Source of the DNA: a virus
Strand: one strand, 5' to 3'
Length of the DNA stretch: 49,980 bases
Virus record (IMG/VR): IMGVR_UViG_3300015195_000003
Location: 1-49,980 of that record
Numbering within the stretch: the stretch's first letter is position 1; each line of letters opens with the position of its first letter. The notes below the pieces were generated by a model. That model did no database searches, was not told where the DNA came from, and saw only the letters and a program-made list of their open reading frames with translations. Below are positions 1-49,980 of the stretch, in pieces. The position numbers were made by a program, and so were the translations under genes.

Positions 1-127
1 AAAGACTGCAAGCGGGTATCCTTTTTGACCCGTAGGTTTTTCAAGAATCATTTTTTGAAAGTATTTTGCCGCTACCATTTCAATCATATCGTATCGATCA
101 GGTTTCGCATCAACAGGAGGCGGCCAA
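1..127. repeat. 127-bp terminal direct repeat, copy 1 (identical to 49854..49980); the overlap at the contig ends of a circular assembly
   Basis: Read directly: aaagactgcaagcgggtatcc...caacaggaggcggccaa at 1-127 recurs base for base at 49854-49980. A length of 127 nt matches a common maximal de Bruijn k-mer. Confidence 0.95.
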
Positions 128-333
128 TTCATAAGAGCCAAAACAAGTCGTTCGATTTTTCCACCAAAGCTGTGACGCGTTAAAACATTAATTGTTGAAG
201 GCATTCCGTCCGATTTCGTTTCTTTAAAATACGAACGAGTCTCCTCCACTTGCTCATGAAGAGCTTTTGAAAACTCCTCATCAGTAATAACCAATTGAGC
301 GGCGACTTCTACATTGTCGGGTGTAACTTTCAT
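1..333 (-). CDS. Hypothetical protein, N-terminal part of a gene that crosses the contig junction (continues at 49853..49503)
   Basis: ATG at 333-331 forms an ATGA overlap with the upstream stop at 330-332. The frame stays open to base 1 and is in frame with ORF 49503..49940 through the repeat (cat at 85-87 equals 49938-49940). Joined length is 684 nt, 227 aa. No motif recognised. Confidence 0.7.
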   Translation of the reverse strand, partial: MKVTPDNVEVAAQLVITDEEFSKALHEQVEETRSYFKETKSDGMPSTINVLTRHSFGGKIERLVLALMNWPPPVDAKPDRYDMIEMVAAKYFQKMILEKPTGQKGYPLAVF

Positions 334-914
334 ATTTTTGATAAAATCTCCTGTACTTGCGCTTGACCCATTTTTAATCCCAATTCAAGTTTTTCGATTG
401 CTTCGGGCTCTCTCTTAACTCGGCGAATTGAGATTGTTTTTTCAAAGTTTTCGTTGAAAATAACATAGTCGCACCACTGTCGATCACAAACCAACATTTG
501 CATTTGCATTTGCCAAGCGTGAGCAAGATCGATTTTCTTCTCGTATAGATATCGTACATAATTGGCGTCATTTTTGCATTTGATTTCCAATAATCCGTCC
601 TCACCGATGAATCCGTCAGGGCTACAACCAATAAATTCCGTTAGTTCAACAAAGCCAATTTGAGAGGCGACAATACCAGTCTCTAGCTCGTATGAATTGC
701 GCGCCATTTCTTCAAGTCTTTTGCCGCGCTCCATGTCTTCGTTTGTATAACTCTCTTTAGCTTTTCCTGTTTTAAGTTCAGCAACTTTTTCAAAGCAAAG
801 CGTTTCAAGTCCTTTGCCATTCGTCGCGATTGCTTGAGCGTCGGAAGCGGTAAATTTACCTAGTCGAAGCTTGAACCATTCGTCTGTTCCTTGAGGAATA
901 TTATGCAGTTTCAT
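330..914 (-). CDS. YqaJ-type (lambda Exo-like, PD-(D/E)XK) recombination exonuclease
   Basis: N-terminal GTDEWFKLRLGKFTASDAQAI is the YqaJ hallmark, and the gene sits next to ERF. The track start at 935 is a TTG; the ATG at 914 (MKLHNIPQG) is preferred. Confidence 0.8.
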   Translation of the reverse strand: MKLHNIPQGTDEWFKLRLGKFTASDAQAIATNGKGLETLCFEKVAELKTGKAKESYTNEDMERGKRLEEMARNSYELETGIVASQIGFVELTEFIGCSPDGFIGEDGLLEIKCKNDANYVRYLYEKKIDLAHAWQMQMQMLVCDRQWCDYVIFNENFEKTISIRRVKREPEAIEKLELGLKMGQAQVQEILSKI

Positions 915-1497
915 CTTTTTTCGATTCGCTTTCAATCTCAGTCTTTCGACGTGTGTAGTGTTGAATTAACGACTTTCGAAACTTCGGTCCAAGTTGTTTT
1001 TGAAGCGTTTGAGATATTTTCGCAAGATCTGGAAGCGTTTTAACAGCGTCAATTTTGTCGATGGCTATTTGATCTATCTCGTCGATTTCTTCGGTCTTTG
1101 AGGCGTCTACAGCGTCATTTTCGGCTATCTCAAAAGCAATCATATACAAATATCTCTCAAGATAAGTAATTTGCGCTCCGAGATTTTGAACAGGTTGCGC
1201 GCCAGGAACTTTTGCCTCTGCAATTGGAATATAAAAAGTAATAACATCTTGGGGATTGTCAGTATTGAAGACGCGAAGCAGTGCGCGTTTGTCTTGAAGA
1301 GTAAACAGTGGCATTACTCCTTCTTGCTCTGAGAATTTTGTAACTGAAGGAAGAAAATCTCCAAGCTCGAAATAGTCTCGTCCTTGATTTTTTCCGGTCT
1401 TTTTAAGACTTGATCCAGCCAAATGATTTCGAACTTTTTGAATTCTTTTATAAATGTTGTCGATTTGCACCTTGGCCTCGTTTTTTGTTTCACTCAT
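901..1497 (-). CDS. ERF-family single-strand annealing protein
   Basis: GAQITYLERYLYMIAFEI resembles the ERF G-x-x-x-TY-x-RRY core. Size is about 200 aa, and it is immediately followed by the YqaJ exonuclease. Confidence 0.7.
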   Translation of the reverse strand: MSETKNEAKVQIDNIYKRIQKVRNHLAGSSLKKTGKNQGRDYFELGDFLPSVTKFSEQEGVMPLFTLQDKRALLRVFNTDNPQDVITFYIPIAEAKVPGAQPVQNLGAQITYLERYLYMIAFEIAENDAVDASKTEEIDEIDQIAIDKIDAVKTLPDLAKISQTLQKQLGPKFRKSLIQHYTRRKTEIESESKKDETA

Positions 1498-1504
1498 AAC
1501 GATA

Positions 1505-1533
1505 ATTATACATACTTAGACATAGCTTGTCAA
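1505..1533 (-). promoter_or_regulatory. GTCTAA-box promoter: TTGACA-agctat-GTCTAA-gtatg-TATAAT
   Basis: Reverse complement of 1505-1533. Perfect -35 and -10 hexamers with a 17-nt spacer. The ERF ATG (1497) begins 7 nt after the -10. Confidence 0.65.
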
Positions 1534-1542
1534 GGCTGGTCT

Positions 1543-1805
1543 TTAGATTTTTTCAAGCATTTTTTTATTGGCTTCTTCTGCTTGCCGGCGTCTATTTTCA
1601 GCGACAGGATCGAGTTGTCTTGTCTCCCGGACTTTTTGATCCGCTTGTCTTTCTCGAACTTCTTTTTGTTGTTGAAGACGATCGATTAAATACATCATAT
1701 CCCCATTTGATAGTCGATTGAAACAGGTTTTTTTAAAGTGGTTTTTTGCGTTTTCCTTTAAGTCGATGGCTTTATGGCCAAGCTCTTGTCCTAAAGCGAA
1801 AAACA
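1543..1805 (-). CDS. Hypothetical protein (short form of track ORF 1543..2046)
   Basis: The internal ATG at 1805 (MFFALGQELGHK...) lies just downstream of the stop of gene 1847..2146. The longer form would overlap that gene by 200 nt. Confidence 0.45.
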
Positions 1806-1846
1806 TTCTTTGTTGCGCTGGTGAGTGTTCAGCGATTGGCGCGTGG

Positions 1847-2146
1847 TTATGCGATTGAATCTTCGGGAGGTTGAGGGAAGGGTCTTGCGCCGCGTTTCCC
1901 TGGTTCGTAGGGTTTTTGCTCGGTGACGGTGTAAGTTCCTTCTTTCCACTTGAGAATGTCTGCTCCGAGGACTTTGTAATATTTTCCTTTTCCTCGACAG
2001 ACGTTTCTAGCTCTAAGTTTTCCTGCTTCGATGAGTCGTAATACATAACGATAGTCCGGCTTACCCTTCGTGTTAAGGATAAACTCGTATTTTACAATTT
2101 CCGACGGTATATACTCTCTTGTCGGATCTAAAGGTACTTTTGGCAT
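1847..2146 (-). CDS. Small DNA-binding protein, excisionase/MerR-like HTH
   Basis: YRYVLRLIEAGKLRARNV...YKVLGADILKW resembles HTH_17/Xis-type domains. Starts with ATG. Confidence 0.45.
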   Translation of the reverse strand: MPKVPLDPTREYIPSEIVKYEFILNTKGKPDYRYVLRLIEAGKLRARNVCRGKGKYYKVLGADILKWKEGTYTVTEQKPYEPGKRGARPFPQPPEDSIA

Positions 2147-2156
2147 AATTGGTTAA

Positions 2157-2196
2157 ATGATACAGGTTTCTCAAACTTTTTTCAACATGGTTAGAC
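2157..2196 (-). promoter_or_regulatory. Candidate promoter TTGAAA-N17-TATCAT with an upstream GTCTAA box
   Basis: -35 at 2180-2185, -10 at 2157-2162, ATG (2146) 10 nt downstream, and GTCTAA at 2191-2196. The geometry differs from the other GTCTAA promoters. Confidence 0.35.
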
Positions 2197-2203
2197 AGGG
2201 TTT

Positions 2204-2509
2204 TTAGCCTCGAAACTGCAATTGCCCAATTTTGATTTGTGTCAAAAGATAGTGCATGGTCATTGTTATATACCCAGCTTTGACATCTTTTTCGGCTTCC
2301 AATAATCGATACATTGACTCTTTGATCTTTTGTGTTCCCCTGCTTTTTATAAGTTTGTTTCCGTATACAGATTTGAACACCTCCTCTCTATCTTTTTCGA
2401 GTACGACAAGCGTATCGTCAAAGCTGTTTTGTGAAAATGCTTCTTTGTTTTGATAGTCTGCTTTTTTAAGCAATTTGACTAAAATATCAATGATTGTAAA
2501 TTTATCCAT
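2204..2509 (-). CDS. Hypothetical protein
   Basis: ATG at 2509 (MDKFTIIDIL...) overlaps the upstream stop by 8 nt. The long form in the track is less likely. Confidence 0.55.
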   Translation of the reverse strand: MDKFTIIDILVKLLKKADYQNKEAFSQNSFDDTLVVLEKDREEVFKSVYGNKLIKSRGTQKIKESMYRLLEAEKDVKAGYITMTMHYLLTQIKIGQLQFRG

Positions 2510-2714
2510 TATCAAACTCCAAAATCTCATACACTTTTTTAGCCACATCATTTGAAAGCTCGGTCAACTTTTCTTTTGTTTCGTCTTTTCTAAAGACCAT
2601 CTGCGGGACAGCAATTGCTCCTATTCCCTTGAGAAATTGACCAGCAACAAATTGTTGATTGGCATACACATTTATTGTCAAAACTGGAATATCTTGAAAC
2701 TCTTCATTTGTCAT
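2502..2714 (-). CDS. Hypothetical protein
   Basis: ATG at 2714 (MTNEEFQDIP...) sits directly after the Fic stop (TAATATG). The long form would overlap Fic. Confidence 0.5.
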   Translation of the reverse strand: MTNEEFQDIPVLTINVYANQQFVAGQFLKGIGAIAVPQMVFRKDETKEKLTELSNDVAKKVYEILEFDNG

Positions 2715-2715
2715 A

Positions 2716-3195
2716 TTAGAACCACTTATAATATTCTGAGCGCTCGTCGTATTTGATAACGAGAATATCAAGCCCTGCTTTGAGTCGTTGCCAATTGAGA
2801 AGCATTCGACCGACGCGACCGTTTCCATCAACAAACGGATGAATATGTTCAAACTTTACGTGATGCGGATACCATTGTGCAGGATAGCCATTTGCAAAAC
2901 GAACCCAGCTATCAATTTCGGATCGGATTAACTCATGGCGAATTCCCTCTCGTCCTGCAATATACACTTGAATATGTCGAAAGTACCCTTTCTGATCGGG
3001 CATTAAATTCGAGTGAAGCATTAAGATTTTGTGCGTTTTCAAAATTGTGCCAATTGAAAGCTCTTTTTCTTCTCTGAGATATTGCCACGCAAAAGCCGCT
3101 TGCTTAAAAGAGATCGCGTCGGTCACGTTCTCAATTCGATTGCTTTCGTTTAAAAACTCAATCTCTTGAGCTGTCAATGTTATTTTTTTAGTCAT
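2716..3195 (-). CDS. Fic/DOC-family protein (AMP-transferase type) with its own inhibitory helix motif
   Basis: HPFVDGNGRVGR matches the canonical HxFx(D/E)GNGRxxR motif. SNRIEN, N-terminal to the core, fits the (S/T)xxxE(G/N) inhibitory motif. The ATG at 3195 is preferred over 3285. Confidence 0.8.
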   Translation of the reverse strand: MTKKITLTAQEIEFLNESNRIENVTDAISFKQAAFAWQYLREEKELSIGTILKTHKILMLHSNLMPDQKGYFRHIQVYIAGREGIRHELIRSEIDSWVRFANGYPAQWYPHHVKFEHIHPFVDGNGRVGRMLLNWQRLKAGLDILVIKYDERSEYYKWF

Positions 3196-3409
3196 TTGAT
3201 TTTTCGTCCTTTGCTGTTTGATAACCTGAAGTAAATGCAATTCTAACGGCTTGAAAAATAGCCTGGCTAAGATTGTCGTTTTCATGATCTATCTTATTTT
3301 TTTCACAAACCGCAACGAAAATAGCCATCATTAACATTTCGTATCGCTTTAGCAATATTTTTGTTTGATTAACCATGTCATCGGGTGTTTTTTCTTCAAC
3401 GAAACTCAT
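3188..3409 (-). CDS. Hypothetical protein
   Basis: The track start (3424) is a TTG. The ATG at 3409 forms an ATGA overlap with the upstream stop. Confidence 0.5.
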   Translation of the reverse strand: MSFVEEKTPDDMVNQTKILLKRYEMLMMAIFVAVCEKNKIDHENDNLSQAIFQAVRIAFTSGYQTAKDEKSND

Positions 3410-3603
3410 ATCGATTTCCCCCAAATTGCTTGTGTTAAAATTCTCGCGCGCTGGTGTCCGTCAACAATTGTGACATCTGCTTTATGGATTATATGCTCCT
3501 CGCCGTTCTTATCTTTTGCTAAAATCCAACCCATTTGTTGAAACTCCAAAACGTCACAAACGCCCCACTTTTCACATTTAATTTTAATTGGTCTAATTTC
3601 CAT
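3406..3603 (-). CDS. Hypothetical protein
   Basis: 65-aa ORF with an ATG start that overlaps the stop of the J-domain gene. Confidence 0.5.
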   Translation of the reverse strand: MEIRPIKIKCEKWGVCDVLEFQQMGWILAKDKNGEEHIIHKADVTIVDGHQRARILTQAIWGKSI

Positions 3604-4138
3604 TATTGCTCCTTATCTTCTCAATTGCGTCGTTTAGCTCTTTAAATTTCACAGCGTCGCCACCCAAATCGGGATGGTTCTTTTTTGCTAAGACTTTAAA
3701 TTGCGCCTCGCAAACTGAAATAGCCGTTCCGCGTGGAAGTCCTAACACGTCCCACGGGTCTTTTTCAAGAATTGGTGCGCCAATTTGCATGTACGCACTC
3801 GTAAAAATTTCAGACATTCCGCGTAATTCATTGAGTCGAAGCGATTGAACGGTCATCCAAACAACACGAAGATTGTCTTTCGGGCTTGCTTGTTTATCGG
3901 AGGTTAAAACAATCTCTCGATCGCCGAGAACATATCGAACGGTGACAATTGTTTGATTTGGCGGTGTTAAAATCCAGTCGGTGACTCCCCACTTACTAAA
4001 CTCATTTGCGAGTTGTTGTTTGGTTTGAAGCCAATTTTTCTTTGTATCTAAAACATAATCCGACATAGTTATATTGCTACTTTTACGAACCTTGGCCTCC
4101 AAAACATCCACCAGTGACGGCGGTATCCGTACCCACAA
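3593..4138 (-). CDS. Protein with a C-terminal J domain (DnaJ-like)
   Basis: DPWDVLGLPRGTAISVCEAQFKVLAKKNHPDLGG...FKELNDAIEKI contains the HPD tripeptide in a J-domain helix II/III context. The track start at 4138 is a TTG; an alternative ATG lies at 4066. Confidence 0.75.
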   Translation of the reverse strand: MWVRIPPSLVDVLEAKVRKSSNITMSDYVLDTKKNWLQTKQQLANEFSKWGVTDWILTPPNQTIVTVRYVLGDREIVLTSDKQASPKDNLRVVWMTVQSLRLNELRGMSEIFTSAYMQIGAPILEKDPWDVLGLPRGTAISVCEAQFKVLAKKNHPDLGGDAVKFKELNDAIEKIRSNNGN

Positions 4139-4252
4139 ATTTTTCGATAAATAATCATTTAAAAAATCTCCCTATTTCGAAAATCCCATAAAGGAAAAAC
4201 CAAAGCGTGAAAACCATACCTATAAAAAAACCATAAAAGAAAAACTCGAATT

Positions 4253-4450
4253 TTACTTTCCAGCTTTTGTCTTCGGTTCTTCGATAGTCTTGTTTTGCTC
4301 GACCCACAATAAAAACTCCCGAATTGCGTTATTGCCGACAAGATTTTTGTCCGACTCCTTCGGGAAGCTATTATATTTTAGTGCAAACTCTCGCAATTGT
4401 GTTATTGAGAATTTTTTCTTGTAATTTTTGATCTCTTCAAAATTGCTCAT
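4253..4450 (-). CDS. Hypothetical protein, first minus-strand gene after the divergent control region
   Basis: 65-aa ORF with an ATG start, downstream of the promoter at 4479-4507. Confidence 0.55.
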   Translation of the reverse strand: MSNFEEIKNYKKKFSITQLREFALKYNSFPKESDKNLVGNNAIREFLLWVEQNKTIEEPKTKAGK

Positions 4451-4478
4451 ACGCTTTACAGTTAAGTATATACTGTTA

Positions 4479-4507
4479 ATTATACATACTTAGACATAGT
4501 TTGTCAA
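4479..4507 (-). promoter_or_regulatory. GTCTAA-box promoter: TTGACA-aactat-GTCTAA-gtatg-TATAAT
   Basis: Perfect hexamers with a 17-nt spacer, nearly identical to the promoter at 1505-1533. Here the ATG (4450) lies 28 nt downstream. Confidence 0.6.
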
Positions 4508-4523
4508 CCCGTGTTTTGAGTCC

Positions 4524-4551
4524 TTGACATAATCCTGTGGTCTGCTATAAA
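4524..4551 (+). promoter_or_regulatory. Candidate plus-strand promoter TTGACA-N16-TATAAA
   Basis: Read directly. It is back to back with the minus-strand promoter and points toward the replication block. Confidence 0.4.
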
Positions 4552-4572
4552 TAGTAACACAAGACAAACAGC

Positions 4573-4602
4573 TTGTAACTCCGAGGCCAAGAGGAGTATA
4601 AT
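4573..4602 (+). promoter_or_regulatory. Candidate plus-strand promoter TTGTAA-N18-TATAAT
   Basis: Read directly, about 95 nt upstream of the ATG at 4699. Confidence 0.35.
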
Positions 4603-4698
4603 CAATCAGAAGCATATCCAATCCGTTTGGGTTAGTGCCGAGTGAAAACTTGGCCAAAGTTCTGATTGACTTCGGCACTTACCTAAGCGGATTTTTTT

Positions 4699-4980
4699 AT
4701 GGATAAGCAAACTACATACAACGAATTACACTCCAAGCTCTCTGAAAAATACAAGATCAGTTGGTCGATGATCGGCACAATTCGATCTCAAGCACTCGGA
4801 CACGGCATGTCTCGTGAAGACATCATGGATTGGGTCGATGCAAAAATAAAAGAAGCAAAAAAAGCAGGTCATCCCCCAAAAGAACAATGGCCAAAGCTTT
4901 TTGATTTTCTTGAAACACTTGAGGACGCCGCCTTTGAAGAGATCATCCAGCGCACCAAGTTCGATGTTAAAAAGCCATGA
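4699..4980 (+). CDS. Hypothetical protein (first gene of the plus-strand block)
   Basis: 93-aa ORF with an ATG start; its stop overlaps the next start (ATGA). Confidence 0.6.
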   Translation: MDKQTTYNELHSKLSEKYKISWSMIGTIRSQALGHGMSREDIMDWVDAKIKEAKKAGHPPKEQWPKLFDFLETLEDAAFEEIIQRTKFDVKKP

Positions 4981-5777
4981 AGTATTTCCAACATGAATCA
5001 AACGCTCGAAACGACATTAAAATAAAGATGTTGCAGAAAGCGTTTGGGAACGATGGATATGCCACCTATTTTAAAATGCTGGAAATTATCTCTGAGTACG
5101 CAACGGAGCGAAATATTGACGAATGGGGTTTTGTTGATCGCTTTCACAAAACAGATACATTGGCGGACGAGTGCGGTGTTTCCCCTGATCTTTTGAAAAA
5201 AATTCTCCTGAAATGTAACGAGTTAGATCTTTTTGAGCAAAAAGAACACCGCCTTTATTGCGCTAAAATTCTAAAACGTTTGGACAATTATTCCGCAAAA
5301 GTTATCAGAAAATACAAAAAAGACGGTGGAGAAGAAAAATCAGAAAAAAATCCTGAAAAGCAAGAAATCGAAGCTAAAAACGGTGTTCGAACAAAGTCCG
5401 TACAAAGTACGGCTAGAATAGATCTAAAAGAAGAGAAGAGAGAAGAGTCACTTTTGCCAAAAGACAAAAGTTGCACTCACTCGCTTGATCCTTGTGACGA
5501 ATATTGCACTTGGGATATTGGAAACGAACTTGATACGCACAAAAACAATGTTGACGAAATAAAAGACGAGCTTATTGCCTACTTGAAGGCCGGAAACAAG
5601 AAAAAATATAAAATCTTTCATGACACGCTTATTGCCTGGGTGCGGCGAGGTTTGAAAAGCGGCGATATTTCACACATGGAGGAAATCGAGAAAATGGACA
5701 TGGAGGGCGAGCATCCCGATTACAAGAAAAAACAGCGCGAGATTGCCAAAATCCTTGTCCAGAAAGGCGTCTTGTGA
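4977..5777 (+). CDS. DUF4373/DnaD-like replication initiation protein
   Basis: N-terminal YFQHESNARNDIKIKMLQKAFGNDGYATYFKMLEII matches the Lin1244/DUF4373 N-terminal pattern. It lies upstream of the primase zinc-finger and helicase genes. Confidence 0.65.
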   Translation: MKYFQHESNARNDIKIKMLQKAFGNDGYATYFKMLEIISEYATERNIDEWGFVDRFHKTDTLADECGVSPDLLKKILLKCNELDLFEQKEHRLYCAKILKRLDNYSAKVIRKYKKDGGEEKSEKNPEKQEIEAKNGVRTKSVQSTARIDLKEEKREESLLPKDKSCTHSLDPCDEYCTWDIGNELDTHKNNVDEIKDELIAYLKAGNKKKYKIFHDTLIAWVRRGLKSGDISHMEEIEKMDMEGEHPDYKKKQREIAKILVQKGVL

Positions 5778-6358
5778 CGATACAAAACCCACCTCGGATA
5801 AATCCCGATATGGATCTCTCGCCTTTTGAGGACGGATTAAACGACATTATCCACACCAAGATTTCTGAAATCATGGCGTACATGGATCGCCTAGACGAAA
5901 GAAAACAAATGTGGATGGAAGCAATTACTCGAACAAAAAAGCGCGGCGAGTTAGACGCATTTTCTGTATATTTTTGGTCTTTTTGGGTAGAACTTGAATA
6001 CGGGAATTATTATATTTGTCAAAAATGGTTGCAATATTGGCTCGGACTTTTTGAAAAGAATTCTGGAAAAAAATTCGAAGCGACAACCGAAACAAAAAGC
6101 CGACTGGAGGCAGAGGCGGAAGTGCAACGCGCAAAACAGGTTCCGATTGAGAATTTTTATCAAGGGAAGTTACGCGGTGCTGGCGCTCGTCAAATGGGTC
6201 TTTGTCCGTTTCATGAAGAAAGCTCGCCCAGCTTTTTTATCTTTACAAATACCAATACGTTTCATTGTTTTGGGTGCGCCGCTGGCAATGATGTGATTGA
6301 TTTTATTATGAAACTCAAAAAACTAACCTTCTCGCAAGCCGTCCAATTTTTATTATGA
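5774..6358 (+). CDS. Protein with a C-terminal CHC2 primase-type zinc finger and no catalytic primase domain
   Basis: CPFHEESSPSFFIFTNTNTFHCFGCAAGNDVIDF is the zf-CHC2 signature. The start is a GTG at 5774 (GTGA overlap); an alternative ATG lies at 5810. Confidence 0.7.
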   Translation: MTIQNPPRINPDMDLSPFEDGLNDIIHTKISEIMAYMDRLDERKQMWMEAITRTKKRGELDAFSVYFWSFWVELEYGNYYICQKWLQYWLGLFEKNSGKKFEATTETKSRLEAEAEVQRAKQVPIENFYQGKLRGAGARQMGLCPFHEESSPSFFIFTNTNTFHCFGCAAGNDVIDFIMKLKKLTFSQAVQFLL

Positions 6359-7263
6359 TCAACGACAGTATTATAAAAAAAGCGCAAAAAAAAGCTTATC
6401 AATCGGCTGAGAAAATCGCAGAAGAAAAGGAGATCCCACAACCGCAAAGTTTAGAATCCATTAGACAAAAAAGAATCATTGAACGAGAGCTTGAAAAACA
6501 TGCGCCGTCAACTGGTTATCCTGAGCTTGATAAAATTGTGAAGGGTTTCATTCCCGGGCATTTATACACGCTGACAGGTGTGGAAAATGTGGGAAAAACT
6601 TCGATCGCTTGTAATTTTGCGGTTCGAGTAGCGATTCACGGACGACGCGTTTTATACATCGCGCTTGAGCCTGATAATACCGTAATTGAATATTTAGCAT
6701 CCGTTATGTGGGACAAAAGATTTGATGAACTCGACTCTGAGGATCTTGATTTATCGCCCATGTCAATTGACGTCTACTCCAAAGAGGCGGTCGAAACTGC
6801 TGAAGATTTGGTGGAAATCATCGACACGCTTGATCGATACGACTTGGTGATTGTTGACCATATCGGATATTTTATAACGTCTGAGAAAAATTTCGTCCAA
6901 CAACAAAGCAATGTTTTAAAAAAGTTAGTGGGTACGGCGAAGCGAAAAAAGTGCGCCATTATGGTTATCGCTCATTTGAAAAAACGCAATAAGGCGGAGC
7001 GAAAAAACTACATTCCAAACTCGAACGACATTTCAGGCTCGGGATCATTTCAACAAGACTCGACTGAGGTTTTTATTGTCACGCGCTCTCCTAAAACAGA
7101 AGAAAAGGACGAGGTTGCATACGCTGATTTTGGAAAGTTTTATGTCACGAAAACAAAAGCCGGACCCAACGGCTGGTTTGGTTTGAAGTTTTCAGAGCGC
7201 AAGGCGAACATTTTATCCAATGAGCTTGCTTATCAAAAAAGCATGGACGAAACCATGCTATAA
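6355..7263 (+). CDS. DnaB C-terminal/RecA-like replicative helicase ATPase
   Basis: Walker A GVENVGKTS and Walker B LVIVDHIGY in a DnaB_C/KaiC-like layout. It lacks a DnaB N-terminal domain. Confidence 0.75.
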   Translation: MINDSIIKKAQKKAYQSAEKIAEEKEIPQPQSLESIRQKRIIERELEKHAPSTGYPELDKIVKGFIPGHLYTLTGVENVGKTSIACNFAVRVAIHGRRVLYIALEPDNTVIEYLASVMWDKRFDELDSEDLDLSPMSIDVYSKEAVETAEDLVEIIDTLDRYDLVIVDHIGYFITSEKNFVQQQSNVLKKLVGTAKRKKCAIMVIAHLKKRNKAERKNYIPNSNDISGSGSFQQDSTEVFIVTRSPKTEEKDEVAYADFGKFYVTKTKAGPNGWFGLKFSERKANILSNELAYQKSMDETML

Positions 7264-7351
7264 TGGAGATACTTTAGTTTGATCGCTTTAAAACCGACCT
7301 CGCTGATGTTTCTAAATTTCATTAACTTATGGTTAATTTAAATATAGAATA

Positions 7352-7392
7352 AACCGGCTCGCTCGTTCCCAGGAATTGACAGCCGGTTTTTT
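7352..7392 (+). terminator. Rho-independent terminator candidate ending the replication operon
   Basis: Stem aACCGGCT (7352-7359) pairs with AGCCGGTt (7381-7388), followed by a T-run. The loop is long (21 nt). Confidence 0.5.
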
Positions 7393-7410
7393 CTTGCCTA
7401 TGCTGGAGAT

Positions 7411-7689
7411 ATGGTCGTCGATGATCAATTATTTTTTATCCTCTCATCGAACCGCAAATCATTACTTGCACTTGCGAAACTTTTTGATTTAACAGAAGAC
7501 GAAGTAAATCACCCCGACGCTGGCGATTGGATGGTTGATTGCATTAAACAAATTCAAGTTACAAACATAACACTTCATACCATTAAGATGAGAGCGACAC
7601 AAAATCAGAAGATTGAAAATTATACAGCGGATCTTTTTACCAATAAAACAAATCCTTTAGTTACGACTCCCCCCTCGCAATTGAAATAG
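7411..7689 (+). CDS. Hypothetical ORF (doubtful)
   Basis: 92-aa ORF after the terminator. It overlaps the 3' end of 7661..8101 convergently. No motif recognised. Confidence 0.3.
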   Translation: MVVDDQLFFILSSNRKSLLALAKLFDLTEDEVNHPDAGDWMVDCIKQIQVTNITLHTIKMRATQNQKIENYTADLFTNKTNPLVTTPPSQLK

Positions 7690-8101
7690 ATTCTCCGATT
7701 TCTAACGCGCGCGTTTCAGTCAAACTTTTTCTTTCGCTGATAGCTTTTTCTGCGAGAAATGTTCGTATTGGAATTTTGATAAACACTTTCGGTTGACGAA
7801 GTTTATAAAACCACAAAACGACAAATGCCGGAGTGTTGACGATCATAAAACAATCAAAAGGTTTTTTAGCGGCAAATCGCATTTGTGTCGAAGCTCCCCA
7901 TGAAACAGGCTGATCGGGAATTTTAAAATAGTAGCCGCCCGTCTGAGCCGCTTGCAATGCTTCGATCTGGTGCGGTTGTACTGCGTCAAAAGGTATTGAG
8001 TTTTTTTTCGAGATTTTCAATTCGTACACTTCTGCCGTTGGTGGTGGATTCTTTCGCAAGTGTCGACCGAAAATTGATTGCATTGTTTTTTCACTAATCA
8101 T
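7661..8101 (-). CDS. Hypothetical protein, possibly nuclease-like
   Basis: 146-aa ORF with an ATG start. The YELK ... PFD segments are loosely PD-(D/E)XK-like, and the assignment is weak. Confidence 0.55.
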   Translation of the reverse strand: MISEKTMQSIFGRHLRKNPPPTAEVYELKISKKNSIPFDAVQPHQIEALQAAQTGGYYFKIPDQPVSWGASTQMRFAAKKPFDCFMIVNTPAFVVLWFYKLRQPKVFIKIPIRTFLAEKAISERKSLTETRALEIGESISIARGES

Positions 8102-8103
8102 AA

Positions 8104-8424
8104 CTAAAAAATAAATTTGGTCTCAAGTTGATAGTTCATTGGTGATAACTCAAAATGAAAAGTTTCGACCGCTGGATGTTGACTTAAAAAATCATAAAAT
8201 TTCTCTATCGAATCCATTCTTTCGGCTTGTTCGGCGAATCCTACTAAAGCAAATACGCCTCGAACTCTAACAATGCTATTATCCATGCTCATTCCAAAAT
8301 CGTTTGAAAACTGGACTTCAACTTCGTTACAAATCCAATAGCAATTCGGCGTAAATTGGTATCGCTTGTCCTCGTGAATATCAGATTTTTGTAACGATAA
8401 ATTAGTTTTTAGTTTTTGTGTCAT
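8104..8424 (-). CDS. Hypothetical protein
   Basis: The track start at 8445 is a TTG. The ATG at 8424 (MTQKLKT...) is preferred. Confidence 0.55.
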   Translation of the reverse strand: MTQKLKTNLSLQKSDIHEDKRYQFTPNCYWICNEVEVQFSNDFGMSMDNSIVRVRGVFALVGFAEQAERMDSIEKFYDFLSQHPAVETFHFELSPMNYQLETKFIF

Positions 8425-8764
8425 TTTTAATAATTTCTCCTTCAATCGGCAATGTCACATCGTCAGTTGTCACAAGTTGACCTTTATGAAGTTTCTTTTT
8501 GGCAATTGCGAGTGTCGTCTTCCAACCGTATTGCATGTTTACTTTTTCAGCCTCATGTCGAGCGCGTCTTTTTATCTTGACGTATTTGTGTTTGACTAAA
8601 AATTCCGCTAACCAATCAATAAATTGATTTTCTTCTTCGGGTGTCCAAGTGTGCAATTGAAACCAATCCGGCCGTATGAATTTCACCGCGTCGTAACTAA
8701 GCCCGATCATCTCGCACATGTGAGTTAAAATTTCGACTGAGTGTTCTTTTGAAATGTCTTTCAT
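8402..8764 (-). CDS. Hypothetical protein
   Basis: 120-aa ORF with an ATG start, tightly packed against its neighbours. Confidence 0.6.
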   Translation of the reverse strand: MKDISKEHSVEILTHMCEMIGLSYDAVKFIRPDWFQLHTWTPEEENQFIDWLAEFLVKHKYVKIKRRARHEAEKVNMQYGWKTTLAIAKKKLHKGQLVTTDDVTLPIEGEIIKNDTKTKN

Positions 8765-8765
8765 A

Positions 8766-9221
8766 TTATCGACTTACATAAATCTCGGCTTCCGGCCACT
8801 TTTTACATGCCGCTAAATACGACTCCGCAACTTCCAAAAGAATTTCATACGATCCCCAACCATTATCGGGATTAAAATTCTTAAAAAAAGTTGGATCTTT
8901 TTTGAGTATTAAGATTCCCGATTCAAGCGGTAAAATAATATCTTTTGCGTACTTCCAGCCTTTTTCTTCAGGTCGCCACATTGCGTAATACAAACCAGCT
9001 TTTTCCGCCATTTGTCCCATGTTATGCGTGATGTTGGCGCCAAAAACTTGGTCAGTTGTGAGATTTGGCATGTTTACCCGAGTTGGTGTTCTGCCAGGAA
9101 ATCTCTTTTCCCACTCATCGTCGGAGATCTCTTTTGTTTGACCATTTTCTCGAATAAAAATTCCAGAAGTATATTTTTTCTTTTCTTCTCCTTTAACGAT
9201 CAGTCCAATATCTAAACTCAT
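8766..9221 (-). CDS. Hypothetical protein
   Basis: 151-aa ORF with an ATG start overlapping the upstream stop. Confidence 0.65.
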   Translation of the reverse strand: MSLDIGLIVKGEEKKKYTSGIFIRENGQTKEISDDEWEKRFPGRTPTRVNMPNLTTDQVFGANITHNMGQMAEKAGLYYAMWRPEEKGWKYAKDIILPLESGILILKKDPTFFKNFNPDNGWGSYEILLEVAESYLAACKKWPEAEIYVSR

Positions 9222-9541
9222 ACTATTTCAAATCCTTTAGGAGTAATTAAAATGCGATTGTGGCATGTTTGACAAAGAATCGATTTAAAATAAGCTAAAG
9301 CGACAATTCGTCTTTTGCAACGAGGGCATTGACCGCGAACAGCTCGGCGAAAATGAGGAAACAACATCGCAAAAGGCAAAGCAACAGCCGCAACCAACGC
9401 GCTTAGAAAAAGAAAGAGTCCGATAAAAGGAATAAGAAGCGCGAAGCAACCAAACGAGAAGATCCAAACACCAGCACCCATTCCGAATAGAAAGCTTTTA
9501 AATTTTGATGTGTAAATGATTTCTGTTTTTGATTTTCTCAT
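9218..9541 (-). CDS. Membrane protein with a C-terminal CxxC...CxxC zinc ribbon
   Basis: Two hydrophobic segments (FLFGMGAGVWIFSFGCFALLIPFIGLFLFLSALVAAVALPFAMLF) are followed by CPRCKRR...CQTCHN. Confidence 0.6.
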   Translation of the reverse strand: MRKSKTEIIYTSKFKSFLFGMGAGVWIFSFGCFALLIPFIGLFLFLSALVAAVALPFAMLFPHFRRAVRGQCPRCKRRIVALAYFKSILCQTCHNRILITPKGFEIV

Positions 9542-10107
9542 GAGACCCTCCTTAGTGATTTGACAACCAACATTTTGTCTTGAAAACTTCGCTCGATAAT
9601 TCTCGCCTCTAAGTGAAACTTGCTCAAAGCAATTTCGTATTTCATCGCGTTAATTGAGACCGTTGGCCAACAAACAAAAAAGTGAGAAGTAACGACGTGT
9701 CGACCAAGCTTTTGTAATGCGCTCAGAGCATCTTCTTTTTTCAAAATGTAGTATAAGACCTCAGAGCAAACAATCACGTCGAATTTGCGCTTTCGGTTCT
9801 GCTTGGCGTACTTCTCAAGTGACGTTGTAATAAACTTTACATCTTTAACGTTTTTCTTGGCGCGCGCAATTTCTGATTTTGACACATCAATGCCGACAAC
9901 GCGACGCGAAATCTTTTTGAGTTTTTTCGTAAATGCGCCGTCTGAGCATCCAACTTCTAAAATTGTTGCATGTGGCACTTTCTCAATAAGTCGGATTAAA
10001 TTGTCCGACGATCTCTTGAAATATTCTGGATTTTTATTTTTCGACCAGAAACTCTCCTTTATGCAAAGTTGTTCCAGATCCTGATAAATTTTCGTTTGTT
10101 TTTTCAT
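9538..10107 (-). CDS. Class I SAM-dependent methyltransferase (substrate unknown)
   Basis: Motif I ILEVGCSDGAFT, followed by VVGIDVS and FDVIVCSEVLYYI. No DPPY/NPPY DNA-methyltransferase motif was seen. Confidence 0.7.
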   Translation of the reverse strand: MKKQTKIYQDLEQLCIKESFWSKNKNPEYFKRSSDNLIRLIEKVPHATILEVGCSDGAFTKKLKKISRRVVGIDVSKSEIARAKKNVKDVKFITTSLEKYAKQNRKRKFDVIVCSEVLYYILKKEDALSALQKLGRHVVTSHFFVCWPTVSINAMKYEIALSKFHLEARIIERSFQDKMLVVKSLRRVS

Positions 10108-10173
10108 ATTTATGTAAGTGCTAGTTTAGCTTGTCTACAGGCCGTCTTCCGACAGCTCGTATAAAAGTCTTCA

Positions 10174-10476
10174 TCATGTGTTCGGTTCGGTCATTTTGTT
10201 AATAGTAATAAAAATAATCATCCTCGCAATGGCATTTATTGGCAAAGAATCTGTTTCTTCATGCAAGATAAAAAGCTCTCCGCCTTCATCCTGAACACTC
10301 AGCGAAAAGGTTGCTTTGTCTTTTTTGAAGACGAGTGCAAAAAATGCCTCTTTGCGTTTCATGTTTTTATCCGTTACTGTCACCCAGATTTTTTTCGGTA
10401 ATTCATCGAACAAATCGTCCGAGTTTTCCCCTTCGTATCCTAATTTTTTAAGTTTGTCTAAAAGTATAGATTTCAT
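10174..10476 (-). CDS. Hypothetical protein
   Basis: 100-aa ORF with an ATG start. Confidence 0.55.
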   Translation of the reverse strand: MKSILLDKLKKLGYEGENSDDLFDELPKKIWVTVTDKNMKRKEAFFALVFKKDKATFSLSVQDEGGELFILHEETDSLPINAIARMIIFITINKMTEPNT

Positions 10477-10478
10477 AA

Positions 10479-10652
10479 TTAAAATTTTAATTGATCGACT
10501 TTCACGATTGTTCCTCTAGCGACAGCATTAGCTTCCAATAAAGGCGACGTTTCAACACTCGTGATTAATTTTTGCATCATCGATTTAGCCTCGGATTTGT
10601 CCTTTGCATCGAAATTTATAACAAATGATAAGTTTACGCTATATCTCTTCAT
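10479..10652 (-). CDS. Small hypothetical protein (57 aa, not in the track)
   Basis: Hand translation: MKRYSVNLSFVINFDAKDKSEAKSMMQKL...VKVDQLKF. The stop lies 2 nt before the next ATG. Confidence 0.4.
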   Translation of the reverse strand: MKRYSVNLSFVINFDAKDKSEAKSMMQKLITSVETSPLLEANAVARGTIVKVDQLKF

Positions 10653-10795
10653 AATCTATGTCCTCTGTATTATCACAATTTAGATTGACGCATTCGAAAA
10701 AGTGACCCCAAATCTCAGTCTCGTTTTCATTAGTGGCACGTTGTAAAATGCCGTATACTTTTATCATAGCGTCGCCGCATTTTGGACAAAACATA

Positions 10796-10930
10796 TTATT
10801 TATATAATCCTTTGAAAAAGCCTCTCATAAACATTAGCATAATCCATTCTCCAGCACTAAAGCGCATTCCGTACATACGAAATGTACCTCGTCTTGGTTT
10901 CCAATTTTTATCGTTTGCGTATATCTTCAT
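10796..10930 (-). CDS. Small hypothetical protein (44 aa, not in the track)
   Basis: Hand translation: MKIYANDKNWKPRRGTFRMYGMRFSAGEWIMLMFMRGFFKGLYK. The ATG lies 8 nt after the -10 of promoter 10939-10967. Confidence 0.35.
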   Translation of the reverse strand: MKIYANDKNWKPRRGTFRMYGMRFSAGEWIMLMFMRGFFKGLYK

Positions 10931-10938
10931 ATACTGTA

Positions 10939-10967
10939 ATTATACATGGTTAGACATGGTTTGTCAA
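10939..10967 (-). promoter_or_regulatory. GTCTAA-box promoter: TTGACA-aaccat-GTCTAA-ccatg-TATAAT
   Basis: Perfect hexamers with a 17-nt spacer, read from the reverse complement. Confidence 0.6.
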
Positions 10968-10977
10968 CTGCGGCTTT

Positions 10978-10986
10978 TGCTACAAT
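10978..10986 (+). promoter_or_regulatory. Extended -10 promoter TGcTACAAT
   Basis: TGn plus TACAAT; the ATG at 10993 begins 6 nt downstream. No good -35 is present. Confidence 0.45.
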
Positions 10987-10992
10987 GAACTC

Positions 10993-11409
10993 ATGCACTA
11001 TTCCGATTTAGGGTACAAACACTATCAAGAATACGTCGACGGCCCTGAATGGCAAGAGATAAAAGACTACTTTTTCAAGCATTGCGGCGAGTATAAATGC
11101 CGCATTTGTGGGCGTCACTGGAAGCTACTCTTGCACAAAAGGAGCTATGAGTATTTGACGATGGAAAAGCTTCGTAATCGCTTCATTTTCAAGTTCTTCA
11201 TTGTGCGCTACCTCAAAAAATACATGACTTGGCTTTGTTTTCCCGACAATGATTTAGTGCATTTTGATGACGATGGAGGAAGAATCGAACTTGATTACAA
11301 GAAATTATGGAGAAGAGAACAACAAATCTACAGACGACGAAACGCGTGGTATAACCGACTTTTGAGAAAAAGACCATCAGAGATTATTAATCTACTTAGT
11401 GGTCGTTGA
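10993..11409 (+). CDS. Free-standing HNH-like (degenerate) protein on the opposite strand
   Basis: CRICGRHWKLLLHKRSYEYL ... LCFPDNDLVH loosely follows the CxxC...H...Y...LC...H layout of small phage HNH proteins. Its 3' end overlaps the holin 3' end by 18 nt. Confidence 0.55.
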   Translation: MHYSDLGYKHYQEYVDGPEWQEIKDYFFKHCGEYKCRICGRHWKLLLHKRSYEYLTMEKLRNRFIFKFFIVRYLKKYMTWLCFPDNDLVHFDDDGGRIELDYKKLWRREQQIYRRRNAWYNRLLRKRPSEIINLLSGR

Positions 11410-11655
11410 GATCTCATGCCAGAAACAAGCGGCTGCTGTTGTGAAAACTGTTCCAATTAAAGCTTGATCTACTGGTAAATGATACAAATAAATCACTCCA
11501 AATTGAACGACGAAAGCGAGAAGCGACGCAATGAAAGGCGCAAGCTGGCCGTCGAGTTTCCAATGGTATTTTAAGTATTCGACTGCGGCTTCTATGTGCA
11601 TGGCGAATCCTAACCCTATAAGAATGTGTGGATTAAACATCCCGAGTATGTCCAT
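11392..11655 (-). CDS. Holin candidate (three hydrophobic segments)
   Basis: 87 aa with three TM-like stretches, immediately downstream of the endolysin (stop and start share one base). Confidence 0.6.
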   Translation of the reverse strand: MDILGMFNPHILIGLGFAMHIEAAVEYLKYHWKLDGQLAPFIASLLAFVVQFGVIYLYHLPVDQALIGTVFTTAAACFWHEISTTTK

Positions 11656-12845
11656 TAGTTAACACCTCCCTTTTTCTTCCAAAAATGAAGATGTGAAAAC
11701 AACCATGTGAAAAATCCAATAACAATGTCGATGTGTCGCTCTCCAGCATAGACCTTGAATTGAACACCACCCGGGCTTTGTGGGTTCTTCTTAACCTCGA
11801 TCGTCGAGGGTACTGGTACGGTATGCTCGCCTAACCCTCCCGAGGCTGGCGGTTTATTGTCGTTTTCAGGCGTGGTTGTGTCAGGGTTGTTTACTATTGG
11901 CGTTGTTGGAGCTGGCGTTGTTGTTGGCTCATCTTTTGGCGTCTGAGGCGGATTCGGTTGCGCTGGAACTTCCGGCGTCGTGGTCGTTGGCGATGTTGGG
12001 GCTGGAGTGCTAGTTTGCGTTGATGTTGCGTTTGGCTGAGCAACAGCGCCCAAATCTTCAGCAGTAGGAGCTGTCAAATGAGCATCTCGAATAGCATCCC
12101 AACAATCGGGTCTGAGGATGTGTTGGAATGACCAAAAGTTGACAGACTTGTATCCTTTTGCGGCGTTGATAAAATCAGTCAAATCTTGTGGTTTAAGAAC
12201 GTATGCTGGCTTTAGTTCGTAGTTGTCATAGGCCTGAGCTAGCGGAATGATTGGCTTACGTGACTCTTCAGGCCACTGAGCCTCCCACTTTGACCATTGC
12301 TCATACATCCAGTTAATAGCGGCCTCTGAGGTCATCTTGAAGTCACCCTGATACACCTGTGGCATCACCGCGTCGCAATATTTACCAAATACTTTGTACG
12401 GAAAGCGCGTATGAAAATCAATGATCGGCATTGGTGCGTGAGCGATAAAAGCGTTGGGATTTAATTGTCTTAAGACCTGTAGCATTTGGTCTGCCGCCGC
12501 GTTTGGGTCAGATAAGTGTTCATATTGTGTTTCCGCGTCAAAGACGTGTCCATCGCCTCCTTGGTTGATTGCCCATGATGCAATGTTCGCCTCTCGGTTG
12601 GGGTTTTGTCCATAAATGAAAGACCAAGAATAAATCTTGAGTCCTGCATCATGAAACTTTTTCACAAGATCCGCATTCCATTGATCCCAGGTGTTTTCTC
12701 CGTCCCCTGCTTTTACAACAGCATACGAAATATCATACGCTTTCATTTTTGAAATAATGGCGTTGACGTCGCCGCCGAGAATTGAAGGAAGTTCCCAAAT
12801 CCACATGCCTTTGCCAAATGGGAAGTTTTTATGGAATTTGCTCAT
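11655..12845 (-). CDS. Endolysin candidate: glycoside-hydrolase-like N-terminal domain, Pro/Thr-rich linker, C-terminal hydrophobic anchor
   Basis: KGMWIWE...VVKAGDG...DAETQYE resembles TIM-barrel glycosidase-like domains. A PT linker follows (TSTPAPTSPTTTTPEVPAQPNPPQTPKDEPTTTPAPTTP), and the C-terminus IVIGFFTWLFSHLHFW is hydrophobic. It lies between two TM-protein genes. Confidence 0.6.
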   Translation of the reverse strand: MSKFHKNFPFGKGMWIWELPSILGGDVNAIISKMKAYDISYAVVKAGDGENTWDQWNADLVKKFHDAGLKIYSWSFIYGQNPNREANIASWAINQGGDGHVFDAETQYEHLSDPNAAADQMLQVLRQLNPNAFIAHAPMPIIDFHTRFPYKVFGKYCDAVMPQVYQGDFKMTSEAAINWMYEQWSKWEAQWPEESRKPIIPLAQAYDNYELKPAYVLKPQDLTDFINAAKGYKSVNFWSFQHILRPDCWDAIRDAHLTAPTAEDLGAVAQPNATSTQTSTPAPTSPTTTTPEVPAQPNPPQTPKDEPTTTPAPTTPIVNNPDTTTPENDNKPPASGGLGEHTVPVPSTIEVKKNPQSPGGVQFKVYAGERHIDIVIGFFTWLFSHLHFWKKKGGVN

Positions 12846-12851
12846 GTATCC

Positions 12852-12881
12852 ATTATTCTACAGACTTGATCAGTTTGTCAA
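12852..12881 (-). promoter_or_regulatory. Promoter TTGACA-N18-AATAAT
   Basis: Read from the reverse complement. The endolysin ATG (12845) begins 6 nt after the -10. Confidence 0.45.
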
Positions 12882-12965
12882 TTTCCAGTTTTGGAATGAA
12901 GGGTCGCCCGAATTTTTATTGAAGTTTCGATAATGCGCGCAACTAAAATATCGCTATCTTTTTTT

Positions 12966-13211
12966 TTAGGTTTTTGTTTTTTGGTCTGCCTCTTCATCAT
13001 GCCTTTTTAAATCGATAAGAATTGCTTGCAATGTACTATCCACCGATTTTAACACAATGGTTACTTTTTCTTCTGTATCCTTGGCGTCGACTATTTCTTT
13101 GTTCTTTTCTTCGAGAAGTAATTTCGAAACATACACCAGCGCTATTATCGCAAGCGCCGCAACAACTCCGAACGGTGTTTCTTTTGCCAATAAGCCAAGT
13201 AAGTCTCCCAT
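12966..13211 (-). CDS. Single-TM coiled-coil protein (possible lysis accessory, holin- or spanin-like)
   Basis: ATG at 13211 lies right after the adhesin stop (TAATATG). TM segment FGVVAALAIIALVYV is followed by a charged tail. The long track form overlaps the adhesin by 239 nt. Confidence 0.5.
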   Translation of the reverse strand: MGDLLGLLAKETPFGVVAALAIIALVYVSKLLLEEKNKEIVDAKDTEEKVTIVLKSVDSTLQAILIDLKRHDEEADQKTKT

Positions 13212-13212
13212 A

Positions 13213-14391
13213 TTAAAATCCTGAAAGTCCCATCCTTTCGCAGAACTTTGAGAATCCGTTATTGTTGTATGTTGGCGTCGTGACAAACGATCCAGAATTA
13301 ACAGTGACCTTTCCGCATTGTAAAGCGATTCGACCATCGCCACCTGATCCACCATCTTCGTCGCCGTCAACTCCCGAATGATTGTTATTTCGAATATGCG
13401 CGCCCGGATTTGCTGTAATGACTGCTCCGTTATTCCAAACAAACTCTTCACAAATCATAAGAAGCGAACCACCACCACCTGAACCACCACAACCGCCTTT
13501 ATAGTTTGCCGCTGTCCCATTGTTTCCGTTAAACGTAAAAGAAGCAGTAGCACCCAAAACGATTCGTTTCGCAACGATGATAAATGAGCCTCCTCCTGAT
13601 CCTCCGACGGTTCCGACGACTCCACCTGATCCGCCTCCGCCACCTCCGCCACCTCCGAGAGGTACGCCTGCGTCGAGAGTTGCACTTGATATGGAATTGC
13701 CAACAATTCCAGGGCCGCCACCTTGATTTAAGCCACCACCTGATCCAGTGCCGTTTTGCGAGTTGCCGGACGAGTTCACGCCGCCTGCTCCACCATTTCC
13801 TTGATCCCAAGGGCCATTTGTTGAGTATCCACCACCACCGCCACCGTTACCATTTGCCGCTGTTTGAGCGACGTTGTTCGCGCCAACTGTTCCTTCTCCT
13901 CTATTACCGACGGTATTAAATCCACCACCTGCGCCTCCCCGAAAGCCGTAGCCGTTCATGTTGATGTTGCCATTAAAGGTAGCTGTACCTCGACAAAATA
14001 GACCACCGTAGCCGTATCGAGCGCCATCCCACGCAGTATTGTTGATGTTCACACCTGAATTTTGCGTGAAACTTCGATAGCGAGGGAACTTAATCATTTG
14101 CGCGCCTGTCGTGTAGTTGTATGAAAGAGGAATCGCCATGACAAACGGACTGGCATTTCCATTAACTGACTGAATGATGTTCCACTCCATTTGCAAAGCG
14201 CCAGTTCCTTGCACTTGAATGATTAAAACCAAATCGCCATTTACGAAGCTTGCAGGGGTTGTGACCGCGAGAGAAGTCGAATATTGTGAACCTGTAACAG
14301 CGGAAAAAAGAGAATTAACAGCCGCACTTGCCGAAAGAACGATGTCGGAATCTTGACCCATTTGGAAAATTGGTGCGACTAAGTTTTGCAT
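13213..14391 (-). CDS. Glycine-rich tail fibre/adhesin
   Basis: 392 aa with runs such as GGGGGGGGSGGVVGTVGGSGGGS and GGCGGSGGGGS. It is the last gene of the tail module. Confidence 0.75.
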   Translation of the reverse strand: MQNLVAPIFQMGQDSDIVLSASAAVNSLFSAVTGSQYSTSLAVTTPASFVNGDLVLIIQVQGTGALQMEWNIIQSVNGNASPFVMAIPLSYNYTTGAQMIKFPRYRSFTQNSGVNINNTAWDGARYGYGGLFCRGTATFNGNINMNGYGFRGGAGGGFNTVGNRGEGTVGANNVAQTAANGNGGGGGGYSTNGPWDQGNGGAGGVNSSGNSQNGTGSGGGLNQGGGPGIVGNSISSATLDAGVPLGGGGGGGGGSGGVVGTVGGSGGGSFIIVAKRIVLGATASFTFNGNNGTAANYKGGCGGSGGGGSLLMICEEFVWNNGAVITANPGAHIRNNNHSGVDGDEDGGSGGDGRIALQCGKVTVNSGSFVTTPTYNNNGFSKFCERMGLSGF

Positions 14392-14396
14392 ACATA

Positions 14397-15251
14397 TTAA
14401 GCGGATGGTTGAATTAAAACATCAGCTCCGGCAATCGTTGACCCGATAGCAGTACAATCGAGTCGAAGTTCGTCGCTCGTATTAACCGAGGCATTTGTCA
14501 TTGCGGCGTTTGTTCCAGATCTTGAACCAGCGGCAATCGTAACTGTTCCAACATCGCGCGCTTGCGTGACGTTATAAATACGCATTGTTAATCCAGCGCC
14601 AGTCGGACCCGTCAACGCGATAGCATCAAGACGATTAATCGCTGAAATTCCTGGTGGAACGATCCAGTTCAAACCTAAACCGTTTGTGACGTATAACGTT
14701 CCGTACACCCCGAACGGTGGGATTGCTCCCGAGTTTCCCAAAAGAAATCGTGTTCTTTTATCGGTAATATTTGCATTAACAATTGAGGTGAATCCGTTCG
14801 CAACGGCAATATCTGCAAGTCGATAAAAAGGATTTCCTGCACCAACCGCCGCTTGAACCGCCGCATCGCTTGGAGATACTGGAGATCCTGCAGGCGTTCC
14901 GTTAACATCCATAAACTTCAAGGCACTTGGGTTGTTGTTGGAAGCTGAGGACACAACCGATAAATCCACATACGCGACAAGTGCATCAATACGAGGATTT
15001 CCCGAAGCGTTTGCGGTAATTGTAACAACGGTTAAGGCGTCAATCCAAGTGTAAAAAAGATAATCTTGATAGGAAATTGCCAGATCTCCGATGGTTAAAT
15101 CGACTGAGGCGTTTGGAGTTGAGTGTTGCGCGACTTGCAAATCTGCTTGAGCAACCGGCCCTTGACCGTTTGATGAAGCTCTTCGCAAAAAGCGCAAAGC
15201 TCCGTTTTCGTCTGTTTTTCCGCCATTACGGATTGCTAAAAATGCTCCCAT
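14397..15251 (-). CDS. Tail fibre/baseplate-associated structural protein
   Basis: 284-aa Ala/Thr/Gly-rich ORF between the Tal-like protein and the adhesin. Start context is ACCTATGG. Confidence 0.65.
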   Translation of the reverse strand: MGAFLAIRNGGKTDENGALRFLRRASSNGQGPVAQADLQVAQHSTPNASVDLTIGDLAISYQDYLFYTWIDALTVVTITANASGNPRIDALVAYVDLSVVSSASNNNPSALKFMDVNGTPAGSPVSPSDAAVQAAVGAGNPFYRLADIAVANGFTSIVNANITDKRTRFLLGNSGAIPPFGVYGTLYVTNGLGLNWIVPPGISAINRLDAIALTGPTGAGLTMRIYNVTQARDVGTVTIAAGSRSGTNAAMTNASVNTSDELRLDCTAIGSTIAGADVLIQPSA

Positions 15252-15295
15252 AGGTTTAGGTTAATTTAATCGTACCACAACAATTGATAAATAAG

Positions 15296-15541
15296 CTAGA
15301 TTGTCGTATCCGCCCAAGCGCCGCCGTTGTATGATTTTCGAACCTTGCCTGTTGCCGAGTTGTAATACAAACCAAATTGTCCGGTTTTCGTAACAGGCGG
15401 ATCGGTTGCTCGAACAACGAGAGGAATGTAGCCTTGCCAGCCGTATTGTTGTTTTTGCAATGCCTTAACATCCGCTTGTAAATCGTTAATAATGTTTTTA
15501 AATCTATCTTGTAATGTGTCGTTTGAATAAGGTCTACCCAT
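15296..15541 (-). CDS. Small tail-associated protein
   Basis: 81-aa ORF with an ATG start overlapping the upstream stop. Confidence 0.5.
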   Translation of the reverse strand: MGRPYSNDTLQDRFKNIINDLQADVKALQKQQYGWQGYIPLVVRATDPPVTKTGQFGLYYNSATGKVRKSYNGGAWADTTI

Positions 15542-17258
15542 TTTTTGCTAAACTTGGATCTGATACATTGAGTGTAACATCCTCTTCATCGGCTTGTCCA
15601 AGCGCGACAGTGATCCGATCAATAATATAATATTTGTTGATATCTTTGAAAAGATTTAAATTTGAAACACTAATTCGAACCTGGTCTCCGACGTGTAGCT
15701 CCCCCACTTGTGGCGCATTTACTCTTCCCGAACCATCGTATTTAATTTGGTTAATAACCAAAGGATTTTTGTGGACATTTAAATGCGCTTGCGTCAAATT
15801 TGTGAGCTGGGTCAAATCAGTGACGTTTGGATAATTGACTCGATCATCTCGAATTCCGTAGCGCTGAGCGGTTACGGCGTCCGATAACGAAACAGTCAAC
15901 TTATCACCAACTGCTCCCTTCCCGTCGCCTGCGAGCGTGTTAACAATCTTTGTCGGATCGACTGAGTAGATGATATCTTTGACGTTTCCGAAAGGATAGG
16001 AGAAAATCACATCTGATCGAACCACGCCAATTGCGGGGTGGTAAATATTGAACCGCTTGTCCCACGTAAACTCGAAATCAAAGCCGTTGGGTTCATTTGA
16101 CATGTCCTTGAGTGCATCAAAAATTGTTTTATCGTCGTATTGCTGTAAAGGATAAACCGTTGTATTATCAACACTTGGGGTATTTCCTAAAACCAAACCA
16201 CTATAATTTCCGTTTGATCCGTATTGGCGCGCAAGTGTATTGGCAAAAAGATCCTTAGCAATAAAAAGCCCAGTTTGCCCGGTGTAGGTGGTCGTCACTC
16301 GACGGGATTTCATCAATTCAAACCAACCGCTTGCTGTGAATTTTGCTCGTCTATCTCCCCCGACATTGCCATCCCAAACGCCTAGCTCTCCTGCAGTAAT
16401 AACAGTTCCGTACCGCGCCACTCGAACTTCGGTAATGCAACTTTGAAACAAATCGGACATGTTGATATTAAGTGTTTTGCAAAGCGTGTTAATTTTATCG
16501 ATTGAACAATCAAAGTGAATCGAGTCGGGATCATTTCGAGAAGTTACAAATTGTCTATTGTCGGCAATGCCAGTCAGATCTGCGAAAAATTGTCCGTTAA
16601 CATAAGCAAGAAATTGATATTTGCTTTTTGGTGTATATGAAATTCGATTATCAACGTAGCCAATAACTGCAGGTGCTGGGGTTGGGATGATATTACAATT
16701 GTCAAAATAGAAAGATCCTGGGCTGACTTCGTTTTGGAAACACGTTCCTGCCAAGAGCAGTGAAACCGCTGTAATTGTCATGCCGTGAGTAAATGTTCCT
16801 TGTGAAGTGAATGTTTTTCCGTCTGAGGACGTCCACCAAGTAATAACACCGCCTGATTCTGAGATTTTCCACCATCGATGTTGGCCAGGATCGTAGGTAA
16901 ACGACGCAATGTTATTTTTGCTCCCAGCTTTCATGTATTGAGCAATGAGCGTTCCGCCCTCATAGATCCAACGGAACCAATTTGTCGCGTCTATCTTGAT
17001 ACGAATTTCAGCATCAGCGAGCGTTCCAGGGTTCGGGACGGCCTGCACTTGAAAAAAGGCATAACTCCCTGTCAAATCATACGTGGTTGCTGAAACGAGA
17101 TCTCCATCCGTTGCGGATGTTGAAGCGGCTGGATAGCTCATTTCAACACGTTTATTGTTGAGAATAAGCTTCGCTCCTCCGAAAACGAAAGGAATCCAAT
17201 TCGCCGAAAAATTATCCGCGTCAAATGCGTCGATGAGTGTTTCTAGTTTTGCTGGCAT
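15534..17258 (-). CDS. Tal-like tail tip protein with an N-terminal concanavalin/LamG-like domain
   Basis: 574 aa, in the position after the distal tail protein. The N-terminus (...YAFFQVQAVPNPG...WFRWIYEGG...RWWKISESGGVITWWTSSDGKTFT) looks like a lectin-type jelly roll. Confidence 0.7.
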   Translation of the reverse strand: MPAKLETLIDAFDADNFSANWIPFVFGGAKLILNNKRVEMSYPAASTSATDGDLVSATTYDLTGSYAFFQVQAVPNPGTLADAEIRIKIDATNWFRWIYEGGTLIAQYMKAGSKNNIASFTYDPGQHRWWKISESGGVITWWTSSDGKTFTSQGTFTHGMTITAVSLLLAGTCFQNEVSPGSFYFDNCNIIPTPAPAVIGYVDNRISYTPKSKYQFLAYVNGQFFADLTGIADNRQFVTSRNDPDSIHFDCSIDKINTLCKTLNINMSDLFQSCITEVRVARYGTVITAGELGVWDGNVGGDRRAKFTASGWFELMKSRRVTTTYTGQTGLFIAKDLFANTLARQYGSNGNYSGLVLGNTPSVDNTTVYPLQQYDDKTIFDALKDMSNEPNGFDFEFTWDKRFNIYHPAIGVVRSDVIFSYPFGNVKDIIYSVDPTKIVNTLAGDGKGAVGDKLTVSLSDAVTAQRYGIRDDRVNYPNVTDLTQLTNLTQAHLNVHKNPLVINQIKYDGSGRVNAPQVGELHVGDQVRISVSNLNLFKDINKYYIIDRITVALGQADEEDVTLNVSDPSLAKNG

Positions 17259-17261
17259 AGT

Positions 17262-18119
17262 TTAAACTCCAATATAGGCACTGCTGTAATCGAAGCGAGC
17301 GTTTCCAAGATCTGCAGAAAGCCCACTTCCCATTTTGATAAGATTGTCTCCAGGTTGAAGCGATAGCCACGTATTTGAAATATTGAAATATTGCATAGCG
17401 TTTGTTGCTCCGTTAAGAACCATTGTTTTATTGACCATGTCGACAACTAAAGAATCTCCTGCTAAAAGAGTAATGTTTGCTTGAAACGATGCACCAGTTG
17501 TTTGATTGATTATGTAGGGCGAGGTCAGCGGCCCATTAAACGTCACGACTGGGAAGGTATCGCTATCTCCTGCATTGGTGATGATTTGTGATCCCCCACT
17601 TTTAGCGGCGTAGGTTAATGGATAAATTGCGGGATATGTCGCTCCACCTCCTGTTGGTACTGAAACAGTTACTTTTTGCGTCGAGGCTTCATAAAGATTT
17701 GGATCGGGTGCAAAAAGATCGATGATAAATTGACAATGATTAGGTGATTTCTCGATAAGTTGGAGCGGTTGACTAGGAAAACAATTTGTTTGCAAAGTCA
17801 GTCCGTCCATTGTGGTGAATTTCAAAAGAATCGGTTGCGCGATATTGAGCGAGTTTTGCACGATACGAAGCGCGTTTGATAACCCTCGTCTGTATTGCAA
17901 GTAAGTTGCAATTATCGGATGATAAATTCTTCCAGTAAGTTCAATTGTTCGACCGTCGTAATACTCATTTGGCACAACTGCGCCGTGTTCGCCTGGCTTT
18001 TGATAGGGATTTAATCGAACCCCAGGATATTCAAGTCCTTTGATTGGAATTTCGACAACGAAGCCAATTTCAGCACTATTGCTGTGAATTTGCAGATTAT
18101 TTAAAAACATTGATTGCAT
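17262..18119 (-). CDS. Distal tail protein (Dit-like)
   Basis: 285-aa ORF directly after the tape measure gene. The call rests on synteny. Confidence 0.65.
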   Translation of the reverse strand: MQSMFLNNLQIHSNSAEIGFVVEIPIKGLEYPGVRLNPYQKPGEHGAVVPNEYYDGRTIELTGRIYHPIIATYLQYRRGLSNALRIVQNSLNIAQPILLKFTTMDGLTLQTNCFPSQPLQLIEKSPNHCQFIIDLFAPDPNLYEASTQKVTVSVPTGGGATYPAIYPLTYAAKSGGSQIITNAGDSDTFPVVTFNGPLTSPYIINQTTGASFQANITLLAGDSLVVDMVNKTMVLNGATNAMQYFNISNTWLSLQPGDNLIKMGSGLSADLGNARFDYSSAYIGV

Positions 18120-18120
18120 A

Positions 18121-19974
18121 TTATTTAGCTCCTGAAACTTGTAACCCCACGTTTCGATTGAAGGTATTCAAATCAAATGGCGTGTTATTTGTCACGTTAT
18201 TGGTAATGTTTATACTTGATGCCCCGTATGCGTTTTGCAAACTAAGCGCTGATCCTGCTCGAACTTGCGGATTGCTCGACGATCCTCCACCGCCTCCACC
18301 AAGTTCTGCGATGTGACCGAATTGAATTTTCATGCCAGGTATTTTTGAGGCGATTCCGTTAAGTGCATCAATCATTGTATTGAGTCCTCGAATAACGGTA
18401 TTGACCATATCTGTTATTTTTCCAATAACCCAACCGACAGCGTTTGAAACACCGTTGGCCATGTCCCAGAAAAATTGTTGCGTTTCTTTTATGTGCATTT
18501 TTAGAATAATAAAAGCGGCGACAAGTGATCCCACAACCAACGCCGCAATACCAGTCGCTGTGACCATAAAGGCCGCTCCGACACCGATCAATCCGCCAAT
18601 TCCTGCAATCAACGCAACGACCCAACCTGCAAAAGCAACCAACGCGATAACCAAAACCCCAGCAACAACACCAGCTAAAATTGCGAGTGCTTCTCGATGT
18701 TTATTAACCCACATCGACAAATCGATAATTGCTTTTGAAACAGTAATAACTGCCTGCAAAAATGATTTAAAGAAGTTGGCGACTTCTTCTCTATGTGTTT
18801 TCAAATAATCCAAAAAGCTTTGGAGTCCTTTTTTCATTTCGTCAAACGCTGATCCTTGATTTAATTCTCCGAAGTGTTTATTTTCTGTTCCGTCGTCGTT
18901 AATTGCTTTCATGTCAAAACCCATCGCGTCGAGTGCTAATTGTTGCAACTGTGTTTGTGTTGACGAAACAATACCTTGAAAAGTATTCATGTGATGCTTC
19001 ATTGCCTCAAAGTACATGCCGCCTTTTTCAGTCGACATTGCGAGTGCTTTTTCAACATCCTGAAATGAGAATGCACCGGATGTCACCATCTCTTTGATTT
19101 CTTTTGCTGTCACCTTTGAGGAACTAACCATTGCGGCTCCTGTTGTGACTGTTGTTTTTCCGAATTGACCCATCTTCTCAGTATTGAGTTGGACGGTATT
19201 GTGCAATCGCTCAAGTGTTTGTTGATGTGTGAATGCCGCTTTTTCAGCTTTGGTATGTGAGGTTGAAAGAAACGCTATTTTCTCGTTTGCGAGTGCGGTT
19301 GAGTCCGTTAATCGCTCGGTTGCAAGTGCAGTTTTTGAAGCGGCTGAGGCATGTGCCGTATGAACTGCTGTTCCAGCGGCCATTGTTCCGTTAAGTTGCG
19401 CCATTGTTCCGCCTGTTTTATTCACGTAATCAGCAAGCATTTGATAAATCGGGATGTGCGCTCCCAGCGTAAAAATACGAGCTTCATGCGCTGTTAGTTT
19501 TTGCTGAGTGTTAACTTCTCCCAACGCAAAACCCAACTCGTTTAGTTTCGCCGCGTTACCTAGCGAAATATCCCCCAGCACTTTAAGATCTGGCATAATA
19601 CGATCTTGCGCGATACCGAAGGCTAAAAGCTGTTGCGTCGCGCCTGTTAATTGTTCGAAGTTAAAAGAGGTGTTTGGCTCATATTGCGCGATATCAGACA
19701 TCATTTTCGAACCTGCTTCGACTGATCCAAGCAAAACGTCAAACTGTGTTTTGACTTGTTCAAACTCTGAGGCGCTATCAACCGCAAATTTGACGACTTC
19801 GCGAGTGATGTTTCCAATTTCTTCTCCAATTCGAGCAAAATTAATCCCGAGTGCGATTTCACCAGCTCTTTGCAGAGATTCTCCAAATCCTTTAATCGCA
19901 GAAGTTGCTTTGTCGGCATCTCCCGTGTTTGATTTAATTCGTAACTCGCCTGTTACCGGCTCTAGTGATGGCAT
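18121..19974 (-). CDS. Tape measure protein
   Basis: 617 aa, helical and Ala-rich, with an internal hydrophobic block (ILAGVVAGVLVIALVAFAGWVVALIAGIGGLIGVGAAFMV). It lies downstream of the frameshifted chaperone. Confidence 0.85.
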   Translation of the reverse strand: MPSLEPVTGELRIKSNTGDADKATSAIKGFGESLQRAGEIALGINFARIGEEIGNITREVVKFAVDSASEFEQVKTQFDVLLGSVEAGSKMMSDIAQYEPNTSFNFEQLTGATQQLLAFGIAQDRIMPDLKVLGDISLGNAAKLNELGFALGEVNTQQKLTAHEARIFTLGAHIPIYQMLADYVNKTGGTMAQLNGTMAAGTAVHTAHASAASKTALATERLTDSTALANEKIAFLSTSHTKAEKAAFTHQQTLERLHNTVQLNTEKMGQFGKTTVTTGAAMVSSSKVTAKEIKEMVTSGAFSFQDVEKALAMSTEKGGMYFEAMKHHMNTFQGIVSSTQTQLQQLALDAMGFDMKAINDDGTENKHFGELNQGSAFDEMKKGLQSFLDYLKTHREEVANFFKSFLQAVITVSKAIIDLSMWVNKHREALAILAGVVAGVLVIALVAFAGWVVALIAGIGGLIGVGAAFMVTATGIAALVVGSLVAAFIILKMHIKETQQFFWDMANGVSNAVGWVIGKITDMVNTVIRGLNTMIDALNGIASKIPGMKIQFGHIAELGGGGGGSSSNPQVRAGSALSLQNAYGASSINITNNVTNNTPFDLNTFNRNVGLQVSGAK

Positions 19975-19980
19975 AATTTT

Positions 19981-20010
19981 AGTATAGACGGAAAGCTAAC
20001 TACTCGGCAA
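19981..20010 (-). promoter_or_regulatory. Weak candidate promoter TTGCCG-N18-TATACT
   Basis: The -10 lies 6 nt before the tape measure ATG (19974). The element sits inside the chaperone frameshift extension. Confidence 0.3.
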
Positions 20011-20211
20011 TAACTTCCTCAGCGTCTTTTTGCATTTGCGCTTCAATATCCCACATGATGAAATCGTTGTAGACATCGACCAAGTCGACCTCTTCTCGAA
20101 ATTGCTTTGGGGTTAAACGAAATTTCTCTCGATATTTTAGGATGACGTATTCTGTGGGGGCACTACCTCTGATTTCTTTGTCGAGGTGGAGGATGAGCTG
20201 TCTTTTTTTTT
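20000..20211 (-). CDS. -1 frameshift extension of the tail assembly chaperone (gpT-like part of a G/GT pair)
   Basis: Hand translation of the -1 frame from the A9 run is open for 67 codons (KKRQLILHLDKEIRGSAPTEYVILKYREKFRLTPKQFREEVDLVDVYNDFIMWDIEAQMQKDAEEVIAE) down to the TAG at 20002-20000. Confidence 0.6.
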
Positions 20212-20499
20212 ATCTGTCATGATCAGCTTGTCGAGTCCCAACTCCTTATTGATCAAGGCAACGTCAAACTGTGAAAGGGCGCGCCCAATATTCTCGCTGG
20301 TGATTGGTGCTGGGCTTCCGTCTTTTTCGGTGAAATTCCACTCTCGAATAAGCTTTTCAAGCATGATGTTTCCAGCTTCAGTTGCATCTTCGGGCAAGCT
20401 TTCAAAAGTATCGCCTTTTGGATTCTTGAGGACAACGACATACGCATCGTCAGTTATGAGGTCAATTCGTTTTAAATTTTCTTCTCCAAGGATCGGCAT
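20137..20499 (-). CDS. Tail assembly chaperone (gpG-like, zero-frame product)
   Basis: 120 aa, acidic, located between the major tail protein and the tape measure. It contains an A9 slippery run near its 3' end. Confidence 0.7.
   Translation of the reverse strand: MPILGEENLKRIDLITDDAYVVVLKNPKGDTFESLPEDATEAGNIMLEKLIREWNFTEKDGSPAPITSENIGRALSQFDVALINKELGLDKLIMTDKKKDSSSSTSTKKSEVVPPQNTSS
20203..20211 (-). other. Slippery sequence AAAAAAAAA for programmed -1 frameshifting
   Basis: Nine T on the plus strand at 20203-20211, equal to GAT AAA AAA AAA GAC in the chaperone frame. Confidence 0.6.
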
Positions 20500-20505
20500 A
20501 ATAAT

Positions 20506-20535
20506 AAGTTAGCAGAGTTAGACAATCAATGTCAA
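20506..20535 (-). promoter_or_regulatory. GTCTAA-box promoter: TTGACA-ttgatt-GTCTAA-ctctg-cTAACTT
   Basis: The -35 abuts the major tail stop. GTCTAA at 20518-20523. The ATG (20499) lies 18 nt after the box. The -10 is weak. Confidence 0.45.
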
Positions 20536-21699
20536 CTATGTTGAAATGTTGTTCAACACTTTAATATCCATCATTTGACCGTCAGTTGGATTGTAGTTTG
20601 GAGAGCCGTCAATATCAGCATAAATGATTTTTCCGCTATCAAAATCTCGTTTACTGGTTTTATATTTCAATTGATTAAACGTGATACGAAGTTCATAGCC
20701 TGATTCTGAGAAGTGACGAATAACAAGCGCTTGATTTCCAACGTTTAGCCATCTGATTAATTCGTTTGGTGTGTCAAAGAATAATTTCAAAGCTACTTCT
20801 GCGTCTGTTTGCAGGCGAACCAATGATGCTGGATCAAATGATCCTGAACGGTCAGAGCCTTGTTTCTTTTCGAACTTGTGCATCAGTTTCCATTTACCAG
20901 CACCGTTCTCAATTGGTGTATGTGTTGCTGAAAGAGCGGCGGAAGCAGTTGCGCCAAACCTGAATTCGGTTCGAGCCCAAAGGAAAGGAGTTTTGATTGT
21001 GTACGAAGCTGTTTGTGGTCGAAGATAAATAAAATCTCCTGCTGCAAAAGCGGCGGCCGTTGCGCCAAGAATAAGCGTAATACCATCAACGTTAACGGTT
21101 CCGATGGTTGTATTGGTGATAAGTGAGCCGTCTGATTTATAAAGAGCAACTAAATCTCCAACAACCAAACCCTTTGTCGGTGCTGGGTCTTTTGTGGTGT
21201 CGAGTGTAATAGTGGTGGTTGAAACGGTTGCGATTTGTCCGACTAAGAATGATCCTCGCGCTGAAACTTTAAGACTAAATTTCATTTTGTTTTTGTCCCA
21301 TATCGGAGCTATCTCTTCAGCCATTACACCGAAATATCGCTCAACGATTGCGCCTTTTGCCAAATCGATTGTGTATGAGTTTGAAAGTCCCTCAGTAAAC
21401 GGATGCGTGTAGGGGCCGCCACCAGTTACGGCTGATTTAGCGAAAATCATATCGAGAAAGTATTGCGCGGTGTTTGGTTCAGCGAGAACTTCCAAATCTC
21501 CCTCATGTGAACGAAGACCCATAAACTGATTGAAAGGATTTGAACGAACGCCAGCAATCGGATTATCTTGATCGAGATTTAAATTGGTATTGAGTGTTGA
21601 TTTATAAAATTGAAAGAAGATGTTCGGCGTCAAAGCAACCCCAGCGGTAACTTCTGGAATCATTGCCCCATACCCTGTATTTGCGAGTCGTTCTGGCAT
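20536..21699 (-). CDS. Major tail protein (tube)
   Basis: 387-aa ORF immediately upstream of the chaperone and tape measure. There is no separate sheath/tube pair, so a non-contractile tail is inferred. Confidence 0.65.
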   Translation of the reverse strand: MPERLANTGYGAMIPEVTAGVALTPNIFFQFYKSTLNTNLNLDQDNPIAGVRSNPFNQFMGLRSHEGDLEVLAEPNTAQYFLDMIFAKSAVTGGGPYTHPFTEGLSNSYTIDLAKGAIVERYFGVMAEEIAPIWDKNKMKFSLKVSARGSFLVGQIATVSTTTITLDTTKDPAPTKGLVVGDLVALYKSDGSLITNTTIGTVNVDGITLILGATAAAFAAGDFIYLRPQTASYTIKTPFLWARTEFRFGATASAALSATHTPIENGAGKWKLMHKFEKKQGSDRSGSFDPASLVRLQTDAEVALKLFFDTPNELIRWLNVGNQALVIRHFSESGYELRITFNQLKYKTSKRDFDSGKIIYADIDGSPNYNPTDGQMMDIKVLNNIST

Positions 21700-21908
21700 T
21701 ATTTAGTTTCCTCTCTTTTTTCAGTTCCTTGAATTGTCGTTGCTGTTTGTGGTGGTGTTGGTTGACCCTGTGATGGCGCAGAAGCTCCGACAAGTTCGAA
21801 ATTGGAGTTCTCTATTACTTTGTCCGTTTCGATCGTTTTACCGGCTTCTACAAGCCCGATGTTTGGCAAGATTTGATCTTGGTCTGTTTTATTCCGATAG
21901 GTTGCCAT
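21699..21908 (-). CDS. Small hypothetical structural-module protein
   Basis: 69-aa ORF. The ATG lies 6 nt after the -10 of promoter 21915-21943. Confidence 0.5.
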   Translation of the reverse strand: MATYRNKTDQDQILPNIGLVEAGKTIETDKVIENSNFELVGASAPSQGQPTPPQTATTIQGTEKREETK

Positions 21909-21914
21909 AATTAA

Positions 21915-21943
21915 ATAGTAGAGTGTATCTTTCTGCTTGTCAA
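21915..21943 (-). promoter_or_regulatory. Promoter TTGACA-N17-TACTAT
   Basis: Read from the reverse complement: TTGACAagcagaaagatacactcTACTATttaattATG. Confidence 0.5.
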
Positions 21944-21946
21944 TCT

Positions 21947-22459
21947 TTAAACTTTGTTAGGCGTTTGCTCAAATCTTGTTATGGTAACAAAAATATGCGC
22001 CTCGCCTGTTGGGTCTTCATCCATGCCGTTTCGTGGAACGTCGCGATATTTGACCTCGATTTCTTGATTAAGCGCGTAGTTGCCAAGCGTGAAGTTTTGA
22101 CGAAGTACCCCGAGAATGGTTGTTGCATCATATTTTTGCGTTACAGGATCTTTGCCTTGCACCATTAACTCCAAGCCTTTTTTCCATTCCATTGTGTCGT
22201 CGTTGAAATCGTCGTTATAGTCTTTCTTATTAACGATAATGGCAATGTCGAGTTTTTCAACCAATTCATCAGCACCAGTCGGCCCTTGTTTTACTTTCGT
22301 GTCATGAAGATCAACCGCGATACAAGGTTGATTATCGTTATCGATTTCTCCCGGGTCGCCGTAATAGAATTGTTTGAAGTAATTCCCGTACTCCCAATTT
22401 TTGAGCAGGTCGAGAATGATATCAACGGTAGTTCGTGCGTAATTTGATTCTTGTGCCAT
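21947..22459 (-). CDS. Neck/tail terminator-like protein
   Basis: 170-aa ORF between the tail completion protein and the major tail protein. The call rests on synteny only. Confidence 0.55.
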   Translation of the reverse strand: MAQESNYARTTVDIILDLLKNWEYGNYFKQFYYGDPGEIDNDNQPCIAVDLHDTKVKQGPTGADELVEKLDIAIIVNKKDYNDDFNDDTMEWKKGLELMVQGKDPVTQKYDATTILGVLRQNFTLGNYALNQEIEVKYRDVPRNGMDEDPTGEAHIFVTITRFEQTPNKV

Positions 22460-22462
22460 AAA

Positions 22463-22930
22463 TTAAAGCGAGTTTAGTTGTCGATTGATATTATTAACAA
22501 TTAAATCCCGAATGGTTGTTGCTCGACCTGAATCGACAACCAACAATTCACGTTTTGGCATTCTCGTCGTTCCCTCTTGGTGAAAAGCCGCGTAGTAATC
22601 GCCTCTATCGTTTTGCGCTTCGTTTTTTACTTGTAAATAATCAGCGCCAGTGTACATATTCCAACCGTTTTGCATTGCCCCTGACGCAATAAGAATGCCG
22701 ACCATTCCGAACTTGGTAGCTTTATAAAATGCGTAGTTTTCATTGAGTTGCGCCCACCTTCTCCCGTAGACAGCACCCTCGCTGGTGAACACTTCGCCTG
22801 TTAAAAACTTAATCCACCACTCGCCCACCTCTTGATAGACGTTTCCAAGATTTTCAAAGATATTTTTCAGGTGTTGGACTTGACTTAGTGCTTGGTCTTT
22901 TCCTGTAACAACGACTTGAATTTCTAGCAT
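22463..22930 (-). CDS. Virion morphogenesis/tail completion protein (Mu gpG / HK97 gp10-like)
   Basis: 155 aa. The ...YAAFHQEGTTRMPKRELL... region resembles that family, and the position after the adaptor fits. Confidence 0.6.
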   Translation of the reverse strand: MLEIQVVVTGKDQALSQVQHLKNIFENLGNVYQEVGEWWIKFLTGEVFTSEGAVYGRRWAQLNENYAFYKATKFGMVGILIASGAMQNGWNMYTGADYLQVKNEAQNDRGDYYAAFHQEGTTRMPKRELLVVDSGRATTIRDLIVNNINRQLNSL

Positions 22931-22931
22931 A

Positions 22932-23894
22932 TTAGAACCTCTTTGCCATCGTTACCATCGGGCCAACGTCAACGCCGTTGTCCATTGTTGTATCGTCAGG
23001 CCATCCGTCAAGCAACGTTGTTTTTGCCATTGGTTGCTCGTTTGAATCCAAAAGAACGGTGTCATTGAGTTGAATTTCAGCGAGCTTTTGCATTGCGAGA
23101 TCTGCTTTTGCTTTTCCGTCTTTTGAAGATCCTGGCTTGGTGATACCGAAGTTCTTGGAGAGAAAATATCCTGCAGTCAAAAGTCTTGCAATGTTTTCAA
23201 TTAAGGGAGGCGTAAAAAATGCTCCGTTTTGGGTTTGCAACGGCATCAAGTATCCAGCGGCGGCCAACTTTCCTTTAATCTCAGACTCTGCTTCCGCGCG
23301 TCTTGCGGCTATTTGTGTATCGTCAAGCTTTTGCACTTTCCCAAGGCCTGCTTCGTCAACGATGTCGGCAATCGAAACATAATGCCCCCAACCGCCACCT
23401 CGAACAGCCTCTGACAGTGAAATATCTGTTTCGAGTGAACTTGTCGGATTGTAGTAGGTGAATTTATACCAATAAGTAGAGCCTCCAGCATTATCGGTGT
23501 AGTAGGAAAATGATTGATCAACATCAAGATTAACCGTACCCAAAACGCCGTTGCCAGTGAAAACACTATCTGCAGGCGGTGTGCCGTCGATGTTGAGCGC
23601 TCGATACACACGAATCTGATTTCCAAAAAGCTTAATGACACGCTCATGATTTCGATGTTGGAGATTTAAATTGGAGGAAAGTGTCACGTTGTTGCCTGAA
23701 ATACTCAAGATTTGGCGCATTTCTCCTGTTTCTCTTGCTGGGTTTAAGACCAAATAGTCATTTGCACTGGCATTTTGTGAGTTGATCAGAGCGGCTATTG
23801 CTTGTGCTGGAGCGGCGTCTGCTCCTAGCTCTAACTCTTCAAGAATATTGATTGCCGAGAAGTTAGGAAGTGTCAATGTTTCAATGGTTGGCAT
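22932..23894 (-). CDS. Head-tail adaptor (DUF1320/Mu gp36-like C-terminal half) with an extra N-terminal domain
   Basis: YVSIADIVDEAGLGKVQKLDD...AEAESEIKGKLAAAGYLMPL...PPLIENIARLLTAGYFL fits the DUF1320 pattern. About 170 additional N-terminal residues are present. Confidence 0.65.
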   Translation of the reverse strand: MPTIETLTLPNFSAINILEELELGADAAPAQAIAALINSQNASANDYLVLNPARETGEMRQILSISGNNVTLSSNLNLQHRNHERVIKLFGNQIRVYRALNIDGTPPADSVFTGNGVLGTVNLDVDQSFSYYTDNAGGSTYWYKFTYYNPTSSLETDISLSEAVRGGGWGHYVSIADIVDEAGLGKVQKLDDTQIAARRAEAESEIKGKLAAAGYLMPLQTQNGAFFTPPLIENIARLLTAGYFLSKNFGITKPGSSKDGKAKADLAMQKLAEIQLNDTVLLDSNEQPMAKTTLLDGWPDDTTMDNGVDVGPMVTMAKRF

Positions 23895-23903
23895 GGTTTT
23901 ATT

Positions 23904-26612
23904 CTACAGTTTATTGTCCCGAGTACGCAATACGGACGAATTTTCTGCGTAATTAACATCAATCGGGTCTCTTGATTGCGATTGTTCGGTTCGACTTGTT
24001 TCTCCTTTAACTCGCAATGCTGTTCGATCTTTAATTAATCGCAAAATGGTTGGCAATGTTCCAATAACTGCTGGAACTAATTGTGAATAGATGAAGTACA
24101 GCCCATTTGTAAGATATTGCAGCCTTGGATAGTCGAAAACTGGCTGATTTGTTGGTTGTGCCCATTTATCAAGTTGCGCTACTTCTTTTTTCGTCAATTG
24201 GTTGTTGTCGATAAACAAGTTTGGATAGAAATATTGCAAGCGCTTTATGTCGGGGATAAATTCAGGCAATTTAAATTGCCATTTTGAAACATCGGGACGC
24301 TCTGCTTGTGTGAGTTGTTGCATATCGATAAAGAAAGACGGATAACCATATTGCAGGCGCGCAAGATCTCGGAATGTTTCGTCTAAAATTGGTCTAAACT
24401 TGTCTAAACTGACTCGCTCTTTAGACGTCAAATTCTTATTATCAGGGAATGTATACGGATAAAGATACTGCAATCTGATCAAATCTCTCCATTTCTCATC
24501 ATTTATTGGCAAAAACTTCGAAACATCCACTCGCTCTTTTTGCGTGAGTTGTTGCATGTCGATAAAAAGTGCTGGATAAGTATACTGTAGACGGGACAAA
24601 TCGCGGTACTTATCGTCCTGAATTGGTGCAAATTTATCAATGCTCACTCGTTCGCGCAAGCTCAGCACCTTGTTGTCAATAAAGGACGACTCATACAGAT
24701 ATTGTCGCTTTGGTGAAGCAAAAATATAGTCGTCGCGGATTGGTGCATATTTATCAGGCGAGATGATTACAGCCACCACTCGCGGGGTTAAAGGACTTGT
24801 TTCATAGAGATATTGCACTTTTTTAGTGTCGTAAATGAAATCGGGTCGAATCGGTGAAAACTTATCAACGGTGACTCTTTCCTTTAACGTCAAAAGAACG
24901 GTGTCGATGAAATCATGATCGTAAAGATATTGCAACTTCGGATAAGTTAGTATAAACGGTGGCATGATTGGTTGAAACTTGTCTATTTGTGGGCGCTCCT
25001 TCTTCGTCAATTGCAACACGTCAATAAAATCGTAATCATAAACATATTGTCTTTGTGGAAGTATTCGAAACGTGTCAGGTAAAATCGGTGCAAATTTATC
25101 AACTTGTGGACGCTCCGCCTTTGTCAATGTGATTGCATCCAAAAAGCTATGGTCGTAAAGATATTGCATTCGTGGAATTGAGAAAATAAAGTCTTGCCTG
25201 ATTGGTGCAAATTTATCGACTTGCGCTCTCTCCTTTTTTGTCATTTGTACGGTGTCGATGAAATCATGATCATAGCTATATTGTCGTTGTGGAATAATTC
25301 GAAAGGTGTCGGGCAATATTGGCGCGAACTTATCAACTTGCACTCGCTCTTTTTGGGTCAGAATCTTTTGATCCATTGAGAGCGATTCATACATGTACAT
25401 TGAATTGACACGCGACAAGGATGGTTGATTTGTTTGCGCCAAATAGCCTGCAGGGATCAAGCTAACTGGTGTTGAGTCAACCGATACCCAAAGCGTTGAA
25501 ATATCTGCTCGATTGGTTCCTGTTGTTGAGATGTTTACGCCAACTTGCGCCGTGTCCAAGAGTGCTTTTGTCCATGCGGCGGCATCTGGGTTTTGATACG
25601 TCACCAAAGGATAGTTTTTAGGAGCGGCATTGGCATTGGTTCCCCACGTTGTTGAGTTCGGCGTAATAGCGCTACTGGAAGAGACCGTTCCCGATGCGGC
25701 TTTTTTAATTCTTGCTTGAAACGCCGCAACTGCGGTGGCAACTGAGGCTCGATATCTCACTCCGACAGCGACAACGTTGATTGTGTCGCCTGCTCCGATA
25801 GAACTTGGCGTATCGGTCAAATTAAAGTCGTCAATATGACCTGAGGTAATATCTCCATTAAATGTCGTCACGTCGTCGGGTGTTACTTCGGATGCGCGAG
25901 TAAAGTTATTTGCCGAGCCTGCTGTTCCGCCTGTTTGTGTTGCAAATGCGTTATTGTCACCTGCCGCGTTTGGTTGTAAGTGAATAATTTGTCCGGCTCC
26001 TGGGAATGAGTTTTGATTTCCACCAGTTGCGTCGTTGATTGCAATGTCGTCAAAGTAAAAGTCACCAGCACTTGCCGCGTTTCCGTTAGCGTCGATATTT
26101 GCTCCTATGAGCAATTGATTAACGGTTTCCGTTGCGCCAGTTACGCCTGATTCGGTTGCAACGGTCACGCCGTCAACTAAAAGCGTAATGATATTGCTTG
26201 TTTTGAAGGTTCGAATCTCGATTCGATACCATTGACCAGTGACGAGCGTTTTAGATGAGGCTAAAACAGTTCCGTTGTTGTCTCCGAGTGAAATAAGACC
26301 CGCTGAGCTGAGAAGGACAAATGCCGAGTCGTTGGTGGCACTATTCCAAAGTGAAGCGATAAGTGTATTTCCGTTAGGAAGTGTCCCAGCGCGAAAGTAA
26401 AAACGAGCATAGATATCAGTTGAAAGATCAGTCGCTGAGAATTGATAGGAGAAGTATTTAGCAGTAGCGGCAACGATACTTGTAACTCGACCTGCAAAGC
26501 CACCTGTTCGAACGGTTGTGTTTTGGATTGTTGGAGATCCAACGATTGTGGTAAATTCCACGCCTGCAGTTACTGAGTTTAATTCAAAACCTGATTGCCA
26601 AAGTCTCGCCAT
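23904..26612 (-). CDS. Large virion protein: N-terminal LamG/concanavalin-like domain plus 11 tandem 39-aa repeats
   Basis: 902 aa. The N-terminus is MARLWQSGFELNS...GQWYRIEIR...LLVDGV (lectin-like jelly roll). The C-terminal half is periodic (see the repeat feature). Confidence 0.85.
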   Translation of the reverse strand: MARLWQSGFELNSVTAGVEFTTIVGSPTIQNTTVRTGGFAGRVTSIVAATAKYFSYQFSATDLSTDIYARFYFRAGTLPNGNTLIASLWNSATNDSAFVLLSSAGLISLGDNNGTVLASSKTLVTGQWYRIEIRTFKTSNIITLLVDGVTVATESGVTGATETVNQLLIGANIDANGNAASAGDFYFDDIAINDATGGNQNSFPGAGQIIHLQPNAAGDNNAFATQTGGTAGSANNFTRASEVTPDDVTTFNGDITSGHIDDFNLTDTPSSIGAGDTINVVAVGVRYRASVATAVAAFQARIKKAASGTVSSSSAITPNSTTWGTNANAAPKNYPLVTYQNPDAAAWTKALLDTAQVGVNISTTGTNRADISTLWVSVDSTPVSLIPAGYLAQTNQPSLSRVNSMYMYESLSMDQKILTQKERVQVDKFAPILPDTFRIIPQRQYSYDHDFIDTVQMTKKERAQVDKFAPIRQDFIFSIPRMQYLYDHSFLDAITLTKAERPQVDKFAPILPDTFRILPQRQYVYDYDFIDVLQLTKKERPQIDKFQPIMPPFILTYPKLQYLYDHDFIDTVLLTLKERVTVDKFSPIRPDFIYDTKKVQYLYETSPLTPRVVAVIISPDKYAPIRDDYIFASPKRQYLYESSFIDNKVLSLRERVSIDKFAPIQDDKYRDLSRLQYTYPALFIDMQQLTQKERVDVSKFLPINDEKWRDLIRLQYLYPYTFPDNKNLTSKERVSLDKFRPILDETFRDLARLQYGYPSFFIDMQQLTQAERPDVSKWQFKLPEFIPDIKRLQYFYPNLFIDNNQLTKKEVAQLDKWAQPTNQPVFDYPRLQYLTNGLYFIYSQLVPAVIGTLPTILRLIKDRTALRVKGETSRTEQSQSRDPIDVNYAENSSVLRTRDNKL
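24084..25361 (-). repeat. About 11 in-frame tandem repeats of 117 nt (39 aa), consensus LTxKERxxVDKFAPIxxDxFRxxxRLQYLYDxxFIDxxx
   Basis: Units anchored on VDKF/IDKF/VSKF/LDKF/VSKW/LDKW/PDKY, each with a QY-x-Y element. One unit is shortened. The period is also visible at the DNA level (ttatcaacttg-type motifs). Confidence 0.85.
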
Positions 26613-26618
26613 GCTTTT

Positions 26619-26627
26619 AGTTTACCA
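26619..26627 (-). promoter_or_regulatory. Extended -10 candidate TGgTAAACT
   Basis: The reverse complement reads tggTAAACTaaaagcATG. The ATG of the 902-aa gene lies 6 nt after the -10. Confidence 0.35.
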
Positions 26628-26641
26628 TCAGTGCATGAGGA

Positions 26642-26977
26642 TTAGAAAACAGGAATGTTGGGGTTTTTGCGTTGAATTTCATCAGCGAGTTTTTGATTTT
26701 CGTCGTGTTGCGCTTTATTTTGCTTTCCCTCAACGGTTTCGAGCCATTTTTCCATGAAAACACATTTTGTCATGCAAGCGTAACTGCCACAAAGCGTACC
26801 CGGGCATTTGGTGCAATAGCCTCGAAGTCGACCCGAGCCTGGAAGCACTGTCCACATCAAACCGCAATGGACGCATTGTGCGGTATAAAACTTGGTTTCT
26901 GATCCGTCAGCGTTGAAGAAAGTAATCTCGCCGTTGGGTTGTCGATGTTTATCAAATCCGTTAATCTCTGAGGCCAT
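26642..26977 (-). CDS. Cysteine-rich (zinc-ribbon-like) protein
   Basis: 111 aa with CVHC ... CTKCPGTLCGSYAC...C clusters. Confidence 0.6.
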   Translation of the reverse strand: MASEINGFDKHRQPNGEITFFNADGSETKFYTAQCVHCGLMWTVLPGSGRLRGYCTKCPGTLCGSYACMTKCVFMEKWLETVEGKQNKAQHDENQKLADEIQRKNPNIPVF

Positions 26978-26995
26978 GAGAAAATTATAACAAAA

Positions 26996-27256
26996 CTAAG
27001 CGGCGTGTGGAAGTTCTGCGTCTGGATATACTCTTTTGAAAGCGGCGTGGTAGCATTCTTTACAAACCTGTTTTTGCCTTGCGACAACTGCGGTTGTGCC
27101 GTTTTCTTGAACTGCGTCGACTTTTGATTCAGGAGAAACAAAACCAGTTCCTTGAACGCACTCAGGATAATCTGGAATGTCATTTCCGCAATCAGAACAT
27201 TTATTCTGGTCTGCGTGTGGTTTGTCTGATAATACTTTTGTTTCTTGATCACTCAT
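26996..27256 (-). CDS. Zinc-ribbon protein
   Basis: 86 aa with CSDC ... C ... CKEC. Confidence 0.6.
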   Translation of the reverse strand: MSDQETKVLSDKPHADQNKCSDCGNDIPDYPECVQGTGFVSPESKVDAVQENGTTAVVARQKQVCKECYHAAFKRVYPDAELPHAA

Positions 27257-27268
27257 ATTTTTATTATA

Positions 27269-27727
27269 CTATTCCTCAAACGCAATTGAAAAGGCATAGT
27301 TCGCGGTTGCGGATGCAACTGCTGACATTAAGGCCAAACCGTTTGCGGCTGTTGCTGGAATAACAATTTCACCTTGTGGATATGCAACCCATCGAAATGT
27401 TGCTCTCTGATTTTGTGGGAATTGCTGAGGGAATGAAGAAGCGGTCAAAGTCGGATTAACTGACCATGATGTATCAAGACCTGTTCCGAGATAAGCACCG
27501 TCTGCTGGGTCAAGCGCTAAAGGTGTAACAGTGGTTGACTGTGTACCTCTTGCTGTTGATCGTTGCAGTTGAAATTTAGCGGCGTTATCTGCTGGGGTTG
27601 CGTCAGATCCTGAAACGATTTCGTAAAGTCTAACTCTCTTGGAAGCAGATCCAACAAGGTTAAACATCGGCGCTACTGCCGAGACTGTGTTTGTTGCGTT
27701 TGTAGTTGCTCCGTATCTTGCTCCCAT
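27269..27727 (-). CDS. Structural-module protein (unknown role)
   Basis: 152-aa Ala/Thr-rich ORF with start context ACCTATGG. Confidence 0.65.
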   Translation of the reverse strand: MGARYGATTNATNTVSAVAPMFNLVGSASKRVRLYEIVSGSDATPADNAAKFQLQRSTARGTQSTTVTPLALDPADGAYLGTGLDTSWSVNPTLTASSFPQQFPQNQRATFRWVAYPQGEIVIPATAANGLALMSAVASATANYAFSIAFEE

Positions 27728-27740
27728 AGGTTATGTATTC

Positions 27741-27770
27741 AGTTTATCTTGATTCTAAACAGCTTGTCAA
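27741..27770 (-). promoter_or_regulatory. Promoter TTGACA-N18-TAAACT
   Basis: Read from the reverse complement. The ATG (27727) lies 13 nt after the -10. Confidence 0.4.
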
Positions 27771-27779
27771 TAGCTAAGG

Positions 27780-28142
27780 TTACGCCACGTAATCTTCATA
27801 GAGTAACGTGACAATGACATTTCGCACTGGAGTTTGATTTGCACTAAAAATAGGATTGATAGAAATAACATCAGCAAGCGGTGTCGAGATTGGAACGTTT
27901 GCGGCCGTTAACAAATCAAAGTTGGTTGTATTTACGGCAACGCCTGATTTTGTATACAGCGTATCGCCGTCCGCGTCTTTGATTGTCACTGCGACAGTTG
28001 CGGCTCCATCAACAGCGGCAGGTGTTTTAATTTTAACGCCGAGTAATCGACCGGAAAGAGATTTCGTTGGAGCGGTTGTTGGAACGGTGTTGTTCGTAGC
28101 ATCGCAAGCAATGGTGAATGGCAATTTGCGAATTCTTCTCAT
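27780..28142 (-). CDS. Structural-module protein (unknown role)
   Basis: 120-aa ORF. The ATG lies 6 nt after the upstream stop. Confidence 0.6.
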   Translation of the reverse strand: MRRIRKLPFTIACDATNNTVPTTAPTKSLSGRLLGVKIKTPAAVDGAATVAVTIKDADGDTLYTKSGVAVNTTNFDLLTAANVPISTPLADVISINPIFSANQTPVRNVIVTLLYEDYVA

Positions 28143-28148
28143 GATAGA

Positions 28149-28664
28149 TTAAACCTCTGGAGCCCTATTAGCGTCTTGTGCGCTTGGCAATGCTTCTTTG
28201 TTTGCAGTTGCGGCAGTTGCGGCGGCTTCTTTTGCCTTTATTTCCTCTTCGGTTAATTCTTTGCCGAATTCATCGTAAACTTTCGCGCGCGTTGTTGGCT
28301 CAGGTGTTGTGTCTTTTGGAAGCGTTACATCTTTGCCAGTTACAGGAGTGTTGTCTTTTGCTACTTTTTCGCCTTTATCGTTGACTGCTTCGCCCTTCTC
28401 TTCGAGTGCTTTCTTCTGCTCTGCTGTCAAAGCGGCTTCTGCAACATAGCCACCGTTTTTATTAACGTCGAATTTTTCAGTATGAGGAGCCTGTGGTGCG
28501 CTGGTGAATGAAACACCTTCGATTGAATCGTCAGAAAGCTTTGCTTCTTTAGCGGCAATCAAATCTTGCGCTGTTTTGTCGTCAATGTCGTGATAGGTCT
28601 GAAAAGGAATCAAATAAAATTCGTTGTATTTGATCTTTGAATTTTCGAGTATTGTGATCTTCAT
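28149..28664 (-). CDS. Structural-module protein with a charged Lys/Glu/Ala-rich C-terminal half
   Basis: 171-aa ORF. The ATG lies 18 nt after a GTCTAA box. Confidence 0.6.
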   Translation of the reverse strand: MKITILENSKIKYNEFYLIPFQTYHDIDDKTAQDLIAAKEAKLSDDSIEGVSFTSAPQAPHTEKFDVNKNGGYVAEAALTAEQKKALEEKGEAVNDKGEKVAKDNTPVTGKDVTLPKDTTPEPTTRAKVYDEFGKELTEEEIKAKEAAATAATANKEALPSAQDANRAPEV

Positions 28665-28671
28665 AATAATA

Positions 28672-28700
28672 ATTTAGCAGACTTAGACAGCGGTTGTCAA
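28672..28700 (-). promoter_or_regulatory. GTCTAA-box promoter: TTGACA-accgct-GTCTAA-gtctg-cTAAATT
   Basis: The -35 abuts the upstream stop (28701). GTCTAA at 28683-28688. The ATG (28664) lies 6 nt after TAAATT. Confidence 0.5.
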
Positions 28701-29297
28701 CTAGACTTGTGCTGTTATTTCGTCAGAAATGTAATAAAAAACAAAGTTTCTTGAAGCATTCGGTGCTGTGTTGGTTGTTACTAAGTTTTTTGCAACAGCG
28801 GCCGCATCTCCCACAACGGTTGCTCGTGTTGTTTCATACACTTTGTTTGCAGATCCTGAAAGGTATGCTCCAGCATCTCCGTTGAGAAGTCTTCGAGACA
28901 AACCAAGAGCGGCAGAGATACCAACGTTTAAGGTGGTAGCGGCGACAGTTGGCAAAACGATTGAGCTAACAGATGCAAAAGCGTTAAGTGTGAAAACAGG
29001 AACAGCGCCAGCAAGTGCAATCACTTCGGAAAGTGCATTTCCTCTTTTATCAAGTCCGTTAATGGTGACGTTTGCAGTTGTTGCACCGGAAGCGACGAGT
29101 TGCAGTTGTCTAGCGACATCAGGTTGTGCCACGAAAATGGTTACAGTGCCACCAGCCGCGAGAGATTGAGCGTTAAGCATGGATGTTGCATTTGCAGCTA
29201 AAGGAGCGGTAAATTTGTCAGCTACGACGTAGCCCTTTTTTGATTGAAAGGATTCGCCTGCGATTCGGTCTGTTTCATTGCGTTTGAAGTTAGGCAT
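28701..29297 (-). CDS. Head-associated structural protein (unknown role)
   Basis: 198-aa Ala/Thr/Val-rich ORF directly after the major capsid gene. Confidence 0.65.
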   Translation of the reverse strand: MPNFKRNETDRIAGESFQSKKGYVVADKFTAPLAANATSMLNAQSLAAGGTVTIFVAQPDVARQLQLVASGATTANVTINGLDKRGNALSEVIALAGAVPVFTLNAFASVSSIVLPTVAATTLNVGISAALGLSRRLLNGDAGAYLSGSANKVYETTRATVVGDAAAVAKNLVTTNTAPNASRNFVFYYISDEITAQV

Positions 29298-29302
29298 AGC
29301 AT

Positions 29303-30259
29303 TTAGTTAACAACTGTGGCGATCCACCAAGCGGCCTCCTTAGCAATAACATATTGCTGGTAGTATTGGCGAACACCGACCCAGTCACTAAATGCGTCTG
29401 GAGCAGGATCTCTCCAAGTAAGTGTTTGGCGAGCGCCTTTTTGCAGTGTGTAACCAAACGAAATAGCTCGGATTGCTGCTCGTGGGTTGATGTAAAGAAC
29501 CCATACATTTTTACCCCAAAGATATGAAATAGCGTCGGTTTGTGCTTCGTTTGCCGTGTTGTATACAGCATCAGGAATCAAAACTTGTCCTGAAATGTCA
29601 AAGATTTGTTTCAAAAGATCAGCGGTAACTAATCCGAGTTGTGAATATTTGATTCTCTCAAGAATTTGAGGGTGATTTCTCAAAACAGAATACACTTCGT
29701 ATGTGATGACCAAAGTGTTTGGTCTTTTACCAAGAATTGCTTTCTTTACACCGTCAACAGCGGTTCGAACATCTCCGATAGGGTCAGAGTTTGCATAATC
29801 GTCCCAACGTGCGGTTCCAGCCAAGGTTGTTTTGTTAGCTCCTGTGAAATTGGTTGAGCTTGTCATTTGAGTCAAAGCGTCGTTTTCTTTGTTTAAAACC
29901 ATTCTCTCAGTGACGTTGTTTGTTGCGTCGATGTCTGGGTCAAGTGGTGAAACTGCCTGGTCTCTTATTTCGTCTTCAACTCTTTGTTTGAGCATGTGAT
30001 CCAAAAGAGGGCCGTATGTTTGCTGAGTCAAACCGTACTCGACAACGTTTGCCTGTTGTCCGGGTGAACGCAAATCGTTAACGATGTGGAATTTCGATTT
30101 GTCGTAGACGAAGTAAAGACCTGTTCTGAATTTTACAGGAATCATTGGGAAGATAGAATCCGCAATCAAAACGTTTTCGTTATTGCTCCAAGCAATTGAT
30201 ACGTTTGAAAGTATTGCGTTTGCGTAAACTTGTCCTTGTAATGGTCCGATATTTGGCAT
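29303..30259 (-). CDS. Major capsid protein (HK97-fold expected; family not assigned)
   Basis: 318 aa. The position after protease/scaffold and the DUF2190 protein fits. The N-terminal ...IADSIFPMIPVKFRTGLYFVYDKSKF pattern is typical of major capsid families. Confidence 0.75.
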   Translation of the reverse strand: MPNIGPLQGQVYANAILSNVSIAWSNNENVLIADSIFPMIPVKFRTGLYFVYDKSKFHIVNDLRSPGQQANVVEYGLTQQTYGPLLDHMLKQRVEDEIRDQAVSPLDPDIDATNNVTERMVLNKENDALTQMTSSTNFTGANKTTLAGTARWDDYANSDPIGDVRTAVDGVKKAILGKRPNTLVITYEVYSVLRNHPQILERIKYSQLGLVTADLLKQIFDISGQVLIPDAVYNTANEAQTDAISYLWGKNVWVLYINPRAAIRAISFGYTLQKGARQTLTWRDPAPDAFSDWVGVRQYYQQYVIAKEAAWWIATVVN

Positions 30260-30265
30260 AATTTT

Positions 30266-30295
30266 ATTAAATATTAAACTCTAGTATTAAGTCAA
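30266..30295 (-). promoter_or_regulatory. Promoter TTGACT-N18-TTTAAT
   Basis: Read from the reverse complement. The capsid ATG (30259) lies 6 nt after the -10. Confidence 0.4.
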
Positions 30296-30298
30296 TGA

Positions 30299-30688
30299 CT
30301 AAGCGTGGTAGAAGTGTCCACCACTCATCATAACTTCAAATCGATCTCCTGAAACTGCTGATTCTAAAGCGATTCCGTAAACTTGGTCAGCGGCGGTTAC
30401 AGTTGTGATGAATTGACCTGAAGCGTTAACGGTAACACTATCACCCTTTGTGATTGTTCCACCGGCAATTGCGTAAGTCGTTGGTCCGAAAAGCAAAACG
30501 TGCGCTTCATCTCCTGCAGTCGGGTTGTTCAAAAGAATTCCGATTGCTTTCAGAGTTTGCGCGTTTGATAAAACGATCGAGTTAGCATTTGAGCCGTCGA
30601 GTGAAACACCGAGATATTGTTTCCCAGCGGCCGACAGGTCGTTTGTTGATAAAAATGTTCTTTCGCGTGATGGATTAAATACTCCCAT
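30299..30688 (-). CDS. DUF2190-like head protein (decoration/cement type)
   Basis: 129 aa. ...GDSVTVNASGQFITT...GIALESAVSGDRFEVMM resembles DUF2190, and its placement between scaffold and capsid is typical. Confidence 0.65.
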   Translation of the reverse strand: MGVFNPSRERTFLSTNDLSAAGKQYLGVSLDGSNANSIVLSNAQTLKAIGILLNNPTAGDEAHVLLFGPTTYAIAGGTITKGDSVTVNASGQFITTVTAADQVYGIALESAVSGDRFEVMMSGGHFYHA

Positions 30689-30691
30689 AGG

Positions 30692-31306
30692 TTATCTTTC
30701 TACTGCCGCAATTGGCAGATTTTTGTTATATTCGGCATAGAGTTGAGGATTCTCAACTGCTGCTCGACCGATTGCTTCGCTGTATGTCATGCCTTTGACT
30801 TTCTCCATTAACTCTTTTGCTTTGGTGTCCAAATCATTTCCTGCTTGTGATCCTGAAACTTCACGAGTTCCGCCTTTTTCGGTGAAGATTTCTTTCTCAG
30901 GAAGCGCTTTCAACTGAGCTTTGTATTTAGCGGCATTTTCCTCGGTCATTGTCATGAGCAAGTCAACTGCTGTGTCAATTTGATCGACTGGAAGTTTTGA
31001 TCCTTTATCGGAGAAAACCAATTCTTTCACTTCTTCTTTGAGTTCTGCTTTTCGGAGTTTTTCGTGTGCGAGTACGCCTTGACCTGCTTGTTTTTTCAGG
31101 GCTTCAACTTCTTCAGCGGCCATTATCACTTGACCTTCTGCGGCTTTAACGACTGGGGTTTCTTTTACTTCAGCTTTTTTGTCTTCTGCGAATCCTTCAG
31201 TTTTTGCTTCTGCAAATGTCAGCTCTTCTTTGTGAGCGACGACAAAAGCCTGCTCGTCGGATGTTCGAGTGGTCTTTTCTTTTGCGAGTATTGTTTTAAG
31301 TTCCAT
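30692..31306 (-). CDS. Possible nested scaffold protein from an in-frame internal start (gpZ-like)
   Basis: The internal ATG at 31306 sits in the same ACCTATGG context used by neighbouring structural gene starts. The product MELKTILAKEK... would be 204 aa. Confidence 0.4.
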   Translation of the reverse strand: MELKTILAKEKTTRTSDEQAFVVAHKEELTFAEAKTEGFAEDKKAEVKETPVVKAAEGQVIMAAEEVEALKKQAGQGVLAHEKLRKAELKEEVKELVFSDKGSKLPVDQIDTAVDLLMTMTEENAAKYKAQLKALPEKEIFTEKGGTREVSGSQAGNDLDTKAKELMEKVKGMTYSEAIGRAAVENPQLYAEYNKNLPIAAVER

Positions 31307-31900
31307 AGGTTTTTTGTCAGAGCTGTTGTTTTCTAGCTCTAGGAAAAGCGTAAAGGATTTATTTTCGCCTGTCAATAGGGCATTTTGCTCAGCTTCATTT
31401 CCTGCCTCGTTCATCATCAGCGGAGGCAAATCTTTCTTAAACATTGGCTTGTTTACGAGTCCTCCTCCTGTCATCACGTTGTTGAGTCGGACGTCGGTAT
31501 TTTCAGGATCTGCATATCTCGGATGGAACTCGGGAGAATAGAATTTATAAATTTTATCCTTCAGCAACTGTTTGCCCAGCGTTGTCCACTCGATATCTCC
31601 GTAACCGCCATCCTCTTCGGCTGAAATTGATTTGATCCAACCAGCGGCGGCGTCTTTGTGCGATGTGGTTCCGTGTTCGACGTCGATTGGAAGTCCAGCG
31701 TCTTTACCGCCAGCTCTAATTCCCTCGTTGAAGTGTTGTGCCATTTCTTCGATTGCTTGCTTGGTGATGTTTACTTCGCCGTATGATCGGGTTTTGTATT
31801 TCCCGACTGGCACGAGTTTTATTTTGCTTGGTGGTTCCCCATTGTCGCCTTCGGCAAAAGCCATTACGTCGATGAGTGGTCGAATTCCTGAAATTTTCAT
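30692..31900 (-). CDS. Mu gpI-like prohead protease with a C-terminal scaffold region
   Basis: KLVPVGKYKTRSYGEVNITKQAIEEM...LPIDVEHG...AAGWIKS matches the Mu-like prophage protein I pattern. The C-terminal half is charged and coiled-coil-like. Confidence 0.75.
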   Translation of the reverse strand: MKISGIRPLIDVMAFAEGDNGEPPSKIKLVPVGKYKTRSYGEVNITKQAIEEMAQHFNEGIRAGGKDAGLPIDVEHGTTSHKDAAAGWIKSISAEEDGGYGDIEWTTLGKQLLKDKIYKFYSPEFHPRYADPENTDVRLNNVMTGGGLVNKPMFKKDLPPLMMNEAGNEAEQNALLTGENKSFTLFLELENNSSDKKPMELKTILAKEKTTRTSDEQAFVVAHKEELTFAEAKTEGFAEDKKAEVKETPVVKAAEGQVIMAAEEVEALKKQAGQGVLAHEKLRKAELKEEVKELVFSDKGSKLPVDQIDTAVDLLMTMTEENAAKYKAQLKALPEKEIFTEKGGTREVSGSQAGNDLDTKAKELMEKVKGMTYSEAIGRAAVENPQLYAEYNKNLPIAAVER

Positions 31901-32050
31901 AGGTCTGAGAATATCTTGCAGAGTTTTCCAGCGCTTGTCAATATCCGTTAACGGAAAAATCTAAAACGAAAAAAGGGAGTGTGCGAACAAACTTTTTCAA
32001 AAGTGAAAAAGTGACTCTTCTCTCTTCCTTCTATTTATATTCCCTCTAGA

Positions 32051-32099
32051 CGTACTTTGTTCGAACAATGTTCGTACCAACTTCGAACATGATACGAAC
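32051..32099. repeat. Cluster of nested inverted repeats built on TTCGAAC/GTTCGTA
   Basis: 12-bp palindrome ttgttcgaacaa (32057-32068). atgttcg (32068-74) pairs with cgaacat (32084-90), and gttcgta (32070-76) pairs with tacgaac (32093-99). Another cgaaca lies at 31984. Confidence 0.7.
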
Positions 32100-32202
32100 T
32101 TAGGCACAAAAACAGTCAAAAAGCATTAAAAAAAGTCTATCAAACTATATCAAAAAAAAGTTGAGAAACAAGAAAAAAGTTGTTTAAAAAAATAATAAAA
32201 AG

Positions 32203-33003
32203 TTAGTCGTTTTTGTCGGAATATTCGACGTCGCAACGACATCCTCCATGTGCTAGTGGACCCATTAATCCGTTTCGAAAAGGTTCGTCGATTTTGACTG
32301 TTTGCCCGTTGGTGTTTCCGCAAATGTAATCTTTTGCTTGAGCGCCTAGCCACGTTTTGTACAGCAAGTCTTCAGCAAACGCCACGCCCTTTTTACCCTC
32401 CATGTAGCTTGTCAATGTTTCGTATTGCGCGATGAAATTACCTCGAAATCCGTTAATCATGACTCTCTGGATTCGTTGATCAAGTTCCGTTCTCGTTTCC
32501 CCTAAGTCGACCGCTGTTTTGATTTGTTTTTGTAAACGTTTTTTTGTCGTGTCGTTGATTTCTTTCGAAATATCAACCGCTCTTTTGGTGATCTGTTTTT
32601 GCAAATCTTCCGACGTAACGTTGACTAATCTGCCTAGACTATAAGCTATTGCCAATATTCCGAGATTTGTACCTATAGTATTGTGTTGTTCAATGATCGG
32701 TGCAAGGGTTTGATCCTCTATCCCCCACTGATCTTCATACAAATAATTGTCTGACTCGTCCATTTTCACCACATATTGATTGATCAAGCTGTAGCGATTG
32801 TCGTATTGTGAGCGGAAGTATTTCATCAAATCACGCTTGTAAAGAATGAGTGCGGTAATGAGCTTTTTAAACTGCTCAGGATTCTTTCGATATGAGTTTT
32901 CCCAGTTCTCACCCGATAGCGATTGTTTGAAAATAAAGGATTCGAGAGCGTCGTCAACGCCTCGCAGTTGTTGGAGATTTAGTTCTTTAACATTGATTTG
33001 CAT
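32203..33003 (-). CDS. Head morphogenesis protein (Mu gpF / SPP1 gp7 family)
   Basis: The C-terminal ...PLAHGGCRCDVEY matches the family's conserved CRC ending, and the gene directly follows the portal. Confidence 0.75.
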   Translation of the reverse strand: MQINVKELNLQQLRGVDDALESFIFKQSLSGENWENSYRKNPEQFKKLITALILYKRDLMKYFRSQYDNRYSLINQYVVKMDESDNYLYEDQWGIEDQTLAPIIEQHNTIGTNLGILAIAYSLGRLVNVTSEDLQKQITKRAVDISKEINDTTKKRLQKQIKTAVDLGETRTELDQRIQRVMINGFRGNFIAQYETLTSYMEGKKGVAFAEDLLYKTWLGAQAKDYICGNTNGQTVKIDEPFRNGLMGPLAHGGCRCDVEYSDKND

Positions 33004-33006
33004 GGT

Positions 33007-34602
33007 TTATTCATTTGCTCTTGTGGAAATTTCACTCTCGATTTGACTCTTCAATGACAAGATATCCTCAGCAAACGAAAACGCTTCGGTGTTAACCATG
33101 CGCTGTGGTCTCGCTTTGTCGGTTGGTTTGTCTCCTGGCATTCCTGGTGGCGGTGGTGGGAAGCCAATCTTTCGACGTTGAATATCCTTTTCGTCTTGAT
33201 CCGCAAGCTCCATCGGCGCTGGAAGATCCATTGTTTGTCTGACGTATTTATCAAGCTCCTCGTCTGGGACAATGACGCCTGTTGAAACTAACCATTGCAT
33301 TGCTTGTGCCAATTGAGCAAAGTCGACTTGACCAATACCACCCACCTCAAGCGTTGGGTATTCTGATTCTTGTGTGCCAGTGAAATTCAAATCAATTAAC
33401 TCTCGAATAGCCAGGTTAAGTTGCTCTTGAATAAGCTTGGCCATGTATTTCAGACTGACTAAAAACAACTCTGATTGATCGTCTGATAAATTCTTTGTCC
33501 CAGCACTTGAAGCTCCCATATCCAAAAAGTGCGCTAAGAACGCTTTGAGTATTTGGCGGTCGTGGTGAAGCACCATATCTTTGACGTTTTTCAGCTCCTT
33601 TGCTTTGGTGTCGATGTATTCAACTGAAAAGCCAATAGGTAAATCAATGTAGGACTGCTCATTAACACGCATGTTTTTGGCAATAACTTTCGCTCGGGCT
33701 TTGTCTTTTGGATTAGCTTGTGGCGGAACCTTGATAATTGGCACTCCCATTCCTTGACGTTCTGACGCTATGGCGTCAATCTTGTATAACGTGTCTTTAT
33801 AAAACCACGGCTTGTAGGCGGCTCTTAACAGCGAAATGCCCTCATAATTGGCTCCTTCCATTTCATTGACAAACATCATTAATTTCCACTGAGGAATTTG
33901 TACATTGCCCCCGGTCGGTAGGACTTGGGTAATACCAGGCGTAACACCATCTTCAAGCGTATATCTCCAAACCGTTTGCGGTAAACGAGGTGCAAACTTC
34001 TTCCACCCGATTTTGCCATCGACTCTTTGCCTCCAGACTTTCTCGAAAATCGAATTCCCATAATCACAGAATAACAGAATCTGGTTGAGCGTTTGCGTCC
34101 ATGAAAAGTTCGGGTTATTAAATAACTCCTCTTGAATGAATGTTTTCTTTTCAGGATTGTCCATCTTCTCTTCACTCTTTCCAGGCTTCACGTACCACGA
34201 CGCGGCGAGTAATGGTTTCTTAACGGCTTGCAAACCCAAACGGACGGTGGCATCTCCCTTTCGCATTTGATCGTAAATTCGAACACGCTCTCGACCGGCT
34301 AAATCAGGGTTGTAATCAGCCTCGGATAAAATACCGCCAATGATAATTGTTCCCGATCCTCCAAGTTCGAGTTCAAGAACTGAGGTTGGTTCAGAATCTC
34401 CAGCATCGTTTGCGTCACCACTTGCGATTTGTCGAGGGACACCAGCATTGAGAGGATCAGCGGCAAATGGTGCTTTGGGATCGTCACTCACCTGAGACTG
34501 CATTGGATCAGAAACGTCGGGCTTAACCTCGGTTGTGGGCGTTGGCCATGTCCCTGGAGCATTTGCATTATTTGAGGTTTGTTTAGGTGCTGTTTTATCC
34601 AT
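33007..34602 (-). CDS. Portal protein (Mu gp29/DUF935-like)
   Basis: 531 aa. RIYDQMRKGDATVRLGLQAVKKPLLAASWYVKPG fits the DUF935 pattern. Located between TerL and the MuF-like gene. Confidence 0.8.
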   Translation of the reverse strand: MDKTAPKQTSNNANAPGTWPTPTTEVKPDVSDPMQSQVSDDPKAPFAADPLNAGVPRQIASGDANDAGDSEPTSVLELELGGSGTIIIGGILSEADYNPDLAGRERVRIYDQMRKGDATVRLGLQAVKKPLLAASWYVKPGKSEEKMDNPEKKTFIQEELFNNPNFSWTQTLNQILLFCDYGNSIFEKVWRQRVDGKIGWKKFAPRLPQTVWRYTLEDGVTPGITQVLPTGGNVQIPQWKLMMFVNEMEGANYEGISLLRAAYKPWFYKDTLYKIDAIASERQGMGVPIIKVPPQANPKDKARAKVIAKNMRVNEQSYIDLPIGFSVEYIDTKAKELKNVKDMVLHHDRQILKAFLAHFLDMGASSAGTKNLSDDQSELFLVSLKYMAKLIQEQLNLAIRELIDLNFTGTQESEYPTLEVGGIGQVDFAQLAQAMQWLVSTGVIVPDEELDKYVRQTMDLPAPMELADQDEKDIQRRKIGFPPPPPGMPGDKPTDKARPQRMVNTEAFSFAEDILSLKSQIESEISTRANE

Positions 34603-34614
34603 AGGTCTGTTTAA

Positions 34615-34643
34615 ATACTAAAGCAAATACTTGACTTTGGCAA
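34615..34643 (-). promoter_or_regulatory. Portal promoter TTGCCA-N17-TAGTAT
   Basis: Read from the reverse complement. The ATG (34602) lies 12 nt after the -10. Its spacer overlaps the -35 of the divergent tRNA promoter. Confidence 0.45.
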
Positions 34644-34661
34644 TTAGTACGGTGGTATACT
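34631..34661 (+). promoter_or_regulatory. Plus-strand promoter TTGACT-N19-(TGg)TATACT
   Basis: Read directly. The extended -10 TGgTATACT lies at 34653-34661, about 100 nt upstream of the tRNA-like gene. Confidence 0.45.
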
Positions 34662-34762
34662 AAACATACCCTGTTGGTCTCGGTTACTCTTCAGAGATCT
34701 TTACAACGCCGGACAAGTAAGAGTTGGAAAGCTAAGTTCAGGGTGCCCGCAAGGGCTACATT

Positions 34763-34845
34763 GGAGAGGCAATCCGATCGGCGACGGAACTCGTTTTGAA
34801 AACGGTCGAGCGAAAGCCTTAGAGGTTCGACTCCTCTCCTCTCCG
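34763..34845 (+). tRNA. Class II tRNA-like gene, best read as tRNA-Ser(UGA); no encoded CCA
   Basis: Perfect 7-bp acceptor stem (GGAGAGG/CCTCTCC). Perfect T arm AGAGG-TTCGACT-CCTCT. 3-bp D stem TCC/GGA. Anticodon loop TTTGAAA (TGA at 34797-34799) on a 4-bp stem with one mismatch. 14-nt variable arm with a GAAA loop. Discriminator G. Confidence 0.55.
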
Positions 34846-35015
34846 CAATTCTCGGGGTATTACCAAATGGTCAATTGTTAAAGTAGGTGTTTGCGCCGTG
34901 ACGCCCTTCTTAAGAGCTTTTTTCTAGACTAGCTTGCTCGCAAGGGGTCGTGGGTTTTTTCTCGGCACAAGCAAAGAAACAACTTTGAGCAAGATATCGC
35001 GAGTTTTTTTACTGA

Positions 35016-36764
35016 TTAGAAGACTCTATCCGTTAATCCAGCCGTATACGCATCATTTACTACCATCTCCTCGCCTCCTACAGTCGATATAACATCAGGT
35101 GTTGGTGCATCCTGACTAAATGCTTGATATGCAAGATTTGGCCAATTGTAGACCGTTCCGTAATGACAATAATCAGGTGCGTGATCGCTCTCTTTTACCG
35201 GATCATCTGACCATGTACCGTCGGGCTTTCGCTTCTTTGAATAACCAAGAAAATCGTTTCGACTGTTGGGTGTTTTCTCCATGACGAACTTACCTCGTCT
35301 TTCATCAATGAAGTTTCGAACATGTGGGATGCCGTTCTCCTTTAGATACAGTTTAGAAACGTCTTTCATCTCACAATTGACGGTTTGACAGCTAATCCCG
35401 TGAAGCATTTCGTGAGTGATCTTTGCAGGCTCGGGAATAGGACAACCGTATTTTCTTCTGTCTGCAATTTCAGTCAACCCGTGATAGTCAGGCACCCAAA
35501 CACTAATATGTGTAAAGAATTCAGCGTAATTAACTTCATAACCACCTTCGGGAATCCATGAAAGCAATTGTTCCCGCGTCACCTCTTTAAGATGCGGGTC
35601 AACTAAATCCATTGCTTGAAGCTTCTGGATGATTTGAATAATGATTGCCTGTGTTGTCGACTCGGTGATATAACACTCGTTAAAAACAGTCCACTCCATT
35701 TTCTCGATACGAACGTCGACAAATCCAATAGCGTCAGGGTGTGTTTTCGCGTATCCGAAATCCTCCCATATTTGAATTGAGCGGTCTTTTGGTATCACAA
35801 ATCCTGGGTGATTGTTTTCAATCTCGTCAAAATGTGGGTAAATAAGACCGCTGGAATCAGGCTTTTGGCACATCCATTGAGCCAAGAACGTTTCACGGTC
35901 AAGCGTTTTCACACGCGTTATTAAATCGGACCACTTGAAATAGCCTGAGAACTTGGTGAGGTCAGGCGGTAACAAATCACGACCACCGAACTTTGCGTCA
36001 AAGACATCATAGATTTGCTGTTGCATTAAAGGATCAGTCGGCCACGGCTCCATGACTTCCCAAACACACCATGCAAAAACCTCGGCAATCTTATCGTCAA
36101 TTAACCGCTGCATTGGCCCATGGGCGTACTTTCTTGTCGATCCCAAAATCGTTGTTGCACGAATTTTATCAGTCGAATTAGGCATTGATAAAGCCTCCTG
36201 CAAGATTGGCCAAGCAATCAATTCCACCTCGTCAGCTTTTAGCTTTTGTGGATGCGGTGAGTTAACCCCAGCAATGGTAGCAATTAGCACTTGAAGCCAT
36301 GATTTGTTAAGAAATGTCGTTCGACCCAGTGTTACTTTTCCTTTAACGGATGCGGCTAGTTCGTCGTCGTCTTCAAGAAAGCGGCGGATGTATCCAAAAC
36401 ATCTCAATGCTTGTTTTTCAATTGCTCCGAAGTTTGCTCCTTCACAATCATCATCTGCCAATGCGTCAAGAATGGCGAGTATGGCAAAGTCAATTGTTTT
36501 TCCTCCGTTACGATTAGCGAGCGCCAAAATAACGTCAAACTTTTCAAAGAAAGCGGCGGCGAGAAACTCAAAGGGTGCGACGTGATTACTGCAGATCTGA
36601 GTCGTCGGGATCGAAGTGTGAAATCTCTTCTCGATGTATCGATGGAGTGCCTTCTTCTTCTGCGGATACGTCCACCGTGGGTGTTTCTTCAAGAGCTTCA
36701 AGAAGTTCTGTCGGGTCGGCCGCTTCAATGTCGGGTTGTTGTCCAATGTTGGAAATTTGCTCAT
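35016..36764 (-). CDS. terL: Terminase large subunit
   Basis: 582 aa. An N-terminal ATPase-like region (LALANRNGGKTIDFAILAIL...) is followed by a nuclease-sized C-terminal half. Located immediately upstream of the portal region. Confidence 0.85.
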   Translation of the reverse strand: MSKFPTLDNNPTLKRPTRQNFLKLLKKHPRWTYPQKKKALHRYIEKRFHTSIPTTQICSNHVAPFEFLAAAFFEKFDVILALANRNGGKTIDFAILAILDALADDDCEGANFGAIEKQALRCFGYIRRFLEDDDELAASVKGKVTLGRTTFLNKSWLQVLIATIAGVNSPHPQKLKADEVELIAWPILQEALSMPNSTDKIRATTILGSTRKYAHGPMQRLIDDKIAEVFAWCVWEVMEPWPTDPLMQQQIYDVFDAKFGGRDLLPPDLTKFSGYFKWSDLITRVKTLDRETFLAQWMCQKPDSSGLIYPHFDEIENNHPGFVIPKDRSIQIWEDFGYAKTHPDAIGFVDVRIEKMEWTVFNECYITESTTQAIIIQIIQKLQAMDLVDPHLKEVTREQLLSWIPEGGYEVNYAEFFTHISVWVPDYHGLTEIADRRKYGCPIPEPAKITHEMLHGISCQTVNCEMKDVSKLYLKENGIPHVRNFIDERRGKFVMEKTPNSRNDFLGYSKKRKPDGTWSDDPVKESDHAPDYCHYGTVYNWPNLAYQAFSQDAPTPDVISTVGGEEMVVNDAYTAGLTDRVF

Positions 36765-37164
36765 TATTCAGTACAAAAAAATTATTGGTTTGCTTTTTAC
36801 TATTATCAACTATAGGAGCCTTTTGTCCATATTGTTCTGGCATTCCTCTTTCAAAGACTTTCCAAGCCAAGGGCCCAGCATCTCGATCTGCTCCATTTCT
36901 TATTATAGAGTTTATTCGATCGCCTGCCAATTCAAGCAAGTTATTTTGGGCTCTTTCCATTGCGTCCAGAAATAGAGCGTCAATTTTACACCGATCATAG
37001 AAGGCAGTTTTCGAAACTCCAGCGTAAATGCAGGCTTTACGGACACTTAATCCGTTCTGTAAACCACTCAGAAGTAAGCGGACATGTGCCTCATCAATCT
37101 TTGTAGGTCGACCCAGTGTTTTTCCCTGACTGACGGTCGGTGGATTTGGGTTTTGATTATCCAT
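36586..37164 (-). CDS. Terminase small subunit candidate (HTH, acidic C-terminal tail)
   Basis: GRPTKIDEAHVRLLLSGLQNGLSVRKACIYAGVSKTAFYDRC is a typical small-terminase HTH opening. The 3' 179 nt overlap the TerL ORF out of frame. Confidence 0.6.
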   Translation of the reverse strand: MDNQNPNPPTVSQGKTLGRPTKIDEAHVRLLLSGLQNGLSVRKACIYAGVSKTAFYDRCKIDALFLDAMERAQNNLLELAGDRINSIIRNGADRDAGPLAWKVFERGMPEQYGQKAPIVDNSKKQTNNFFVLNNEQISNIGQQPDIEAADPTELLEALEETPTVDVSAEEEGTPSIHREEISHFDPDDSDLQ

Positions 37165-37176
37165 AAATCAAGTATA

Positions 37177-37458
37177 CTAAATCGGTTGCGAAGGAATATG
37201 TTGACAGTCTTCGTCAAGAATGGTTGGTTCTCCAAACTCACTATCGGCTGAGAGGTGTTCTGTTTTATGAATACGATTTTCAACGCCTAAAACATCTGAG
37301 TCTTTAATAAGCTGACAGTTTTTACAAGCATCTCCTGTAACCGGATCAGTTGCTGGGGCTTCATGAGTCCAATGGGTTCTTGTGCAATCGAGACATTGAA
37401 CGCCGACATTATGCGCCTTGTCTGACCAGCATCGAAATCGAGGATATTTATTTTGCAT
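37177..37458 (-). CDS. Cysteine-rich small protein
   Basis: The track start (37509) is a GTG. The ATG at 37458 gives MQNKYPRFRCWSDKAHNVGVQCLDCTRTHW...CKNC. Confidence 0.5.
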   Translation of the reverse strand: MQNKYPRFRCWSDKAHNVGVQCLDCTRTHWTHEAPATDPVTGDACKNCQLIKDSDVLGVENRIHKTEHLSADSEFGEPTILDEDCQHIPSQPI

Positions 37459-37615
37459 CTTTTTTATTGTCCCTATTTCCCCACCTTTTTGCAAGTCCGT
37501 TTTTTGCACGTCGTCGCATCTCTTCTCTGAATTTTTCCTCGCCTAACTCTGCGCGAAGTTTCGCCATTGAAGACTGTCCCATCTCTTTCATTGCTTGTCT
37601 GATTACGTCACTCAT
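37448..37615 (-). CDS. Small basic protein
   Basis: The ATG at 37615 (MSDVIRQAMKEMG...) lies 7 nt after the -10 of promoter 37623-37651. Confidence 0.5.
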   Translation of the reverse strand: MSDVIRQAMKEMGQSSMAKLRAELGEEKFREEMRRRAKNGLAKRWGNRDNKKDAK

Positions 37616-37622
37616 AAAAAGT

Positions 37623-37651
37623 ATAGTAGCAAAGTGCTTGCTATATGGCAA
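37623..37651 (-). promoter_or_regulatory. Promoter TTGCCA-TATAGCAAGCACTTTGC-TACTAT (TATAGCA-type spacer)
   Basis: Read from the reverse complement, with a 17-nt spacer. It shares TATAGCA...TGC with the promoters at 38033 and 39146. Confidence 0.5.
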
Positions 37652-37802
37652 GTGGTATATGTTCGTCACAAAACCAGCTCGGCTCTTTGTTTTCTTTATA
37701 TTGAATTTTGGTCGTTGCTTGTTTCATGCAGTAGCGAGGATGAATCATATCAGGCAATCCGTCTTTGCCTGTTTGATAAATGATCTGGTCGCAGGTTTTC
37801 AT
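37644..37802 (-). CDS. Small hypothetical protein (52 aa, not in the track)
   Basis: Hand translation: MKTCDQIIYQTGKDGLPDMIHPRYCMKQATTKIQYKENKEPSWFCDEHIPLAI. ATGA overlap with the upstream stop. Confidence 0.4.
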
Positions 37803-38023
37803 AAGTGAGGTTTATAAATTGAACCATCATCCAAAACGATATTATTCAAATAGAATTTGCGTTTGGTTACAACGTCTTCGGCTTGTTGTTTTGACATCGG
37901 ACCCTCTTCCATGAAATATTCGACCAGTTCTTCATCTGACGAATTCTCATCATTTGACAAAATATCTTTGATCCAGTCTTGTGTTTGTGCGTCGAAATCG
38001 CTTAGTGTTTGTGTGTTATTCAT
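37799..38023 (-). CDS. Small acidic protein
   Basis: 74 aa rich in Asp/Glu (DFDAQTQDWIKDILSNDENSSDEELVEYFMEEG), with its own consensus promoter. Confidence 0.6.
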   Translation of the reverse strand: MNNTQTLSDFDAQTQDWIKDILSNDENSSDEELVEYFMEEGPMSKQQAEDVVTKRKFYLNNIVLDDGSIYKPHL

Positions 38024-38032
38024 ATTAAATAC

Positions 38033-38061
38033 ATTATAGCAGACTGTTTGCTATAAGTCAA
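38033..38061 (-). promoter_or_regulatory. Promoter TTGACT-TATAGCAAACAGTCTGC-TATAAT with a palindromic spacer
   Basis: Read from the reverse complement. The spacer plus -10 contain TATAGCA-N7-TGCTATA. The ATG (38023) lies 9 nt after the -10. Confidence 0.65.
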
Positions 38062-38098
38062 GGAGTAGAATAGTCCTATAAAAGCGTGATCTAAGCAA

Positions 38099-38293
38099 TT
38101 ATTTTGACGTCCACATTTTGATGATTTGTTCGATTCGGGGTTGAAGAATTTCGCTGATATGCGTCCATCCCGACGAGTAATAATTGTGTTTTTTATTAGC
38201 TGAAGCGTTTTGGTGAACGATGCGCGAAGTTTGCTCGTATTGACGAGCTTTTTGAGAAGGCATTTTTTGTAATTTTTTCATGTGTCTAGGCAT
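38099..38293 (-). CDS. Small basic protein
   Basis: 64-aa ORF with an ATG start. A GGAG lies 9 nt upstream, inside a GC-rich hairpin. Confidence 0.5.
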   Translation of the reverse strand: MPRHMKKLQKMPSQKARQYEQTSRIVHQNASANKKHNYYSSGWTHISEILQPRIEQIIKMWTSK

Positions 38294-38302
38294 AACTATT
38301 TA

Positions 38303-38332
38303 CTCCTCTTCCCTCCCGGGCAGGGGGAGGAG
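38303..38332 (-). promoter_or_regulatory. GC-rich intergenic hairpin that includes the Shine-Dalgarno sequence of gene 38099..38293
   Basis: CTCCTC (38303-08) pairs with GAGGAG (38327-32). The inner part is CCCT/GGGG around CCCGGG. On the minus strand the 3' arm is the GAGGAG located 9 nt before the ATG. Confidence 0.5.
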
Positions 38333-38336
38333 CTTT

Positions 38337-39110
38337 TTAGACTATAATAGCCTCGGCCGCTTTCCATGCGGTTTGTCCCTGACGGATGATTTGTTTGGCA
38401 TTTTCTTTCTTTTGTTTATGCGTTATTGCATAGGTCAAAGCGTTGTAATAGCCCCAAACACTTTTATCCTTTTCAGTTTCGTAGGATGTTTTAGCCTCGT
38501 CGAGTAAATAAGCAGGTAAGGCTAAATTTTCTTTATCAAAGTGACTATCAGCATTAATGACAGGCGTTTTCGCCATCGCTTGAATCTTCGGAAGTTGCTT
38601 TCCAAAAATATCAATGTGATGTTTATACGCTTTTGAGCATTGCTCAATCATTGACGCATCAGCAAGTCCTTTGACGTTCCCCATGTGTCTGTATTGAAAT
38701 TGTAGAAATTCTGATCCGATAACCATACCGTTCAAACAAACGAGTCGGTAGGCTCCGAATATGATTTGGAGTGCGCCGTGTCCGTTGTATGAATTCTTAA
38801 CAGTTATCATCATTTGAATAATATCGCCCTTGGCGATCTCCATTTCCACTTTAGGAAAAAGCATTTGGTAATAAAGATGTGCGCCGTCGTTGAGAAGCGT
38901 AATGCTCTCTTTGACATTGTACTTTTTACCTGCTTCTCGAAAAGCGTCAATGACAGCCTCGTGTTTGATGAGTCCGTAGCCATCAGAAACAACTCCAAGT
39001 GGAGTGTTTGTGTCAGTCCGAACAACAGCTCGGCGGCCTGGGATTTCGATATTCTTACCGAAGTAAATCGGTTGTAGTTCTACTGGAAAATTGTAATTTG
39101 TGTCTTGCAT
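38337..39110 (-). CDS. DUF932-family protein (phage/plasmid-associated)
   Basis: ...TPLGVVSDGYGLIKHEAVIDAF...VKNSYNGHGALQIIFGAYRLVCLNGMV fits the DUF932 pattern. Strong SD (GAGGAGGTGA). Confidence 0.7.
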   Translation of the reverse strand: MQDTNYNFPVELQPIYFGKNIEIPGRRAVVRTDTNTPLGVVSDGYGLIKHEAVIDAFREAGKKYNVKESITLLNDGAHLYYQMLFPKVEMEIAKGDIIQMMITVKNSYNGHGALQIIFGAYRLVCLNGMVIGSEFLQFQYRHMGNVKGLADASMIEQCSKAYKHHIDIFGKQLPKIQAMAKTPVINADSHFDKENLALPAYLLDEAKTSYETEKDKSVWGYYNALTYAITHKQKKENAKQIIRQGQTAWKAAEAIIV

Positions 39111-39145
39111 GTGTATTCACCTCCTCTCGTATTGAGATTAATTAG

Positions 39146-39174
39146 ATTATAGCAAACAGTCTGCTATAAGTCAA
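39146..39174 (-). promoter_or_regulatory. Promoter TTGACT-TATAGCAGACTGTTTGC-TATAAT (the same element with its core inverted)
   Basis: Identical to the promoter at 38033-38061, except that the central 7-mer is GACTGTT instead of its reverse complement AACAGTC. Confidence 0.65.
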
Positions 39175-39201
39175 GGAGCAAACCGGTGAATTGATCAGGG
39201 G

Positions 39202-39504
39202 TCAGGAATTGATTTTAAAGCGGATATAATAGATCGCGTCAAGCACTTGATCTGGGTACAATTCCAATAAGGTCTCAAGCAGTTCCTTTTTGCTTTTGAA
39301 TCCGTCGGTTTGTGCCATTTCGCTTGTGATCTTCTCAACGGGTAAATGTTCCACGCTTAAAACCTTGGCGCGGATTTTATCTCGTCCACTTAAAAAGACG
39401 ACATCATCGCCTGCCTTGACCGAACTAAAGGCACGAATCGTCGAGGTCTTTTCGCCTGCACGAATCATTTGCATGTATTGTTTTTTAAAAAAGAGTGTTG
39501 GCAT
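39202..39504 (-). CDS. ASCH-domain (PUA-like) protein
   Basis: 100 aa. The opening FKKQYMQMIRAGEKTSTIR is typical of ASCH. The start codon directly abuts the ATPase-GNAT stop. Confidence 0.65.
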   Translation of the reverse strand: MPTLFFKKQYMQMIRAGEKTSTIRAFSSVKAGDDVVFLSGRDKIRAKVLSVEHLPVEKITSEMAQTDGFKSKKELLETLLELYPDQVLDAIYYIRFKINS

Positions 39505-40557
39505 TTAGTTATATTCCCAAGAGCAAGTATTTCTATTGGTTGTGACTGTTTTATTGAGATCAGGCATTCCTGAATTCGTGCCGATAAGTGAAACGCGTCC
39601 TTGATGCGTGAGTCTCCAAGGTTTTCTAAACGATTTATTGAGGGCAGGGTGTGAAGTCGTAATCGTCAAACGAAATCCACGCTTAGTATAATACATTCCG
39701 ACAAAGTTTAACAATGCCTTTCCGATACCTATTCCTTGATAGTCAGGGAGAACCACAACTCGTGATACTTTCTTCATATTCTTGACTGCAGGATGTGGGA
39801 AATGCAAAACAGCAATAAAGCCAACCAATTTGCCAAAGAGTGTGGCGACGAAGACACGCGCGGCTGGATTGAGCGAGGCGTTCATATAGTGATAGTTTCT
39901 AAAATAGCGCCATTGAGCATTTGTTCCTTCTCTAATAACAAGCTCAATTGGCTCTCTTTTTTTTTTGACATCAATCATTTTCATATCATCAGTTGAGAAA
40001 ACCCAATCAGGATCTAAAAAGTCTAAAATATCATAGTGACAACTGACAGCGATAAATTGTTTTTGTTGTTTTCGGATATTCTTTGAAACCACCATAGAAC
40101 AAACCTTTGCCACGTCGCGGTCAACCACTGAGGTAAATTCGTCAAAGATGATTTGTTTACTTTCCGATAACAAATGATAGGCAAGATCAACGCGCATTTT
40201 TTCACCGTTTGATAAAACATGGTAGGGCTTAAGCCATGAAGGCGGTGAAGAGAATCCGACCTGCGTAAAAACTTGCGTTATTTCTTCGACAGTACGATTG
40301 ATAGGCATTTCATCAATAATAGGCTTCTGCGTGAATACAGGGCTTTGTGTGATACTGAAAATCTCTCGTGCGACTGTTGATTTACCCGTCCCACTTCGTC
40401 CCACTATTGCCCCGATGTTCCACGACTCGGGAAGATCGAGCGCGCCAGTAAATGTTTGGGTTTTGTGTTGTTCTTGGAGATCAAACATTCCGGTGATTTT
40501 GTTGACGCGAAACGATTCGACAGTCGGGGTGGTTTTTACAATGTTAAAATTATTCAT
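39505..40557 (-). CDS. Fusion of an ABC-type ATPase domain and a GNAT acyltransferase domain
   Basis: Walker A GRSGTGKST, signature-like LSNGEKMR, Walker B IIFDEF and an H-loop-like SCH. The C-terminal GNAT motif A is VVVLPDYQGIGIGKALL. Confidence 0.75.
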   Translation of the reverse strand: MNNFNIVKTTPTVESFRVNKITGMFDLQEQHKTQTFTGALDLPESWNIGAIVGRSGTGKSTVAREIFSITQSPVFTQKPIIDEMPINRTVEEITQVFTQVGFSSPPSWLKPYHVLSNGEKMRVDLAYHLLSESKQIIFDEFTSVVDRDVAKVCSMVVSKNIRKQQKQFIAVSCHYDILDFLDPDWVFSTDDMKMIDVKKKREPIELVIREGTNAQWRYFRNYHYMNASLNPAARVFVATLFGKLVGFIAVLHFPHPAVKNMKKVSRVVVLPDYQGIGIGKALLNFVGMYYTKRGFRLTITTSHPALNKSFRKPWRLTHQGRVSLIGTNSGMPDLNKTVTTNRNTCSWEYN

Positions 40558-40564
40558 GGTTTAT

Positions 40565-40581
40565 AATGTTATAATAACATT
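40565..40581. promoter_or_regulatory. 17-bp perfect palindrome AATGTTAT-a-ATAACATT in a 26-bp divergent intergenic region
   Basis: Read directly. It overlaps both TATAAT copies (40562-67 and 40570-75) between the ATGs at 40557 (minus) and 40584 (plus). Confidence 0.55.
40567..40575 (+). promoter_or_regulatory. Extended -10 promoter TGtTATAAT
   Basis: The HNH ATG (40584) begins 8 nt downstream. No clear -35 is present. Confidence 0.45.
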
Positions 40582-40583
40582 GT

Positions 40584-41000
40584 ATGCCGTTCAAAGACAA
40601 TGTGGAAAAAGCAAAGTATATGCGAAAATATCGCCTCGACAGACGCGCTCGAGGTTTATGCGTTATTTGTGGAGAAAAACGTATATCGGAATGGTTTTGT
40701 GTCAAACATCTCGCAAAGGGAAACGAAAAAAGTAAGCAGCAAAATATAGACTCTCGTCTTGAGTGTATCAATCATTATGGAGCTTTTTGCGTTTGTTGCG
40801 GAGAAAAAGAGGATAAGTTTTTAAGTATTGATCATGTAAATAACGATGGCTTTATTCATCGAAAAACTACCAAAAACTTTAGAAATATTTATTTGTGGCT
40901 AAAAAAGAATAATTATCCAAATATCGTTCAGGTGCTTTGTTTCAATTGCAATCTAGGAAAAAGAGTTAACGGTGGAATTTGCCCTCATCTTAAAGCGTGA
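40584..41000 (+). CDS. HNH endonuclease (free-standing, homing-endonuclease-like placement)
   Basis: CVCCGEKEDKFLSIDHVNNDG...LCFNCNLGK contains the HNH core with flanking Cys pairs. It is on the opposite strand from its neighbours, and its 3' end overlaps the ParB-like gene by 11 nt. Confidence 0.8.
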   Translation: MPFKDNVEKAKYMRKYRLDRRARGLCVICGEKRISEWFCVKHLAKGNEKSKQQNIDSRLECINHYGAFCVCCGEKEDKFLSIDHVNNDGFIHRKTTKNFRNIYLWLKKNNYPNIVQVLCFNCNLGKRVNGGICPHLKA

Positions 41001-41703
41001 GGATTTTGCATGGCAAACCTTGTTCTTGGAGCTTATTATATGTTGCCTCTTGCTCGGACTCGTCTTTGCATTCGACAACCACTTGAAACTGCGCTTTATA
41101 TTCGCCGTCTTTCTTTTTTGCAGGCTCCTGTGTGGTCATTTTTGCCTGATCTTGTGCAAAGATTTTCAAACTAACAGGCGCTTGTAACTCCAATTTATAA
41201 TCAGGTGAGTGTAACAATTCGACGTGCGGTTGAAGTAATGTATATAATGCTTTTTGATCATACGCGCCTGCTGGGTCATTATCGGATATCCCGTACTCAA
41301 GCATCATTTGTTCGATTGAAGGAAATTGCTCTGACTCCATCTTGCCGTCTAAAACAGCGCGATATTTTTTGACTCCTTCAACTTCTTCCTCTGCGACGCC
41401 AAGTTCTGTCACCCAAACTTCGTTGAATTGTCCGACGCGATTGATAGCGTGTTCTCCAGCTTCGTCGGACCACGTGAGTTCGTTTTCATTTAAAAATCTG
41501 ATTGCTCGAAGGCGCATATTTCCTCCAACAACGACGCCCTCTGAATTCACAAAAATTGGTTTGTATTGACCCAAACGACCGACTTGTTTTCTCAATCGAA
41601 GCATGTCTTCATCCGTTATCGTTCGAGGATTTTTGTCCCATTCGATCAGGGAGTCAAGCGTGGCGAGGATCTTTCCGTTTGTGGTTGTTCGCTTCTCTAA
41701 CAT
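40990..41703 (-). CDS. ParB N-terminal domain (ParB/Srx-like) protein
   Basis: IEWDKNPRTITDEDMLRLRKQVGRLGQYKPIFVNSEGVVVGGNMRLRAI fits the ParBc motif series. No C-terminal methyltransferase motif was seen. Confidence 0.7.
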   Translation of the reverse strand: MLEKRTTTNGKILATLDSLIEWDKNPRTITDEDMLRLRKQVGRLGQYKPIFVNSEGVVVGGNMRLRAIRFLNENELTWSDEAGEHAINRVGQFNEVWVTELGVAEEEVEGVKKYRAVLDGKMESEQFPSIEQMMLEYGISDNDPAGAYDQKALYTLLQPHVELLHSPDYKLELQAPVSLKIFAQDQAKMTTQEPAKKKDGEYKAQFQVVVECKDESEQEATYNKLQEQGLPCKILTL

Positions 41704-41710
41704 TAAAAAT

Positions 41711-41739
41711 ATTATGCCGAGTTAGACGGGATTTGTCAA
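41711..41739 (-). promoter_or_regulatory. GTCTAA-box promoter: TTGACA-aatccc-GTCTAA-ctcgg-CATAAT
   Basis: Read from the reverse complement. The ParB-like ATG (41703) lies 7 nt after the -10. Confidence 0.6.
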
Positions 41740-41832
41740 TTACCATCCGTTAGTAAAAAGTAAATAAAAAAACCAAACAATACAAAAGAGATTGAGGAGT
41801 AAAACAAATGCCACATATTTCTTGGAGTGCAT
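41740..41832 (-). CDS. Very small hydrophobic ORF (30 aa, tentative)
   Basis: Hand translation: MHSKKYVAFVLLLNLFCIVWFFYLLFTNGW. TAAATG junction with the ORF upstream. Confidence 0.3.
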   Translation of the reverse strand: MHSKKYVAFVLLLNLFCIVWFFYLLFTNGW

Positions 41833-41961
41833 TTAATTCTTTTTGACTAGATTTTCGTATTGTTCGATTGTCTTTTTCATGTGAAAATAGGCATGTCTAA
41901 ATTCCCCTACCTCCATGAGCGATAAGTACAATTGATTTTCTCGAAATGTACAGATCTCCAT
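41833..41961 (-). CDS. Small ORF (42 aa, tentative)
   Basis: Hand translation: MEICTFRENQLYLSLMEVGEFRHAYFHMKKTIEQYENLVKKN. Confidence 0.3.
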   Translation of the reverse strand: MEICTFRENQLYLSLMEVGEFRHAYFHMKKTIEQYENLVKKN

Positions 41962-41980
41962 GAACTTAGTTCGCACCTCT

Positions 41981-42784
41981 TCAAAGTCGTCCAGAGTCTC
42001 CTTTTGCATACGCGAAATGGTTCGTTAATATTTCATAACCGTCCGGCAAAACACGAATCATGTGTTCAAACATCGCAGAGTTTGCCCCGTCGGCCGTTTT
42101 CAACTCCCACCCATCATCGTCAATTTTTCCCCATTTATCCCGTCCGTTGGTCAAGCAAGGTTCAAGACAAAGAATCTTTCCAGCAACCAGCTTTTCCTCC
42201 ATGTATTTTTCATATTGGTCAAACTGTTTAGGATCTTGAAAATAAGGATTAGGAACTTGATAAAACGCGTTCTCGTGCATTTCTTTACCGATATAGTGAC
42301 CACATAATTGATGATTAATCAAAAGTTTTCGTTCATTTGCGACGCGTTGCATCGCGGCGGCTACTTCCCCGATCATGACTCCTTCTTTGACTTTGGCAAT
42401 GCCAGCATAAAGCACTTTTTTCGCATAACGCAAAAGTATTTCGTCTTTTTCGGAGAGTTTGCCAACACCAAGTGAGAAAGCGGCGTCGCCACAATTCCCC
42501 TCACTATCACGAATACCAATATCGAGATTAACAAGATCGCCTTCCTCAAGAAAAATGCTTTCACTCGGGATGCCGTGAGCTATCACGTTGTTAACGGAAA
42601 TACATGCGACGGCTGGAAAGGCTGTTCGCGCCCAATTTGGTTTGTAGCCTTGATTGTAGGATGTTCCCCCTAACTTTTTCAGCTCAGACGCTCCAACTGC
42701 GTTAATCGTAAAAGTATCAATGCCTGGGCGAACATGCTCTTTCATTTTAAGAAGAACTTTTGAGACTATTTCATGGGCTTTCAT
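41981..42784 (-). CDS. map: Type I methionine aminopeptidase (peptidase M24A)
   Basis: CISVNNVIAHGIP, GDLVNLDIG, CGHYIGKEMHE, LEP and DGWELKTADGANSAMFEHMI line up with the metal-ligand blocks of E. coli Map (CISINEVVCHGIP, GDIVNIDV, CGHGIGRGFHE, IEP, DGWTVKTKDRSLSAQYEHTI). Confidence 0.85.
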   Translation of the reverse strand: MKAHEIVSKVLLKMKEHVRPGIDTFTINAVGASELKKLGGTSYNQGYKPNWARTAFPAVACISVNNVIAHGIPSESIFLEEGDLVNLDIGIRDSEGNCGDAAFSLGVGKLSEKDEILLRYAKKVLYAGIAKVKEGVMIGEVAAAMQRVANERKLLINHQLCGHYIGKEMHENAFYQVPNPYFQDPKQFDQYEKYMEEKLVAGKILCLEPCLTNGRDKWGKIDDDGWELKTADGANSAMFEHMIRVLPDGYEILTNHFAYAKGDSGRL

Positions 42785-43284
42785 AGTTTGGAGTCCTCTT
42801 GCACCTCTTCGACCAGCATTTTGGGCGGCTTAACAAATGATTTATGCGGCTCAATCTTTTCCCACTCTTCAGAAAATTCACTGAGTAGAACCATTAAATC
42901 CAATAACTCTGATTTATTTTTAAGATAGAAACTACCACCTCCACGAATTCGAGAAATGGATATTTCGCGCTCGGAGTTTTTCGGTCGTTCGTCTTCGGTC
43001 TCAACAGTCACTTGAAAAATATCTTGTTCGCTTTTGTAATCGGTTCGACTAAGTGTTGATTTTTTCATGGCTTTTTTAATTCGATATTGCGCTTTTCTCT
43101 GAATATCATATTCTCTATTTTTCTCTCGATACTCCCTATTTGTTCTTGATTTTTCAGCTTTTCCTTCCGCAGTTAACAAATATCGTTTTATTTTTCTTAA
43201 TACGATTCTTCCCTTGTGTGTTTGCCGATATTTATACACTGCAAGCTCGTTTCGTTTGCGTTTTTGAAACTCTGACAGCGCCAT
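42781..43284 (-). CDS. Basic hypothetical protein
   Basis: 167-aa Lys/Arg-rich ORF with an ATG start. Confidence 0.6.
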   Translation of the reverse strand: MALSEFQKRKRNELAVYKYRQTHKGRIVLRKIKRYLLTAEGKAEKSRTNREYREKNREYDIQRKAQYRIKKAMKKSTLSRTDYKSEQDIFQVTVETEDERPKNSEREISISRIRGGGSFYLKNKSELLDLMVLLSEFSEEWEKIEPHKSFVKPPKMLVEEVQEDSKL

Positions 43285-43491
43285 AATATACTATGAGATA
43301 GACTCAACCATTTGACGGGATTTTCTCTAATCAAATAGCTGGCTAATTCTATTTTCCTGACGCCTGCGCGTCGTCACCAGTTCTTCTCTCTTGTCGTCAA
43401 ACGGAAAAAAACGACTTTTTTCAATTTTTCTCAGGCTCTAATTAGGCCATACGTCGTAGAATATTGTTTCTACGTCACGAAAAGGCTTTTT

Positions 43492-43647
43492 TTAGTTGTG
43501 ATGCAATTTTTTCAATTCGGCTAGACGTTCCGAGGTTAAGCGATTGTTTGGATTTCGCTTCAATTCAGCCTGCATTCGTTCCATTTTCTTCGCGCCGTCG
43601 TTGTTTTCTTGTGTCGGCGTTCTCTTTCGTCTTGCGTCTTTAGGCAT
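43492..43647 (-). CDS. Small basic protein (51 aa, not in the track)
   Basis: Hand translation: MPKDARRKRTPTQENNDGAKKMERMQAELKRNPNNRLTSERLAELKKLHHN. GGAGGAG lies 8 nt upstream. Confidence 0.5.
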   Translation of the reverse strand: MPKDARRKRTPTQENNDGAKKMERMQAELKRNPNNRLTSERLAELKKLHHN

Positions 43648-43888
43648 TTCCGCTTACTCCTCCTTCATTGTTTGCTGTTGCCGACCCAAAACCTCCGCCT
43701 GACGGTAATTTTGGCTCATAGACAACCATTGCCGTAAAAAGAATATTGGAAGACCCGTCAACATGCTTATCAACGATCGTTGTTCTATGTTCGACAAAAA
43801 CAACATCAGCTTGTAATGTTTCAAGAAAACTATTGATACTTTTCTCAAGTGGATCGATGAGTCGATCGCTAAAAATCTTAACTTTCAT
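43640..43888 (-). CDS. Hypothetical protein
   Basis: The ATG at 43888 (MKVKIFSDRL...) is preferred over the track start. Confidence 0.55.
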   Translation of the reverse strand: MKVKIFSDRLIDPLEKSINSFLETLQADVVFVEHRTTIVDKHVDGSSNILFTAMVVYEPKLPSGGGFGSATANNEGGVSGNA

Positions 43889-44060
43889 TTTTACAATCCT
43901 TTCCAAACTTGCCTTGCAAAGCTTCAGCAATTGAATCTAAATCAGCAACGACAATAACCAAACCCACGACAATAACCCAATCGATACCCCACAATTGTTT
44001 AACAACTGCTAGGATAACGAAGTTCAATAATCGTAACAATAATTTTAATTTAATAGTCAT
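43878..44060 (-). CDS. Small membrane protein
   Basis: The ATG at 44060 is preceded by CAGGAGGAAAACCA. Hydrophobic stretch LLRLLNFVILAVV...WVIVVGLVIVVA. An alternative start lies at 44099. Confidence 0.55.
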   Translation of the reverse strand: MTIKLKLLLRLLNFVILAVVKQLWGIDWVIVVGLVIVVADLDSIAEALQGKFGKDCKNES

Positions 44061-44098
44061 TGGTTTTCCTCCTGTAATAACGCAATATAGATTTTCCA

Positions 44099-44368
44099 TT
44101 ATTTGTCTCCTTTCGCGAGCTTTTCGTATTTCTCAATCAGTCGATTCAAATTTTCTACATGCCCTTCCTCTTTTTTGATTTCCTGCTTTTTTAATTCGAT
44201 CGAAGCGTTTTCTCCTTCAACCAACTTAATTCTGTCAGCGTTTTTAGGATAGCTTTTGATAGCGGTCAAGCGAGCCTCTATCGCCTCTTCTTTGGCGCAA
44301 ATGGTACTGACCACACTTTCTCGAAGTTCTTTAAATTTCTTAAGCTTTAACTCGATCATTGAAAACAT
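44099..44368 (-). CDS. Coiled-coil hypothetical protein
   Basis: 89-aa ORF. The ATG lies 18 nt after a GTCTAA box. Confidence 0.6.
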   Translation of the reverse strand: MFSMIELKLKKFKELRESVVSTICAKEEAIEARLTAIKSYPKNADRIKLVEGENASIELKKQEIKKEEGHVENLNRLIEKYEKLAKGDK

Positions 44369-44374
44369 AAAATA

Positions 44375-44404
44375 AATATAGCAGACTTAGACACGCCTTG
44401 TAAA
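44375..44404 (-). promoter_or_regulatory. GTCTAA-box promoter: TTTACA-aggcgt-GTCTAA-gtctg-cTATATT
   Basis: Read from the reverse complement. The ATG (44368) lies 6 nt after TATATT. Confidence 0.5.
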
Positions 44405-44436
44405 TAAGGAATTTATCCCCATTTTTTCCCCATCGA

Positions 44437-44497
44437 CTAGACGAGCGCTAGAAACGAGGCTAGATAGTGTTATGGGCTTTAGGCGCAATTAGACGAG
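44437..44497. repeat. Iteron-like TAGA(N0-2)CGAG / CTAGAN repeats
   Basis: CTAGACGAG (44437-45), CTAGAAACGAG (44448-58), CTAGAT (44460-65) and TTAGACGAG (44489-97), all in a non-coding stretch. Confidence 0.5.
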
Positions 44498-44651
44498 AAT
44501 TATTATCGGCCGAGGTTCTTACTATTTTCTTATCGTCTTTTTTATTTGCTCTTACTCATGAGTGAAATAATGAATATGTTTTAAATTCCAATAGGTTTAG
44601 GTGAAATATTCCGCAATTAAGGTCGCTTTATGGGCGGCTTTTTTGTTGCAC

Positions 44652-44740
44652 AAAAAAATCGATGGCCTTGGGTAAACTGTCGAGCAAATAAATGCTCTCC
44701 ACTCGCCTTATTGATTATTCGGCGAAAACCATCGATTTTT
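44652..44740 (-). terminator. Long branched hairpin followed by a U-run (terminator or structured RNA)
   Basis: 12-bp perfect inverted repeat: aaaaatcgatgg (44654-65) and ccatcgattttt (44729-40). Inner hairpins are tcgcc/ggcga and gagc/gctc. The minus-strand transcript ends CCATCGATTTTTTT. Confidence 0.5.
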
Positions 44741-44747
44741 AAGCCAG

Positions 44748-44981
44748 TTATTTATGTATCGTTGGAACGATCGTTATAACTGGTTTTGTTACTACTGGAA
44801 GCGCTCTCGCTTTTGGCGTTACGCTAAGTGCCGCTGAAGGACTAGCCGACGGCGTGACATAAACGTAATGTGGAACGATCTTTTCTTGGACGACAGGTTG
44901 AACCTTCGCTCCAACAAATCCGACAACAATTACACCAACTGCGATAACTGTTCCTAATAAAATCATTGAATCTTTCTGCAT
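44748..44981 (-). CDS. Small membrane protein
   Basis: 77 aa with N-terminal TM segment ILLGTVIAVGVIVVGFVGA. The SD is GAGGAGGTGA. Confidence 0.65.
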   Translation of the reverse strand: MQKDSMILLGTVIAVGVIVVGFVGAKVQPVVQEKIVPHYVYVTPSASPSAALSVTPKARALPVVTKPVITIVPTIHK

Positions 44982-45012
44982 AATGTATCACCTCCTCTCC
45001 GGTTCGATTTGA

Positions 45013-45207
45013 CTATATTGCTTTGCCGAAGCTAGCCAATAGAACCAAAACGAATCCTAACACGAGCTTGAAATATTCGACGTTAACGGCGAACTTTCGT
45101 GCTGGCGCTACTGCTCCGGCAACGTGCGTGATCTGAATACTTTGTCCAAACAACAAAAGCCCAGACAATAATTCAGCAAATAAAAATAAACTCAAAAGAT
45201 CAGTCAT
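45013..45207 (-). CDS. Small membrane protein (two TM segments)
   Basis: 64 aa, hydrophobic throughout. The SD is GGGAGGTGA. Confidence 0.65.
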   Translation of the reverse strand: MTDLLSLFLFAELLSGLLLFGQSIQITHVAGAVAPARKFAVNVEYFKLVLGFVLVLLASFGKAI

Positions 45208-45261
45208 AAAATCACCTCCCTTCTGACTTAAGTTTATAACGGATGAGGGAAATAAGCAAAA

Positions 45262-45684
45262 TTAGAAGATCAAATTTGCCAACTCTTGAAGTAAGAATGA
45301 TTTGTCATTTCCTTGATAGTCAAACGTACCATCTATTTTTCGCATTGTTCGCTTTTTGCCATCCCACCAATCAATAAACTTTCCAGTTTTAGGGTTTTGG
45401 ATTCTATGATGATAACTATCAAGCCTGGTATAAATCAGCTCATTTTCGTCAACAAATTGAAACATTGTTTTGAGGTCGGGACGCTTCTTTCGTTGTTGCG
45501 CTCTCAGTTTGTCTTGCTCTTTTTTAAGCGGCATCCACCAAAGCTCTTGAGAAATCGGCGTGGGCGTGTATTCAACTTCGAGTAATTGCAATTTTTCTTT
45601 CTCTTTTCGGAAGTGTGCTGTCCAAAGTGTCGCGAGTCTCTTTCGTTCTTGAGGCGGTGTATTTATATCAATAACATCATTCAT
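45262..45684 (-). CDS. Hypothetical protein (start uncertain)
   Basis: The track start (45762) is a GTG deep inside the upstream gene. In-frame ATGs at 45726 and 45684 are available, and 45684 gives an 8-nt overlap. Confidence 0.5.
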   Translation of the reverse strand: MNDVIDINTPPQERKRLATLWTAHFRKEKEKLQLLEVEYTPTPISQELWWMPLKKEQDKLRAQQRKKRPDLKTMFQFVDENELIYTRLDSYHHRIQNPKTGKFIDWWDGKKRTMRKIDGTFDYQGNDKSFLLQELANLIF

Positions 45685-46315
45685 CTTTATAAAAAGGGCA
45701 TTCGGGAAAGTTGTGATATTTTCCATGCTCGTTTGGCTCAAACTCGTCGTTTTCAATGCCACTCAAAACTCCTTTAACCCACTCGCTCCATTCGTCGTAG
45801 TGATCTTGCGTTCTTTCGGTTTCTAAAACTTGGATCAAATCGTCCTCAGGTTTTGGATTTGTTAAAAAAACATTAACTTTTATCCCTTGCTCGGGTTCGG
45901 TGTAAAGCATTCTCCACGCCCAAGAATAGGCGGTAATTTGCCTGTGAACGTCAACGAAGCTTTGCGAGTAAGGACGCGCGCTGGTTTTATGCTCGATGAG
46001 AAAATCGTCTTTGACCAAATCAACTTTCATGTTGAAGGTTATGTCCGTATCCAATAAAGGCAAACTCCAAAAGTCCTCAACTACTTGATAATCTTGCGTA
46101 TACAAATTCTCGTATTCGTCAATGTATTTTTGCATCTCTTCGGGTGTTTCGGGATAAACCTCCTTATGATAATTTTCAACTGCTTTGTGAAGACGAGAGC
46201 CGAACAACATCGCCGCGGTCGGCGCTTGTCTTTTTCCTTTAGCCTTGAGAAGCCAGCAATACGGACAATTTGCGTAAGTTTCTAAATCAGATGGACTTGT
46301 TTTTAAAATCTTCAT
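45677..46315 (-). CDS. Cas4/RecB-like PD-(D/E)XK nuclease
   Basis: N-terminal CPYC, the core DLVKDDFLIEHKTS (D...ExK), the QxxxY-type HRQITAYSWAW, and a C-terminal ECPFY cysteine. Confidence 0.65.
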   Translation of the reverse strand: MKILKTSPSDLETYANCPYCWLLKAKGKRQAPTAAMLFGSRLHKAVENYHKEVYPETPEEMQKYIDEYENLYTQDYQVVEDFWSLPLLDTDITFNMKVDLVKDDFLIEHKTSARPYSQSFVDVHRQITAYSWAWRMLYTEPEQGIKVNVFLTNPKPEDDLIQVLETERTQDHYDEWSEWVKGVLSGIENDEFEPNEHGKYHNFPECPFYKDE

Positions 46316-46545
46316 CGTTTTGATAAGTTAGGAATCATTTCAAATCCCAAATCAGGCAATTCTTGCGCTTTCAATCCGTGCATTGCGATATAAATTCGAG
46401 GAACATTGTAGTGATTTCCGAAAGCAAAAACAGGAATATAATAACCTAATTCACTGATAAACTGGTCAAGCATTTGATACTTCAAAAAAGAAGTGTCTAT
46501 TTTATGCTCTTTTTGTTTGCATGGACATTTGTGAACTTTTATCAT
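46312..46545 (-). CDS. Hypothetical protein
   Basis: 77-aa ORF with an ATG start overlapping the upstream stop (TAATG). Confidence 0.55.
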   Translation of the reverse strand: MIKVHKCPCKQKEHKIDTSFLKYQMLDQFISELGYYIPVFAFGNHYNVPRIYIAMHGLKAQELPDLGFEMIPNLSKR

Positions 46546-46697
46546 TAATTTGCTTTAGATCGACCAGCCTTTCGGCGCGCGGCAGTGTGATGTGTTGAGG
46601 TGTATTTATGCACCAAAGAATTTTGCAAAACGCTGACTTTCGCGCCATTTACTTTTTTTAATCCGTGCATTTTTCTGAGTCTCAAAGATGTCTTCAT
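46545..46697 (-). CDS. Small basic protein (50 aa, not in the track)
   Basis: Hand translation: MKTSLRLRKMHGLKKVNGAKVSVLQNSLVHKYTSTHHTAARRKAGRSKAN. Confidence 0.4.
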   Translation of the reverse strand: MKTSLRLRKMHGLKKVNGAKVSVLQNSLVHKYTSTHHTAARRKAGRSKAN

Positions 46698-46700
46698 GAA

Positions 46701-47039
46701 TTAATCCTCTTCTCCTTGCCAGTGTTCACCTGCGTCAATTCTTATCTGAAGTAACGCCGCTCTACCCAGTGCTTCTGTGAAGTTGTCGCATTGTCGCTTT
46801 TTTTCAAGTAACCAGTGACCGTTCTTGCTACAAGGGTAAACGCAAAAATCACCAATACAAAACTCAATAACAAGATAATAACCTTTATAAATTTTTTCAA
46901 TTGAGAATTCATAGGCTATTTTCCATCCTTCATCGGTTAGCTTTTTCATTATATCGGCTGGAACTCGATTTTTCACCATTGCCGACTCATGAAATGTTTT
47001 TGCCTCTTCTTTTGTTAATTCATGAATTGTTTTACTCAT
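46701..47039 (-). CDS. Hypothetical protein
   Basis: 112-aa ORF with an ATG start. Confidence 0.6.
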   Translation of the reverse strand: MSKTIHELTKEEAKTFHESAMVKNRVPADIMKKLTDEGWKIAYEFSIEKIYKGYYLVIEFCIGDFCVYPCSKNGHWLLEKKRQCDNFTEALGRAALLQIRIDAGEHWQGEED

Positions 47040-47338
47040 TTTTTATCCTCGATAACTTGATAACTAAATTCTATATGTGCGTTTTCATACGCGTTTCTAG
47101 CATGGATATTTGGTAATCCGTTGACCATTTTTTGAATATACTCGCGCATTTCTTCAACCGATTTAAATTCTTTTGCTCCAAGTTCCTTTAATTGATTGGT
47201 AGCGACTGCGCCGCAAAAAGAAAAAAGCGCCAGAGTCTCAGTTGGTTCTCCAAATATTATTTTGCGCGGCTCTTTTTTCTTCTCATCCATAAAAATAAGG
47301 ACGGCGCTATGTGTTTTAAATGTTAACTTTTTTGGCAT
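47036..47338 (-). CDS. Hypothetical protein
   Basis: 100-aa ORF with an ATG start. Confidence 0.6.
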   Translation of the reverse strand: MPKKLTFKTHSAVLIFMDEKKKEPRKIIFGEPTETLALFSFCGAVATNQLKELGAKEFKSVEEMREYIQKMVNGLPNIHARNAYENAHIEFSYQVIEDKK

Positions 47339-47519
47339 TTTTTCCTTTCTTTTTTCTGCTTGCTAAAATTTGGGCTTGCAGAAGATTGATCAATTCGAGA
47401 TTCATTTTGTTTATGTCCATTTGCGTTTTATTGACATTATTTTGATCTCTCCACATACTCAAGTAAATGATGTTTGAGGCCAAAACTAACAATGTAACAA
47501 TTAAAAGATCGATGTTCAT
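47316..47519 (-). CDS. Small membrane protein
   Basis: 67 aa with N-terminal TM segment LLIVTLLVLASNIIYL. Confidence 0.55.
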   Translation of the reverse strand: MNIDLLIVTLLVLASNIIYLSMWRDQNNVNKTQMDINKMNLELINLLQAQILASRKKKGKNAKKVNI

Positions 47520-47719
47520 AATACTCGATAACTATCGGCAGGAATCCATTTTCCCTTTATCTTTATTTGACAATAAGTATAATAGCTGTATTTATTTTCA
47601 AAAGAGGCGTATTTTTGCGCGCATGTTTGAGCGGCCAGATATTGTCCAATAAAGAACATAGCGACTATCAATAATCCAAGTAAAACTATTGCGATAACTG
47701 AACCAATTAAATCATTCAT
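47516..47719 (-). CDS. Small membrane protein
   Basis: The ATG at 47719 (MNDLIGSVIAIVLLGLLIVAMFFIG...) is preferred over the track start at 47788. Confidence 0.55.
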   Translation of the reverse strand: MNDLIGSVIAIVLLGLLIVAMFFIGQYLAAQTCAQKYASFENKYSYYTYCQIKIKGKWIPADSYRVL

Positions 47720-47721
47720 AT

Positions 47722-47898
47722 TTATAAAACAATGCACTCTAACCACGATAATTCTCGATGATAAACTACTTTTCCAAAATCTCGACACATTTTATTTTTG
47801 GTCGTCATCATTGTAAGTCCAAGCCAAACAGAAAATCCAATAACAATGGCAACAATCGACCAATACAAAGTAATTTCAAAACGATCAGGATTTTTCAT
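47722..47898 (-). CDS. Small membrane protein (58 aa, not in the track)
   Basis: Hand translation: MKNPDRFEITLYWSIVAIVIGFSVWLGLTMMTTKNKMCRDFGKVVYHRELSWLECIVL. ATGA overlap upstream. Confidence 0.45.
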   Translation of the reverse strand: MKNPDRFEITLYWSIVAIVIGFSVWLGLTMMTTKNKMCRDFGKVVYHRELSWLECIVL

Positions 47899-48041
47899 CT
47901 GTCTTTTCGTCTATACGATTTTGCATATTCTTTTTTTTGTTTGTCTAAATGCTCCGATTGGCAGGGCTTGCAACGATTACCGCCCGAATTCTTGATAAGA
48001 GCGTCGCAATCTAAGCATTTTCTTAATTTTGAGTCAGTCAT
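47895..48041 (-). CDS. Small zinc-ribbon protein (48 aa, not in the track)
   Basis: Hand translation: MTDSKLRKCLDCDALIKNSGGNRCKPCQSEHLDKQKKEYAKSYRRKDR (CxxC...CxxC). Confidence 0.45.
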   Translation of the reverse strand: MTDSKLRKCLDCDALIKNSGGNRCKPCQSEHLDKQKKEYAKSYRRKDR

Positions 48042-48183
48042 ATACGTTAAACGATTGATTATTTCTCTTCTCTAACTCTTCTATTATTGTGATCAAGACG
48101 TCTTCTAAAATTCTAGTAGGAATAACCTCAACATGCTCTTCAAACTTAACAATCTCTATTGGCGATATTCCTTTCTTATCCAT
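48034..48183 (-). CDS. Small hypothetical protein (49 aa, not in the track)
   Basis: Hand translation: MDKKGISPIEIVKFEEHVEVIPTRILEDVLITIIEELEKRNNQSFNVYD. Confidence 0.4.
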   Translation of the reverse strand: MDKKGISPIEIVKFEEHVEVIPTRILEDVLITIIEELEKRNNQSFNVYD

Positions 48184-48188
48184 ACTTT

Positions 48189-48353
48189 CTACTTTTTTCT
48201 ACCAATGAATCCAACAACTACCTCGAATTTCATTCTTCGACTCGGATCAGCTCGTTGAATTTTAATCGCGTCGATAAGAACAACTCCATAACCTTTTTTC
48301 TTGAGATATTCGATAATTTGATCTTGTAAAATCGTTGCGTCTTCGTCTTTCAT
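48189..48353 (-). CDS. Small hypothetical protein (54 aa, not in the track)
   Basis: Hand translation: MKDEDATILQDQIIEYLKKKGYGVVLIDAIKIQRADPSRRMKFEVVVGFIGRKK. Confidence 0.4.
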   Translation of the reverse strand: MKDEDATILQDQIIEYLKKKGYGVVLIDAIKIQRADPSRRMKFEVVVGFIGRKK

Positions 48354-48456
48354 TTTTCCTACTTTTTCCTACCTCGGACTACTTTTTAATAAATTTTTAA
48401 TAAATTCTTTGTCTAATTTGAAAGCGACCCACAAAAAGAAAGTTGCTAGTTTGCGT

Positions 48457-48759
48457 TTAATCTTTTTCATGCTTCGGCGCTGGTAATTGTTTATAGAGTC
48501 CGTTAATTTTCTTGTAAATTACAGGAGTCATTGCTCTAAATATGTCGGCTGAGAAACGATGAATCTCAACTGGTATTTCTATTTTATTTTGATCTCCATA
48601 AGAATTTGACCAAAACATAAACTCGGAAACTCGAAGCCCATTTTCACTCACAAGCCAACCTTTGATCGTATATTTTGGTTGATCTTCTTCAAGTTCAATT
48701 CCAATACTGGTAACGATTGCTTTTGTTATTTTAATATCGATTTCGTTAATTTTACTCAT
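48457..48759 (-). CDS. Hypothetical protein
   Basis: 100-aa ORF with an ATG start overlapping the upstream stop. Confidence 0.55.
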   Translation of the reverse strand: MSKINEIDIKITKAIVTSIGIELEEDQPKYTIKGWLVSENGLRVSEFMFWSNSYGDQNKIEIPVEIHRFSADIFRAMTPVIYKKINGLYKQLPAPKHEKD

Positions 48760-49106
48760 GAGCTAGTTTCAAGAATTAGACAATCATTGCAAAGAACTCT
48801 CGTTTCTTTCGCGCCCTCTGTGAATCTTACGACGTTTCGATGATTTAAACAAAGCGGCTTTGTGCAATTTTGACAAATAACAGCCTCTTGTTTTCCACAA
48901 AACGAGCAAAGTGTAATTCCCTCTTTTGCATCTTTTTCCCATTCGTTTGTAACGCCTGCGAAATAGGACTCTTCAATAATCCCACGCAACAAGTTTCGAA
49001 CAATTTCTCGATCTTTTTCAGTACCTCCAAAATGTGCGACGATTATTTCAATACGTGTTCCTAAAAGTGCTGGAACAAATAATATTTTGTCTGGTTTTTG
49101 GCTCAT
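48756..49106 (-). CDS. Cysteine-rich (zinc-binding) protein
   Basis: 116 aa with CSFCGKQEAVICQNCTKPLCLNH...CNDC. Confidence 0.6.
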   Translation of the reverse strand: MSQKPDKILFVPALLGTRIEIIVAHFGGTEKDREIVRNLLRGIIEESYFAGVTNEWEKDAKEGITLCSFCGKQEAVICQNCTKPLCLNHRNVVRFTEGAKETRVLCNDCLILETSS

Positions 49107-49531
49107 TTTCTTCTTTTCTTTAAATTTTCAATTAATTCTGTCAAATCAAGCGGACCCATTAATCCTCCAACATTATTTTGTCTGTCAACTTTACTGATTA
49201 CGATTTCAAACGCAAAACCCAACATGAAATATTGATTTGGTGTCGAAAGTTTATAGTTAAGCTTTTTAAATGAATTGCTTTTCAAGAAATCAGTTAAACC
49301 TGAAAGCATTGTTCCTTTTGGAAGATCCTCTTCTAAGTCTTCAGCGGCATGTTGCAATCGAAAAAACTTTTCCATTACGTTACATAATGCGGCGTATTCA
49401 TCGGAGTGTAGTCCAAATGCTTCACTGATAAACGCCTTGTCAATATCGTCAATTTTCAAACCCATAATTTCTTCGTTGACGGTTCGATAATGGTGATTAT
49501 GATCACCGTGATCTTCTATTTTTATTGCCAT
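49103..49531 (-). CDS. Hypothetical protein
   Basis: The ATG at 49531 (MAIKIEDHGDHNHH...) is preceded by AAAGGAGGCGACT, so it is preferred over the track start at 49576. Confidence 0.6.
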   Translation of the reverse strand: MAIKIEDHGDHNHHYRTVNEEIMGLKIDDIDKAFISEAFGLHSDEYAALCNVMEKFFRLQHAAEDLEEDLPKGTMLSGLTDFLKSNSFKKLNYKLSTPNQYFMLGFAFEIVISKVDRQNNVGGLMGPLDLTELIENLKKRRK

Positions 49532-49980
49532 AGTCGCCTCCTTTCTTTGGATCATTTTTATACATTTCCCGAGCAAATCCTAAATAGAAAGCTCGCACTA
49601 AATTGCTTTGCATATCGCCTTTATTTTTGGAATCATACTCCATGTATCGAGGCTCTGCCAAAACAACGGCGTTGCCTTCTCTGGTCAAATCCATAAATGC
49701 GCTATTTGTTCGACTATCCATCGTCGCTCCGAAAACTGCAAAGACTTCTTTTTTATCCGAATAATCTGCGAAGTTCATTCTTTTTCCGCTCTTTGTCAAT
49801 TCATCATATTCTTTTTTGTCGATATTAACGCGCATCCAAGCCTCTGAGTGAAAAAAGACTGCAAGCGGGTATCCTTTTTGACCCGTAGGTTTTTCAAGAA
49901 TCATTTTTTGAAAGTATTTTGCCGCTACCATTTCAATCATATCGTATCGATCAGGTTTCGCATCAACAGGAGGCGGCCAA
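49503..49980 (-). CDS. C-terminal part of the junction-spanning gene (same gene as 1..333)
   Basis: The frame is open from the window end down to the stop at 49503. 49854-49980 duplicates 1-127, so the true gene is 333..1 joined to 49853..49503. Confidence 0.7.
   Translation of the reverse strand, partial: WPPPVDAKPDRYDMIEMVAAKYFQKMILEKPTGQKGYPLAVFFHSEAWMRVNIDKKEYDELTKSGKRMNFADYSDKKEVFAVFGATMDSRTNSAFMDLTREGNAVVLAEPRYMEYDSKNKGDMQSNLVRAFYLGFAREMYKNDPKKGGDYGNKNRRSR
49854..49980. repeat. 127-bp terminal direct repeat, copy 2
   Basis: Identical to 1-127. Confidence 0.95.

Follow-up and report, generated by a model that had tools for sequence, protein, structure and literature searches.

Start-abutting promoter sequences predict many leaderless or short-leader mRNAs in a phage genome

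We consider it probable (roughly 0.75) that host sigma-70-type promoters in phage IMGVR_UViG_3300015195_000003 produce leaderless mRNAs, or mRNAs with leaders of 0-3 nt, for the genes that open many short transcription units. In about 20-25 such units, a quarter or so of the genes, the first gene would carry a promoter for the host primary sigma factor, whose recognition we assume. The predicted form is a TTGACA-like -35, a 16-18 bp spacer and a TANNNT -10, often with a TGn extension, at 6-7 nt (range 5-10) from the ATG. Because the modal gap is 6, which places the -10 at -12 to -7 and the A of the ATG at +1, RNA polymerase should start there or 1-3 nt earlier. An mRNA lacking a ribosome-binding leader would in turn need the leaderless pathway, in which the 5'-terminal AUG is recognized. 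Genes downstream have a Shine-Dalgarno (SD) sequence (about 21) or begin without one near or overlapping a stop codon (about 22), probably by termination-reinitiation coupling. The analysis establishes the sequence geometry, its excess over chance, its conservation and the start-codon assignments; from these we infer promoter activity, transcription start positions and translation mode.

Gene starts and their promoters

The window, the whole 49,980-nt stretch analysed, is the complete genome of an uncultured phage; an overlap of 127 nt between the contig ends leaves 49,853 bp. It has 42% GC and a mesophile-like proteome (IVYWREL 0.361), and tail-protein and portal matches lean weakly toward Actinobacteria as the host. 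We curated the gene set by hand from ORFs, which gave 80 or 81 starts depending on the test. When sorted by start type, the 81 genes comprise about 24 promoter-abutted, 3 short-leader, 21 SD, 22 coupled and 11 other genes. The coupled genes have no SD and start no more than about 12 nt from, or overlapping, the previous stop codon. In predicted 5'-end folding, the leaderless class looked no different from the remaining genes.

An earlier note had listed 15 ATGs close behind a -10 hexamer, at genes said to lack an SD. On recomputing the coordinates, we found all 15 ATGs and each hexamer at exactly the quoted distance, and none of the genes contains an SD core or has room for one. Most of these sites have a TTGACA-like -35 at 16-18 bp from the -10, an element absent from that list. 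There are about eight further sites, including 7411(+), 23894, 26977, 27256, 37164 and 40557, and 2146 with a gap of 10. The gene identities given in the note agree with Pfam for capsid, tape measure and ERF and with PHROGs for the ParB-like gene; the endolysin match is weak (GH25 E = 0.0065, below the family cut-off).

Two repeated motifs lie within promoters and appear operator-like. Family A, TTGACA-N5-TGTCTAA, occurs in 7 copies in a single orientation (0.14 expected), and family B is a 49-nt cassette with a 23-bp dyad in 3 copies. The start-abutting sites are listed below; the gap, which is the number of nucleotides between the end of the -10 hexamer (last T) and the start codon, precedes ATG.

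1495..1533 (-): ERF recombinase gene start; TTGACA-17-TATAAT-7-ATG, family-A spacer (TGTCTAAG)
2144..2185 (-): 99-aa ORF, a weaker unit; TTGAAA-17-TATCAT-10-ATG, predicted leader 3-4 nt
7376..7413 (+): 92-aa ORF; TTGACA-17-TATGCT-6-ATG
10928..10967 (-): 44-aa ORF; 12/12 TTGACA-17-TATAAT-8-ATG, family-A spacer, back to back with the 10993 unit
10978..10995 (+): 138-aa gene; extended -10 TGcTACAAT-6-ATG, no usable -35
12843..12881 (-): 396-aa weak GH25-like endolysin candidate; TTGACA-18-AATAAT-6-ATG
19972..20010 (-): tape measure gene; TTGCCG-18-TATACT-6-ATG
20497..20535 (-): gene at 20499; TTGACA-18-(TGc)TAACTT-6-ATG, family-A spacer
21906..21943 (-): 69-aa gene; TTGACA-17-TACTAT-6-ATG
23892..23909 (-): 320-aa gene; TAGAAT-6-ATG, weak -35; TATACT-6-ATG in the L016 orthologue
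26610..26627 (-): 902-aa minor-tail-like gene; extended -10 TGgTAAACT-6-ATG
26975..27011 (-): 111-aa gene; TCCACA-16-(TGt)TATAAT-6-ATG
27254..27292 (-): 86-aa gene; TTTTCA-18-TATAAT-6-ATG
28662..28700 (-): 171-aa head-tail gene; TTGACA-18-(TGc)TAAATT-6-ATG, family-A spacer; kept in L003, L004 and L006
30257..30295 (-): major capsid gene; TTGACT-18-TTTAAT-6-ATG
37162..37179 (-): small terminase gene; TATACT-6-ATG
37613..37651 (-): 55-aa ORF; TTGCCA-17-(TGc)TACTAT-7-ATG, family-B dyad cassette
38021..38061 (-): 74-aa gene with weak wHTH matches; TTGACT-17-(TGc)TATAAT-9-ATG, family-B dyad cassette, predicted leader 2-3 nt
40555..40594 (-): GNAT-domain gene; TTGAAC-17-TAACAT-8-ATG, divergent from 40584 with 26 nt between the ATGs
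40567..40586 (+): HNH endonuclease gene; extended -10 TGtTATAAT-8-ATG
41701..41739 (-): ParB-like gene; TTGACA-17-CATAAT-7-ATG, family-A spacer
44366..44404 (-): 89-aa gene; TTTACA-18-(TGc)TATATT-6-ATG, family-A spacer; kept in L003 and L006

Two starts call for caution. The 10930 ORF encodes no more than 44 aa, and the ORF of 37615 has an earlier possible start, a GTG at 37669, but the 98%-identical L005 orthologue begins at the same ATG. The HNH endonuclease gene is an insertion, absent from L005 and L006.

A second promoter class is predicted to produce a fixed 6-nt AGACCU mini-leader. Its three members are listed with two contrasting promoters.

27725..27770 (-): short-leader class; TTGACA-18-TAAACT-13-ATG, predicted leader AUAACCU
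31898..31941 (-): short-leader class, Mu-like protease/scaffold gene; TTGACA, poor -10 CAAGAT, 12 nt ending in cAGACCT, ATG
34600..34643 (-): short-leader class, portal gene; TTGCCA-17-TAGTAT-12-ATG, cAGACCT preceding the ATG
39108..39174 (-): contrast, DUF932 gene; family-B TTGACT-17-TATAAT, then a 35-nt gap to the ATG holding a strong SD (GAGGAGGTGA)
4448..4507 (-): contrast; 12/12 family-A promoter, 28 nt without an SD between the -10 and ATG 4450

The L006 orthologue of the portal gene has a gap of 6, the leaderless layout. Perfect or near-perfect promoters at 4479-4507 and 39146-39174 have gaps of 28 and 35 nt, and therefore adjacency of promoter and start is not universal.

Spacing statistics and conservation

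TANNNT lies at a gap of exactly 6 in 14 of the 80 curated starts (1.1 expected, with 1402 other ATGs as background), and 12 more starts have it at gaps of 7-9 (3.0 expected). When both elements are scored at gaps of 5-9, 11/81 genes have at least 10/12 matches in -35 plus -10 (0.12 expected), and 14 genes have at least 9/12 (0.64 expected). We also shuffled each gene's own 20-nt upstream region, which retains its AT-richness. Gaps of 6-7 were observed 19 times compared with 6.0 +/- 2.3 in the shuffles, whose maximum was 14 in 2000, and 6 is the sole distance that stands out within the real upstream regions. Every gap-6 site has T or C at -1 and A at +1. The 12/12 consensus is reached three times, at 1505-1533, 10939-10967 and 4479-4507, the last being leadered. 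At 20499, 28664, 21908 and 30259 the intergenic spaces measure 36, 36, 38 and 39 nt, respectively, just one promoter length, with the stop codon of the upstream gene adjoining the -35. The weak points are poor -10s (TTTAAT, TAACTT, CAAGAT) and several sites with no -35.

We compared five metagenomic relatives, with portals 62-88% identical in L003-L006 and L016 as a further relative. Capsid, ParB-like and the orthologues of 28664 and 44368 retain both the -35 and the -10, as well as the spacing to the ATG, although flanking sequence diverges. The capsid layout is kept in L003 and L006, and L004 has AATAAT at a gap of 6. ParB-like orthologues have gaps of 7/6 in L005 and L006, and of 13/11 with an ACCT mini-leader in L003 and L004. 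Small terminase orthologues have TATAAT-6-ATG in L003 and L005 and an AAGGAG SD instead in L006. Across the relatives, TANNNT lies at gaps of 6-7 in 23/125 called starts (about 5.3 expected). In the orthologues, conservation of the N-terminal peptides sets in at Met1; the codon changes are synonymous, and in-frame stops lie upstream. Capsid homologues at 60% identity or less are SD-led, indicating that the leaderless layout is specific to this clade.

The earlier note predicted widespread leaderless or nearly leaderless transcripts, and the geometry, the near-consensus promoters, the conservation and the same metric in phage phiYS40 all support this. Its placement of the transcript start on or near the A of the ATG fits gap 6, where A is +1; the sites with gaps of 8-9 (10930, 38023, 40584) would more likely give 1-3-nt leaders.

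Alternative explanations

Expression could instead come essentially from long polycistronic transcripts, with the hexamers weak, silent or auxiliary and with internal initiation at the ATGs, either through coupling or by some other SD-independent means. Single operons are common for phage structural modules. Terminator-like sites were not above chance, and none lies between transcription units; promoter-abutted genes are thus probably also carried inside longer read-through transcripts with their ATGs internal. The 22 SD-less coupled genes, within 12 nt of an upstream stop, imply that SD-independent internal initiation must operate in this phage as well, so a missing SD alone is no sign of a leaderless mRNA. 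However, this explanation does not account for near-consensus elements whose distance to the ATG is fixed at 6-7 nt, the promoter-length intergenic gaps, the geometry kept in relatives, or the occurrence of the identical pattern in phiYS40, a phage reported to make mostly leaderless transcripts. We regard it as unlikely.

The repeated cassettes might primarily be protein-binding sites or recombination linkers (operators, stoperator-like sites, module boundaries), their likeness to promoters being secondary. The copy excess of family A, the family-B dyad and a separate array of four GTCTAAA sites at 24380-24428 point this way. However, about half of the start-abutting promoters have neither motif (12845, 19974, 21908, 26612, 26977, 27256, 30259, 37164 and others), the motifs occupy the spacer and leave -35 and -10 intact, as with operators in real promoters, and the 6-nt distance to the ATG is not predicted, making this account quite improbable. 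An artefact of AT-rich intergenic DNA and TAA stops supplying chance TANNNT, or of mis-assigned start codons, is hardly credible. The genes were hand-curated, and TANNNT is also enriched at gap 0, in 11 genes, an effect of T at -1 and of TAA stops upstream. However, the composition-preserving shuffles fall well short of the observed count, gap 6 alone stands out within the real upstream regions, -35 elements cannot come from stop codons, and N-termini are conserved from Met1 with in-frame stops before it.

Comparison with known systems

Stoperators of Cluster A mycobacteriophages and KorB operators of RK2 are repeated repressor sites in phage or plasmid promoters. Like them, the spacer motifs include a short one-orientation motif repeated at many intergenic or promoter sites genome-wide, and the phage encodes a ParB-like protein and has a clustered array of the same motif. 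The motifs have no sequence resemblance to those operators, and the likeness concerns the spacers and not the leaderless layout.

The lambda cI mRNA made from PRM, the textbook example of a leaderless transcript in a phage, starts on its AUG and is translated without an SD; it was reportedly treated by Shean and Gottesman in 1992. Unlike the layout here, that case is limited to one regulatory gene and is not genome-wide, the rest of the genome being SD-led. Cluster O mycobacteriophages (Corndog and relatives) have promoters of comparable kind, PL1, PR2 and PL2 (PMC4351075), a divergent pair and one within the structural region, in genomes that also carry a repeated palindromic motif. These are about 3 of 8-9 promoters in 70-kb genomes, compared with the 20-25 predicted here, and the 17-bp palindromes lie apart from promoters, whereas our motifs are within spacers.

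In D. radiodurans, TANNNT 6-7 bp before the ORF experimentally acts as the -10 of leaderless genes (PMC12340547), and a -35 placed 17 bp upstream raised expression (Zhong et al. 2025, PMC12340547). The layout, with no SD, is found at about 25-30% of genes in such cellular genomes (PMC3160421; PMC12340547), and close to one third of Deinococcus genes show it; as here, this class stands beside a separate SD-led class. Unlike this phage, these genomes are cellular and most Deinococcus examples lack a -35, whereas the phage sites as a rule have a TTGACA-like -35.

Thermus phages phiYS40 and Lalka27a have many promoters, and the A or G of the initiator codon is the first nucleotide of most of their transcripts (bioRxiv 10.64898/2026.04.20.719267). 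In the first 40 kb of phiYS40, about 30% of genes have TTGACA-17-TAnnnT-6/7-ATG units, a share equal to that in the present phage. By our metric, phiYS40 as positive control had 15/47 genes at gaps of 6-9 (first 40 kb scanned), and Microbacterium phage Min1, which gave the best portal match found among cultured actinophages, had 2/77 as negative control. The Thermus phage preprint on transcription strategy cites Sevostyanova et al. 2007. phiYS40 and Lalka27a differ from the present phage in being thermophilic myoviruses that either reach 150 kb or carry regulators of their own, and the special TAGGGT -10 of the Lalka late promoters is not seen here. Sequence comparisons revealed no relationship to these phages, with no near DNA match and no YS40 or Lalka record among the best protein matches listed. 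One weak protease match was to another Thermus phage, Riverbug.

The earlier note's description of leaderless initiation as unusually systematic for a phage holds against Min1, but the arrangement is not unprecedented, since phiYS40 and Lalka27a are alike. It is not a new mechanism: already mapped in Thermus phages, the arrangement is here kept across a new phage lineage.

Promoter and start-codon geometry

The earlier note had listed 15 ATG codons lying 6-9 nt after a -10 hexamer, and every start codon and hexamer in that list proved exact on recomputation. Beyond that list, we find a TTGACA-like -35 hexamer at 16-18 bp for most sites, and three promoters in the window are perfect 12/12 matches. 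Additional units are present at 7411 (+), 23894, 26977, 27256, 37164 and 40557, and at 2146 with a gap of 10 nt between the end of the -10 hexamer and the start codon. This gap is exactly 6 nt at 17 of the 27 tabulated units and 7 nt at 4, and the 6-9 nt that follow the -10 at tabulated sites are A/T-rich. A -35 matching at least 5/6 positions at 17-18 bp is found in 14/25 leaderless or short-leader units; among the units without such a -35, those at 10993, 26612, 26977 and 40584 carry a TGn extension. All sites use ATG, and at all but 37615 no other start intervenes between the in-frame stop and this ATG. The statement that these genes have no Shine-Dalgarno (SD) sequence also held, as GGAG, GAGG and AGGA cores are absent upstream of every site listed except 27256, where GAGG is located upstream of the -10 hexamer.

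We compared this geometry with three expectations. The -10-like pattern TANNNT occurs at a gap of exactly 6 nt in 14/80 genes, while 1.1 are expected from the other 1402 ATGs. Two-hexamer promoters with at least 10/12 matches and a gap of 5-9 nt precede 11/81 genes, compared to 0.12 expected. When each gene's own 20-nt upstream region was shuffled 2000 times with its AT-richness retained, TANNNT at a gap of 6-7 nt was found at 6.0 +/- 2.3 genes (maximum 14), compared to 19 genes observed. RNA polymerase favours a pyrimidine(-1)/purine(+1) pair at start sites. Every gap-6 site has T or C immediately 5' of the ATG, which provides this preferred pair at the start codon.

Several intergenic gaps are the size of a promoter. 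At 20499 and 28664 a stop codon adjoins the -35 and the ATG follows 36 nt later (6 + 18 + 6 + 6), and the gaps at 21908 and 30259 (major capsid) are 38 and 39 nt. One 12/12 promoter has another arrangement: at 4448-4507 (-) the ATG comes after 28 nt that contain no SD. An in-frame ATA at this locus occupies the position that the ATG has in the paralogous 10930 promoter. Back-to-back with it, at 4525-4552 (+), is a TTGACA-16-TATAAA promoter about 140 nt 5' of the replication operon.

Start classes of the 81 window genes (sorted by rule; counts approximate)
Promoter-abutted, a few of them weak: about 24 genes
Promoter 11-13 nt upstream, short leader: about 3 genes
SD core of at least 4 nt, some very strong (GGAGGTGA): about 21 genes
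No SD, start at most 12 nt from or overlapping the upstream stop: about 22 genes
Other: about 11 genes

These counts suggest many short units that open with a promoter-abutted gene and continue with SD-led or coupled genes. Hairpins resembling terminators are no commoner in the window than expected by chance and none lies between units, so read-through transcripts in which the same ATGs are internal are also likely. A GC-rich hairpin, CTCCTCCCCCTGCCCGGGAGGGAAGAGGAG (- strand), is located at 38299-38332, just 5' of the 38293 gene, and is kept in the related contig L005. It includes the SD-like GAGGAG of the 38293 gene and is terminator-like on the + strand.

Conservation and the proposed mechanism

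A search with the portal protein recovered a family of metagenomic contigs of 44-49 kb, and we used parts of five of these (L003-L006 and L016) for comparison. The portals of L003-L006 are 62-88% identical to that of the window; L016 is more distant and has a GC content of 0.375. In the orthologues of the capsid, 28664, ParB-like (41703) and 44368 genes, both hexamers (-35 and -10) and the spacing to the ATG are kept while spacer and flanks vary. Across the five relatives, TANNNT at a gap of 6-7 nt precedes 23/125 called starts, compared to about 5.3 expected. Conservation of the orthologous proteins begins at Met1, with synonymous differences in the DNA, and there are in-frame stops closely upstream, indicating that the start codons are correctly placed.

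The layout does not extend to all homologues. The small terminase gene has TATA(A/C)T-6-ATG in the window (37162-37179), L003 and L005, whereas in L006 it has an AAGGAG SD (7475-7498). More distant capsid homologues (L031, L034, L035 and L037; identity at most 60%) are SD-led. Together with its presence in close relatives, this indicates that the layout is a property of the clade and presumably of its host. In L003 and L005, the portal genes called in Logan (10001 in each) begin at an in-frame ATG that lies within the promoter spacer, 24 nt upstream of the conserved portal start. As these two calls illustrate, SD-based gene callers can misplace starts in leaderless or short-leader layouts.

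Pfam scans of the approximately 80 window proteins found no sigma factor or RNA polymerase gene, and we therefore assume that the host RNA polymerase is used. In the mechanism we propose, the host primary-sigma holoenzyme would start transcription at the A of the ATG where the gap is 6 or 7 nt, and 1-3 nt farther upstream where it is 8 or 9 nt (10930, 38023 and 40584). The resulting leaderless or near-leaderless mRNAs would then be translated through 5'-AUG-dependent initiation. We give this combination of primary-sigma starts at or near the ATG and 5'-AUG-dependent translation a probability of about three in four. The leaderless interpretation made in the earlier note is supported by geometry, statistics, conservation and start assignments; for the promoter-abutted units, we infer promoter activity, transcript start positions and translation mode as predictions from sequence.

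According to the main rival explanation, the genes would be expressed from long transcripts alone. Such transcripts would fit the absence of terminators and the 22 coupled genes that lack an SD, but they leave unexplained why consensus promoters stand at a fixed distance from the ATG and why there are promoter-sized gaps that are conserved. Chance, composition or mis-annotation as the cause is excluded by the shuffles and the conservation of Met1. Predicted folding energy at the 5' end does not differ between the putative leaderless mRNAs and other genes.

If expression is leaderless as predicted, an entire lineage of phages, uncultured and apparently mesophilic, is organized around it. The genome offers promoter-AUG modules that are compact (36 nt) and near consensus. 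Natural orthologue pairs whose only difference is a leaderless start, a 6-nt leader or an SD-led start would also allow the requirements of leaderless translation to be compared directly.

Predicted short leaders and operator-like motifs

The spacing between the -10 and the ATG shows two peaks, one at 6-7 and one at 12-13 nt. In the second class the -10 lies 11-13 nt upstream and (A/G)ACCT always stands directly before the ATG.

Sites of the short-leader class
27725-27770: window
31898-31941: window
34600-34643: window
15252-15270: window
5470-5514: related contig L003
1096-1138: related contig L004
8013: related contig L016
16620: related contig L016

Because (A/G)ACCT abuts the ATG, a 6-nt leader, AGACCU, is predicted. 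At these sites, 6 nt would separate the -10 from a Y/A start, followed by a fixed 5'-AGACCU (or AACCU). Transcript 5' ends are predicted in two forms, 5'-AUG and 5'-AGACCUAUG. Among the 4-mers that precede start codons in the phage family, ACCT is the most frequent (16/206 starts, about 9 independent genes). The portal gene has a gap of 12 nt in the window, L003, L004 and L005 and of 6 nt in L006, and the ParB-like gene has a gap of 7/6 nt in the window, L005 and L006 and of 13/11 nt in L003/L004. From these distances, orthologues interconvert between predicted leaderless and short-leader states.

ACCU has the same sense as the anti-SD and pairing between them is impossible, so it could be an element for SD-independent initiation or an initial-transcribed element. 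The AGACCU mini-leader is a candidate for a previously undescribed element of very short leaders, although we consider this unlikely.

Two repeated motifs lie inside window promoters. Family A, TTGACA-N5-TGTCTAA, is common to seven promoters, compared to 0.14 expected, and consists of the -35 hexamer plus a spacer motif that jointly form an imperfect inverted repeat. It is also present in L003, L004 and L006, and it looks like an operator. The family-A cassette gave 11 single matches in IMG/VR, which we estimate to be no more than chance for a collection of that size. Family B is a 49-nt promoter cassette with a core 23-bp dyad, TTATAGCAGAC-T-GTTTGCTATAA, that overlaps the spacer and the -10. 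Two of its three copies precede near-leaderless small genes; the third is followed 35 nt downstream by a DUF932 gene behind a strong SD.

Copies of the two promoter motifs and the GTCTAAA array
1516-1533 (-): family A
4490-4507 (-): family A
10950-10967 (-): family A
20518-20535 (-): family A
28683-28700 (-): family A
41722-41739 (-): family A
44387-44404 (-): family A
37607-37655: family B
38017-38065: family B
39130-39178: family B
24380-24428: four phased GTCTAAA sites, three direct (11- and 10-nt spacing) and one inverted

The array lies inside the gene for a 902-aa tail protein, and its heptamer is identical to that in the family-A promoters; the retrieved portions of the related contigs do not show the array. 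The motifs repeated in one orientation at promoters (seven family-A copies and three family-B dyads) might belong to a stoperator or global-operator system, in which a phage-encoded repressor would bind them. Taken together, the two families and the array point to one or more candidate sequence-specific regulators acting on promoters. The GTCTAA motifs in seven promoters and in the four-site array could mark a ParB/KorB-style global regulator, to which we give the same low odds as to a new element in the mini-leader.

Genome content, host and known leaderless systems

The window is an entire metagenomic contig with a siphovirus-like gene set. Its ends (1-127 and 49854-49980) are identical over 127 nt, indicating a complete genome of 49,853 bp that is circular or circularly permuted. 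GC content is about 0.42 and nearly every gene is on the minus strand. Its products include a Mu-type portal, a Mu-like protease/scaffold, the E-type major capsid, the tape measure, Dit and tail-tube proteins, and the small and large terminase. Other genes code for ERF (1497), a DnaB-like helicase, a YqaJ-like exonuclease and a primase zinc finger. No tRNA gene, Rfam match or integrase was found in the window. A near-DNA search among 50,697 cultured or deposited phage genomes gave no close relative, and a search with the tape-measure protein gave only two.

Further genes encode the ParB-like protein and an HNH endonuclease. The gene for the latter (40584-41000, +) is flanked by the ParB-like and GNAT genes, which are on the other strand, and has its own extended -10, TGtTATAAT, 8 nt 5' of the ATG. 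It is missing at the corresponding position in L005 and L006 and is, given this absence, probably a mobile homing-endonuclease insertion. The phage also encodes a type-I methionine aminopeptidase (41981-42784, -) that is kept throughout the phage family; its cellular homologues are about 35% identical and come from mixed phyla. In many predicted leaderless genes the second residue is Pro, Ala, Gly or Ser.

The top portal matches are Microbacterium, Arthrobacter and Gordonia phages at 31-35% identity, together with Arthrobacter and Mycolicibacterium prophages. The 902-aa tail protein and a 574-aa tail protein match Streptomyces phages only, with one exception, a weak match between the 902-aa protein and an uncultured phage. 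The best capsid matches include Arthrobacter phages. Portal, tail and capsid matches therefore lean weakly towards an actinobacterial host. We counted a GC content of 42%, the lack of WhiB in Pfam scans of the window, the lack of tRNA genes and a nearest contig binned with Parcubacteria as against this host or neutral. That contig (39.9 kb, binned with a groundwater Parcubacteria MAG; portal identity 46%) was the nearest genome-collection match in a profile scan; a single-protein scan of GTDB genomes gave no match. The Parcubacteria-binned contig lacks SDs and TTGACA promoters, and its excess of TANNNT at a gap of 6-7 nt is weaker (4/18 compared to 0.66 expected). A literature search for leaderless initiation or SD use in CPR/Patescibacteria found nothing relevant.

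A thermophilic host (Thermus, Aquificae) is unlikely, as IVYWREL is 0.361 and the proteome is mesophile-like. The genetic code is standard, and a Mycoplasma-type code is ruled out by TGA as the stop codon in 21/81 genes. The clade-specific layout and the SD-led distant capsid homologues suggest that the host is probably a member of a leaderless-rich group, for example Actinobacteria or Deinococcota.

Two cultured phages were scored for TANNNT in the same way. In Microbacterium phage Min1, which gave the best portal match that we found among cultured phages, the gap is 5-8 nt in 2/77 genes, and 41/77 have an SD. In the first 40 kb of Thermus phage phiYS40, a gap of 6-9 nt is found in 15/47 genes, with TTGACA-17-TAnnnT-6/7-ATG units that are visibly alike. 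Most transcripts of phiYS40 and Lalka27a have been reported as leaderless, with the 5' end at the A/G of the initiator codon (bioRxiv 10.64898/2026.04.20.719267). In Deinococcus radiodurans, about one third of genes have TANNNT some 6-7 bp 5' of the ORF; experiments showed that it functions as the -10 in leaderless genes, and placing a -35 at 17 bp upstream raised expression (PMC12340547). A computational study by Zheng et al. came to the same reading for Actinobacteria and Deinococcus-Thermus, with a TAtaaT-type signal in medium-GC groups (PMC3160421). Three promoters of Cluster O mycobacteriophages are predicted to yield leaderless mRNAs (PMC4351075).

The window has no DNA match to Thermus phages. 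Its best protein matches are to actinophages and others; among those listed, the only Thermus phage is Riverbug, with a weak protease match (30% identity over 37% of the query). The window therefore resembles the Thermus phages phiYS40 and Lalka in its mode of working but without sequence kinship, and it works like an already known kind of leaderless system.

What the first reader, a model, noticed from the sequence alone, without database searches (positions are those of the whole stretch)
1505..44404. Promoter family with an invariant GTCTAA box exactly 6 nt after the -35
Eight minus-strand sites share the architecture -35 / N6 / GTCTAA / N5 / -10:
- 1505-1533: TTGACA agctat GTCTAA gtatg TATAAT
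- 4479-4507: TTGACA aactat GTCTAA gtatg TATAAT
- 10939-10967: TTGACA aaccat GTCTAA ccatg TATAAT
- 20506-20535: TTGACA ttgatt GTCTAA ctctg CTAACT
- 28672-28700: TTGACA accgct GTCTAA gtctg CTAAAT
- 41711-41739: TTGACA aatccc GTCTAA ctcgg CATAAT
- 44375-44404: TTTACA aggcgt GTCTAA gtctg CTATAT
- A degenerate copy lies at 2191-2196.

In six of the sites the ATG follows the box by exactly 18-19 nt. A fixed hexamer in a promoter spacer is not required by sigma70. It suggests a phage- or host-encoded factor site, or a non-standard sigma specificity. Two sub-classes are visible: GTATG/CCATG-TATAAT versus (G/C)TCTG-CTA(A/T)(A/C)T, perhaps reflecting temporal classes.
Basis: seen in the sequence. Interest (0 to 1): 0.72.

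Follow-up and report, generated by a model that had tools for sequence, protein, structure and literature searches.

The report
Leaderless phage promoters sharing GTCTAA box
Seven near-perfect bacterial-type promoters in this uncultured phage genome share an invariant GTCTAA hexamer between their two recognition elements. Most start transcription right at the gene's ATG, and the hexamer is most likely a docking site for a still-unidentified regulator.

Summary
Seven minus-strand sites match TTGACA-N6-GTCTAA, against 0.33 expected by chance.

- **What they are.** All seven are complete sigma70/sigmaA-type promoters with 17-18 nt spacers.
In six of the seven, the -10 lies 6-8 nt from an ATG. These are promoters for leaderless mRNAs, which explains the fixed 18-19 nt from box to ATG.
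- **The genome.** The window is a complete circular assembly of about 49.85 kb. It is a novel siphophage whose head and tail genes look actinophage-like. No sigma factor, repressor or integrase was detected.
- **Relatives.** Metagenomic relatives keep the leaderless promoter design at orthologous genes. Only four lineages carry GTCTAA. In these it is invariant while the flanking spacer bases are only 39-59% identical, so it is under selection and lineage-specific.
- **Best reading (about 0.45).** It is a binding site for a sequence-specific trans-acting factor, probably a repressor, placed at about -24..-19.
- **Main rival (about 0.25).** RNA polymerase itself reads it as a spacer element at the Z-element position.

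No candidate protein could be identified. Verdict: a new variant of a known kind, of moderate interest.

The parts
1495..1533 (-). Box promoter 1: -35 TTGACA 1528-1533, GTCTAA 1516-1521, -10 TATAAT 1505-1510, ATG 1495-1497 (7 nt after the -10). Drives the ERF recombinase gene 901-1497, then the YqaJ exonuclease gene 330-935.
   Evidence: The N-terminus and the promoter-abutting ATG are conserved in homologues.
4448..4507 (-). Box promoter 2: -35 4502-4507, GTCTAA 4490-4495, -10 TATAAT 4479-4484. It is the only member with a leader (about 28 nt, containing ACAGT/ACTGT inverted repeats) before ATG 4448-4450 (65-aa gene). It lies back-to-back with the plus-strand promoter-like site 4524-4551 of the replication operon.
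10928..10967 (-). Box promoter 3: -35 10962-10967, GTCTAA 10950-10955, -10 TATAAT 10939-10944, ATG 10928-10930 (8 nt after the -10; 44-codon ORF).
   Evidence: Orthologous promoters with the box are found in L086 at 7889 and L085 at 16481.
20497..20535 (-). Box promoter 4: -35 20530-20535 directly after the stop codon of the tail-tube gene, GTCTAA 20518-20523, TGc plus -10 TAACTT 20506-20511, ATG 20497-20499. The 120-aa gene lies between the tail tube and tape-measure genes. The whole 36-nt intergenic gap is the promoter.
   Evidence: Orthologue in L085 at 7093.
28662..28700 (-). Box promoter 5: -35 28695-28700 directly after a stop codon, GTCTAA 28683-28688, TGc plus -10 TAAATT 28671-28676, ATG 28662-28664 (171-aa gene downstream of the capsid gene).
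   Evidence: Orthologues with the box in L007, L008 and L087; orthologues without it in L004 and L009.
41701..41739 (-). Box promoter 6: -35 41734-41739, GTCTAA 41722-41727, -10 CATAAT 41711-41716, ATG 41701-41703 (237-aa ParB-like N-domain protein).
44366..44404 (-). Box promoter 7: -35 TTTACA 44399-44404, GTCTAA 44387-44392, TGc plus -10 TATATT 44375-44380, ATG 44366-44368 (89-aa helical-hairpin protein, then a 73-aa membrane protein).
44430..44494 (-). Possible auxiliary sites upstream of promoter 7: TTCTCGTCTAAT (box 44489-44494) and GCGCTCGTCTAG (44437-44442). Both are conserved in the more distant relative ph007 but not in ph003. Closer to the -35 there are also two TGGGGAnAA repeats conserved in all three phages. 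Whether these sites belong to the system is uncertain.
2157..2196 (-). Exact GTCTAA (2191-2196) with no -35 upstream. It lies 5 nt upstream of a weaker promoter-like site (TTGAAA 2180-2185, 17 nt, TATCAT 2157-2162). The same arrangement occurs in ph007, but the whole region is about 83% identical, so its conservation says little.
24381..24426 (.). Cluster of four GTCTAAA heptamers inside the 902-aa gene: three direct copies 11 and 10 nt apart, plus one inverted copy. They are read in different codon phases. This could be a binding array for the same factor or a local duplication. It is not seen in the ph085 orthologue.

Best explanation
The seven sites are strong promoters used by the host's primary-sigma (sigma70/sigmaA-type) RNA polymerase. 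In six of them transcription is inferred to start at or next to the A of the ATG, so the mRNA has no leader and no Shine-Dalgarno sequence.

The GTCTAA hexamer (fuller motif T-GTCTAA-S-Y-M-T-G) sits at about -24..-19. It is not part of the basal promoter. It is a lineage-specific cis-regulatory box kept by selection. Most likely it is the recognition site of a sequence-specific protein that binds in the spacer and competes with, or modulates, RNA polymerase. That would place a set of otherwise constitutive, near-consensus promoters under one common control. The factor is more likely phage-encoded than host-encoded, and more likely a repressor than an activator.

Shown: promoter anatomy, leaderless geometry, conservation and phyletic distribution.

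Inferred: the TSS position, the existence of a trans factor, and the sign of its effect.
For: **Promoter and leaderless geometry**
- 7 matches against 0.33 expected.
- All seven have a -35, a 17/18-nt spacer and a -10.
- The architecture promoter + ATG 5-8 nt after the -10 + ORF of at least 40 codons occurs 9 times on the coding strand, against 0.37 in Markov-1 random sequence.
- TAnnnT lies exactly 6 nt before the ATG in about 15 of 85 genes.
- The same geometry appears at orthologous genes in six related metagenomic phages.
- The ERF N-terminus is conserved from that ATG.
- A TA signal close to the start codon is the published signature of leaderless genes (PMC3160421).

**Selection on the box**
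- Within the window the box is 100% identical across 21 pairs. The -35 is 95%, the -10 is 62%, and the flanking N6 and N5 are 39% and 66%.
- In divergent orthologous pairs that retain the box (phages with 59-66% protein identity; the selection is circular for the box itself), N6 is only 55% identical.
- 17 instances in four phages give T-GTCTAA-SYMTG.
- The one orthologue that lost the box (ph007, ParB-like gene) is described in the Against line.

**Not basal**
- Other good promoters in the window lack the box (12881, 21943, 38061, 39174, 4524+).
- Orthologous promoters in L004, L005/L138 and L009 have unrelated or ACAAA-like sequence in its place.

**Other boxes in the same system**
- A second promoter family in the window carries a palindrome in its spacer (D5/I6).
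- ph007 uses TAACGTACRG at two promoters where the window has GTCTAA.
- More distant relatives carry TTGACA-n-GGTGG.
- So lineage-specific spacer boxes are a recurring feature of this phage group.

**Extra copies and precedent**
- Extra GTCTAR copies lie upstream of promoter 7, conserved in ph007, and there is a four-copy cluster at 24381-24426.
- Elsewhere in metagenomes GTCTAA, in the same N6 register, is one half of a GTCTAA-N5-TTAGAC operator-like palindrome upstream of BlaI/MecI-like repressor genes. Proteins that read this hexamer in a promoter spacer therefore plausibly exist.
Against: - No DNA-binding regulator was found. Pfam and PHROGs scans of about 60 ORFs gave no HTH, RHH, repressor or sigma hit.
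- The only gene whose presence matches the box in every locus seen (58 aa, 41833-42009) models as a plain three-helix bundle. The 89-aa product of the gene behind promoter 7 models as a helical hairpin. Neither resembles a known DNA binder.
- The box keeps an almost fixed register to the start: 18 nt to the ATG in 11 of 17 instances. A steric repressor does not need that; an RNA-polymerase-read element does.
- The site is a single asymmetric 6-7 bp unit with no second half-site, which is short for a typical dimeric regulator.
- The examples of the box outside a spacer are weak. L085 5671 overlaps a stop codon, and 2191 lies in a region that is about 83% identical overall.
- One orthologue in a box-carrying phage has lost the box (ph007 ParB-like promoter, GTACAG).
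- The host is unknown, and there are no transcript or binding data.
Confidence: 0.45

Rival explanations
1. GTCTAA is a promoter element read by the transcription machinery itself. It could be a host-specific version of the Z-element contacted by the beta' zipper, or a spacer contact of sigma region 3. Alternatively it could be read by a small phage protein riding on RNA polymerase, as in sigma appropriation. In this view it boosts or qualifies initiation at a fixed register rather than blocking it.
For: - The box occupies -23..-18 (sub-class 1) or -24..-19 (sub-class 2). This is the same window as the Z-element mapped at -22..-18 in T7A1 (PMC3173786).
- Orientation is always the same.
- The distance to the ATG/TSS is 18 nt in 11 of 17 instances, while the distance to the -35 absorbs the 17/18-nt spacer variation.
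- Sub-class 2 promoters have non-consensus -10 hexamers, the situation in which spacer elements matter.
- The best phyletic-pattern candidates are small helical proteins with no DNA-binding fold. That is the sort of protein that binds RNA polymerase.
Against: - The sequence differs from known Z-elements (AACCT, AACAT). The Z-element consensus is described as loose with effects under 2-fold, whereas this hexamer is more invariant than the -10 itself.
- Orthologous promoters in sister phages, and about half of the good promoters in the same genome, work without it.
- The register is not absolute: 4, 5 or 6 nt from the -35, and 5, 6 or 8 nt from the -10.
Confidence: 0.25
2. The box has no function of its own. 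The seven promoters are paralogous copies of one promoter cassette, spread by duplication or gene conversion, and GTCTAA is inherited baggage.
For: - The sites form repeat families of 25-51 nt (D3, D6, D7, D13).
- Sub-class members share more than the box: sites 1 and 2 are 80% identical over 51 nt.
- The same N6 (aactat) precedes a different hexamer in ph005, which suggests shared promoter ancestry.
Against: - Neutral retention cannot explain a hexamer identical in 17 instances across four phages whose proteins are only 50-66% identical, while the adjacent 4-6 bases are near random.
- Gene conversion would homogenise the flanks as well.
Confidence: 0.1
3. The sites are recognised by a non-standard or phage-encoded sigma factor, with GTCTAA as part of its specificity.
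For: A related box-less phage (L004) encodes a protein with a Sigma70_r4 domain, so sigma-like genes do occur in this phage group.
Against: - The promoters have canonical TTGACA and TATAAT/TAnnnT at 17-18 nt.
- The complete window genome has no sigma or RNA polymerase hit and no homologue of the L004 protein.
- Nothing is conserved at a -10-like distance downstream of GTCTAA other than the canonical -10.
Confidence: 0.04

Closest known systems
Cluster A mycobacteriophage repressor sites (L5 gp71 operators and 'stoperators'; PMC9283540)
   Same: Short asymmetric sites occur many times in one phage genome, always in one orientation relative to transcription. They lie at promoters and in tiny intergenic gaps inside operons. 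One site overlaps a consensus-like TTGACA early promoter.
   Different: Those sites are 13-mers, number more than 20 per genome, and are bound by an identified HTH repressor of a temperate phage. Here there is a 6-7 bp core at 7 promoters (plus a few extra copies), always inside a promoter spacer. No repressor homologue and no integrase were found.
Z-element of bacterial promoters (beta' zipper contact, -22..-18; PMC3173786)
   Same: Same position in the spacer and same fixed orientation and register relative to the -10. It is proposed to matter most when the -10 is not consensus.
   Different: Different sequence (AACCT/AACAT versus GTCTAA). The Z-element has a loose consensus and small effects and is not lineage-specific. 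Here the hexamer is invariant and dispensable in sister phages.
Factor sites placed between -35 and -10: lambda Q-binding element in PR', MerR-type operators (own knowledge, not tested here)
   Same: A regulatory protein's recognition sequence lies within the spacer of a sigma70 promoter.
   Different: The Q-binding element works with a sigma-dependent promoter-proximal pause signal, and no conserved -10-like element is seen in the initial transcribed (coding) region here. MerR operators are palindromes in overlong 19-20 bp spacers, whereas these spacers are 17-18 bp and the box is asymmetric.
BlaI/MecI/CopY-like autoregulated promoters with GTCTAA-N5-TTAGAC, found in unrelated JGI contigs
   Same: Identical geometry, TTGACA-N6-GTCTAA-N5-(-10), with the same hexamer in the same register.
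   Different: In those contigs the hexamer is one arm of a 17-bp palindrome whose other arm supplies the -10 (TAGACT), and a winged-helix repressor gene follows. The window has no second arm and no such gene.
Leaderless genes with a TA signal close to the start codon (Actinobacteria, Deinococcus-Thermus, some Firmicutes; PMC3160421)
   Same: TAnnnT lies 6-8 nt before the ATG, there is no Shine-Dalgarno sequence, and a TG extended -10 is present in lower-GC genomes.
   Different: Here it is a phage-wide strategy in a 41% GC genome with full consensus -35 elements. It includes internal promoters wedged between a stop codon and the next ATG in the virion module.

Membership tests
sigma70/sigmaA-type promoter | -35 hexamer close to TTGACA | tested here: met
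   6 of 7 sites have TTGACA and 1 has TTTACA.
sigma70/sigmaA-type promoter | -10 hexamer TAnnnT at 17 +/- 1 nt from the -35 | tested here: met
   TATAAT x3 and CATAAT x1 at 17 nt; TAACTT, TAAATT and TATATT at 18 nt with TGc upstream.
sigma70/sigmaA-type promoter | Placed upstream of, and co-oriented with, a gene; conserved at orthologous genes | tested here: met
   All seven are on the coding strand, in gaps directly before genes. Orthologous promoters are present in relatives.
sigma70/sigmaA-type promoter | Transcription initiates there | not testable with these tools
   No transcript data, and the host is unknown.
Leaderless mRNA gene | -10 element 5-8 nt upstream of the start codon, so the TSS coincides with the start codon | tested here: met
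   6 of 7 sites: 6 nt x3, 7 nt x2, 8 nt x1. Found 9 times against 0.37 expected.
Leaderless mRNA gene | No Shine-Dalgarno sequence; start codon supported by conservation | tested here: met
   No SD-like motif before these ATGs, while other genes in the window have GGAGG. MLEK and MKIT starts, and the ERF N-terminus, are conserved.
Extended -10 promoter (TGn) | TG at -15/-14, one base before the -10 | tested here: inconclusive
   Met in sites 20518, 28683 and 44387 (TGc-TAnnnT). In sites 1516, 4490 and 10950 the TG abuts TATAAT without the spacer base. Site 41722 has GGc.
Z-element (beta' zipper) | Located at about -22..-18 | tested here: met
   The box lies at -23..-18 or -24..-19, counted from the inferred TSS.
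Z-element (beta' zipper) | Sequence resembling AACCT/AACAT; general feature of the host's promoters | tested here: not met
   GTCTAA differs from these sequences. The box is absent from other promoters in the window and from orthologues in sister phages.
Stoperator-type repressor system (cluster A actinophages) | Identifiable immunity repressor gene (gp71-like HTH) and lysogeny functions | tested here: not met
   No HTH, repressor or integrase hit in Pfam or PHROGs scans of about 60 ORFs of the complete genome.
Stoperator-type repressor system (cluster A actinophages) | Asymmetric sites, one orientation relative to transcription, many per genome, also outside promoters | tested here: inconclusive
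   The sites are asymmetric and co-oriented, which meets the feature. There are only 7 promoter sites plus a few extra copies (2191, 44437, 44489, 24381-24426), and the core is 6-7 bp rather than 13 bp.
Palindromic operator of a dimeric repressor (for example the BlaI/MecI type seen) | Second, inverted half-site at fixed spacing | tested here: not met
   There is no TTAGAC arm. The partial symmetry GACA-N5-TGTC with the -35 is lost where the box lies 4-5 nt from the -35.
Alternative or phage sigma-factor promoter | Sigma gene present; non-canonical -35/-10 | tested here: not met
   No sigma gene in the window and no homologue of the L004 Sigma70_r4 protein. The hexamers are canonical.

The most novel reading that the evidence does not exclude
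GTCTAA is read in fixed register (-24..-19) by a small, fold-wise unremarkable phage protein that rides on the host RNA polymerase. Candidates are the 58-aa three-helix protein encoded at 41833-42009, or the 89-aa helical hairpin behind promoter 7. This would be a new kind of promoter-specificity adaptor, analogous in logic to T4 MotA/AsiA, that works on promoters keeping a consensus -35 and producing leaderless mRNAs. Sister phages would use other boxes (TAACGTACRG, n-GGTGG) with their own adaptors.
Probability: 0.12. Interest if true: 0.8.

Novelty: new variant of a known kind. Interest (0 to 1): 0.45.

Why it matters
If the box is a factor site, one unknown protein coordinates about half of the strong promoters of a whole, previously undescribed group of phages from uncultured hosts. 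The exact, short, conserved motif gives a direct handle to fish that protein out.

The genome is also an unusually clean natural example of promoters fused to start codons (stop codon, 36-nt promoter, ATG). That is useful for studying leaderless translation and for compact synthetic expression units in Gram-positive or actinobacterial hosts.

If RNA polymerase itself reads the box, it would be the first sharply defined, sequence-specific spacer element at the Z-element position.

Tried and rejected
**Searches for relatives and host**
- No near-DNA match in the phage collection.
- The portal protein found only two distant relatives (about 35% identity) in viral contigs and none in GTDB genome contigs. 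A terminase profile also found none in genome contigs, so there is no prophage or host clue. The terminase profile against viral contigs returned 75 more distant loci that were used for comparison.
- The terminase protein sequence is not on record by exact look-up. One relative had no DNA on file.
- Pattern scans of IMG/VR and JGI metagenomes for the box architecture returned only chance hits or unrelated families.

**Search for the factor**
- Pfam and PHROGs scans of about 60 ORFs and PDB sequence searches found no regulator.
- Phyletic profiling singled out the 58-aa gene 41833-42009. AlphaFold and Foldseek gave a generic three-helix bundle.
- The 89-aa protein that I suspected to be ribbon-helix-helix modelled as a helical hairpin.
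- The ParB-like protein behind promoter 6 occurs in both box-plus and box-minus phages, and is fused to a methylase in one. I rejected it as the specific factor.

**Ideas dropped**
- A dimeric operator made of TTGACA and its near-inverted copy TGTCTAA. The spacing is not kept.
- The box 2 nt upstream of a -35 in L085. It is a Val-stop codon pair.
- Site 48776 as an eighth promoter. It lies inside a coding sequence with an overlapping stop and start, and the orthologue has a Shine-Dalgarno sequence instead.
- An RNA element. There are no Rfam hits and no tRNAs, and the box lies upstream of the inferred TSS.

**Literature**
- Searches for the motif found nothing relevant.

Full report
**Observation**

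The expectation is 0.33, and no shuffle of 100 reached seven. The hexamer alone is not enriched, with 25 found against 19 expected, so the architecture is what is special. Reading the minus strand confirms the quoted sequences. A simple consensus scan ranks these sites among the best promoter-like matches in the window, including the only three perfect 12/12 matches. A PWM built from the seven sites finds no further member.

The 'degenerate copy' at 2191 is an exact GTCTAA with no -35 upstream. It lies 5 nt upstream of the -35-like TTGAAA of a weaker promoter-like site.

**What the window is**

The first 127 bases recur at the end of the window. The window is therefore a complete circular assembly of about 49,853 bp, from a JGI metagenome contig. 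Almost all genes are on the minus strand.

Gene content:
- Virion genes: Mu-like portal and F protein, protease/scaffold, HK97-type capsid, tail tube, tape measure, Dit and Tal.
- Recombination and replication genes: ERF and YqaJ recombination genes, and a plus-strand DnaD-like/primase/DnaB-like replication operon.
- Others: Fic, a methionine aminopeptidase, and a ParB-like N-domain protein.
- Not found in about 60 ORFs scanned with Pfam and PHROGs: sigma factor, RNA polymerase, repressor, integrase, or any helix-turn-helix regulator.

There is no close DNA relative among sequenced phages. The nearest cultured relatives of the portal, capsid and Tal proteins are actinophages at about 30% identity. 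The ERF protein is closest to clostridial prophage proteins. The host is unknown. A monoderm host, possibly a low-GC actinobacterium, is an inference only.

**The key structural point**

In six of the seven sites the -10 hexamer ends 6-8 nt before an ATG that opens the downstream gene. RNA polymerase starts about 7 nt downstream of the -10, so these promoters should produce leaderless mRNAs beginning at the A of the ATG.

The architecture (promoter, ATG 5-8 nt after the -10, ORF of at least 40 codons) occurs nine times on the coding strand, against 0.37 in Markov-1 random sequences. About 15 of 85 genes have TAnnnT exactly 6 nt before the ATG. Only a minority of genes have a GGAGG-type Shine-Dalgarno sequence.

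At sites 20518 and 28683 the whole 36-nt intergenic gap is the promoter: stop codon, TTGACA ... TAnnnT, six bases, ATG.

A TA signal close to the start codon is the published signature of leaderless genes. Such genes are common in Actinobacteria and Deinococcus-Thermus and present in some Firmicutes (PMC3160421).

The start codons are supported by conservation. MLEK and MKIT starts are kept in all relatives. The ERF N-terminus aligns from that ATG, while an internal GTG is not conserved.

**Sub-classes**

- Sub-class (i): a 17-nt spacer with consensus TATAAT. These are sites 1516, 4490 and 10950, all in the recombination/replication arm.
- Sub-class (ii): an 18-nt spacer with TGc followed by TAACTT, TAAATT or TATATT. 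These are extended -10 promoters with weaker hexamers.

A (G/C)TCTG(C/T) motif just before the -10 also occurs in box-less promoters and in box-less relatives. It is therefore a general promoter feature of this phage group and not part of the box. Orthologues in relatives keep the sub-class of their counterpart in the window.

**Relatives**

Terminase, tail and ERF homologues led to metagenomic contigs of related phages. All of them use the same design of a promoter abutting the ATG at homologous genes.

GTCTAA is found only in four of them:
- the window;
- ph003 (L003/L086, 92% terminase identity);
- ph007 (L007/L008/L137, 63%);
- ph085 (L085/L087, 59%).

In the regions seen it is absent from L004, L005/L138 and L009. 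Their orthologous spacers carry unrelated or ACAAA-like sequence.

Across 17 instances the motif is T-GTCTAA-S-Y-M-T-G, and the four to six bases between it and the -35 are close to random. Pairwise identity by segment:

| Comparison | Box | -35 | -10 | N6 | N5 |
|---|---|---|---|---|---|
| Within the window (21 pairs) | 100% | 95% | 62% | 39% | 66% |
| Divergent orthologous pairs that retain the box | 100% (by selection) | 100% | 95% | 55% | 66% |

(All values.)

One orthologue in a box-carrying phage has lost the box: the ParB-like promoter of ph007 has GTACAG. The hexamer is therefore under purifying selection, yet it is dispensable for promoter function as such.

**Other boxes**

- The window has a second promoter family (37651, 38061, 39174). 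Its spacer and -10 form the palindrome TATAGCA-N7-TGCTATA (D5/I6).
- ph007 has TAACGTAC(A/G)G at the ERF and ParB-like promoters, where the window has GTCTAA.
- More distant relatives share TTGACA-n-GGTGG(G/T)T.

Lineage-specific boxes in promoter spacers are thus a recurring property of this phage group. This is what one expects from co-evolving regulators and their sites.

**Extra copies**

Upstream of promoter 7 lie TTCTCGTCTAAT and GCGCTCGTCTAG. Both are conserved in ph007 but not in the closer ph003. Two TGGGGAnAA repeats are conserved in all three.

Inside the 902-aa gene, three GTCTAAA copies lie 11 and 10 nt apart, with one inverted copy nearby. They are read in different codon phases. 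This cluster is not present in the ph085 orthologue, so its meaning is open.

**Mechanism**

I favour a sequence-specific trans-acting protein, for four reasons:
1. The hexamer is more invariant than the -10.
2. It is lineage-specific.
3. Sister lineages have other boxes.
4. There are extra copies near one promoter.

The promoters are near-consensus and the site lies between the -35 and the -10, so repression is the more likely sign.

A precedent for the geometry turned up by chance. Unrelated JGI contigs carry TTGACA-N6-GTCTAA-N5-TTAGACT upstream of BlaI/MecI-like repressor genes. The window lacks both the second arm and such a gene.

The main rival is an element read by RNA polymerase or by a polymerase-bound phage protein:
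- The box lies exactly where the Z-element was mapped, at -22..-18 (PMC3173786).
- It always has the same orientation.
- It is 18 nt from the ATG in 11 of 17 instances.

Against this rival:
- The Z-element has a loose consensus and small effects.
- The sequence differs.
- Sister phages do without it.
- The offsets vary (4-6 nt from the -35; 5, 6 or 8 nt from the -10).

Pure common descent is unlikely, given the contrast between the box and its flanks. A special sigma factor is not supported.

**Search for the factor**

Phyletic profiling over the loci in hand leaves one gene that is present in all four box-carrying phages and replaced by unrelated ORFs in three box-less ones. This is the 58-aa gene 41833-42009, just upstream of promoter 6.

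Box-less phages carry a 64-65 aa HTH_17/MerR-like gene at the locus where box-carrying phages have the 89-aa and 73-aa genes behind promoter 7.

Single-sequence AlphaFold models give a three-helix bundle for the 58-aa protein (pLDDT 85) and a helical hairpin for the 89-aa protein (pLDDT 93). Foldseek returns only generic hits for both. Neither protein is supported as a DNA binder. Both remain candidates for a polymerase-binding role, but that is speculation.

**Comparison with known systems and verdict**

Membership as sigma70/sigmaA-type promoters and as leaderless genes is met on all sequence criteria. Initiation itself could not be tested.

The closest regulatory analogue is the operator/stoperator system of cluster A mycobacteriophages (PMC9283540). 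However, its defining repressor gene, its 13-mer site and its large site number are not met. The Z-element matches in position only.

I rate this a new variant of a known kind: a promoter family carrying a shared regulatory box. It is of moderate interest. The most useful new facts are the leaderless design and the comparative proof that the hexamer is selected and lineage-specific.

Noticed in passing
window 5385-5455 and 32007-32077: A 71-nt segment inside the DnaD/Lin1244_N-like gene recurs, inverted and 77% matching, in a 300-nt intergenic gap of the head module. It contains TGTTCGAACA and GTACnAAGTAC repeats. It looks like two copies of an origin or replisome-organiser binding region, reminiscent of SPP1 oriL/oriR (that comparison is from memory).
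   Followed up: partly
window 37623-37651, 38033-38061, 39146-39174 (minus strand): A second promoter family: TTG(A/C)C(T/A)-TATAGCA-N7-TGCTA(T/C)A. The 8-nt palindrome arms span the spacer and the -10, which looks like the operator of a dimeric regulator. It is conserved in L003.
   Followed up: partly
window 24381-24426: Four GTCTAAA heptamers within 46 nt of the 902-aa gene: three direct copies 11 and 10 nt apart, and one inverted. They fall in different codon phases. The cluster is absent from the ph085 orthologue.
   Followed up: partly
window 1-127 and 49854-49980: Identical 127-nt ends. The window is a complete circular assembly of about 49,853 bp.
   Followed up: yes
window 44405-44500; L003 about 1650-1765; L137 about 12070-12185: Two TGGGGAnAA repeats 11 nt apart lie just upstream of the -35 of promoter 7 and are conserved in three phages. 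Distal GTCTAA and GTCTAG copies are conserved only between the window and ph007.
   Followed up: partly
window, many gene starts (for example 14397-15251, 27269-27727, 30299-30688, 30692-31900, 33007-34602): Many virion genes start with (A)ACCT-ATG or AACC-ATG. About 15 genes have TAnnnT exactly 6 nt before the ATG, several of them without any -35. Only a minority of genes have GGAGG.
   Followed up: partly
L105, L108, L112, L118, L121, L128 (JGI contigs): An unrelated family of promoters, TTGACA-N6-GTCTAA-N5-TTAGACT, often with a second GTCTAA..TTAGA copy. Several lie upstream of 125-aa BlaI/MecI/CopY-like repressor genes.
   Followed up: partly
L026, L030, L031, L036, L037 (IMG/VR relatives, 33-35% terminase identity): Leaderless promoters sharing TTGACA-(a/c)-GGTGG(G/T)T directly after the -35. 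In L030, L037 and L031 they are flanked by CCCAC, which forms an inverted repeat around the -35.
   Followed up: no
L137 6036 and 14598 (ph007): The ERF and ParB-like promoters of ph007 share TAACGTAC(A/G)G in the spacer where the window has GTCTAA. L137 351 has the one-mismatch variant GTCCAA.
   Followed up: partly
L004 931-1533; L004 3107-3304; L005 4987-5181; L011 about 1814-2008: The box-less relative L004 encodes a Sigma70_r4 protein. The box-less relatives L004, L005 and L011 encode a 64-65 aa HTH_17/MerR-like protein. The window has homologues of neither.
   Followed up: partly
window 40584-41000 (+ strand): A Cys/His-rich 138-aa ORF on the opposite strand looks like an HNH endonuclease by eye. 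It is absent from relatives and is flanked by the near-palindrome TGTTATTATAACATTATAA.
   Followed up: no
window 41981-42784 and orthologues in all close relatives: A type I methionine aminopeptidase (Peptidase_M24) gene is conserved throughout this phage group.
   Followed up: no
window 24283-25349: The 902-aa gene contains 117-nt tandem repeats (three copies, 24952-25349) and a 234-nt-spaced pair (24283-24419 and 24517-24653).
   Followed up: no

Follow-up and report, generated by a model that had tools for sequence, protein, structure and literature searches.

Small RNAs encoded together with tRNAs are known from phage T4, whose tRNA cluster is transcribed together with two further stable RNAs of small size, called species 1 and 2 (RNA C and D). 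These RNAs are structured and are released by the tRNA-processing enzymes, and their function is unknown. Genes for tRNA-Ser(UGA) occur in S-CREM1, S-PM2, S-H9-2, IT22, Blueeyedbeauty, Moab and other phages. With regard to late genes, a codon-supply model of phage tRNA function has been considered, for example, in PMC12482277 and PMC13015707; the contrast between phage and host codon usage is central to it.

The locus described here is part of IMGVR_UViG_3300015195_000003, a complete virus contig of 49,980 bp with a G + C content of 41%, which was analysed over its full length (hereafter the window). With a probability of about 0.6, it is a small-RNA locus opposite the packaging and head genes, in which a promoter overlapping that of the portal gene would drive a 77-nt RNA and a co-transcribed tRNA-Ser(UGA) cassette. 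The likeness to T4, drawn without any sequence relation, would lie in a small RNA that shares its transcript with a phage tRNA. Unlike in T4, the small RNA comes first, occurs without a tRNA in relatives, and is located on the opposite strand between terminase and portal. The tRNA gene is 76-81% identical to the phage tRNA-Ser(UGA) genes named above and has a 5' half nearly identical to that of their lineage (GGAGRGG-CAA-TCCGATYGGCGACGGAA); the anticodon loop, G73, and the T loop match as well. In contrast, its variable arm has 14 nt instead of 16-19 nt, and it stands alone behind the small RNA in a 50-kb phage, whereas the tRNA genes of S-CREM1 and IT22 lie beside other tRNA genes in genomes of ~175 kb. 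On the phage side, a likeness to the codon-supply model is that the anticodon matches the top serine codon, which is enriched in structural genes. The small RNA itself resembles riboswitches and structured leaders in its closing stem (P1), its inner hairpin with a possible pseudoknot, its conserved junction nucleotides, and its terminator, and the terminator hairpin placed directly after P1 in the relatives L012, L005, and L008 is riboswitch-like. Unlike for a riboswitch, there is no protein-coding gene downstream, no Rfam riboswitch or ribozyme model matches, and neither a ligand nor an alternative pairing is conserved across the members.

Nearly all genes from 7.6 kb onward are carried by the minus strand, including those flanking the locus:

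33007-34602, minus strand: Mu-type portal gene (PF06074, E = 3e-44)
34603-35015: intergenic gap of 413 bp between the portal gene and the large-terminase candidate, without an ORF of coding quality
35016-36764, minus strand: large-terminase candidate of 582 aa, assigned by position and the gene neighbourhoods of its homologues (no match in Pfam)

A MuF-like gene and then a Mu protease-like gene follow downstream of the portal. The 582-aa gene is taken as the large terminase because of its position and the neighbours of its homologues. Primase, helicase, ERF, nuclease, and Fic families were recognized among ten proteins scanned, none of which is an integrase, and no prophage relatives were detected in 185,579 GTDB species genomes. 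The gap at 34603-35015 is the longest of the packaging/head block and, as an earlier reading of the sequence without database searches (the sequence-only reading) had proposed, a non-coding island. That it is the only long gap of the head operon did not hold, as a second ORF-free stretch of 302 bp is located at 31901-32202. A protein-coding reading of 34674-34799 (41 aa) was rejected because the frame continues into the tRNA cassette, which is absent from the relative L003.

The island contains a tRNA gene with the following parts:

34763-34845, plus strand: tRNA-Ser(UGA) gene (ARAGORN -ps, blastn, family alignment)
34763-34769 with 34838-34844, plus strand: acceptor stem GGAGAGG/CCTCTCC, perfect
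34770-34772, plus strand: CAA connector of 3 nt, without U8
34773-34776 with 34785-34788, plus strand: D stem of 4 bp (UCCG/CGGA) with an 8-nt loop, AUCGGCGA, containing GG
34790-34794 with 34802-34806, plus strand: anticodon stem of four pairs (one G-U) and a C-U mismatch at 27-43
34797-34799, plus strand: anticodon TGA in the 7-nt loop UUUGAAA, with U33 and a purine at 37
34807-34820, plus strand: variable arm of 14 nt with a weak stem, 3 bp in the family register plus a C-G pair with a bulge
34821-34825 with 34833-34837, plus strand: T arm AGAGG-TTCGACT-CCTCT, perfect
34845, plus strand: discriminator G (G73); CCA is not encoded

The tRNA-finder check suggested by the sequence-only reading gave a divided answer. 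At default thresholds ARAGORN found no tRNA in the whole window, and no Rfam model matched the gene at gathering thresholds. With the -ps option (thresholds of 95%), ARAGORN made a single call in the window, a tRNA-Ser(tga) at 34763-34846, against a background of 0.05 calls per dinucleotide shuffle (40 window shuffles). Blastn against 50,697 phage records likewise was positive, with 30 matches that cover exactly 34762-34846 at 76-81% identity (E = 5e-13 to 2e-6) and originate from Streptomyces phages (n = 19), Synechococcus phages and cyanophages (n = 10), and Erwinia phage IT22; most are annotated as tRNA-Ser. An exact scan with a 21-mer of the tRNA gave no match. The only real match in a permissive Rfam search of the gap (521 nt) was the tRNA-Sec model RF01852 (34.1 bits, E = 4.8e-5), which is due to the long variable arm only; this identity was rejected based on the anticodon, which is UGA and not UCA, the 7/5 arms, and a score below the gathering score of 47. 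As two bona fide members of the phage lineage also remain below this gathering score (45.5 and 44.7 bits), scoring low with Rfam is typical of the lineage. A tmRNA was not found by ARAGORN -m, even at thresholds of 80%.

The fold was compared in an alignment of the window tRNA with six annotated phage tRNA-Ser(UGA) genes (A14), all six of which are called as tRNA-Ser(tga) by ARAGORN at default thresholds. Of its columns 54 are invariant, and 96.9% of the cloverleaf cells are paired, compared to 50-66% with slid partners. The perfect acceptor (GGAGAGG/CCTCTCC) and T arms (AGAGG/CCTCT) noted earlier are indeed present. The CAA connector is invariant in the six annotated genes, which also share the D arm, the anticodon loop UUGAAAA, and G73 with the window; the D stem is UCCG/CGGA across the lineage, CA..TG in IT22 being a compensatory change. 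The 27-43 mismatch is common to five of the seven family members, and an encoded CCA is absent in four of the six relatives, whereas G73 occurs in all. C8, the mismatch in the anticodon stem, and the lacking CCA, which the sequence-only reading had listed as defects, thus exist but are traits shared within the lineage and not flaws; going by this family, neither they nor the weak variable arm are signs of decay. U33, A37, G18G19, and G73 are intact in the window, as are its UGA anticodon and the T loop GTTCGACTC. Its private changes comprise two double substitutions, UA to CG in the anticodon stem (columns 30-42) and GC to AU in the T stem (columns 66-78), as well as CG to UG and GU to GC, and no pair is broken. 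As judged from the alignment, the window gene genuinely belongs to the phage tRNA-Ser(UGA) lineage, and its fold has remained under selection.

With 14 nt, compared to 16-19 nt in the others, the variable arm of the window tRNA is the shortest of the seven, which probably explains why the gene fails at the default thresholds of ARAGORN and Rfam. A long variable arm is the main recognition element of SerRS, and serine charging of the short-armed tRNA may therefore be poor. UCA is the commonest serine codon of the phage, accounting for 294 of 850 serine codons (34.6%) in 69 greedily chosen ORFs. Its share reaches 41.6% in the structural block at 11-37 kb and is 25.7% elsewhere, figures that describe the phage side of codon usage. 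GGA, which is read by tRNA-Gly(UCC), is the top glycine codon of the window (41.6%).

Upstream of the tRNA gene, the same strand contains a structured RNA:

34668-34744, plus strand: structured small RNA core, 77 nt (covariance model, covariation, synteny)
34668-34673 with 34739-34744, plus strand: stem P1, ACCCTG/CAGGGT (read from the sequence; covaries)
34676-34681 with 34694-34699, plus strand: stem P2, GGTCTC/GAGATC (additional to the pairings of the sequence-only reading; covaries)
34686-34691 with 34719-34724, plus strand: possible pseudoknot between the P2 loop and a 3' segment, ACTCTT/AAGAGT (read from the sequence)
34745-34756, plus strand: small hairpin GCCC-GCAA-GGGC immediately adjoining P1, in this phage without a U-run behind it

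The leader pairings ACCCTG/CAGGGT and ACTCTT/AAGAGT as well as the GCCC-GCAA-GGGC hairpin were all located where they had been described. Since MAFFT aligned the small RNA in ways that did not agree with one structure and RNAalifold output was empty, a covariance model was seeded on the window sequence alone. This single-sequence model (R1) was too weak to score the relative L004; after one iteration, the resulting model R2 scored the window at 94.7 bits, L003 at 92.2 bits, L012 at 83.4 bits, and L004 at 38.1 bits (E = 5e-8), and only these four are firm members of the family. In their alignment (A12), 93% of the cells are paired, compared to 26-54% with slid partners, nine pairs are changed on both sides, and none of 500 shuffles reaches the observed values. 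The P1 and P2 stems are 96% paired with 8 of 12 pairs changed on both sides, and the pseudoknot helix is nearly invariant across the four sequences. The conserved unpaired motifs are CUUUAC/CUUAAC, CGGAC, and GAGUUGGAAAGCUAAG, and the invariant motifs begin to appear only well past the predicted start site, at a distance of 40-70 nt. Folding energies were not exceptional compared to shuffles (z = -0.27, -0.29, and -0.04), the value for the single small-RNA sequence being -0.27, and hence the case for the small RNA rests on covariation in four sequences. That the small RNA is read from the plus strand is suggested by G-U pairing within P1 and P2, by the direction in which the tRNAs are encoded, and by a hairpin with U-run after the RNA in L012, L005, and L008. 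In L008, L009/L010, and L016 an RNA with the similar motifs CUUAAC and UGGAAA was found. When compared with R2, L008 and L016 reached 11.7 and 8.9 bits and L009 gave no match, and these relatives are possible distant members by synteny, promoter, and motifs.

A search of 34668-34756 against Rfam 15 gave no match at E <= 10, riboswitch and ribozyme models included, and the islands of L012 and L008 yielded noise only. Exact scans of viral and metagenome contigs with the 16-mer GAGTTGGAAAGCTAAG returned 9 and at least 120 loci, which are chance matches according to nhmmer and the covariance model; the best of these (L022, 20 bits) falls within an ORF of 192 aa and was rejected, as was a possible paralogue at 4243-4325 on the minus strand (12-14 bits), which is located inside a small ORF of 65 aa. 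A search for targets of the small RNA by duplex energy retrieved meaningless full-length duplexes only.

The terminase-portal junctions of related phages were retrieved by a terminase-protein search of public assemblies, which returned homologues with identities from 92% to ~50% and from which 16 loci were drawn:

L003 (terminase 92%, gap 284 bp): same promoter and RNA, without tRNA
L004 (terminase 77%, gap 311 bp): RNA as in the window, followed by a bona fide tRNA-Gly(UCC) (RF00005, 45.1 bits)
L012 (terminase 74%, gap 314 bp): RNA as in the window, followed by a strong terminator
L008, L009/L010, L016 (terminase 58-64%, gap ~350-620 bp): RNA with similar motifs
L013/L014 (terminase 71%, gap at least 550 bp): tRNA-Gly(UCC), joined in L013 by a second tRNA whose anticodon is UCA
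L005, L006, L015, L146, L147 (terminase 52-73%, gap ~200-700 bp): other small elements
L007 (terminase 59%, gap 1439 bp): inserted ORF of 221 aa
L011 (terminase 57%, gap 35 bp): essentially gapless
L002 (portal 35%, gap 8 bp): essentially gapless

The islands of the window and L003 differ by one clean 96-nt indel (34757-34852) with high identity on both sides. It consists of TACATT, the tRNA, and CAATTC, and is situated between the small hairpin and the CTCGGGG...CAATTG block. In L004, the tRNA-Gly occupies the position of the window's tRNA-Ser. The clean indel and the tRNA-Gly in the same slot mark the tRNA as exchangeable cargo carried behind a fixed module of promoter and RNA, and, as the closest relative L003 does without it, as dispensable. 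The small RNA is present without a tRNA in L003 and L012 and with tRNA-Gly(UCC) in L004. The description of this stretch as a leader of the tRNA hence is correct as to its being structured, but it is not merely a leader: promoter and RNA are kept where no tRNA or a different one follows, and on this comparative evidence the small RNA is a conserved structured RNA and a gene in its own right. Also borne out is a plus-strand gene of the tRNA-Ser(UGA) type with its own promoter opposite the packaging/head genes. The islands of L009, L015, and L016 contain non-canonical tRNA-like elements with a bulged T stem, which lack U33 and have no RF00005 match. The counterpart of the small hairpin is GCC-GAAA-GGC in L003, GCCCGCAAGGGC followed by UUUU in L008, and CCCC-UUCG-GGGG followed by GUUUAU in L016, and strong hairpin and U6 terminators are found at this position in L012 and L005.

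Two divergent candidate promoters precede the small RNA and the portal gene:

34631-34661, plus strand: candidate promoter with TTGACT (34631-34636), a 19-nt spacer ending in TGG (extended -10), and TATACT (34656-34661)
34615-34643, minus strand: candidate portal/head-operon promoter, TTGCCA-17-TAGTAT (34643-34615), called by the promoter scan; putative function

Both had been pointed out in the sequence-only reading. The plus-strand promoter (TTGACT...TGG-TATACT) can be read directly from the sequence; its spacer of 19 nt is long for sigma-70 and falls outside the 16-18 nt range of the promoter scan, which for this reason did not call it. Its interlocking with the portal promoter was substantiated by the scan call at 34615-34643 and by the recurrence of both promoters in most relatives. 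An extended -10 element (TGn + TAnnnT) occurs in 10 of 14 island sequences (the window and 13 relatives). The promoter architecture of L003, L008, L009, and L010 is identical to that of the window (TTGACT-19-TGnTATACT), the sequence being nearly identical between the window and L003, while L004, L005, L012, L013, and L014 have a 17-nt spacer with TGn + TAYGMT; L016 has kept TTGACT and lacks the TGn motif. The minus-strand promoter (TTGCCA/TTTACA-17-TAnnAT) likewise is found in 10 of the 14 sequences (the window and nine relatives). Because the -35 box of each promoter sits in the spacer of the other, binding of RNA polymerase at the two sites should be mutually exclusive. An exact scan with an 18-mer of the promoter found 21 loci, none of them with the small RNA.

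Downstream of the tRNA gene, the following elements were recognized:

34851-34887, plus strand: conserved block CTCGGGGTATTACCAAATGGTCAATTGTTAAAGTAGG, nearly identical in L003
34903-34923 and 34936-34961, plus strand: two weak hairpin and T-run elements, possible terminators, poorly conserved compared to L003

The weak hairpin with T-run at 34903-34923, earlier suggested to be a terminator, does exist, but the number of such sites does not exceed chance: the terminator scan, which called 34936-34955 with its T-run, found 2 sites compared to 1.0 expected. Positions 34864-34877 are an imperfect copy of a 14-bp palindrome, CAATTG-RT-CAATTG, which is present once in the window, is perfect in L016 (CAATTGATCAATTG), and has variants in L008 and L009. 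It probably represents a candidate protein-binding site.

The favoured reading builds on what the sequences show: the tRNA belongs to the lineage and keeps its fold, the stems of the small RNA covary, the promoters are conserved, the cassette is delimited by an indel, and the anticodon fits the codon preference. A sigma-70-type promoter with extended -10 (34631-34661), placed back to back with the portal promoter, would initiate transcription at ~34667. The first product would be the 77-nt RNA, closed by pairing of its two ends (P1) around several invariant unpaired motifs and P2, the loop of P2 possibly being paired with the downstream segment; in relatives, this RNA would be ended by a terminator of its own. 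The second product would be tRNA-Ser(UGA), whose co-transcription with the small RNA is suggested by the position of the 96-nt cassette directly behind it. RNase P would cut at the 5' end of the tRNA and thereby also free the 3' end of the small RNA, and the 3' end of the tRNA would be trimmed and completed with CCA by host enzymes. If charged with serine, the tRNA would read UCA, the serine codon on which this phage relies most, particularly in structural genes. Transcription, processing, charging, and any function of the small RNA are thus predictions from the sequence; our preferred guess is a stable small RNA that acts in trans or binds a protein and whose promoter also competes with the portal promoter.

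Some of the data could also be reconciled with a tRNA that does not function in decoding. Rejection by default ARAGORN, which accepts the six relatives, Rfam scores below thresholds, a variable arm that is the shortest of the family and has a C-C clash in the family register, and the lack of the tRNA in the closest relative L003 would all suit a decaying or inactive phage tRNA-Ser copy that was gained by recombination and perhaps is transcribed but not charged. This is unlikely, however, as all 22 pairs maintained in the family are intact in the window, the two private double changes restore pairing, and the single ones result in G-U or G-C pairs, which is not expected of neutral change; moreover, U33, the UGA anticodon, A37, the T loop, G18G19, and G73 are preserved and the match to the UCA codon is strong. 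Quite improbable, too, is a tRNA shape that serves as a processing handle for RNase P, or as a decoy or replacement substrate against host defence nucleases that target tRNAs, even though the tRNA starts 6 nt after a hairpin that lacks a U-run here, tRNA-like elements in the L009, L015, and L016 islands are non-canonical, and the 5' half of the lineage is unusually conserved across phages of unrelated hosts. A handle is not required, since L003 keeps the same small RNA and hairpin without a tRNA, and the fully canonical anticodon loop that matches the preferred codon speaks against both roles. For a decoy, in addition, no defence or nuclease context is known.

Temperate phages frequently integrate into tRNA genes, and the sequence might accordingly mark an attP in which a portion of a host tRNA gene is duplicated. 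This is extremely unlikely given a complete tRNA with both halves, nearest matches that are phage and not bacterial tRNA genes, a location between terminase and portal, so that the late operon would be broken up upon integration, and the lack of integrases among the ten scanned proteins and of prophage relatives in the species genomes. A further alternative concerns the small RNA, which might be functionless as a molecule while the DNA is conserved as a control region, made up of an operator and the overlapping divergent promoters, whose transcription only keeps the terminase transcript insulated from the head operon or interferes with that transcript. The overlap of the promoters with its expected exclusive occupancy, a unit that is convergent into the terminase gene and has weak terminators, the conserved DNA palindrome downstream, and the unexceptional folding energy fit this explanation. 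We nevertheless consider it very unlikely: substitutions in P1 and P2 compensate for each other such that the RNA stays paired, in part by G-U, which would read A-C on the opposite strand, the invariant motifs at 40-70 nt past the start site are too distant for promoter elements, and in L012 and L005 the RNA is followed by a strong terminator of its own.

With a small-RNA locus with tRNA cargo as the preferred reading, the tRNA is of a known kind and the small RNA is the new part, which by the sequence comparisons represents an undescribed family. In its combination of a fixed promoter, a small RNA, a swappable tRNA slot, and overlapping promoters, the locus represents a variant of phage small-RNA/tRNA loci that has not been described. 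It identifies the terminase-portal junction of this phage group as a conserved site of antisense small-RNA genes with interchangeable tRNA cargo. The tRNA-Ser lineage with its 3-nt connector between acceptor and D stem is at or below the Rfam model thresholds, and such tRNAs can be missed or mistaken for pseudogenes because they score near or below the thresholds of Rfam and, here, default ARAGORN. Nothing in these results overturns expectations; the RNA family is new and backed by covariation. If the small RNA is functional, a virulent-type phage with an uncultured host would provide a compact, testable example of counter-defence or of control at the RNA level. A bolder and doubtful proposal, which we regard as a long shot, is that the 77-nt RNA belongs to a new sensing or self-processing class at the head of the tRNA slot, whose fold, made up of P1, P2, the pseudoknot, and an invariant core (CUUAAC/CGGAC/UGGAAAGCUAAG), would determine whether transcription halts at the hairpin or a terminator or reads through. 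Read-through would then reach the tRNA cargo and continue antisense into the terminase gene, and, as the small-RNA promoter excludes the portal promoter, the RNA would act as a timing switch for the packaging and head genes. The cargo would be exchanged like a cassette, with serine, glycine, and opal-suppressor-type tRNAs and odd tRNA-like RNAs being swapped between phages.

At the terminase end of the island, one more block was recorded:

34978-35013: conserved block AACAACTTTGAGCAAGATATCGCGAGTTTTTTT, abutting the terminase stop codon (35016-35018), near-invariant between the window and L003

The stretch just before this block is variable between the window and L003.

The following features of the terminase-portal junction were recorded in contigs of relatives, which had been fetched by terminase homology.

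Features in contigs of relatives
L146 and L147, downstream of terminase, read on the minus strand: short conserved sequence TTACTTTTGTTTTCCAT..GGAAATAGA
L007:6209-6874, plus strand: 221-aa ORF as an insertion within the terminase-portal gap, without a recorded Pfam match
L013:4661-4732, minus strand: canonical tRNA, anticodon UCA (RF00005, 49.2 bits; ARAGORN label 'SeC')
L009:5599-5671, minus strand: tRNA-shaped element, anticodon loop ACCAUCC, no U33
L016:4605-4675, minus strand: tRNA-shaped element, anticodon loop CCACCGG, no U33
L015:4426-4499, minus strand: tRNA-shaped element, anticodon loop UGAGCAG, no U33
L005:5523-6205, L008:5054-5676 and L006:5576-5874, read on the minus strand: islands sharing a second conserved non-coding block

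At the same junction, the more distant relatives L146 and L147 (identity 52-58%) have a different short conserved sequence, which is closed by a bidirectional terminator. It appears that this site generally accommodates small antisense RNA genes. The ORF in the gap of L007 adds to the case for the junction as a hot spot for insertions.

In L013 (terminase identity 71%), the UCA-anticodon tRNA is located in the same island and is of the opal-suppressor type, which could point to read-through or recoding of TGA in the L013 phage. The window itself contains long standard-code ORFs. The three tRNA-shaped elements share a 7-bp acceptor stem, the T-loop sequence GGTTCGATTCC and one bulged base at the identical place in the T stem, and the acceptor stem of the L009 element is similar to that of the tRNA-Gly in L013. 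None of the three was matched in the RF00005 search or called by ARAGORN at default settings (0/3), and they may represent a non-canonical tRNA-like family.

The second block, which includes the motifs ATGTGGYCAAA..TTGCGRCCGGTGAKGATGTCCGGTG and GTAAGCKCACGCTTGG...GTGTGATAGGAGT...AAMTAAC, is absent from the window, had no match in Rfam and may be another structured RNA.

Features of the window itself were also recorded.

Features in the window
34864-34877: CAAATGGTCAATTG, an imperfect copy of the 14-bp palindrome CAATTGATCAATTG
31901-32202: ORF-free gap of 302 bp
4253-4450, minus strand: uninterrupted 65-aa ORF (ATGAGCAATTTTGAAGAG...GGAAAGTAA)

The palindrome, located downstream of the tRNA gene, contains GATC and occurs once in the window genome. 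L016 has a perfect copy, and the element is also conserved in L003, L008 and L009; it is probably an operator-like protein-binding site. If the candidate minus-strand promoter is real, the 5' end of the portal mRNA would lie only ~5-7 nt ahead of the ATG (34602-34620, minus strand), and the message would therefore be nearly leaderless; this predicted start falls inside the ACCTATGG start context. The sequence-only reading had described the island as the only long gap in the packaging/head operon, which is contradicted by the 302-bp gap between the MuF-like and protease-like genes of the head operon. Elsewhere, the 560-bp 'non-coding' region at 4139-4698 contains the 65-aa ORF.

Follow-up and report, generated by a model that had tools for sequence, protein, structure and literature searches.

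A conserved ParB-like and ABC-ATPase::GNAT gene pair ahead of phage terminase genes as a candidate DNA acylation module

Results

Gene content of the locus

We analyzed a 49,980-nucleotide stretch of viral DNA (IMG/VR record IMGVR_UViG_3300015195_000003, hereafter the window). A ParB-like gene, a gene fusing an ABC-type ATPase to a GNAT acyltransferase (ABC::GNAT), an ASCH gene and a DUF932 gene are located on its minus strand, and an HNH endonuclease gene lies on the plus strand between the first two (Table 1). All five of these domain assignments had been made, at the same positions, in the original prediction, and they proved right, as did the GTCTAA-box promoter proposed for the ParB-like gene. 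No tRNA genes were found in the window. A methionine-aminopeptidase-type M24 gene is found just upstream in the window's lineage.

Table 1 Features of the locus and of the neighboring terminase genes in the window
Feature	Position	Strand	Evidence
ParB promoter	41711..41739	minus	TTGACA-N17-CATAAT, GTCTAA box within spacer
ParB/Srx N-domain protein, 237 aa	40990..41703	minus	PHROG, homologues with PF02195, AF2/Foldseek
ParB C-terminal mini-domain, ~35 aa	40993..41097	minus	family consensus; phrog_28816 match
Relic of 22-nt ParB/ABC::GNAT overlap, ATGCAAAATCCTCACGCTTTAA	40990..41011	minus	L085 alignment, L172 junction
HNH endonuclease gene	40584..41000	plus	phrog_4234, E 5e-7
ABC::GNAT fusion gene, 350 aa	40557-39505	minus	Pfam, AF2/Foldseek
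ABC-type ATPase domain of fusion, ~aa 1-200	39958..40557	minus	Pfam, alignment, Foldseek
GNAT acyltransferase domain of fusion, ~aa 205-350	39505..39945	minus	Pfam, alignment, Foldseek
ASCH protein, 100 aa	39202..39504	minus	PF04266, E 5.8e-11
DUF932 promoter, sigma-70 consensus	39146..39174	minus	TTGACT-17-TATAAT, TG-extended
DUF932 protein	38337..39110	minus	PF06067, E 8.5e-20
Terminase small subunit (context)	37164-36586	minus	PHROG terminase matches
Terminase large subunit (context)	36764-35016	minus	PHROG terminase matches

The ParB-like protein has no Pfam match of its own. It matches PHROG ParB families (E 6e-11), its homologues (E 1e-25) contain PF02195, and ParB-N domains are the top Foldseek matches of its AF2 model (pLDDT 86.7), with weak E values of 2e-3 to 0.1. 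The protein carries the motifs NPR, G-G-N-M-R-L-R-A (box II-like) and DN..G..D, together with a lineage-specific beta-rich insert, and no recognizable HTH DNA-binding domain was found in it. The family consensus of its C-terminal mini-domain, FQVVVEC..EQE..YN.L..G..CK.LTL, is the invariant piece ahead of ABC::GNAT; in phiE255 and four Planctomycete loci, the mini-domain stands alone as a 54-78-aa ORF ahead of the fusion gene. The ParB ATG follows the -10 hexamer at a distance of 7 nt, which makes a leaderless mRNA probable. TTGACA-N6-GTCTAA occurs seven times on the minus strand, including the ParB promoter, against 0.95 sites expected by chance, and two of the other promoters of this type fall within the structural gene block.

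Pfam searches of the fusion protein return ABC_tran (1.3e-8), Acetyltransf_7 (4.6e-10) and Acetyltransf_1 (5.7e-9), as well as a weak SMC_N signal (E 1.4e-3). Its AF2 model (pLDDT 84.8) matches ABC nucleotide-binding domains and GNATs in Foldseek, in agreement with the predicted domain pairing. Every ATPase and acyl-CoA motif is preserved: the ABC domain has a Walker A (GRSGTGKS), a signature (LSNGEKMR), a Walker B (IIFDEF), a D-loop (SVVD) and an H-loop (CH), and the GNAT domain has YQGIGIG. Walker A, signature, Walker B, H-loop and the GNAT Q-G-x-G-x-G are invariant in an alignment of 34 sequences. The ABC domain resembles transporter-type nucleotide-binding domains rather than DNA-binding ABC proteins, and neither a coiled coil nor a DNA-binding domain was found in the ATPase. 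For the GNAT domain, the best PDB sequence match is the histone acetyltransferase HAT1 (E 3.4e-4); NAT10 gives E 0.058, weak matches include a diamine acetyltransferase, and no specific likeness to nucleobase acetyltransferases was detected. The fusion is a clear member of PHROG 11143 (E 8.5e-91).

ParB and ABC::GNAT form a conserved pair

The original prediction treated the ParB, ABC::GNAT, ASCH and DUF932 genes as one block. Comparison of 167 related loci, drawn from viral contigs and from bacterial and archaeal genomes, shows that the conserved core and functional unit is ParB-N plus ABC-ATPase::GNAT, not the four-gene block. A ParB homologue lies immediately 5' of the fusion in 160 of these loci (and in 81/81 of a smaller set), and in 107 of them the two genes overlap by exactly 22 nt. 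This ancestral overlap is dual-coded; its relic in the window now codes for the ParB tail only. ParB, ABC and GNAT are joined in a single polypeptide in at least 12 of the best 150 cluster representatives. They are three genes in Firmicute phages, with ABC and GNAT annotated as overlapping by 4 nt in Lactococcus P335 and an Oenococcus phage and as split by a gap in Streptococcus 315.4. Adjacency in nearly all loci, a usual overlap of constant length (22 nt), and the existence of single-protein as well as three-gene forms together establish ParB and ABC::GNAT as obligate partners. The pair is very widespread in phages and uncharacterized, and we found no paper describing it in the searchable literature.

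The remaining genes are more loosely attached. The HNH gene is missing from the close relatives L085 and L172, as seen by junction alignment; it is therefore a true insertion, as predicted, a selfish element that splits the ParB/ABC::GNAT junction and stands outside the module. The DUF932 gene is preceded by a separate sigma-70 promoter and a strong Shine-Dalgarno sequence, and it co-occurs with the pair only in L085 and L172, with the exception of one ORF on the opposite strand, ~2 kb off, in an unrelated locus. DUF932 is thus a neighbor and not a module member.

The ASCH start codon abuts the fusion stop codon in the predicted TAAATG junction, and the protein, with G-E-K19-T-S-T22-I-R24, retains the catalytic octapeptide residues (K, T and R) as well as an acidic residue. 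The proposed likeness to YqfB is thereby upheld, and we classify the protein from its sequence as a predicted YqfB-type ASCH and a lineage-specific, occasional accessory. The expected co-occurrence of ATPase-GNAT and ASCH did not generalize: ASCH lies 3' of GNAT in two independent lineages only, that of the window and the Streptococcus/Oenococcus phages, whose ASCH proteins belong to two different classes, and no ASCH was found adjoining the fusion in ~160 other loci. In two further lineages, a formyltransferase occupies the position 3' of GNAT; ASCH proteins and formyltransferases both have amines or N-acyl groups as substrates. The ASCH substrates shown so far are free ac4C and tRNA, not DNA (PMC6972931; bioRxiv 10.64898/2026.02.27.708502), and both octapeptide classes strip ac4C from tRNA (bioRxiv 10.64898/2026.02.27.708502).

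The pair occupies a slot ahead of the terminase genes

ParB/ABC::GNAT lies directly upstream of terS/terL in most relatives, and this slot at the head of the packaging operon is kept across many phyla and three terminase families. TerS/TerL types follow the pair in viral contigs and Terminase_3, Terminase_6 and GpA types in genomes; the cultured phages Gordonia NHagos, Pasteurella Pmp13, Lactococcus P335, LE3 and Streptococcus 315.4 also have a terminase 3' of the pair. In the window, ~2.3 kb of other genes separate the pair from terS. In Mu-like Burkholderia phiE255, the fusion follows the tail-fibre genes, the position of mom in Mu, and does not adjoin the terminase. More generally, the slot ahead of terS is a hot spot in which accessory genes gather. 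In one MAG, a continuous ORF joins ABC::GNAT to a lambda-type portal.

Discussion

We tentatively favor the possibility that the pair modifies phage DNA ahead of packaging, using acyl-CoA under NTP control, and that ASCH, where present, acts as a deacylase. In this model, ParB-N would be an NTP-binding adaptor; its box II arginine is conserved, and its small C-terminal domain would dock on ABC::GNAT. When ATP drives dimerization of the ABC domains, two GNAT domains would be brought onto replicated but not yet packaged phage DNA, and they would use acyl-CoA to acylate an exocyclic base amine, with cytosine N4 as the foremost candidate. The YqfB-type amidohydrolase may have been added in the window's lineage for proofreading, salvage or reversal. 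With acyl transfer to DNA, the module would correspond in function to the ParB-N–DNA-methyltransferase fusions found in the same slot, and protection against host restriction would then be its likely purpose. In favor of DNA acylation, this ParB subfamily carries a DNA methylase annotation in many phages, the phiE255 fusion has a mom-like position, ASCH and a formyltransferase each follow GNAT in two lineages, two further GTCTAA-type promoters lie among the structural genes, and a published survey describes ParB folds fused to DNA methyltransferases, ASCH-like domains and an acetyltransferase (PMC12704722). Against it count the missing HTH in ParB, the transporter-like ABC domain, a GNAT domain without specific likeness to nucleobase acetyltransferases, the hot-spot nature of the slot, ASCH activity shown so far on free ac4C and tRNA rather than DNA, and a searchable literature in which we found no acylated base in phage DNA. 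We know of no such base.

Protein acetylation is a rather unlikely alternative; its target would be a packaging or structural protein of the phage or a host factor, for example a defence protein. ABC::GNAT would be the enzyme, gated by ATP-dependent dimerization, and ParB a regulator or adaptor. Characterized bacterial GNATs mostly have protein or small-molecule substrates, and this general tendency, the HAT1 match, the co-location and probable co-expression with terminase, portal and head genes, the ABC::GNAT–portal ORF and the M24 gene just 5' would all fit a protein target. However, the HAT1 match spans the generic acyl-CoA core only, the obligate ParB partner belongs to a subfamily known otherwise from DNA methyltransferase fusions in this slot, and the ASCH adjacency is left unexplained. 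The portal fusion was seen once, in a high-GC MAG, and its two parts have no terminase between them, so that it is probably a decayed prophage. RNA acetylation, in which the fusion, during infection, would write N4-acetylcytidine on host tRNA or rRNA in the manner of TmcA and ASCH would erase or recycle ac4C, accounts for the ASCH catalytic residues, for the position of ASCH 3' of GNAT in two lineages and for the NTPase-plus-GNAT architecture of TmcA/NAT10, and agrees with the stripping of ac4C from tRNA by both ASCH classes (bioRxiv 10.64898/2026.02.27.708502). Yet it appears improbable, with an ABC ATPase in place of a RecD-like helicase, no tRNA-binding domain in the fusion, no tRNA genes in the window, poor matches to TmcA (Foldseek rank 34, TM 0.28) and NAT10, and no ASCH beside the pair in ~160 loci. 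The fusion is constantly accompanied by a DNA-associated ParB module, and the late, packaging-linked position suits DNA better than translation takeover.

By analogy, ParB-N and the ABC ATPase might instead form an NTP-driven clamp on concatemeric DNA near pac/cos, with GNAT acting on a small molecule such as polyamines or as a regulatory domain. The strict placement just ahead of terS/terL across three terminase families, the SMC_N signal and the diamine acetyltransferase match are consistent with such a packaging accessory, and the recruitment of the ABC-type SMC by ParB, a partnership established in chromosome segregation, offers a precedent. We regard it as quite improbable, since the ATPase lacks a coiled coil or DNA-binding domain, the phiE255 pair is not beside the terminase and other genes intervene in the window; the invariant acyl-CoA motif argues for GNAT catalysis, and the ParB–methyltransferase fusions in the same slot indicate modification rather than mechanics. 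The absence of any module, with the genes brought together by chance in the pre-terminase hot spot, describes the inserted HNH gene and the independently promoted DUF932 gene, which shows no consistent co-occurrence elsewhere. For the core it is highly implausible, and we rejected it for ParB plus ABC::GNAT given the conserved adjacency (160/167), the fixed overlap and the fused and split variants.

Comparison with known systems

A close parallel to the proposed DNA acylation module is the ParB-N–N6/N4 DNA methyltransferase fusion (PF02195+PF01555) of phages and prophages. The window ParB belongs to the same subfamily (E 1e-15 to 1e-18): up to 88% of its length shows homology to the N-terminal region of these fusions, with 33% identity over aa 11-219. 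The fusions of L173 and L175 stand immediately ahead of terS/terL. The predicted association of ParB-like proteins with DNA modification is thus supported, and the modular logic, ParB-N plus enzyme, is shared. In contrast, the effector here is an ABC ATPase plus GNAT, with an extra NTPase, instead of a SAM methyltransferase; it is usually separate and translationally coupled, and it would dock via the small C-terminal ParB domain.

To our knowledge, TmcA/NAT10/Kre33 is the only characterized precedent for NTP hydrolysis supporting acetylation of a nucleobase amine. Like the window fusion, these proteins combine a P-loop NTPase and a GNAT in one polypeptide, so the ATPase-plus-GNAT logic drawn from TmcA is real. 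Kinship is not: the ATPase class differs, the Foldseek TM-score is 0.28, TmcA has a RecD-like helicase module with DUF1726, GNAT_acetyltr_2 and a tRNA-binding domain, none of which occurs in the window fusion, and TmcA/NAT10/Kre33 lack a ParB partner. Mom of Mu is a GNAT-fold DNA adenine modifier that acts on an exocyclic amine late in infection against restriction, and the phiE255 fusion follows the tail-fibre genes as mom does, whereas Mom has no detected sequence relationship to ABC::GNAT, no ATPase and no ParB partner.

YqfB-type N4-acylcytosine amidohydrolases are likewise ~100 aa long, and the window ASCH shares their octapeptide G-x-K-x-x-T-x-R, an acidic residue at the E74 position and the Y89 equivalent. 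Sequence identity is only 28%, H70 and D27 are not conserved, and the NCBIfam score of 26.6 falls below the equivalog cut-off of 93; in addition, the gene is carried by a phage and abuts a GNAT gene. PHROG 11143 and the JGI/COG-style name 'ABC-type ATPase with predicted acetyltransferase domain' catalogue the family without assigning it a function, and both are silent on the ParB partner, the overlap and the link to the terminase. Finally, ParB–SMC in chromosome segregation shares a ParB N-domain and an ABC-type ATPase on DNA; the window pair differs in having no coiled coil, parS-binding HTH or ParA, and in an ATPase of the transporter-like class that carries an enzyme domain.

Architecture of the block in the window

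The original prediction described a block in which a GTCTAA-box promoter drives a ParB-like gene, followed by an inserted HNH gene, a gene that fuses an ABC-type ATPase to a GNAT acyltransferase (ABC::GNAT, the fusion), an ASCH gene and a DUF932 gene, and proposed that they form a nucleic-acid acylation module. The open reading frames, the Pfam and PHROGs matches, the gene junction and the promoter all agree with this layout. Pfam recovers ABC_tran, three GNAT families, ASCH and DUF932, while PHROGs recovers ParB, HNH and, for the fusion, phrog_11143, a family of unknown function (E 8.5e-91). The stop codon of the fusion abuts the ASCH start as TAAATG, and the promoter (41739-41711) reads TTGACA-N17-CATAAT with GTCTAA inside the spacer. 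The opposite-strand HNH gene is indeed inserted between ParB and the fusion, as a 432-nt segment without counterpart in L085 and L172, the window's two close relatives. Megablast of the block against GenBank phages gave no match, PADLOC gave only weak ATPase-domain matches (mad3, AbiLi) without system context, and no tRNA genes or Rfam families were found in the window.

Features of the block and promoters of the TTGACA-N6-GTCTAA-N5-(-10) family in the window
Feature	Coordinates	Strand	Basis or position
ParB-like protein, 237 aa	41703-40990	-	
ABC-ATPase::GNAT fusion, 350 aa	40557-39505	-	Pfam, PHROGs, AlphaFold2
ASCH protein, 100 aa	39504-39202	-	Pfam
DUF932 protein, 257 aa	39110-38337	-	Pfam
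HNH gene	40584-41000	+	phrog_4234, E 5e-7; between ParB and fusion genes
Promoter 1	1516-1533	-	
Promoter 2	4490-4507	-	
Promoter 3	10950-10967	-	
Promoter 4	20518-20535	-	
Promoter 5	28683-28700	-	
Promoter 6	41722-41739	-	ParB
Promoter 7	44387-44404	-	

The TTGACA-N6-GTCTAA family occurs seven times against 0.95 expected by chance, and in five of the seven an ATG lies 7 nt past the -10 hexamer. The promoter sequences suggest that these are leaderless mRNAs and that GTCTAA is the site of a phage-specific regulator. Two members of the family lie inside the structural block, and since the ParB promoter belongs to the same family, co-regulation of the ParB gene with late genes is suggested.

Just upstream of the ParB promoter we found a gene for an M24 metallopeptidase (41981-42784, minus strand; PF00557, E 1.8e-30), a Pfam family with methionine aminopeptidases among its members. 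The gene is unusual in a phage and is conserved in L085 and L172. In a marine/metagenomic phage group (L086 3243-7085, also L002 and L087), two glycosyltransferases, an MptE-like protein and a cytidylyltransferase (CTP_transf_3) are encoded directly upstream of ParB, and these genes may form a sugar-nucleotide or glycosylation cassette.

The ABC::GNAT fusion is a large family with intact motifs

Both halves of the fusion carry the motifs of their superfamilies. The ABC half matches Pfam ABC_tran (E 1.3e-8), which places it in the ABC ATPase superfamily, and the motifs GRSGTGKS (Walker A), LSNGEKMR (signature), IIFDEF (Walker B), SVVD (D-loop) and CH (H-loop) are invariant in A1, our 34-sequence alignment of the fusion; a Q-loop glutamine is not evident in this domain. 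The C-terminal half matches Acetyltransf_7, _1 and _10 (E 5e-10 to 1e-7), and its acyl-CoA pyrophosphate motif Q274-G-x-G-x-G279 is likewise invariant in A1. The AlphaFold2 model (pLDDT 84.8) resembles PDB structures of both classes: Foldseek returned HlyB, MsbA and other ABC nucleotide-binding domains as well as the GNAT structures 2ae6 and 1y9k. Profile and structure searches thus agree that the C-terminal domain is a GNAT, as had been proposed.

Two assignments were considered for the fusion and rejected. A membrane ABC transporter is not supported, since ParB and terminase genes lie around the fusion and no neighbourhood contains a permease; where databases use a name such as 'siderophore transporter', it reflects annotation transfer. 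Membership of the TmcA/NAT10 family was dismissed because Pfam finds no DUF1726, RecD-like helicase, GNAT_acetyltr_2 or tRNA-binding domain. The TmcA-type structure 2zpa appears at Foldseek rank 34 (TMq 0.28) against the fusion model, and NAT10 matches the GNAT domain at E 0.058 over motif A only.

The family comprises at least 7,799 proteins at E<=1e-10, and an exhaustive profile search at E<=1e-30 resolves 896 clusters at 50% identity. Matches fall on at least 579 IMG/VR stretches and at least 569 genome stretches, the latter including many Planctomycetota and some archaeal bins. The family is already catalogued, as phrog_11143 and under the JGI name 'ABC-type ATPase with predicted acetyltransferase domain'.

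Some members are longer. In the homologue P0157, the additional sequence proved to be an intein (Hint plus LAGLIDADG homing endonuclease) within the P-loop region of the ABC ATPase domain, so that a functional partner domain was rejected; a second homologue, P0197, may carry another insertion, and the remaining long proteins of the family contain no further Pfam domain. In a Planctomycetia MAG, ABC::GNAT and a lambda-family portal are encoded in a single 917-aa ORF (L164 7941-10694) that has no terminase between them. Though formally a fusion, it is probably a decayed prophage.

ParB and ABC::GNAT form the core of the block

The window ParB contains the invariant residues N25-P-R27 and G60-G-N-M-R64, which place it among ParB/Srx N-domains. 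It matches PHROG ParB families (6e-11), and its top Foldseek matches are ParB-N structures, with weak E-values; it has no Pfam match of its own, although its homologues carry PF02195. A canonical partition ParB was rejected, since there is no match to an HTH or dimerisation domain and the downstream partner is ABC::GNAT rather than ParA. The nucleotide specificity of the ParB-CTPase fold is not predictable from sequence (PMC12704722), and the one nucleotide-related feature visible in the window ParB is the conserved box II arginine. The ParB-N domain of the window and its close relatives also contains a beta-rich insert of ~50 aa (41434-41480 region, aa ~75-127), which the typical 170-aa members of the family do not have.

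We found a ParB homologue immediately upstream of the fusion and on the same strand in all 81 of the first loci, and an HMM search found ParB in 160 of 167 loci. In 107 of these, ParB overlaps the start of the fusion by exactly 22 nt, a dual-coded stretch in which the same bases specify the fusion N-terminus M-x-x-F-(D/N)-I-V-K and the ParB tail C-(R/K)-x-L-T-L-stop. Among the best 150 of the 896 cluster representatives, 12 carry ParB, mostly full-length with its C-terminal mini-domain, and then ABC::GNAT in one polypeptide of 424-623 aa (558-623 in most). In Burkholderia phage phiE255 and four Planctomycete loci, the fusion is preceded by the ~35-aa ParB C-terminal mini-domain alone, as a 54-78-aa ORF, indicating that the mini-domain is the invariant partner and probably a docking element. 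The true core of the block is ParB plus ABC::GNAT (the pair). A limited literature search found no paper on this pair, its overlap, its terminase linkage or its function.

In three Firmicute phages, ABC and GNAT are separate genes (Oenococcus, L168; Lactococcus P335, L169; Streptococcus 315.4, L001). The two genes overlap by 4 nt in P335 and the Oenococcus phage, and the split in Streptococcus 315.4 follows the annotation. Their GenBank names, 'ABC iron siderophore transporter' and 'DNA modification methylase', are misleading annotation transfer.

Three states of the ParB/ABC::GNAT junction in one phage lineage

Within the lineage of the window, the junction exists in three allelic states. The closest relative, L085, whose fusion is 73% identical, has the canonical 22-nt overlap (10001-10022) and no HNH gene; in L172 the genes are abutted as TAA-a-ATG with a 1-nt spacer (4889-4915), again without HNH; and in the window they are split by HNH. 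Because both relatives are without HNH, the window must carry a 432-nt selfish insertion at the junction. In the alleles without overlap, synonymous changes have recoded the ParB tail, and the 3' end of the window's ParB gene retains the old overlap as a recoded relic. By its presence/absence pattern and its phrog_4234 match, the HNH protein is a predicted homing endonuclease. Together with the intein of P0157, this insertion indicates that homing elements have hit the fusion locus repeatedly. The fusion gene of the window has no Shine-Dalgarno sequence and has lost its coupling to ParB. The 26-nt gap that separates the HNH start codon from the divergent ABC::GNAT start codon contains a 17-nt palindrome, AATGTTAT-T-ATAACATT, at 40565-40581.

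The pair occupies a slot beside the packaging genes

On viral contigs, the fusion is followed first by a gene of small-terminase type (HTH_Tnp_1_2, DUF5681, Sf6_terminase, GP3_package) and then by the large terminase. Downstream of the bacterial and archaeal genome loci are Terminase_3, Terminase_6 and GpA terminases, plus portals. The same gene order is found in the cultured phages Gordonia NHagos (genes 1-4), Pasteurella Pmp13, Lactococcus P335, Leptospira LE3 and Streptococcus 315.4. Since the order is kept across terminase types and cultured phages, the linkage to packaging is independent of terminase family. In the window, the PHROG-confirmed terS and terL genes (small and large terminase subunits) lie ~2.3 kb further on, past ASCH, DUF932 and small ORFs. 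In phiE255 the pair is placed after the tail-fibre genes, the position of mom in phage Mu.

Homologues of the window ParB include ~170-aa PF02195 proteins and ParB–N6_N4 DNA-methyltransferase fusions; the latter match it with their N-terminal part at E 1e-15 to 1e-18, covering up to 88% of the window ParB. Of four methyltransferase fusions sampled, those in L173 and L175 sit immediately before terS/terL, the one in L174 is 3 kb from a GpA terminase, and the one in L176 overlaps a 147-aa ORF that follows it where the contig ends. A tblastn search of phages with the window ParB gave no match; with a typical 174-aa family member as the query instead, the same ParB subfamily was found in 443 GenBank phage records, many named DNA methylase and many at the left end of the genome. 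According to a 2025 survey of the ParB-CTPase fold, which makes no mention of the ABC::GNAT pair, the fold is fused in phages to N6/N4 methyltransferases, to DUF4417 and to DUF3850, an ASCH-like domain; in archaea ParB is fused to ASCH, and a bacterial protein that joins ParB to an acetyltransferase binds GTP (PMC12704722). On the simplest reading, which is also a main implication of the analysis, ParB-N serves as an exchangeable adaptor that takes different DNA-modifying effectors, ABC::GNAT among them, in one fixed genomic slot.

ASCH is a probable occasional accessory and DUF932 a neighbour

The window ASCH protein matches PF04266 (5.8e-11) and classifies as YqfB-type. Its K19, T22, R24, D67 and Y83 align with YqfB K21, T24, R26, E74 and Y89, so that the catalytic K21, T24 and R26 are all kept in its octapeptide, while H70 and D27 are not. 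The proposed likeness to YqfB is therefore borne out, although at 26.6 bits against a cut-off of 93 the protein is not an NCBIfam equivalog, and it has only one close database homologue. An ASCH gene follows GNAT in the window, L085 and L172 (GKTR type, syntenic); in phages of Streptococcus and Oenococcus, the gene at this place is an ASCH of GKER type. No ASCH was found at position +1 of 63 viral loci or by jackhmmer over 167 loci, and the top families listed for the genome loci and for 120 neighbour-cluster representatives do not include it. Co-occurrence with ATPase-GNAT is thus seen in two lineages and is not supported as a general rule, and ASCH is probably an occasional accessory, recruited twice, rather than a constant partner. 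In two unrelated phages, a Formyl_trans_N gene (PF00551) directly follows ABC::GNAT (NHagos gp3, L083 1826-2470; phiE255 gp30, L082 5080-5694).

The inclusion of DUF932 in the module did not stand. The gene has its own consensus promoter (TTGACT-17-TATAAT) and Shine-Dalgarno sequence. It accompanies the pair in the close relatives L085 and L172; beyond these, jackhmmer over 167 loci found a single opposite-strand ORF, in L142. DUF932 is a neighbour and not a module member; a literature search did not find a function for it.

A proposed mechanism and its alternatives

The partnership and its position, the intact motifs and the homology between the ParB part and methyltransferase fusions are observed; what the enzyme acts on, by which chemistry, and what ATP contributes, we infer. 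ParB-N would bind a nucleotide through the conserved box II arginine (invariant R64), and its C-terminal mini-domain would tether ABC::GNAT. The ABC domains would dimerise with ATP and set the GNAT domains on DNA, where an acyl group would pass from acyl-CoA to an exocyclic base amine before packaging. In some lineages the mark would be edited by ASCH, as a deacylase, or by the formyltransferase. In its boldest form, this reading makes ParB-N plus ABC::GNAT a very widespread and previously unrecognised class of phage enzyme, an NTP-gated DNA base N-acyltransferase (making, for example, N4-acyl-deoxycytidine) that would mark genomes just before packaging in phages of many bacterial and archaeal phyla, with ASCH and formyltransferase as lineage-specific editors. 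We offer this boldest form as tentative, and as rather unlikely to be correct. To our knowledge, Mu Mom is the sole precedent for a GNAT-fold DNA modifier. N4-acyl-dC is base-labile, and standard nucleoside analyses could therefore have missed a mark of this kind; a limited literature search found no paper on acyl-dC in phage DNA.

The GNAT domain alone, compared with the PDB, gave no information on substrate, and ABC::GNAT may instead acetylate a protein, a possible but somewhat improbable alternative. That it writes ac4C on RNA is quite unlikely. A mechanical role of the pair in packaging, at its place beside the terminase genes, is very unlikely.

If DNA is acylated by the pair, the modifications of phage genomes would gain a new chemical class. 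The proposed activity, if true, would also explain what is done by a gene pair that spans hundreds of protein clusters (50% identity), many bacterial phyla and archaeal genome bins, and would bear on restriction and defence evasion, sequencing artefacts and enzyme tools. Whatever the target, the analysis defines a clean two-component system in the cultured, tractable phages P335, NHagos, Pmp13, phiE255 and LE3. The fusion resembles TmcA in combining an NTPase with a GNAT in one protein, but it is not a member of the TmcA family. The ParB–methyltransferase fusions provide the likeness for how ParB and ABC::GNAT would work together, with the difference that the effector has been swapped.
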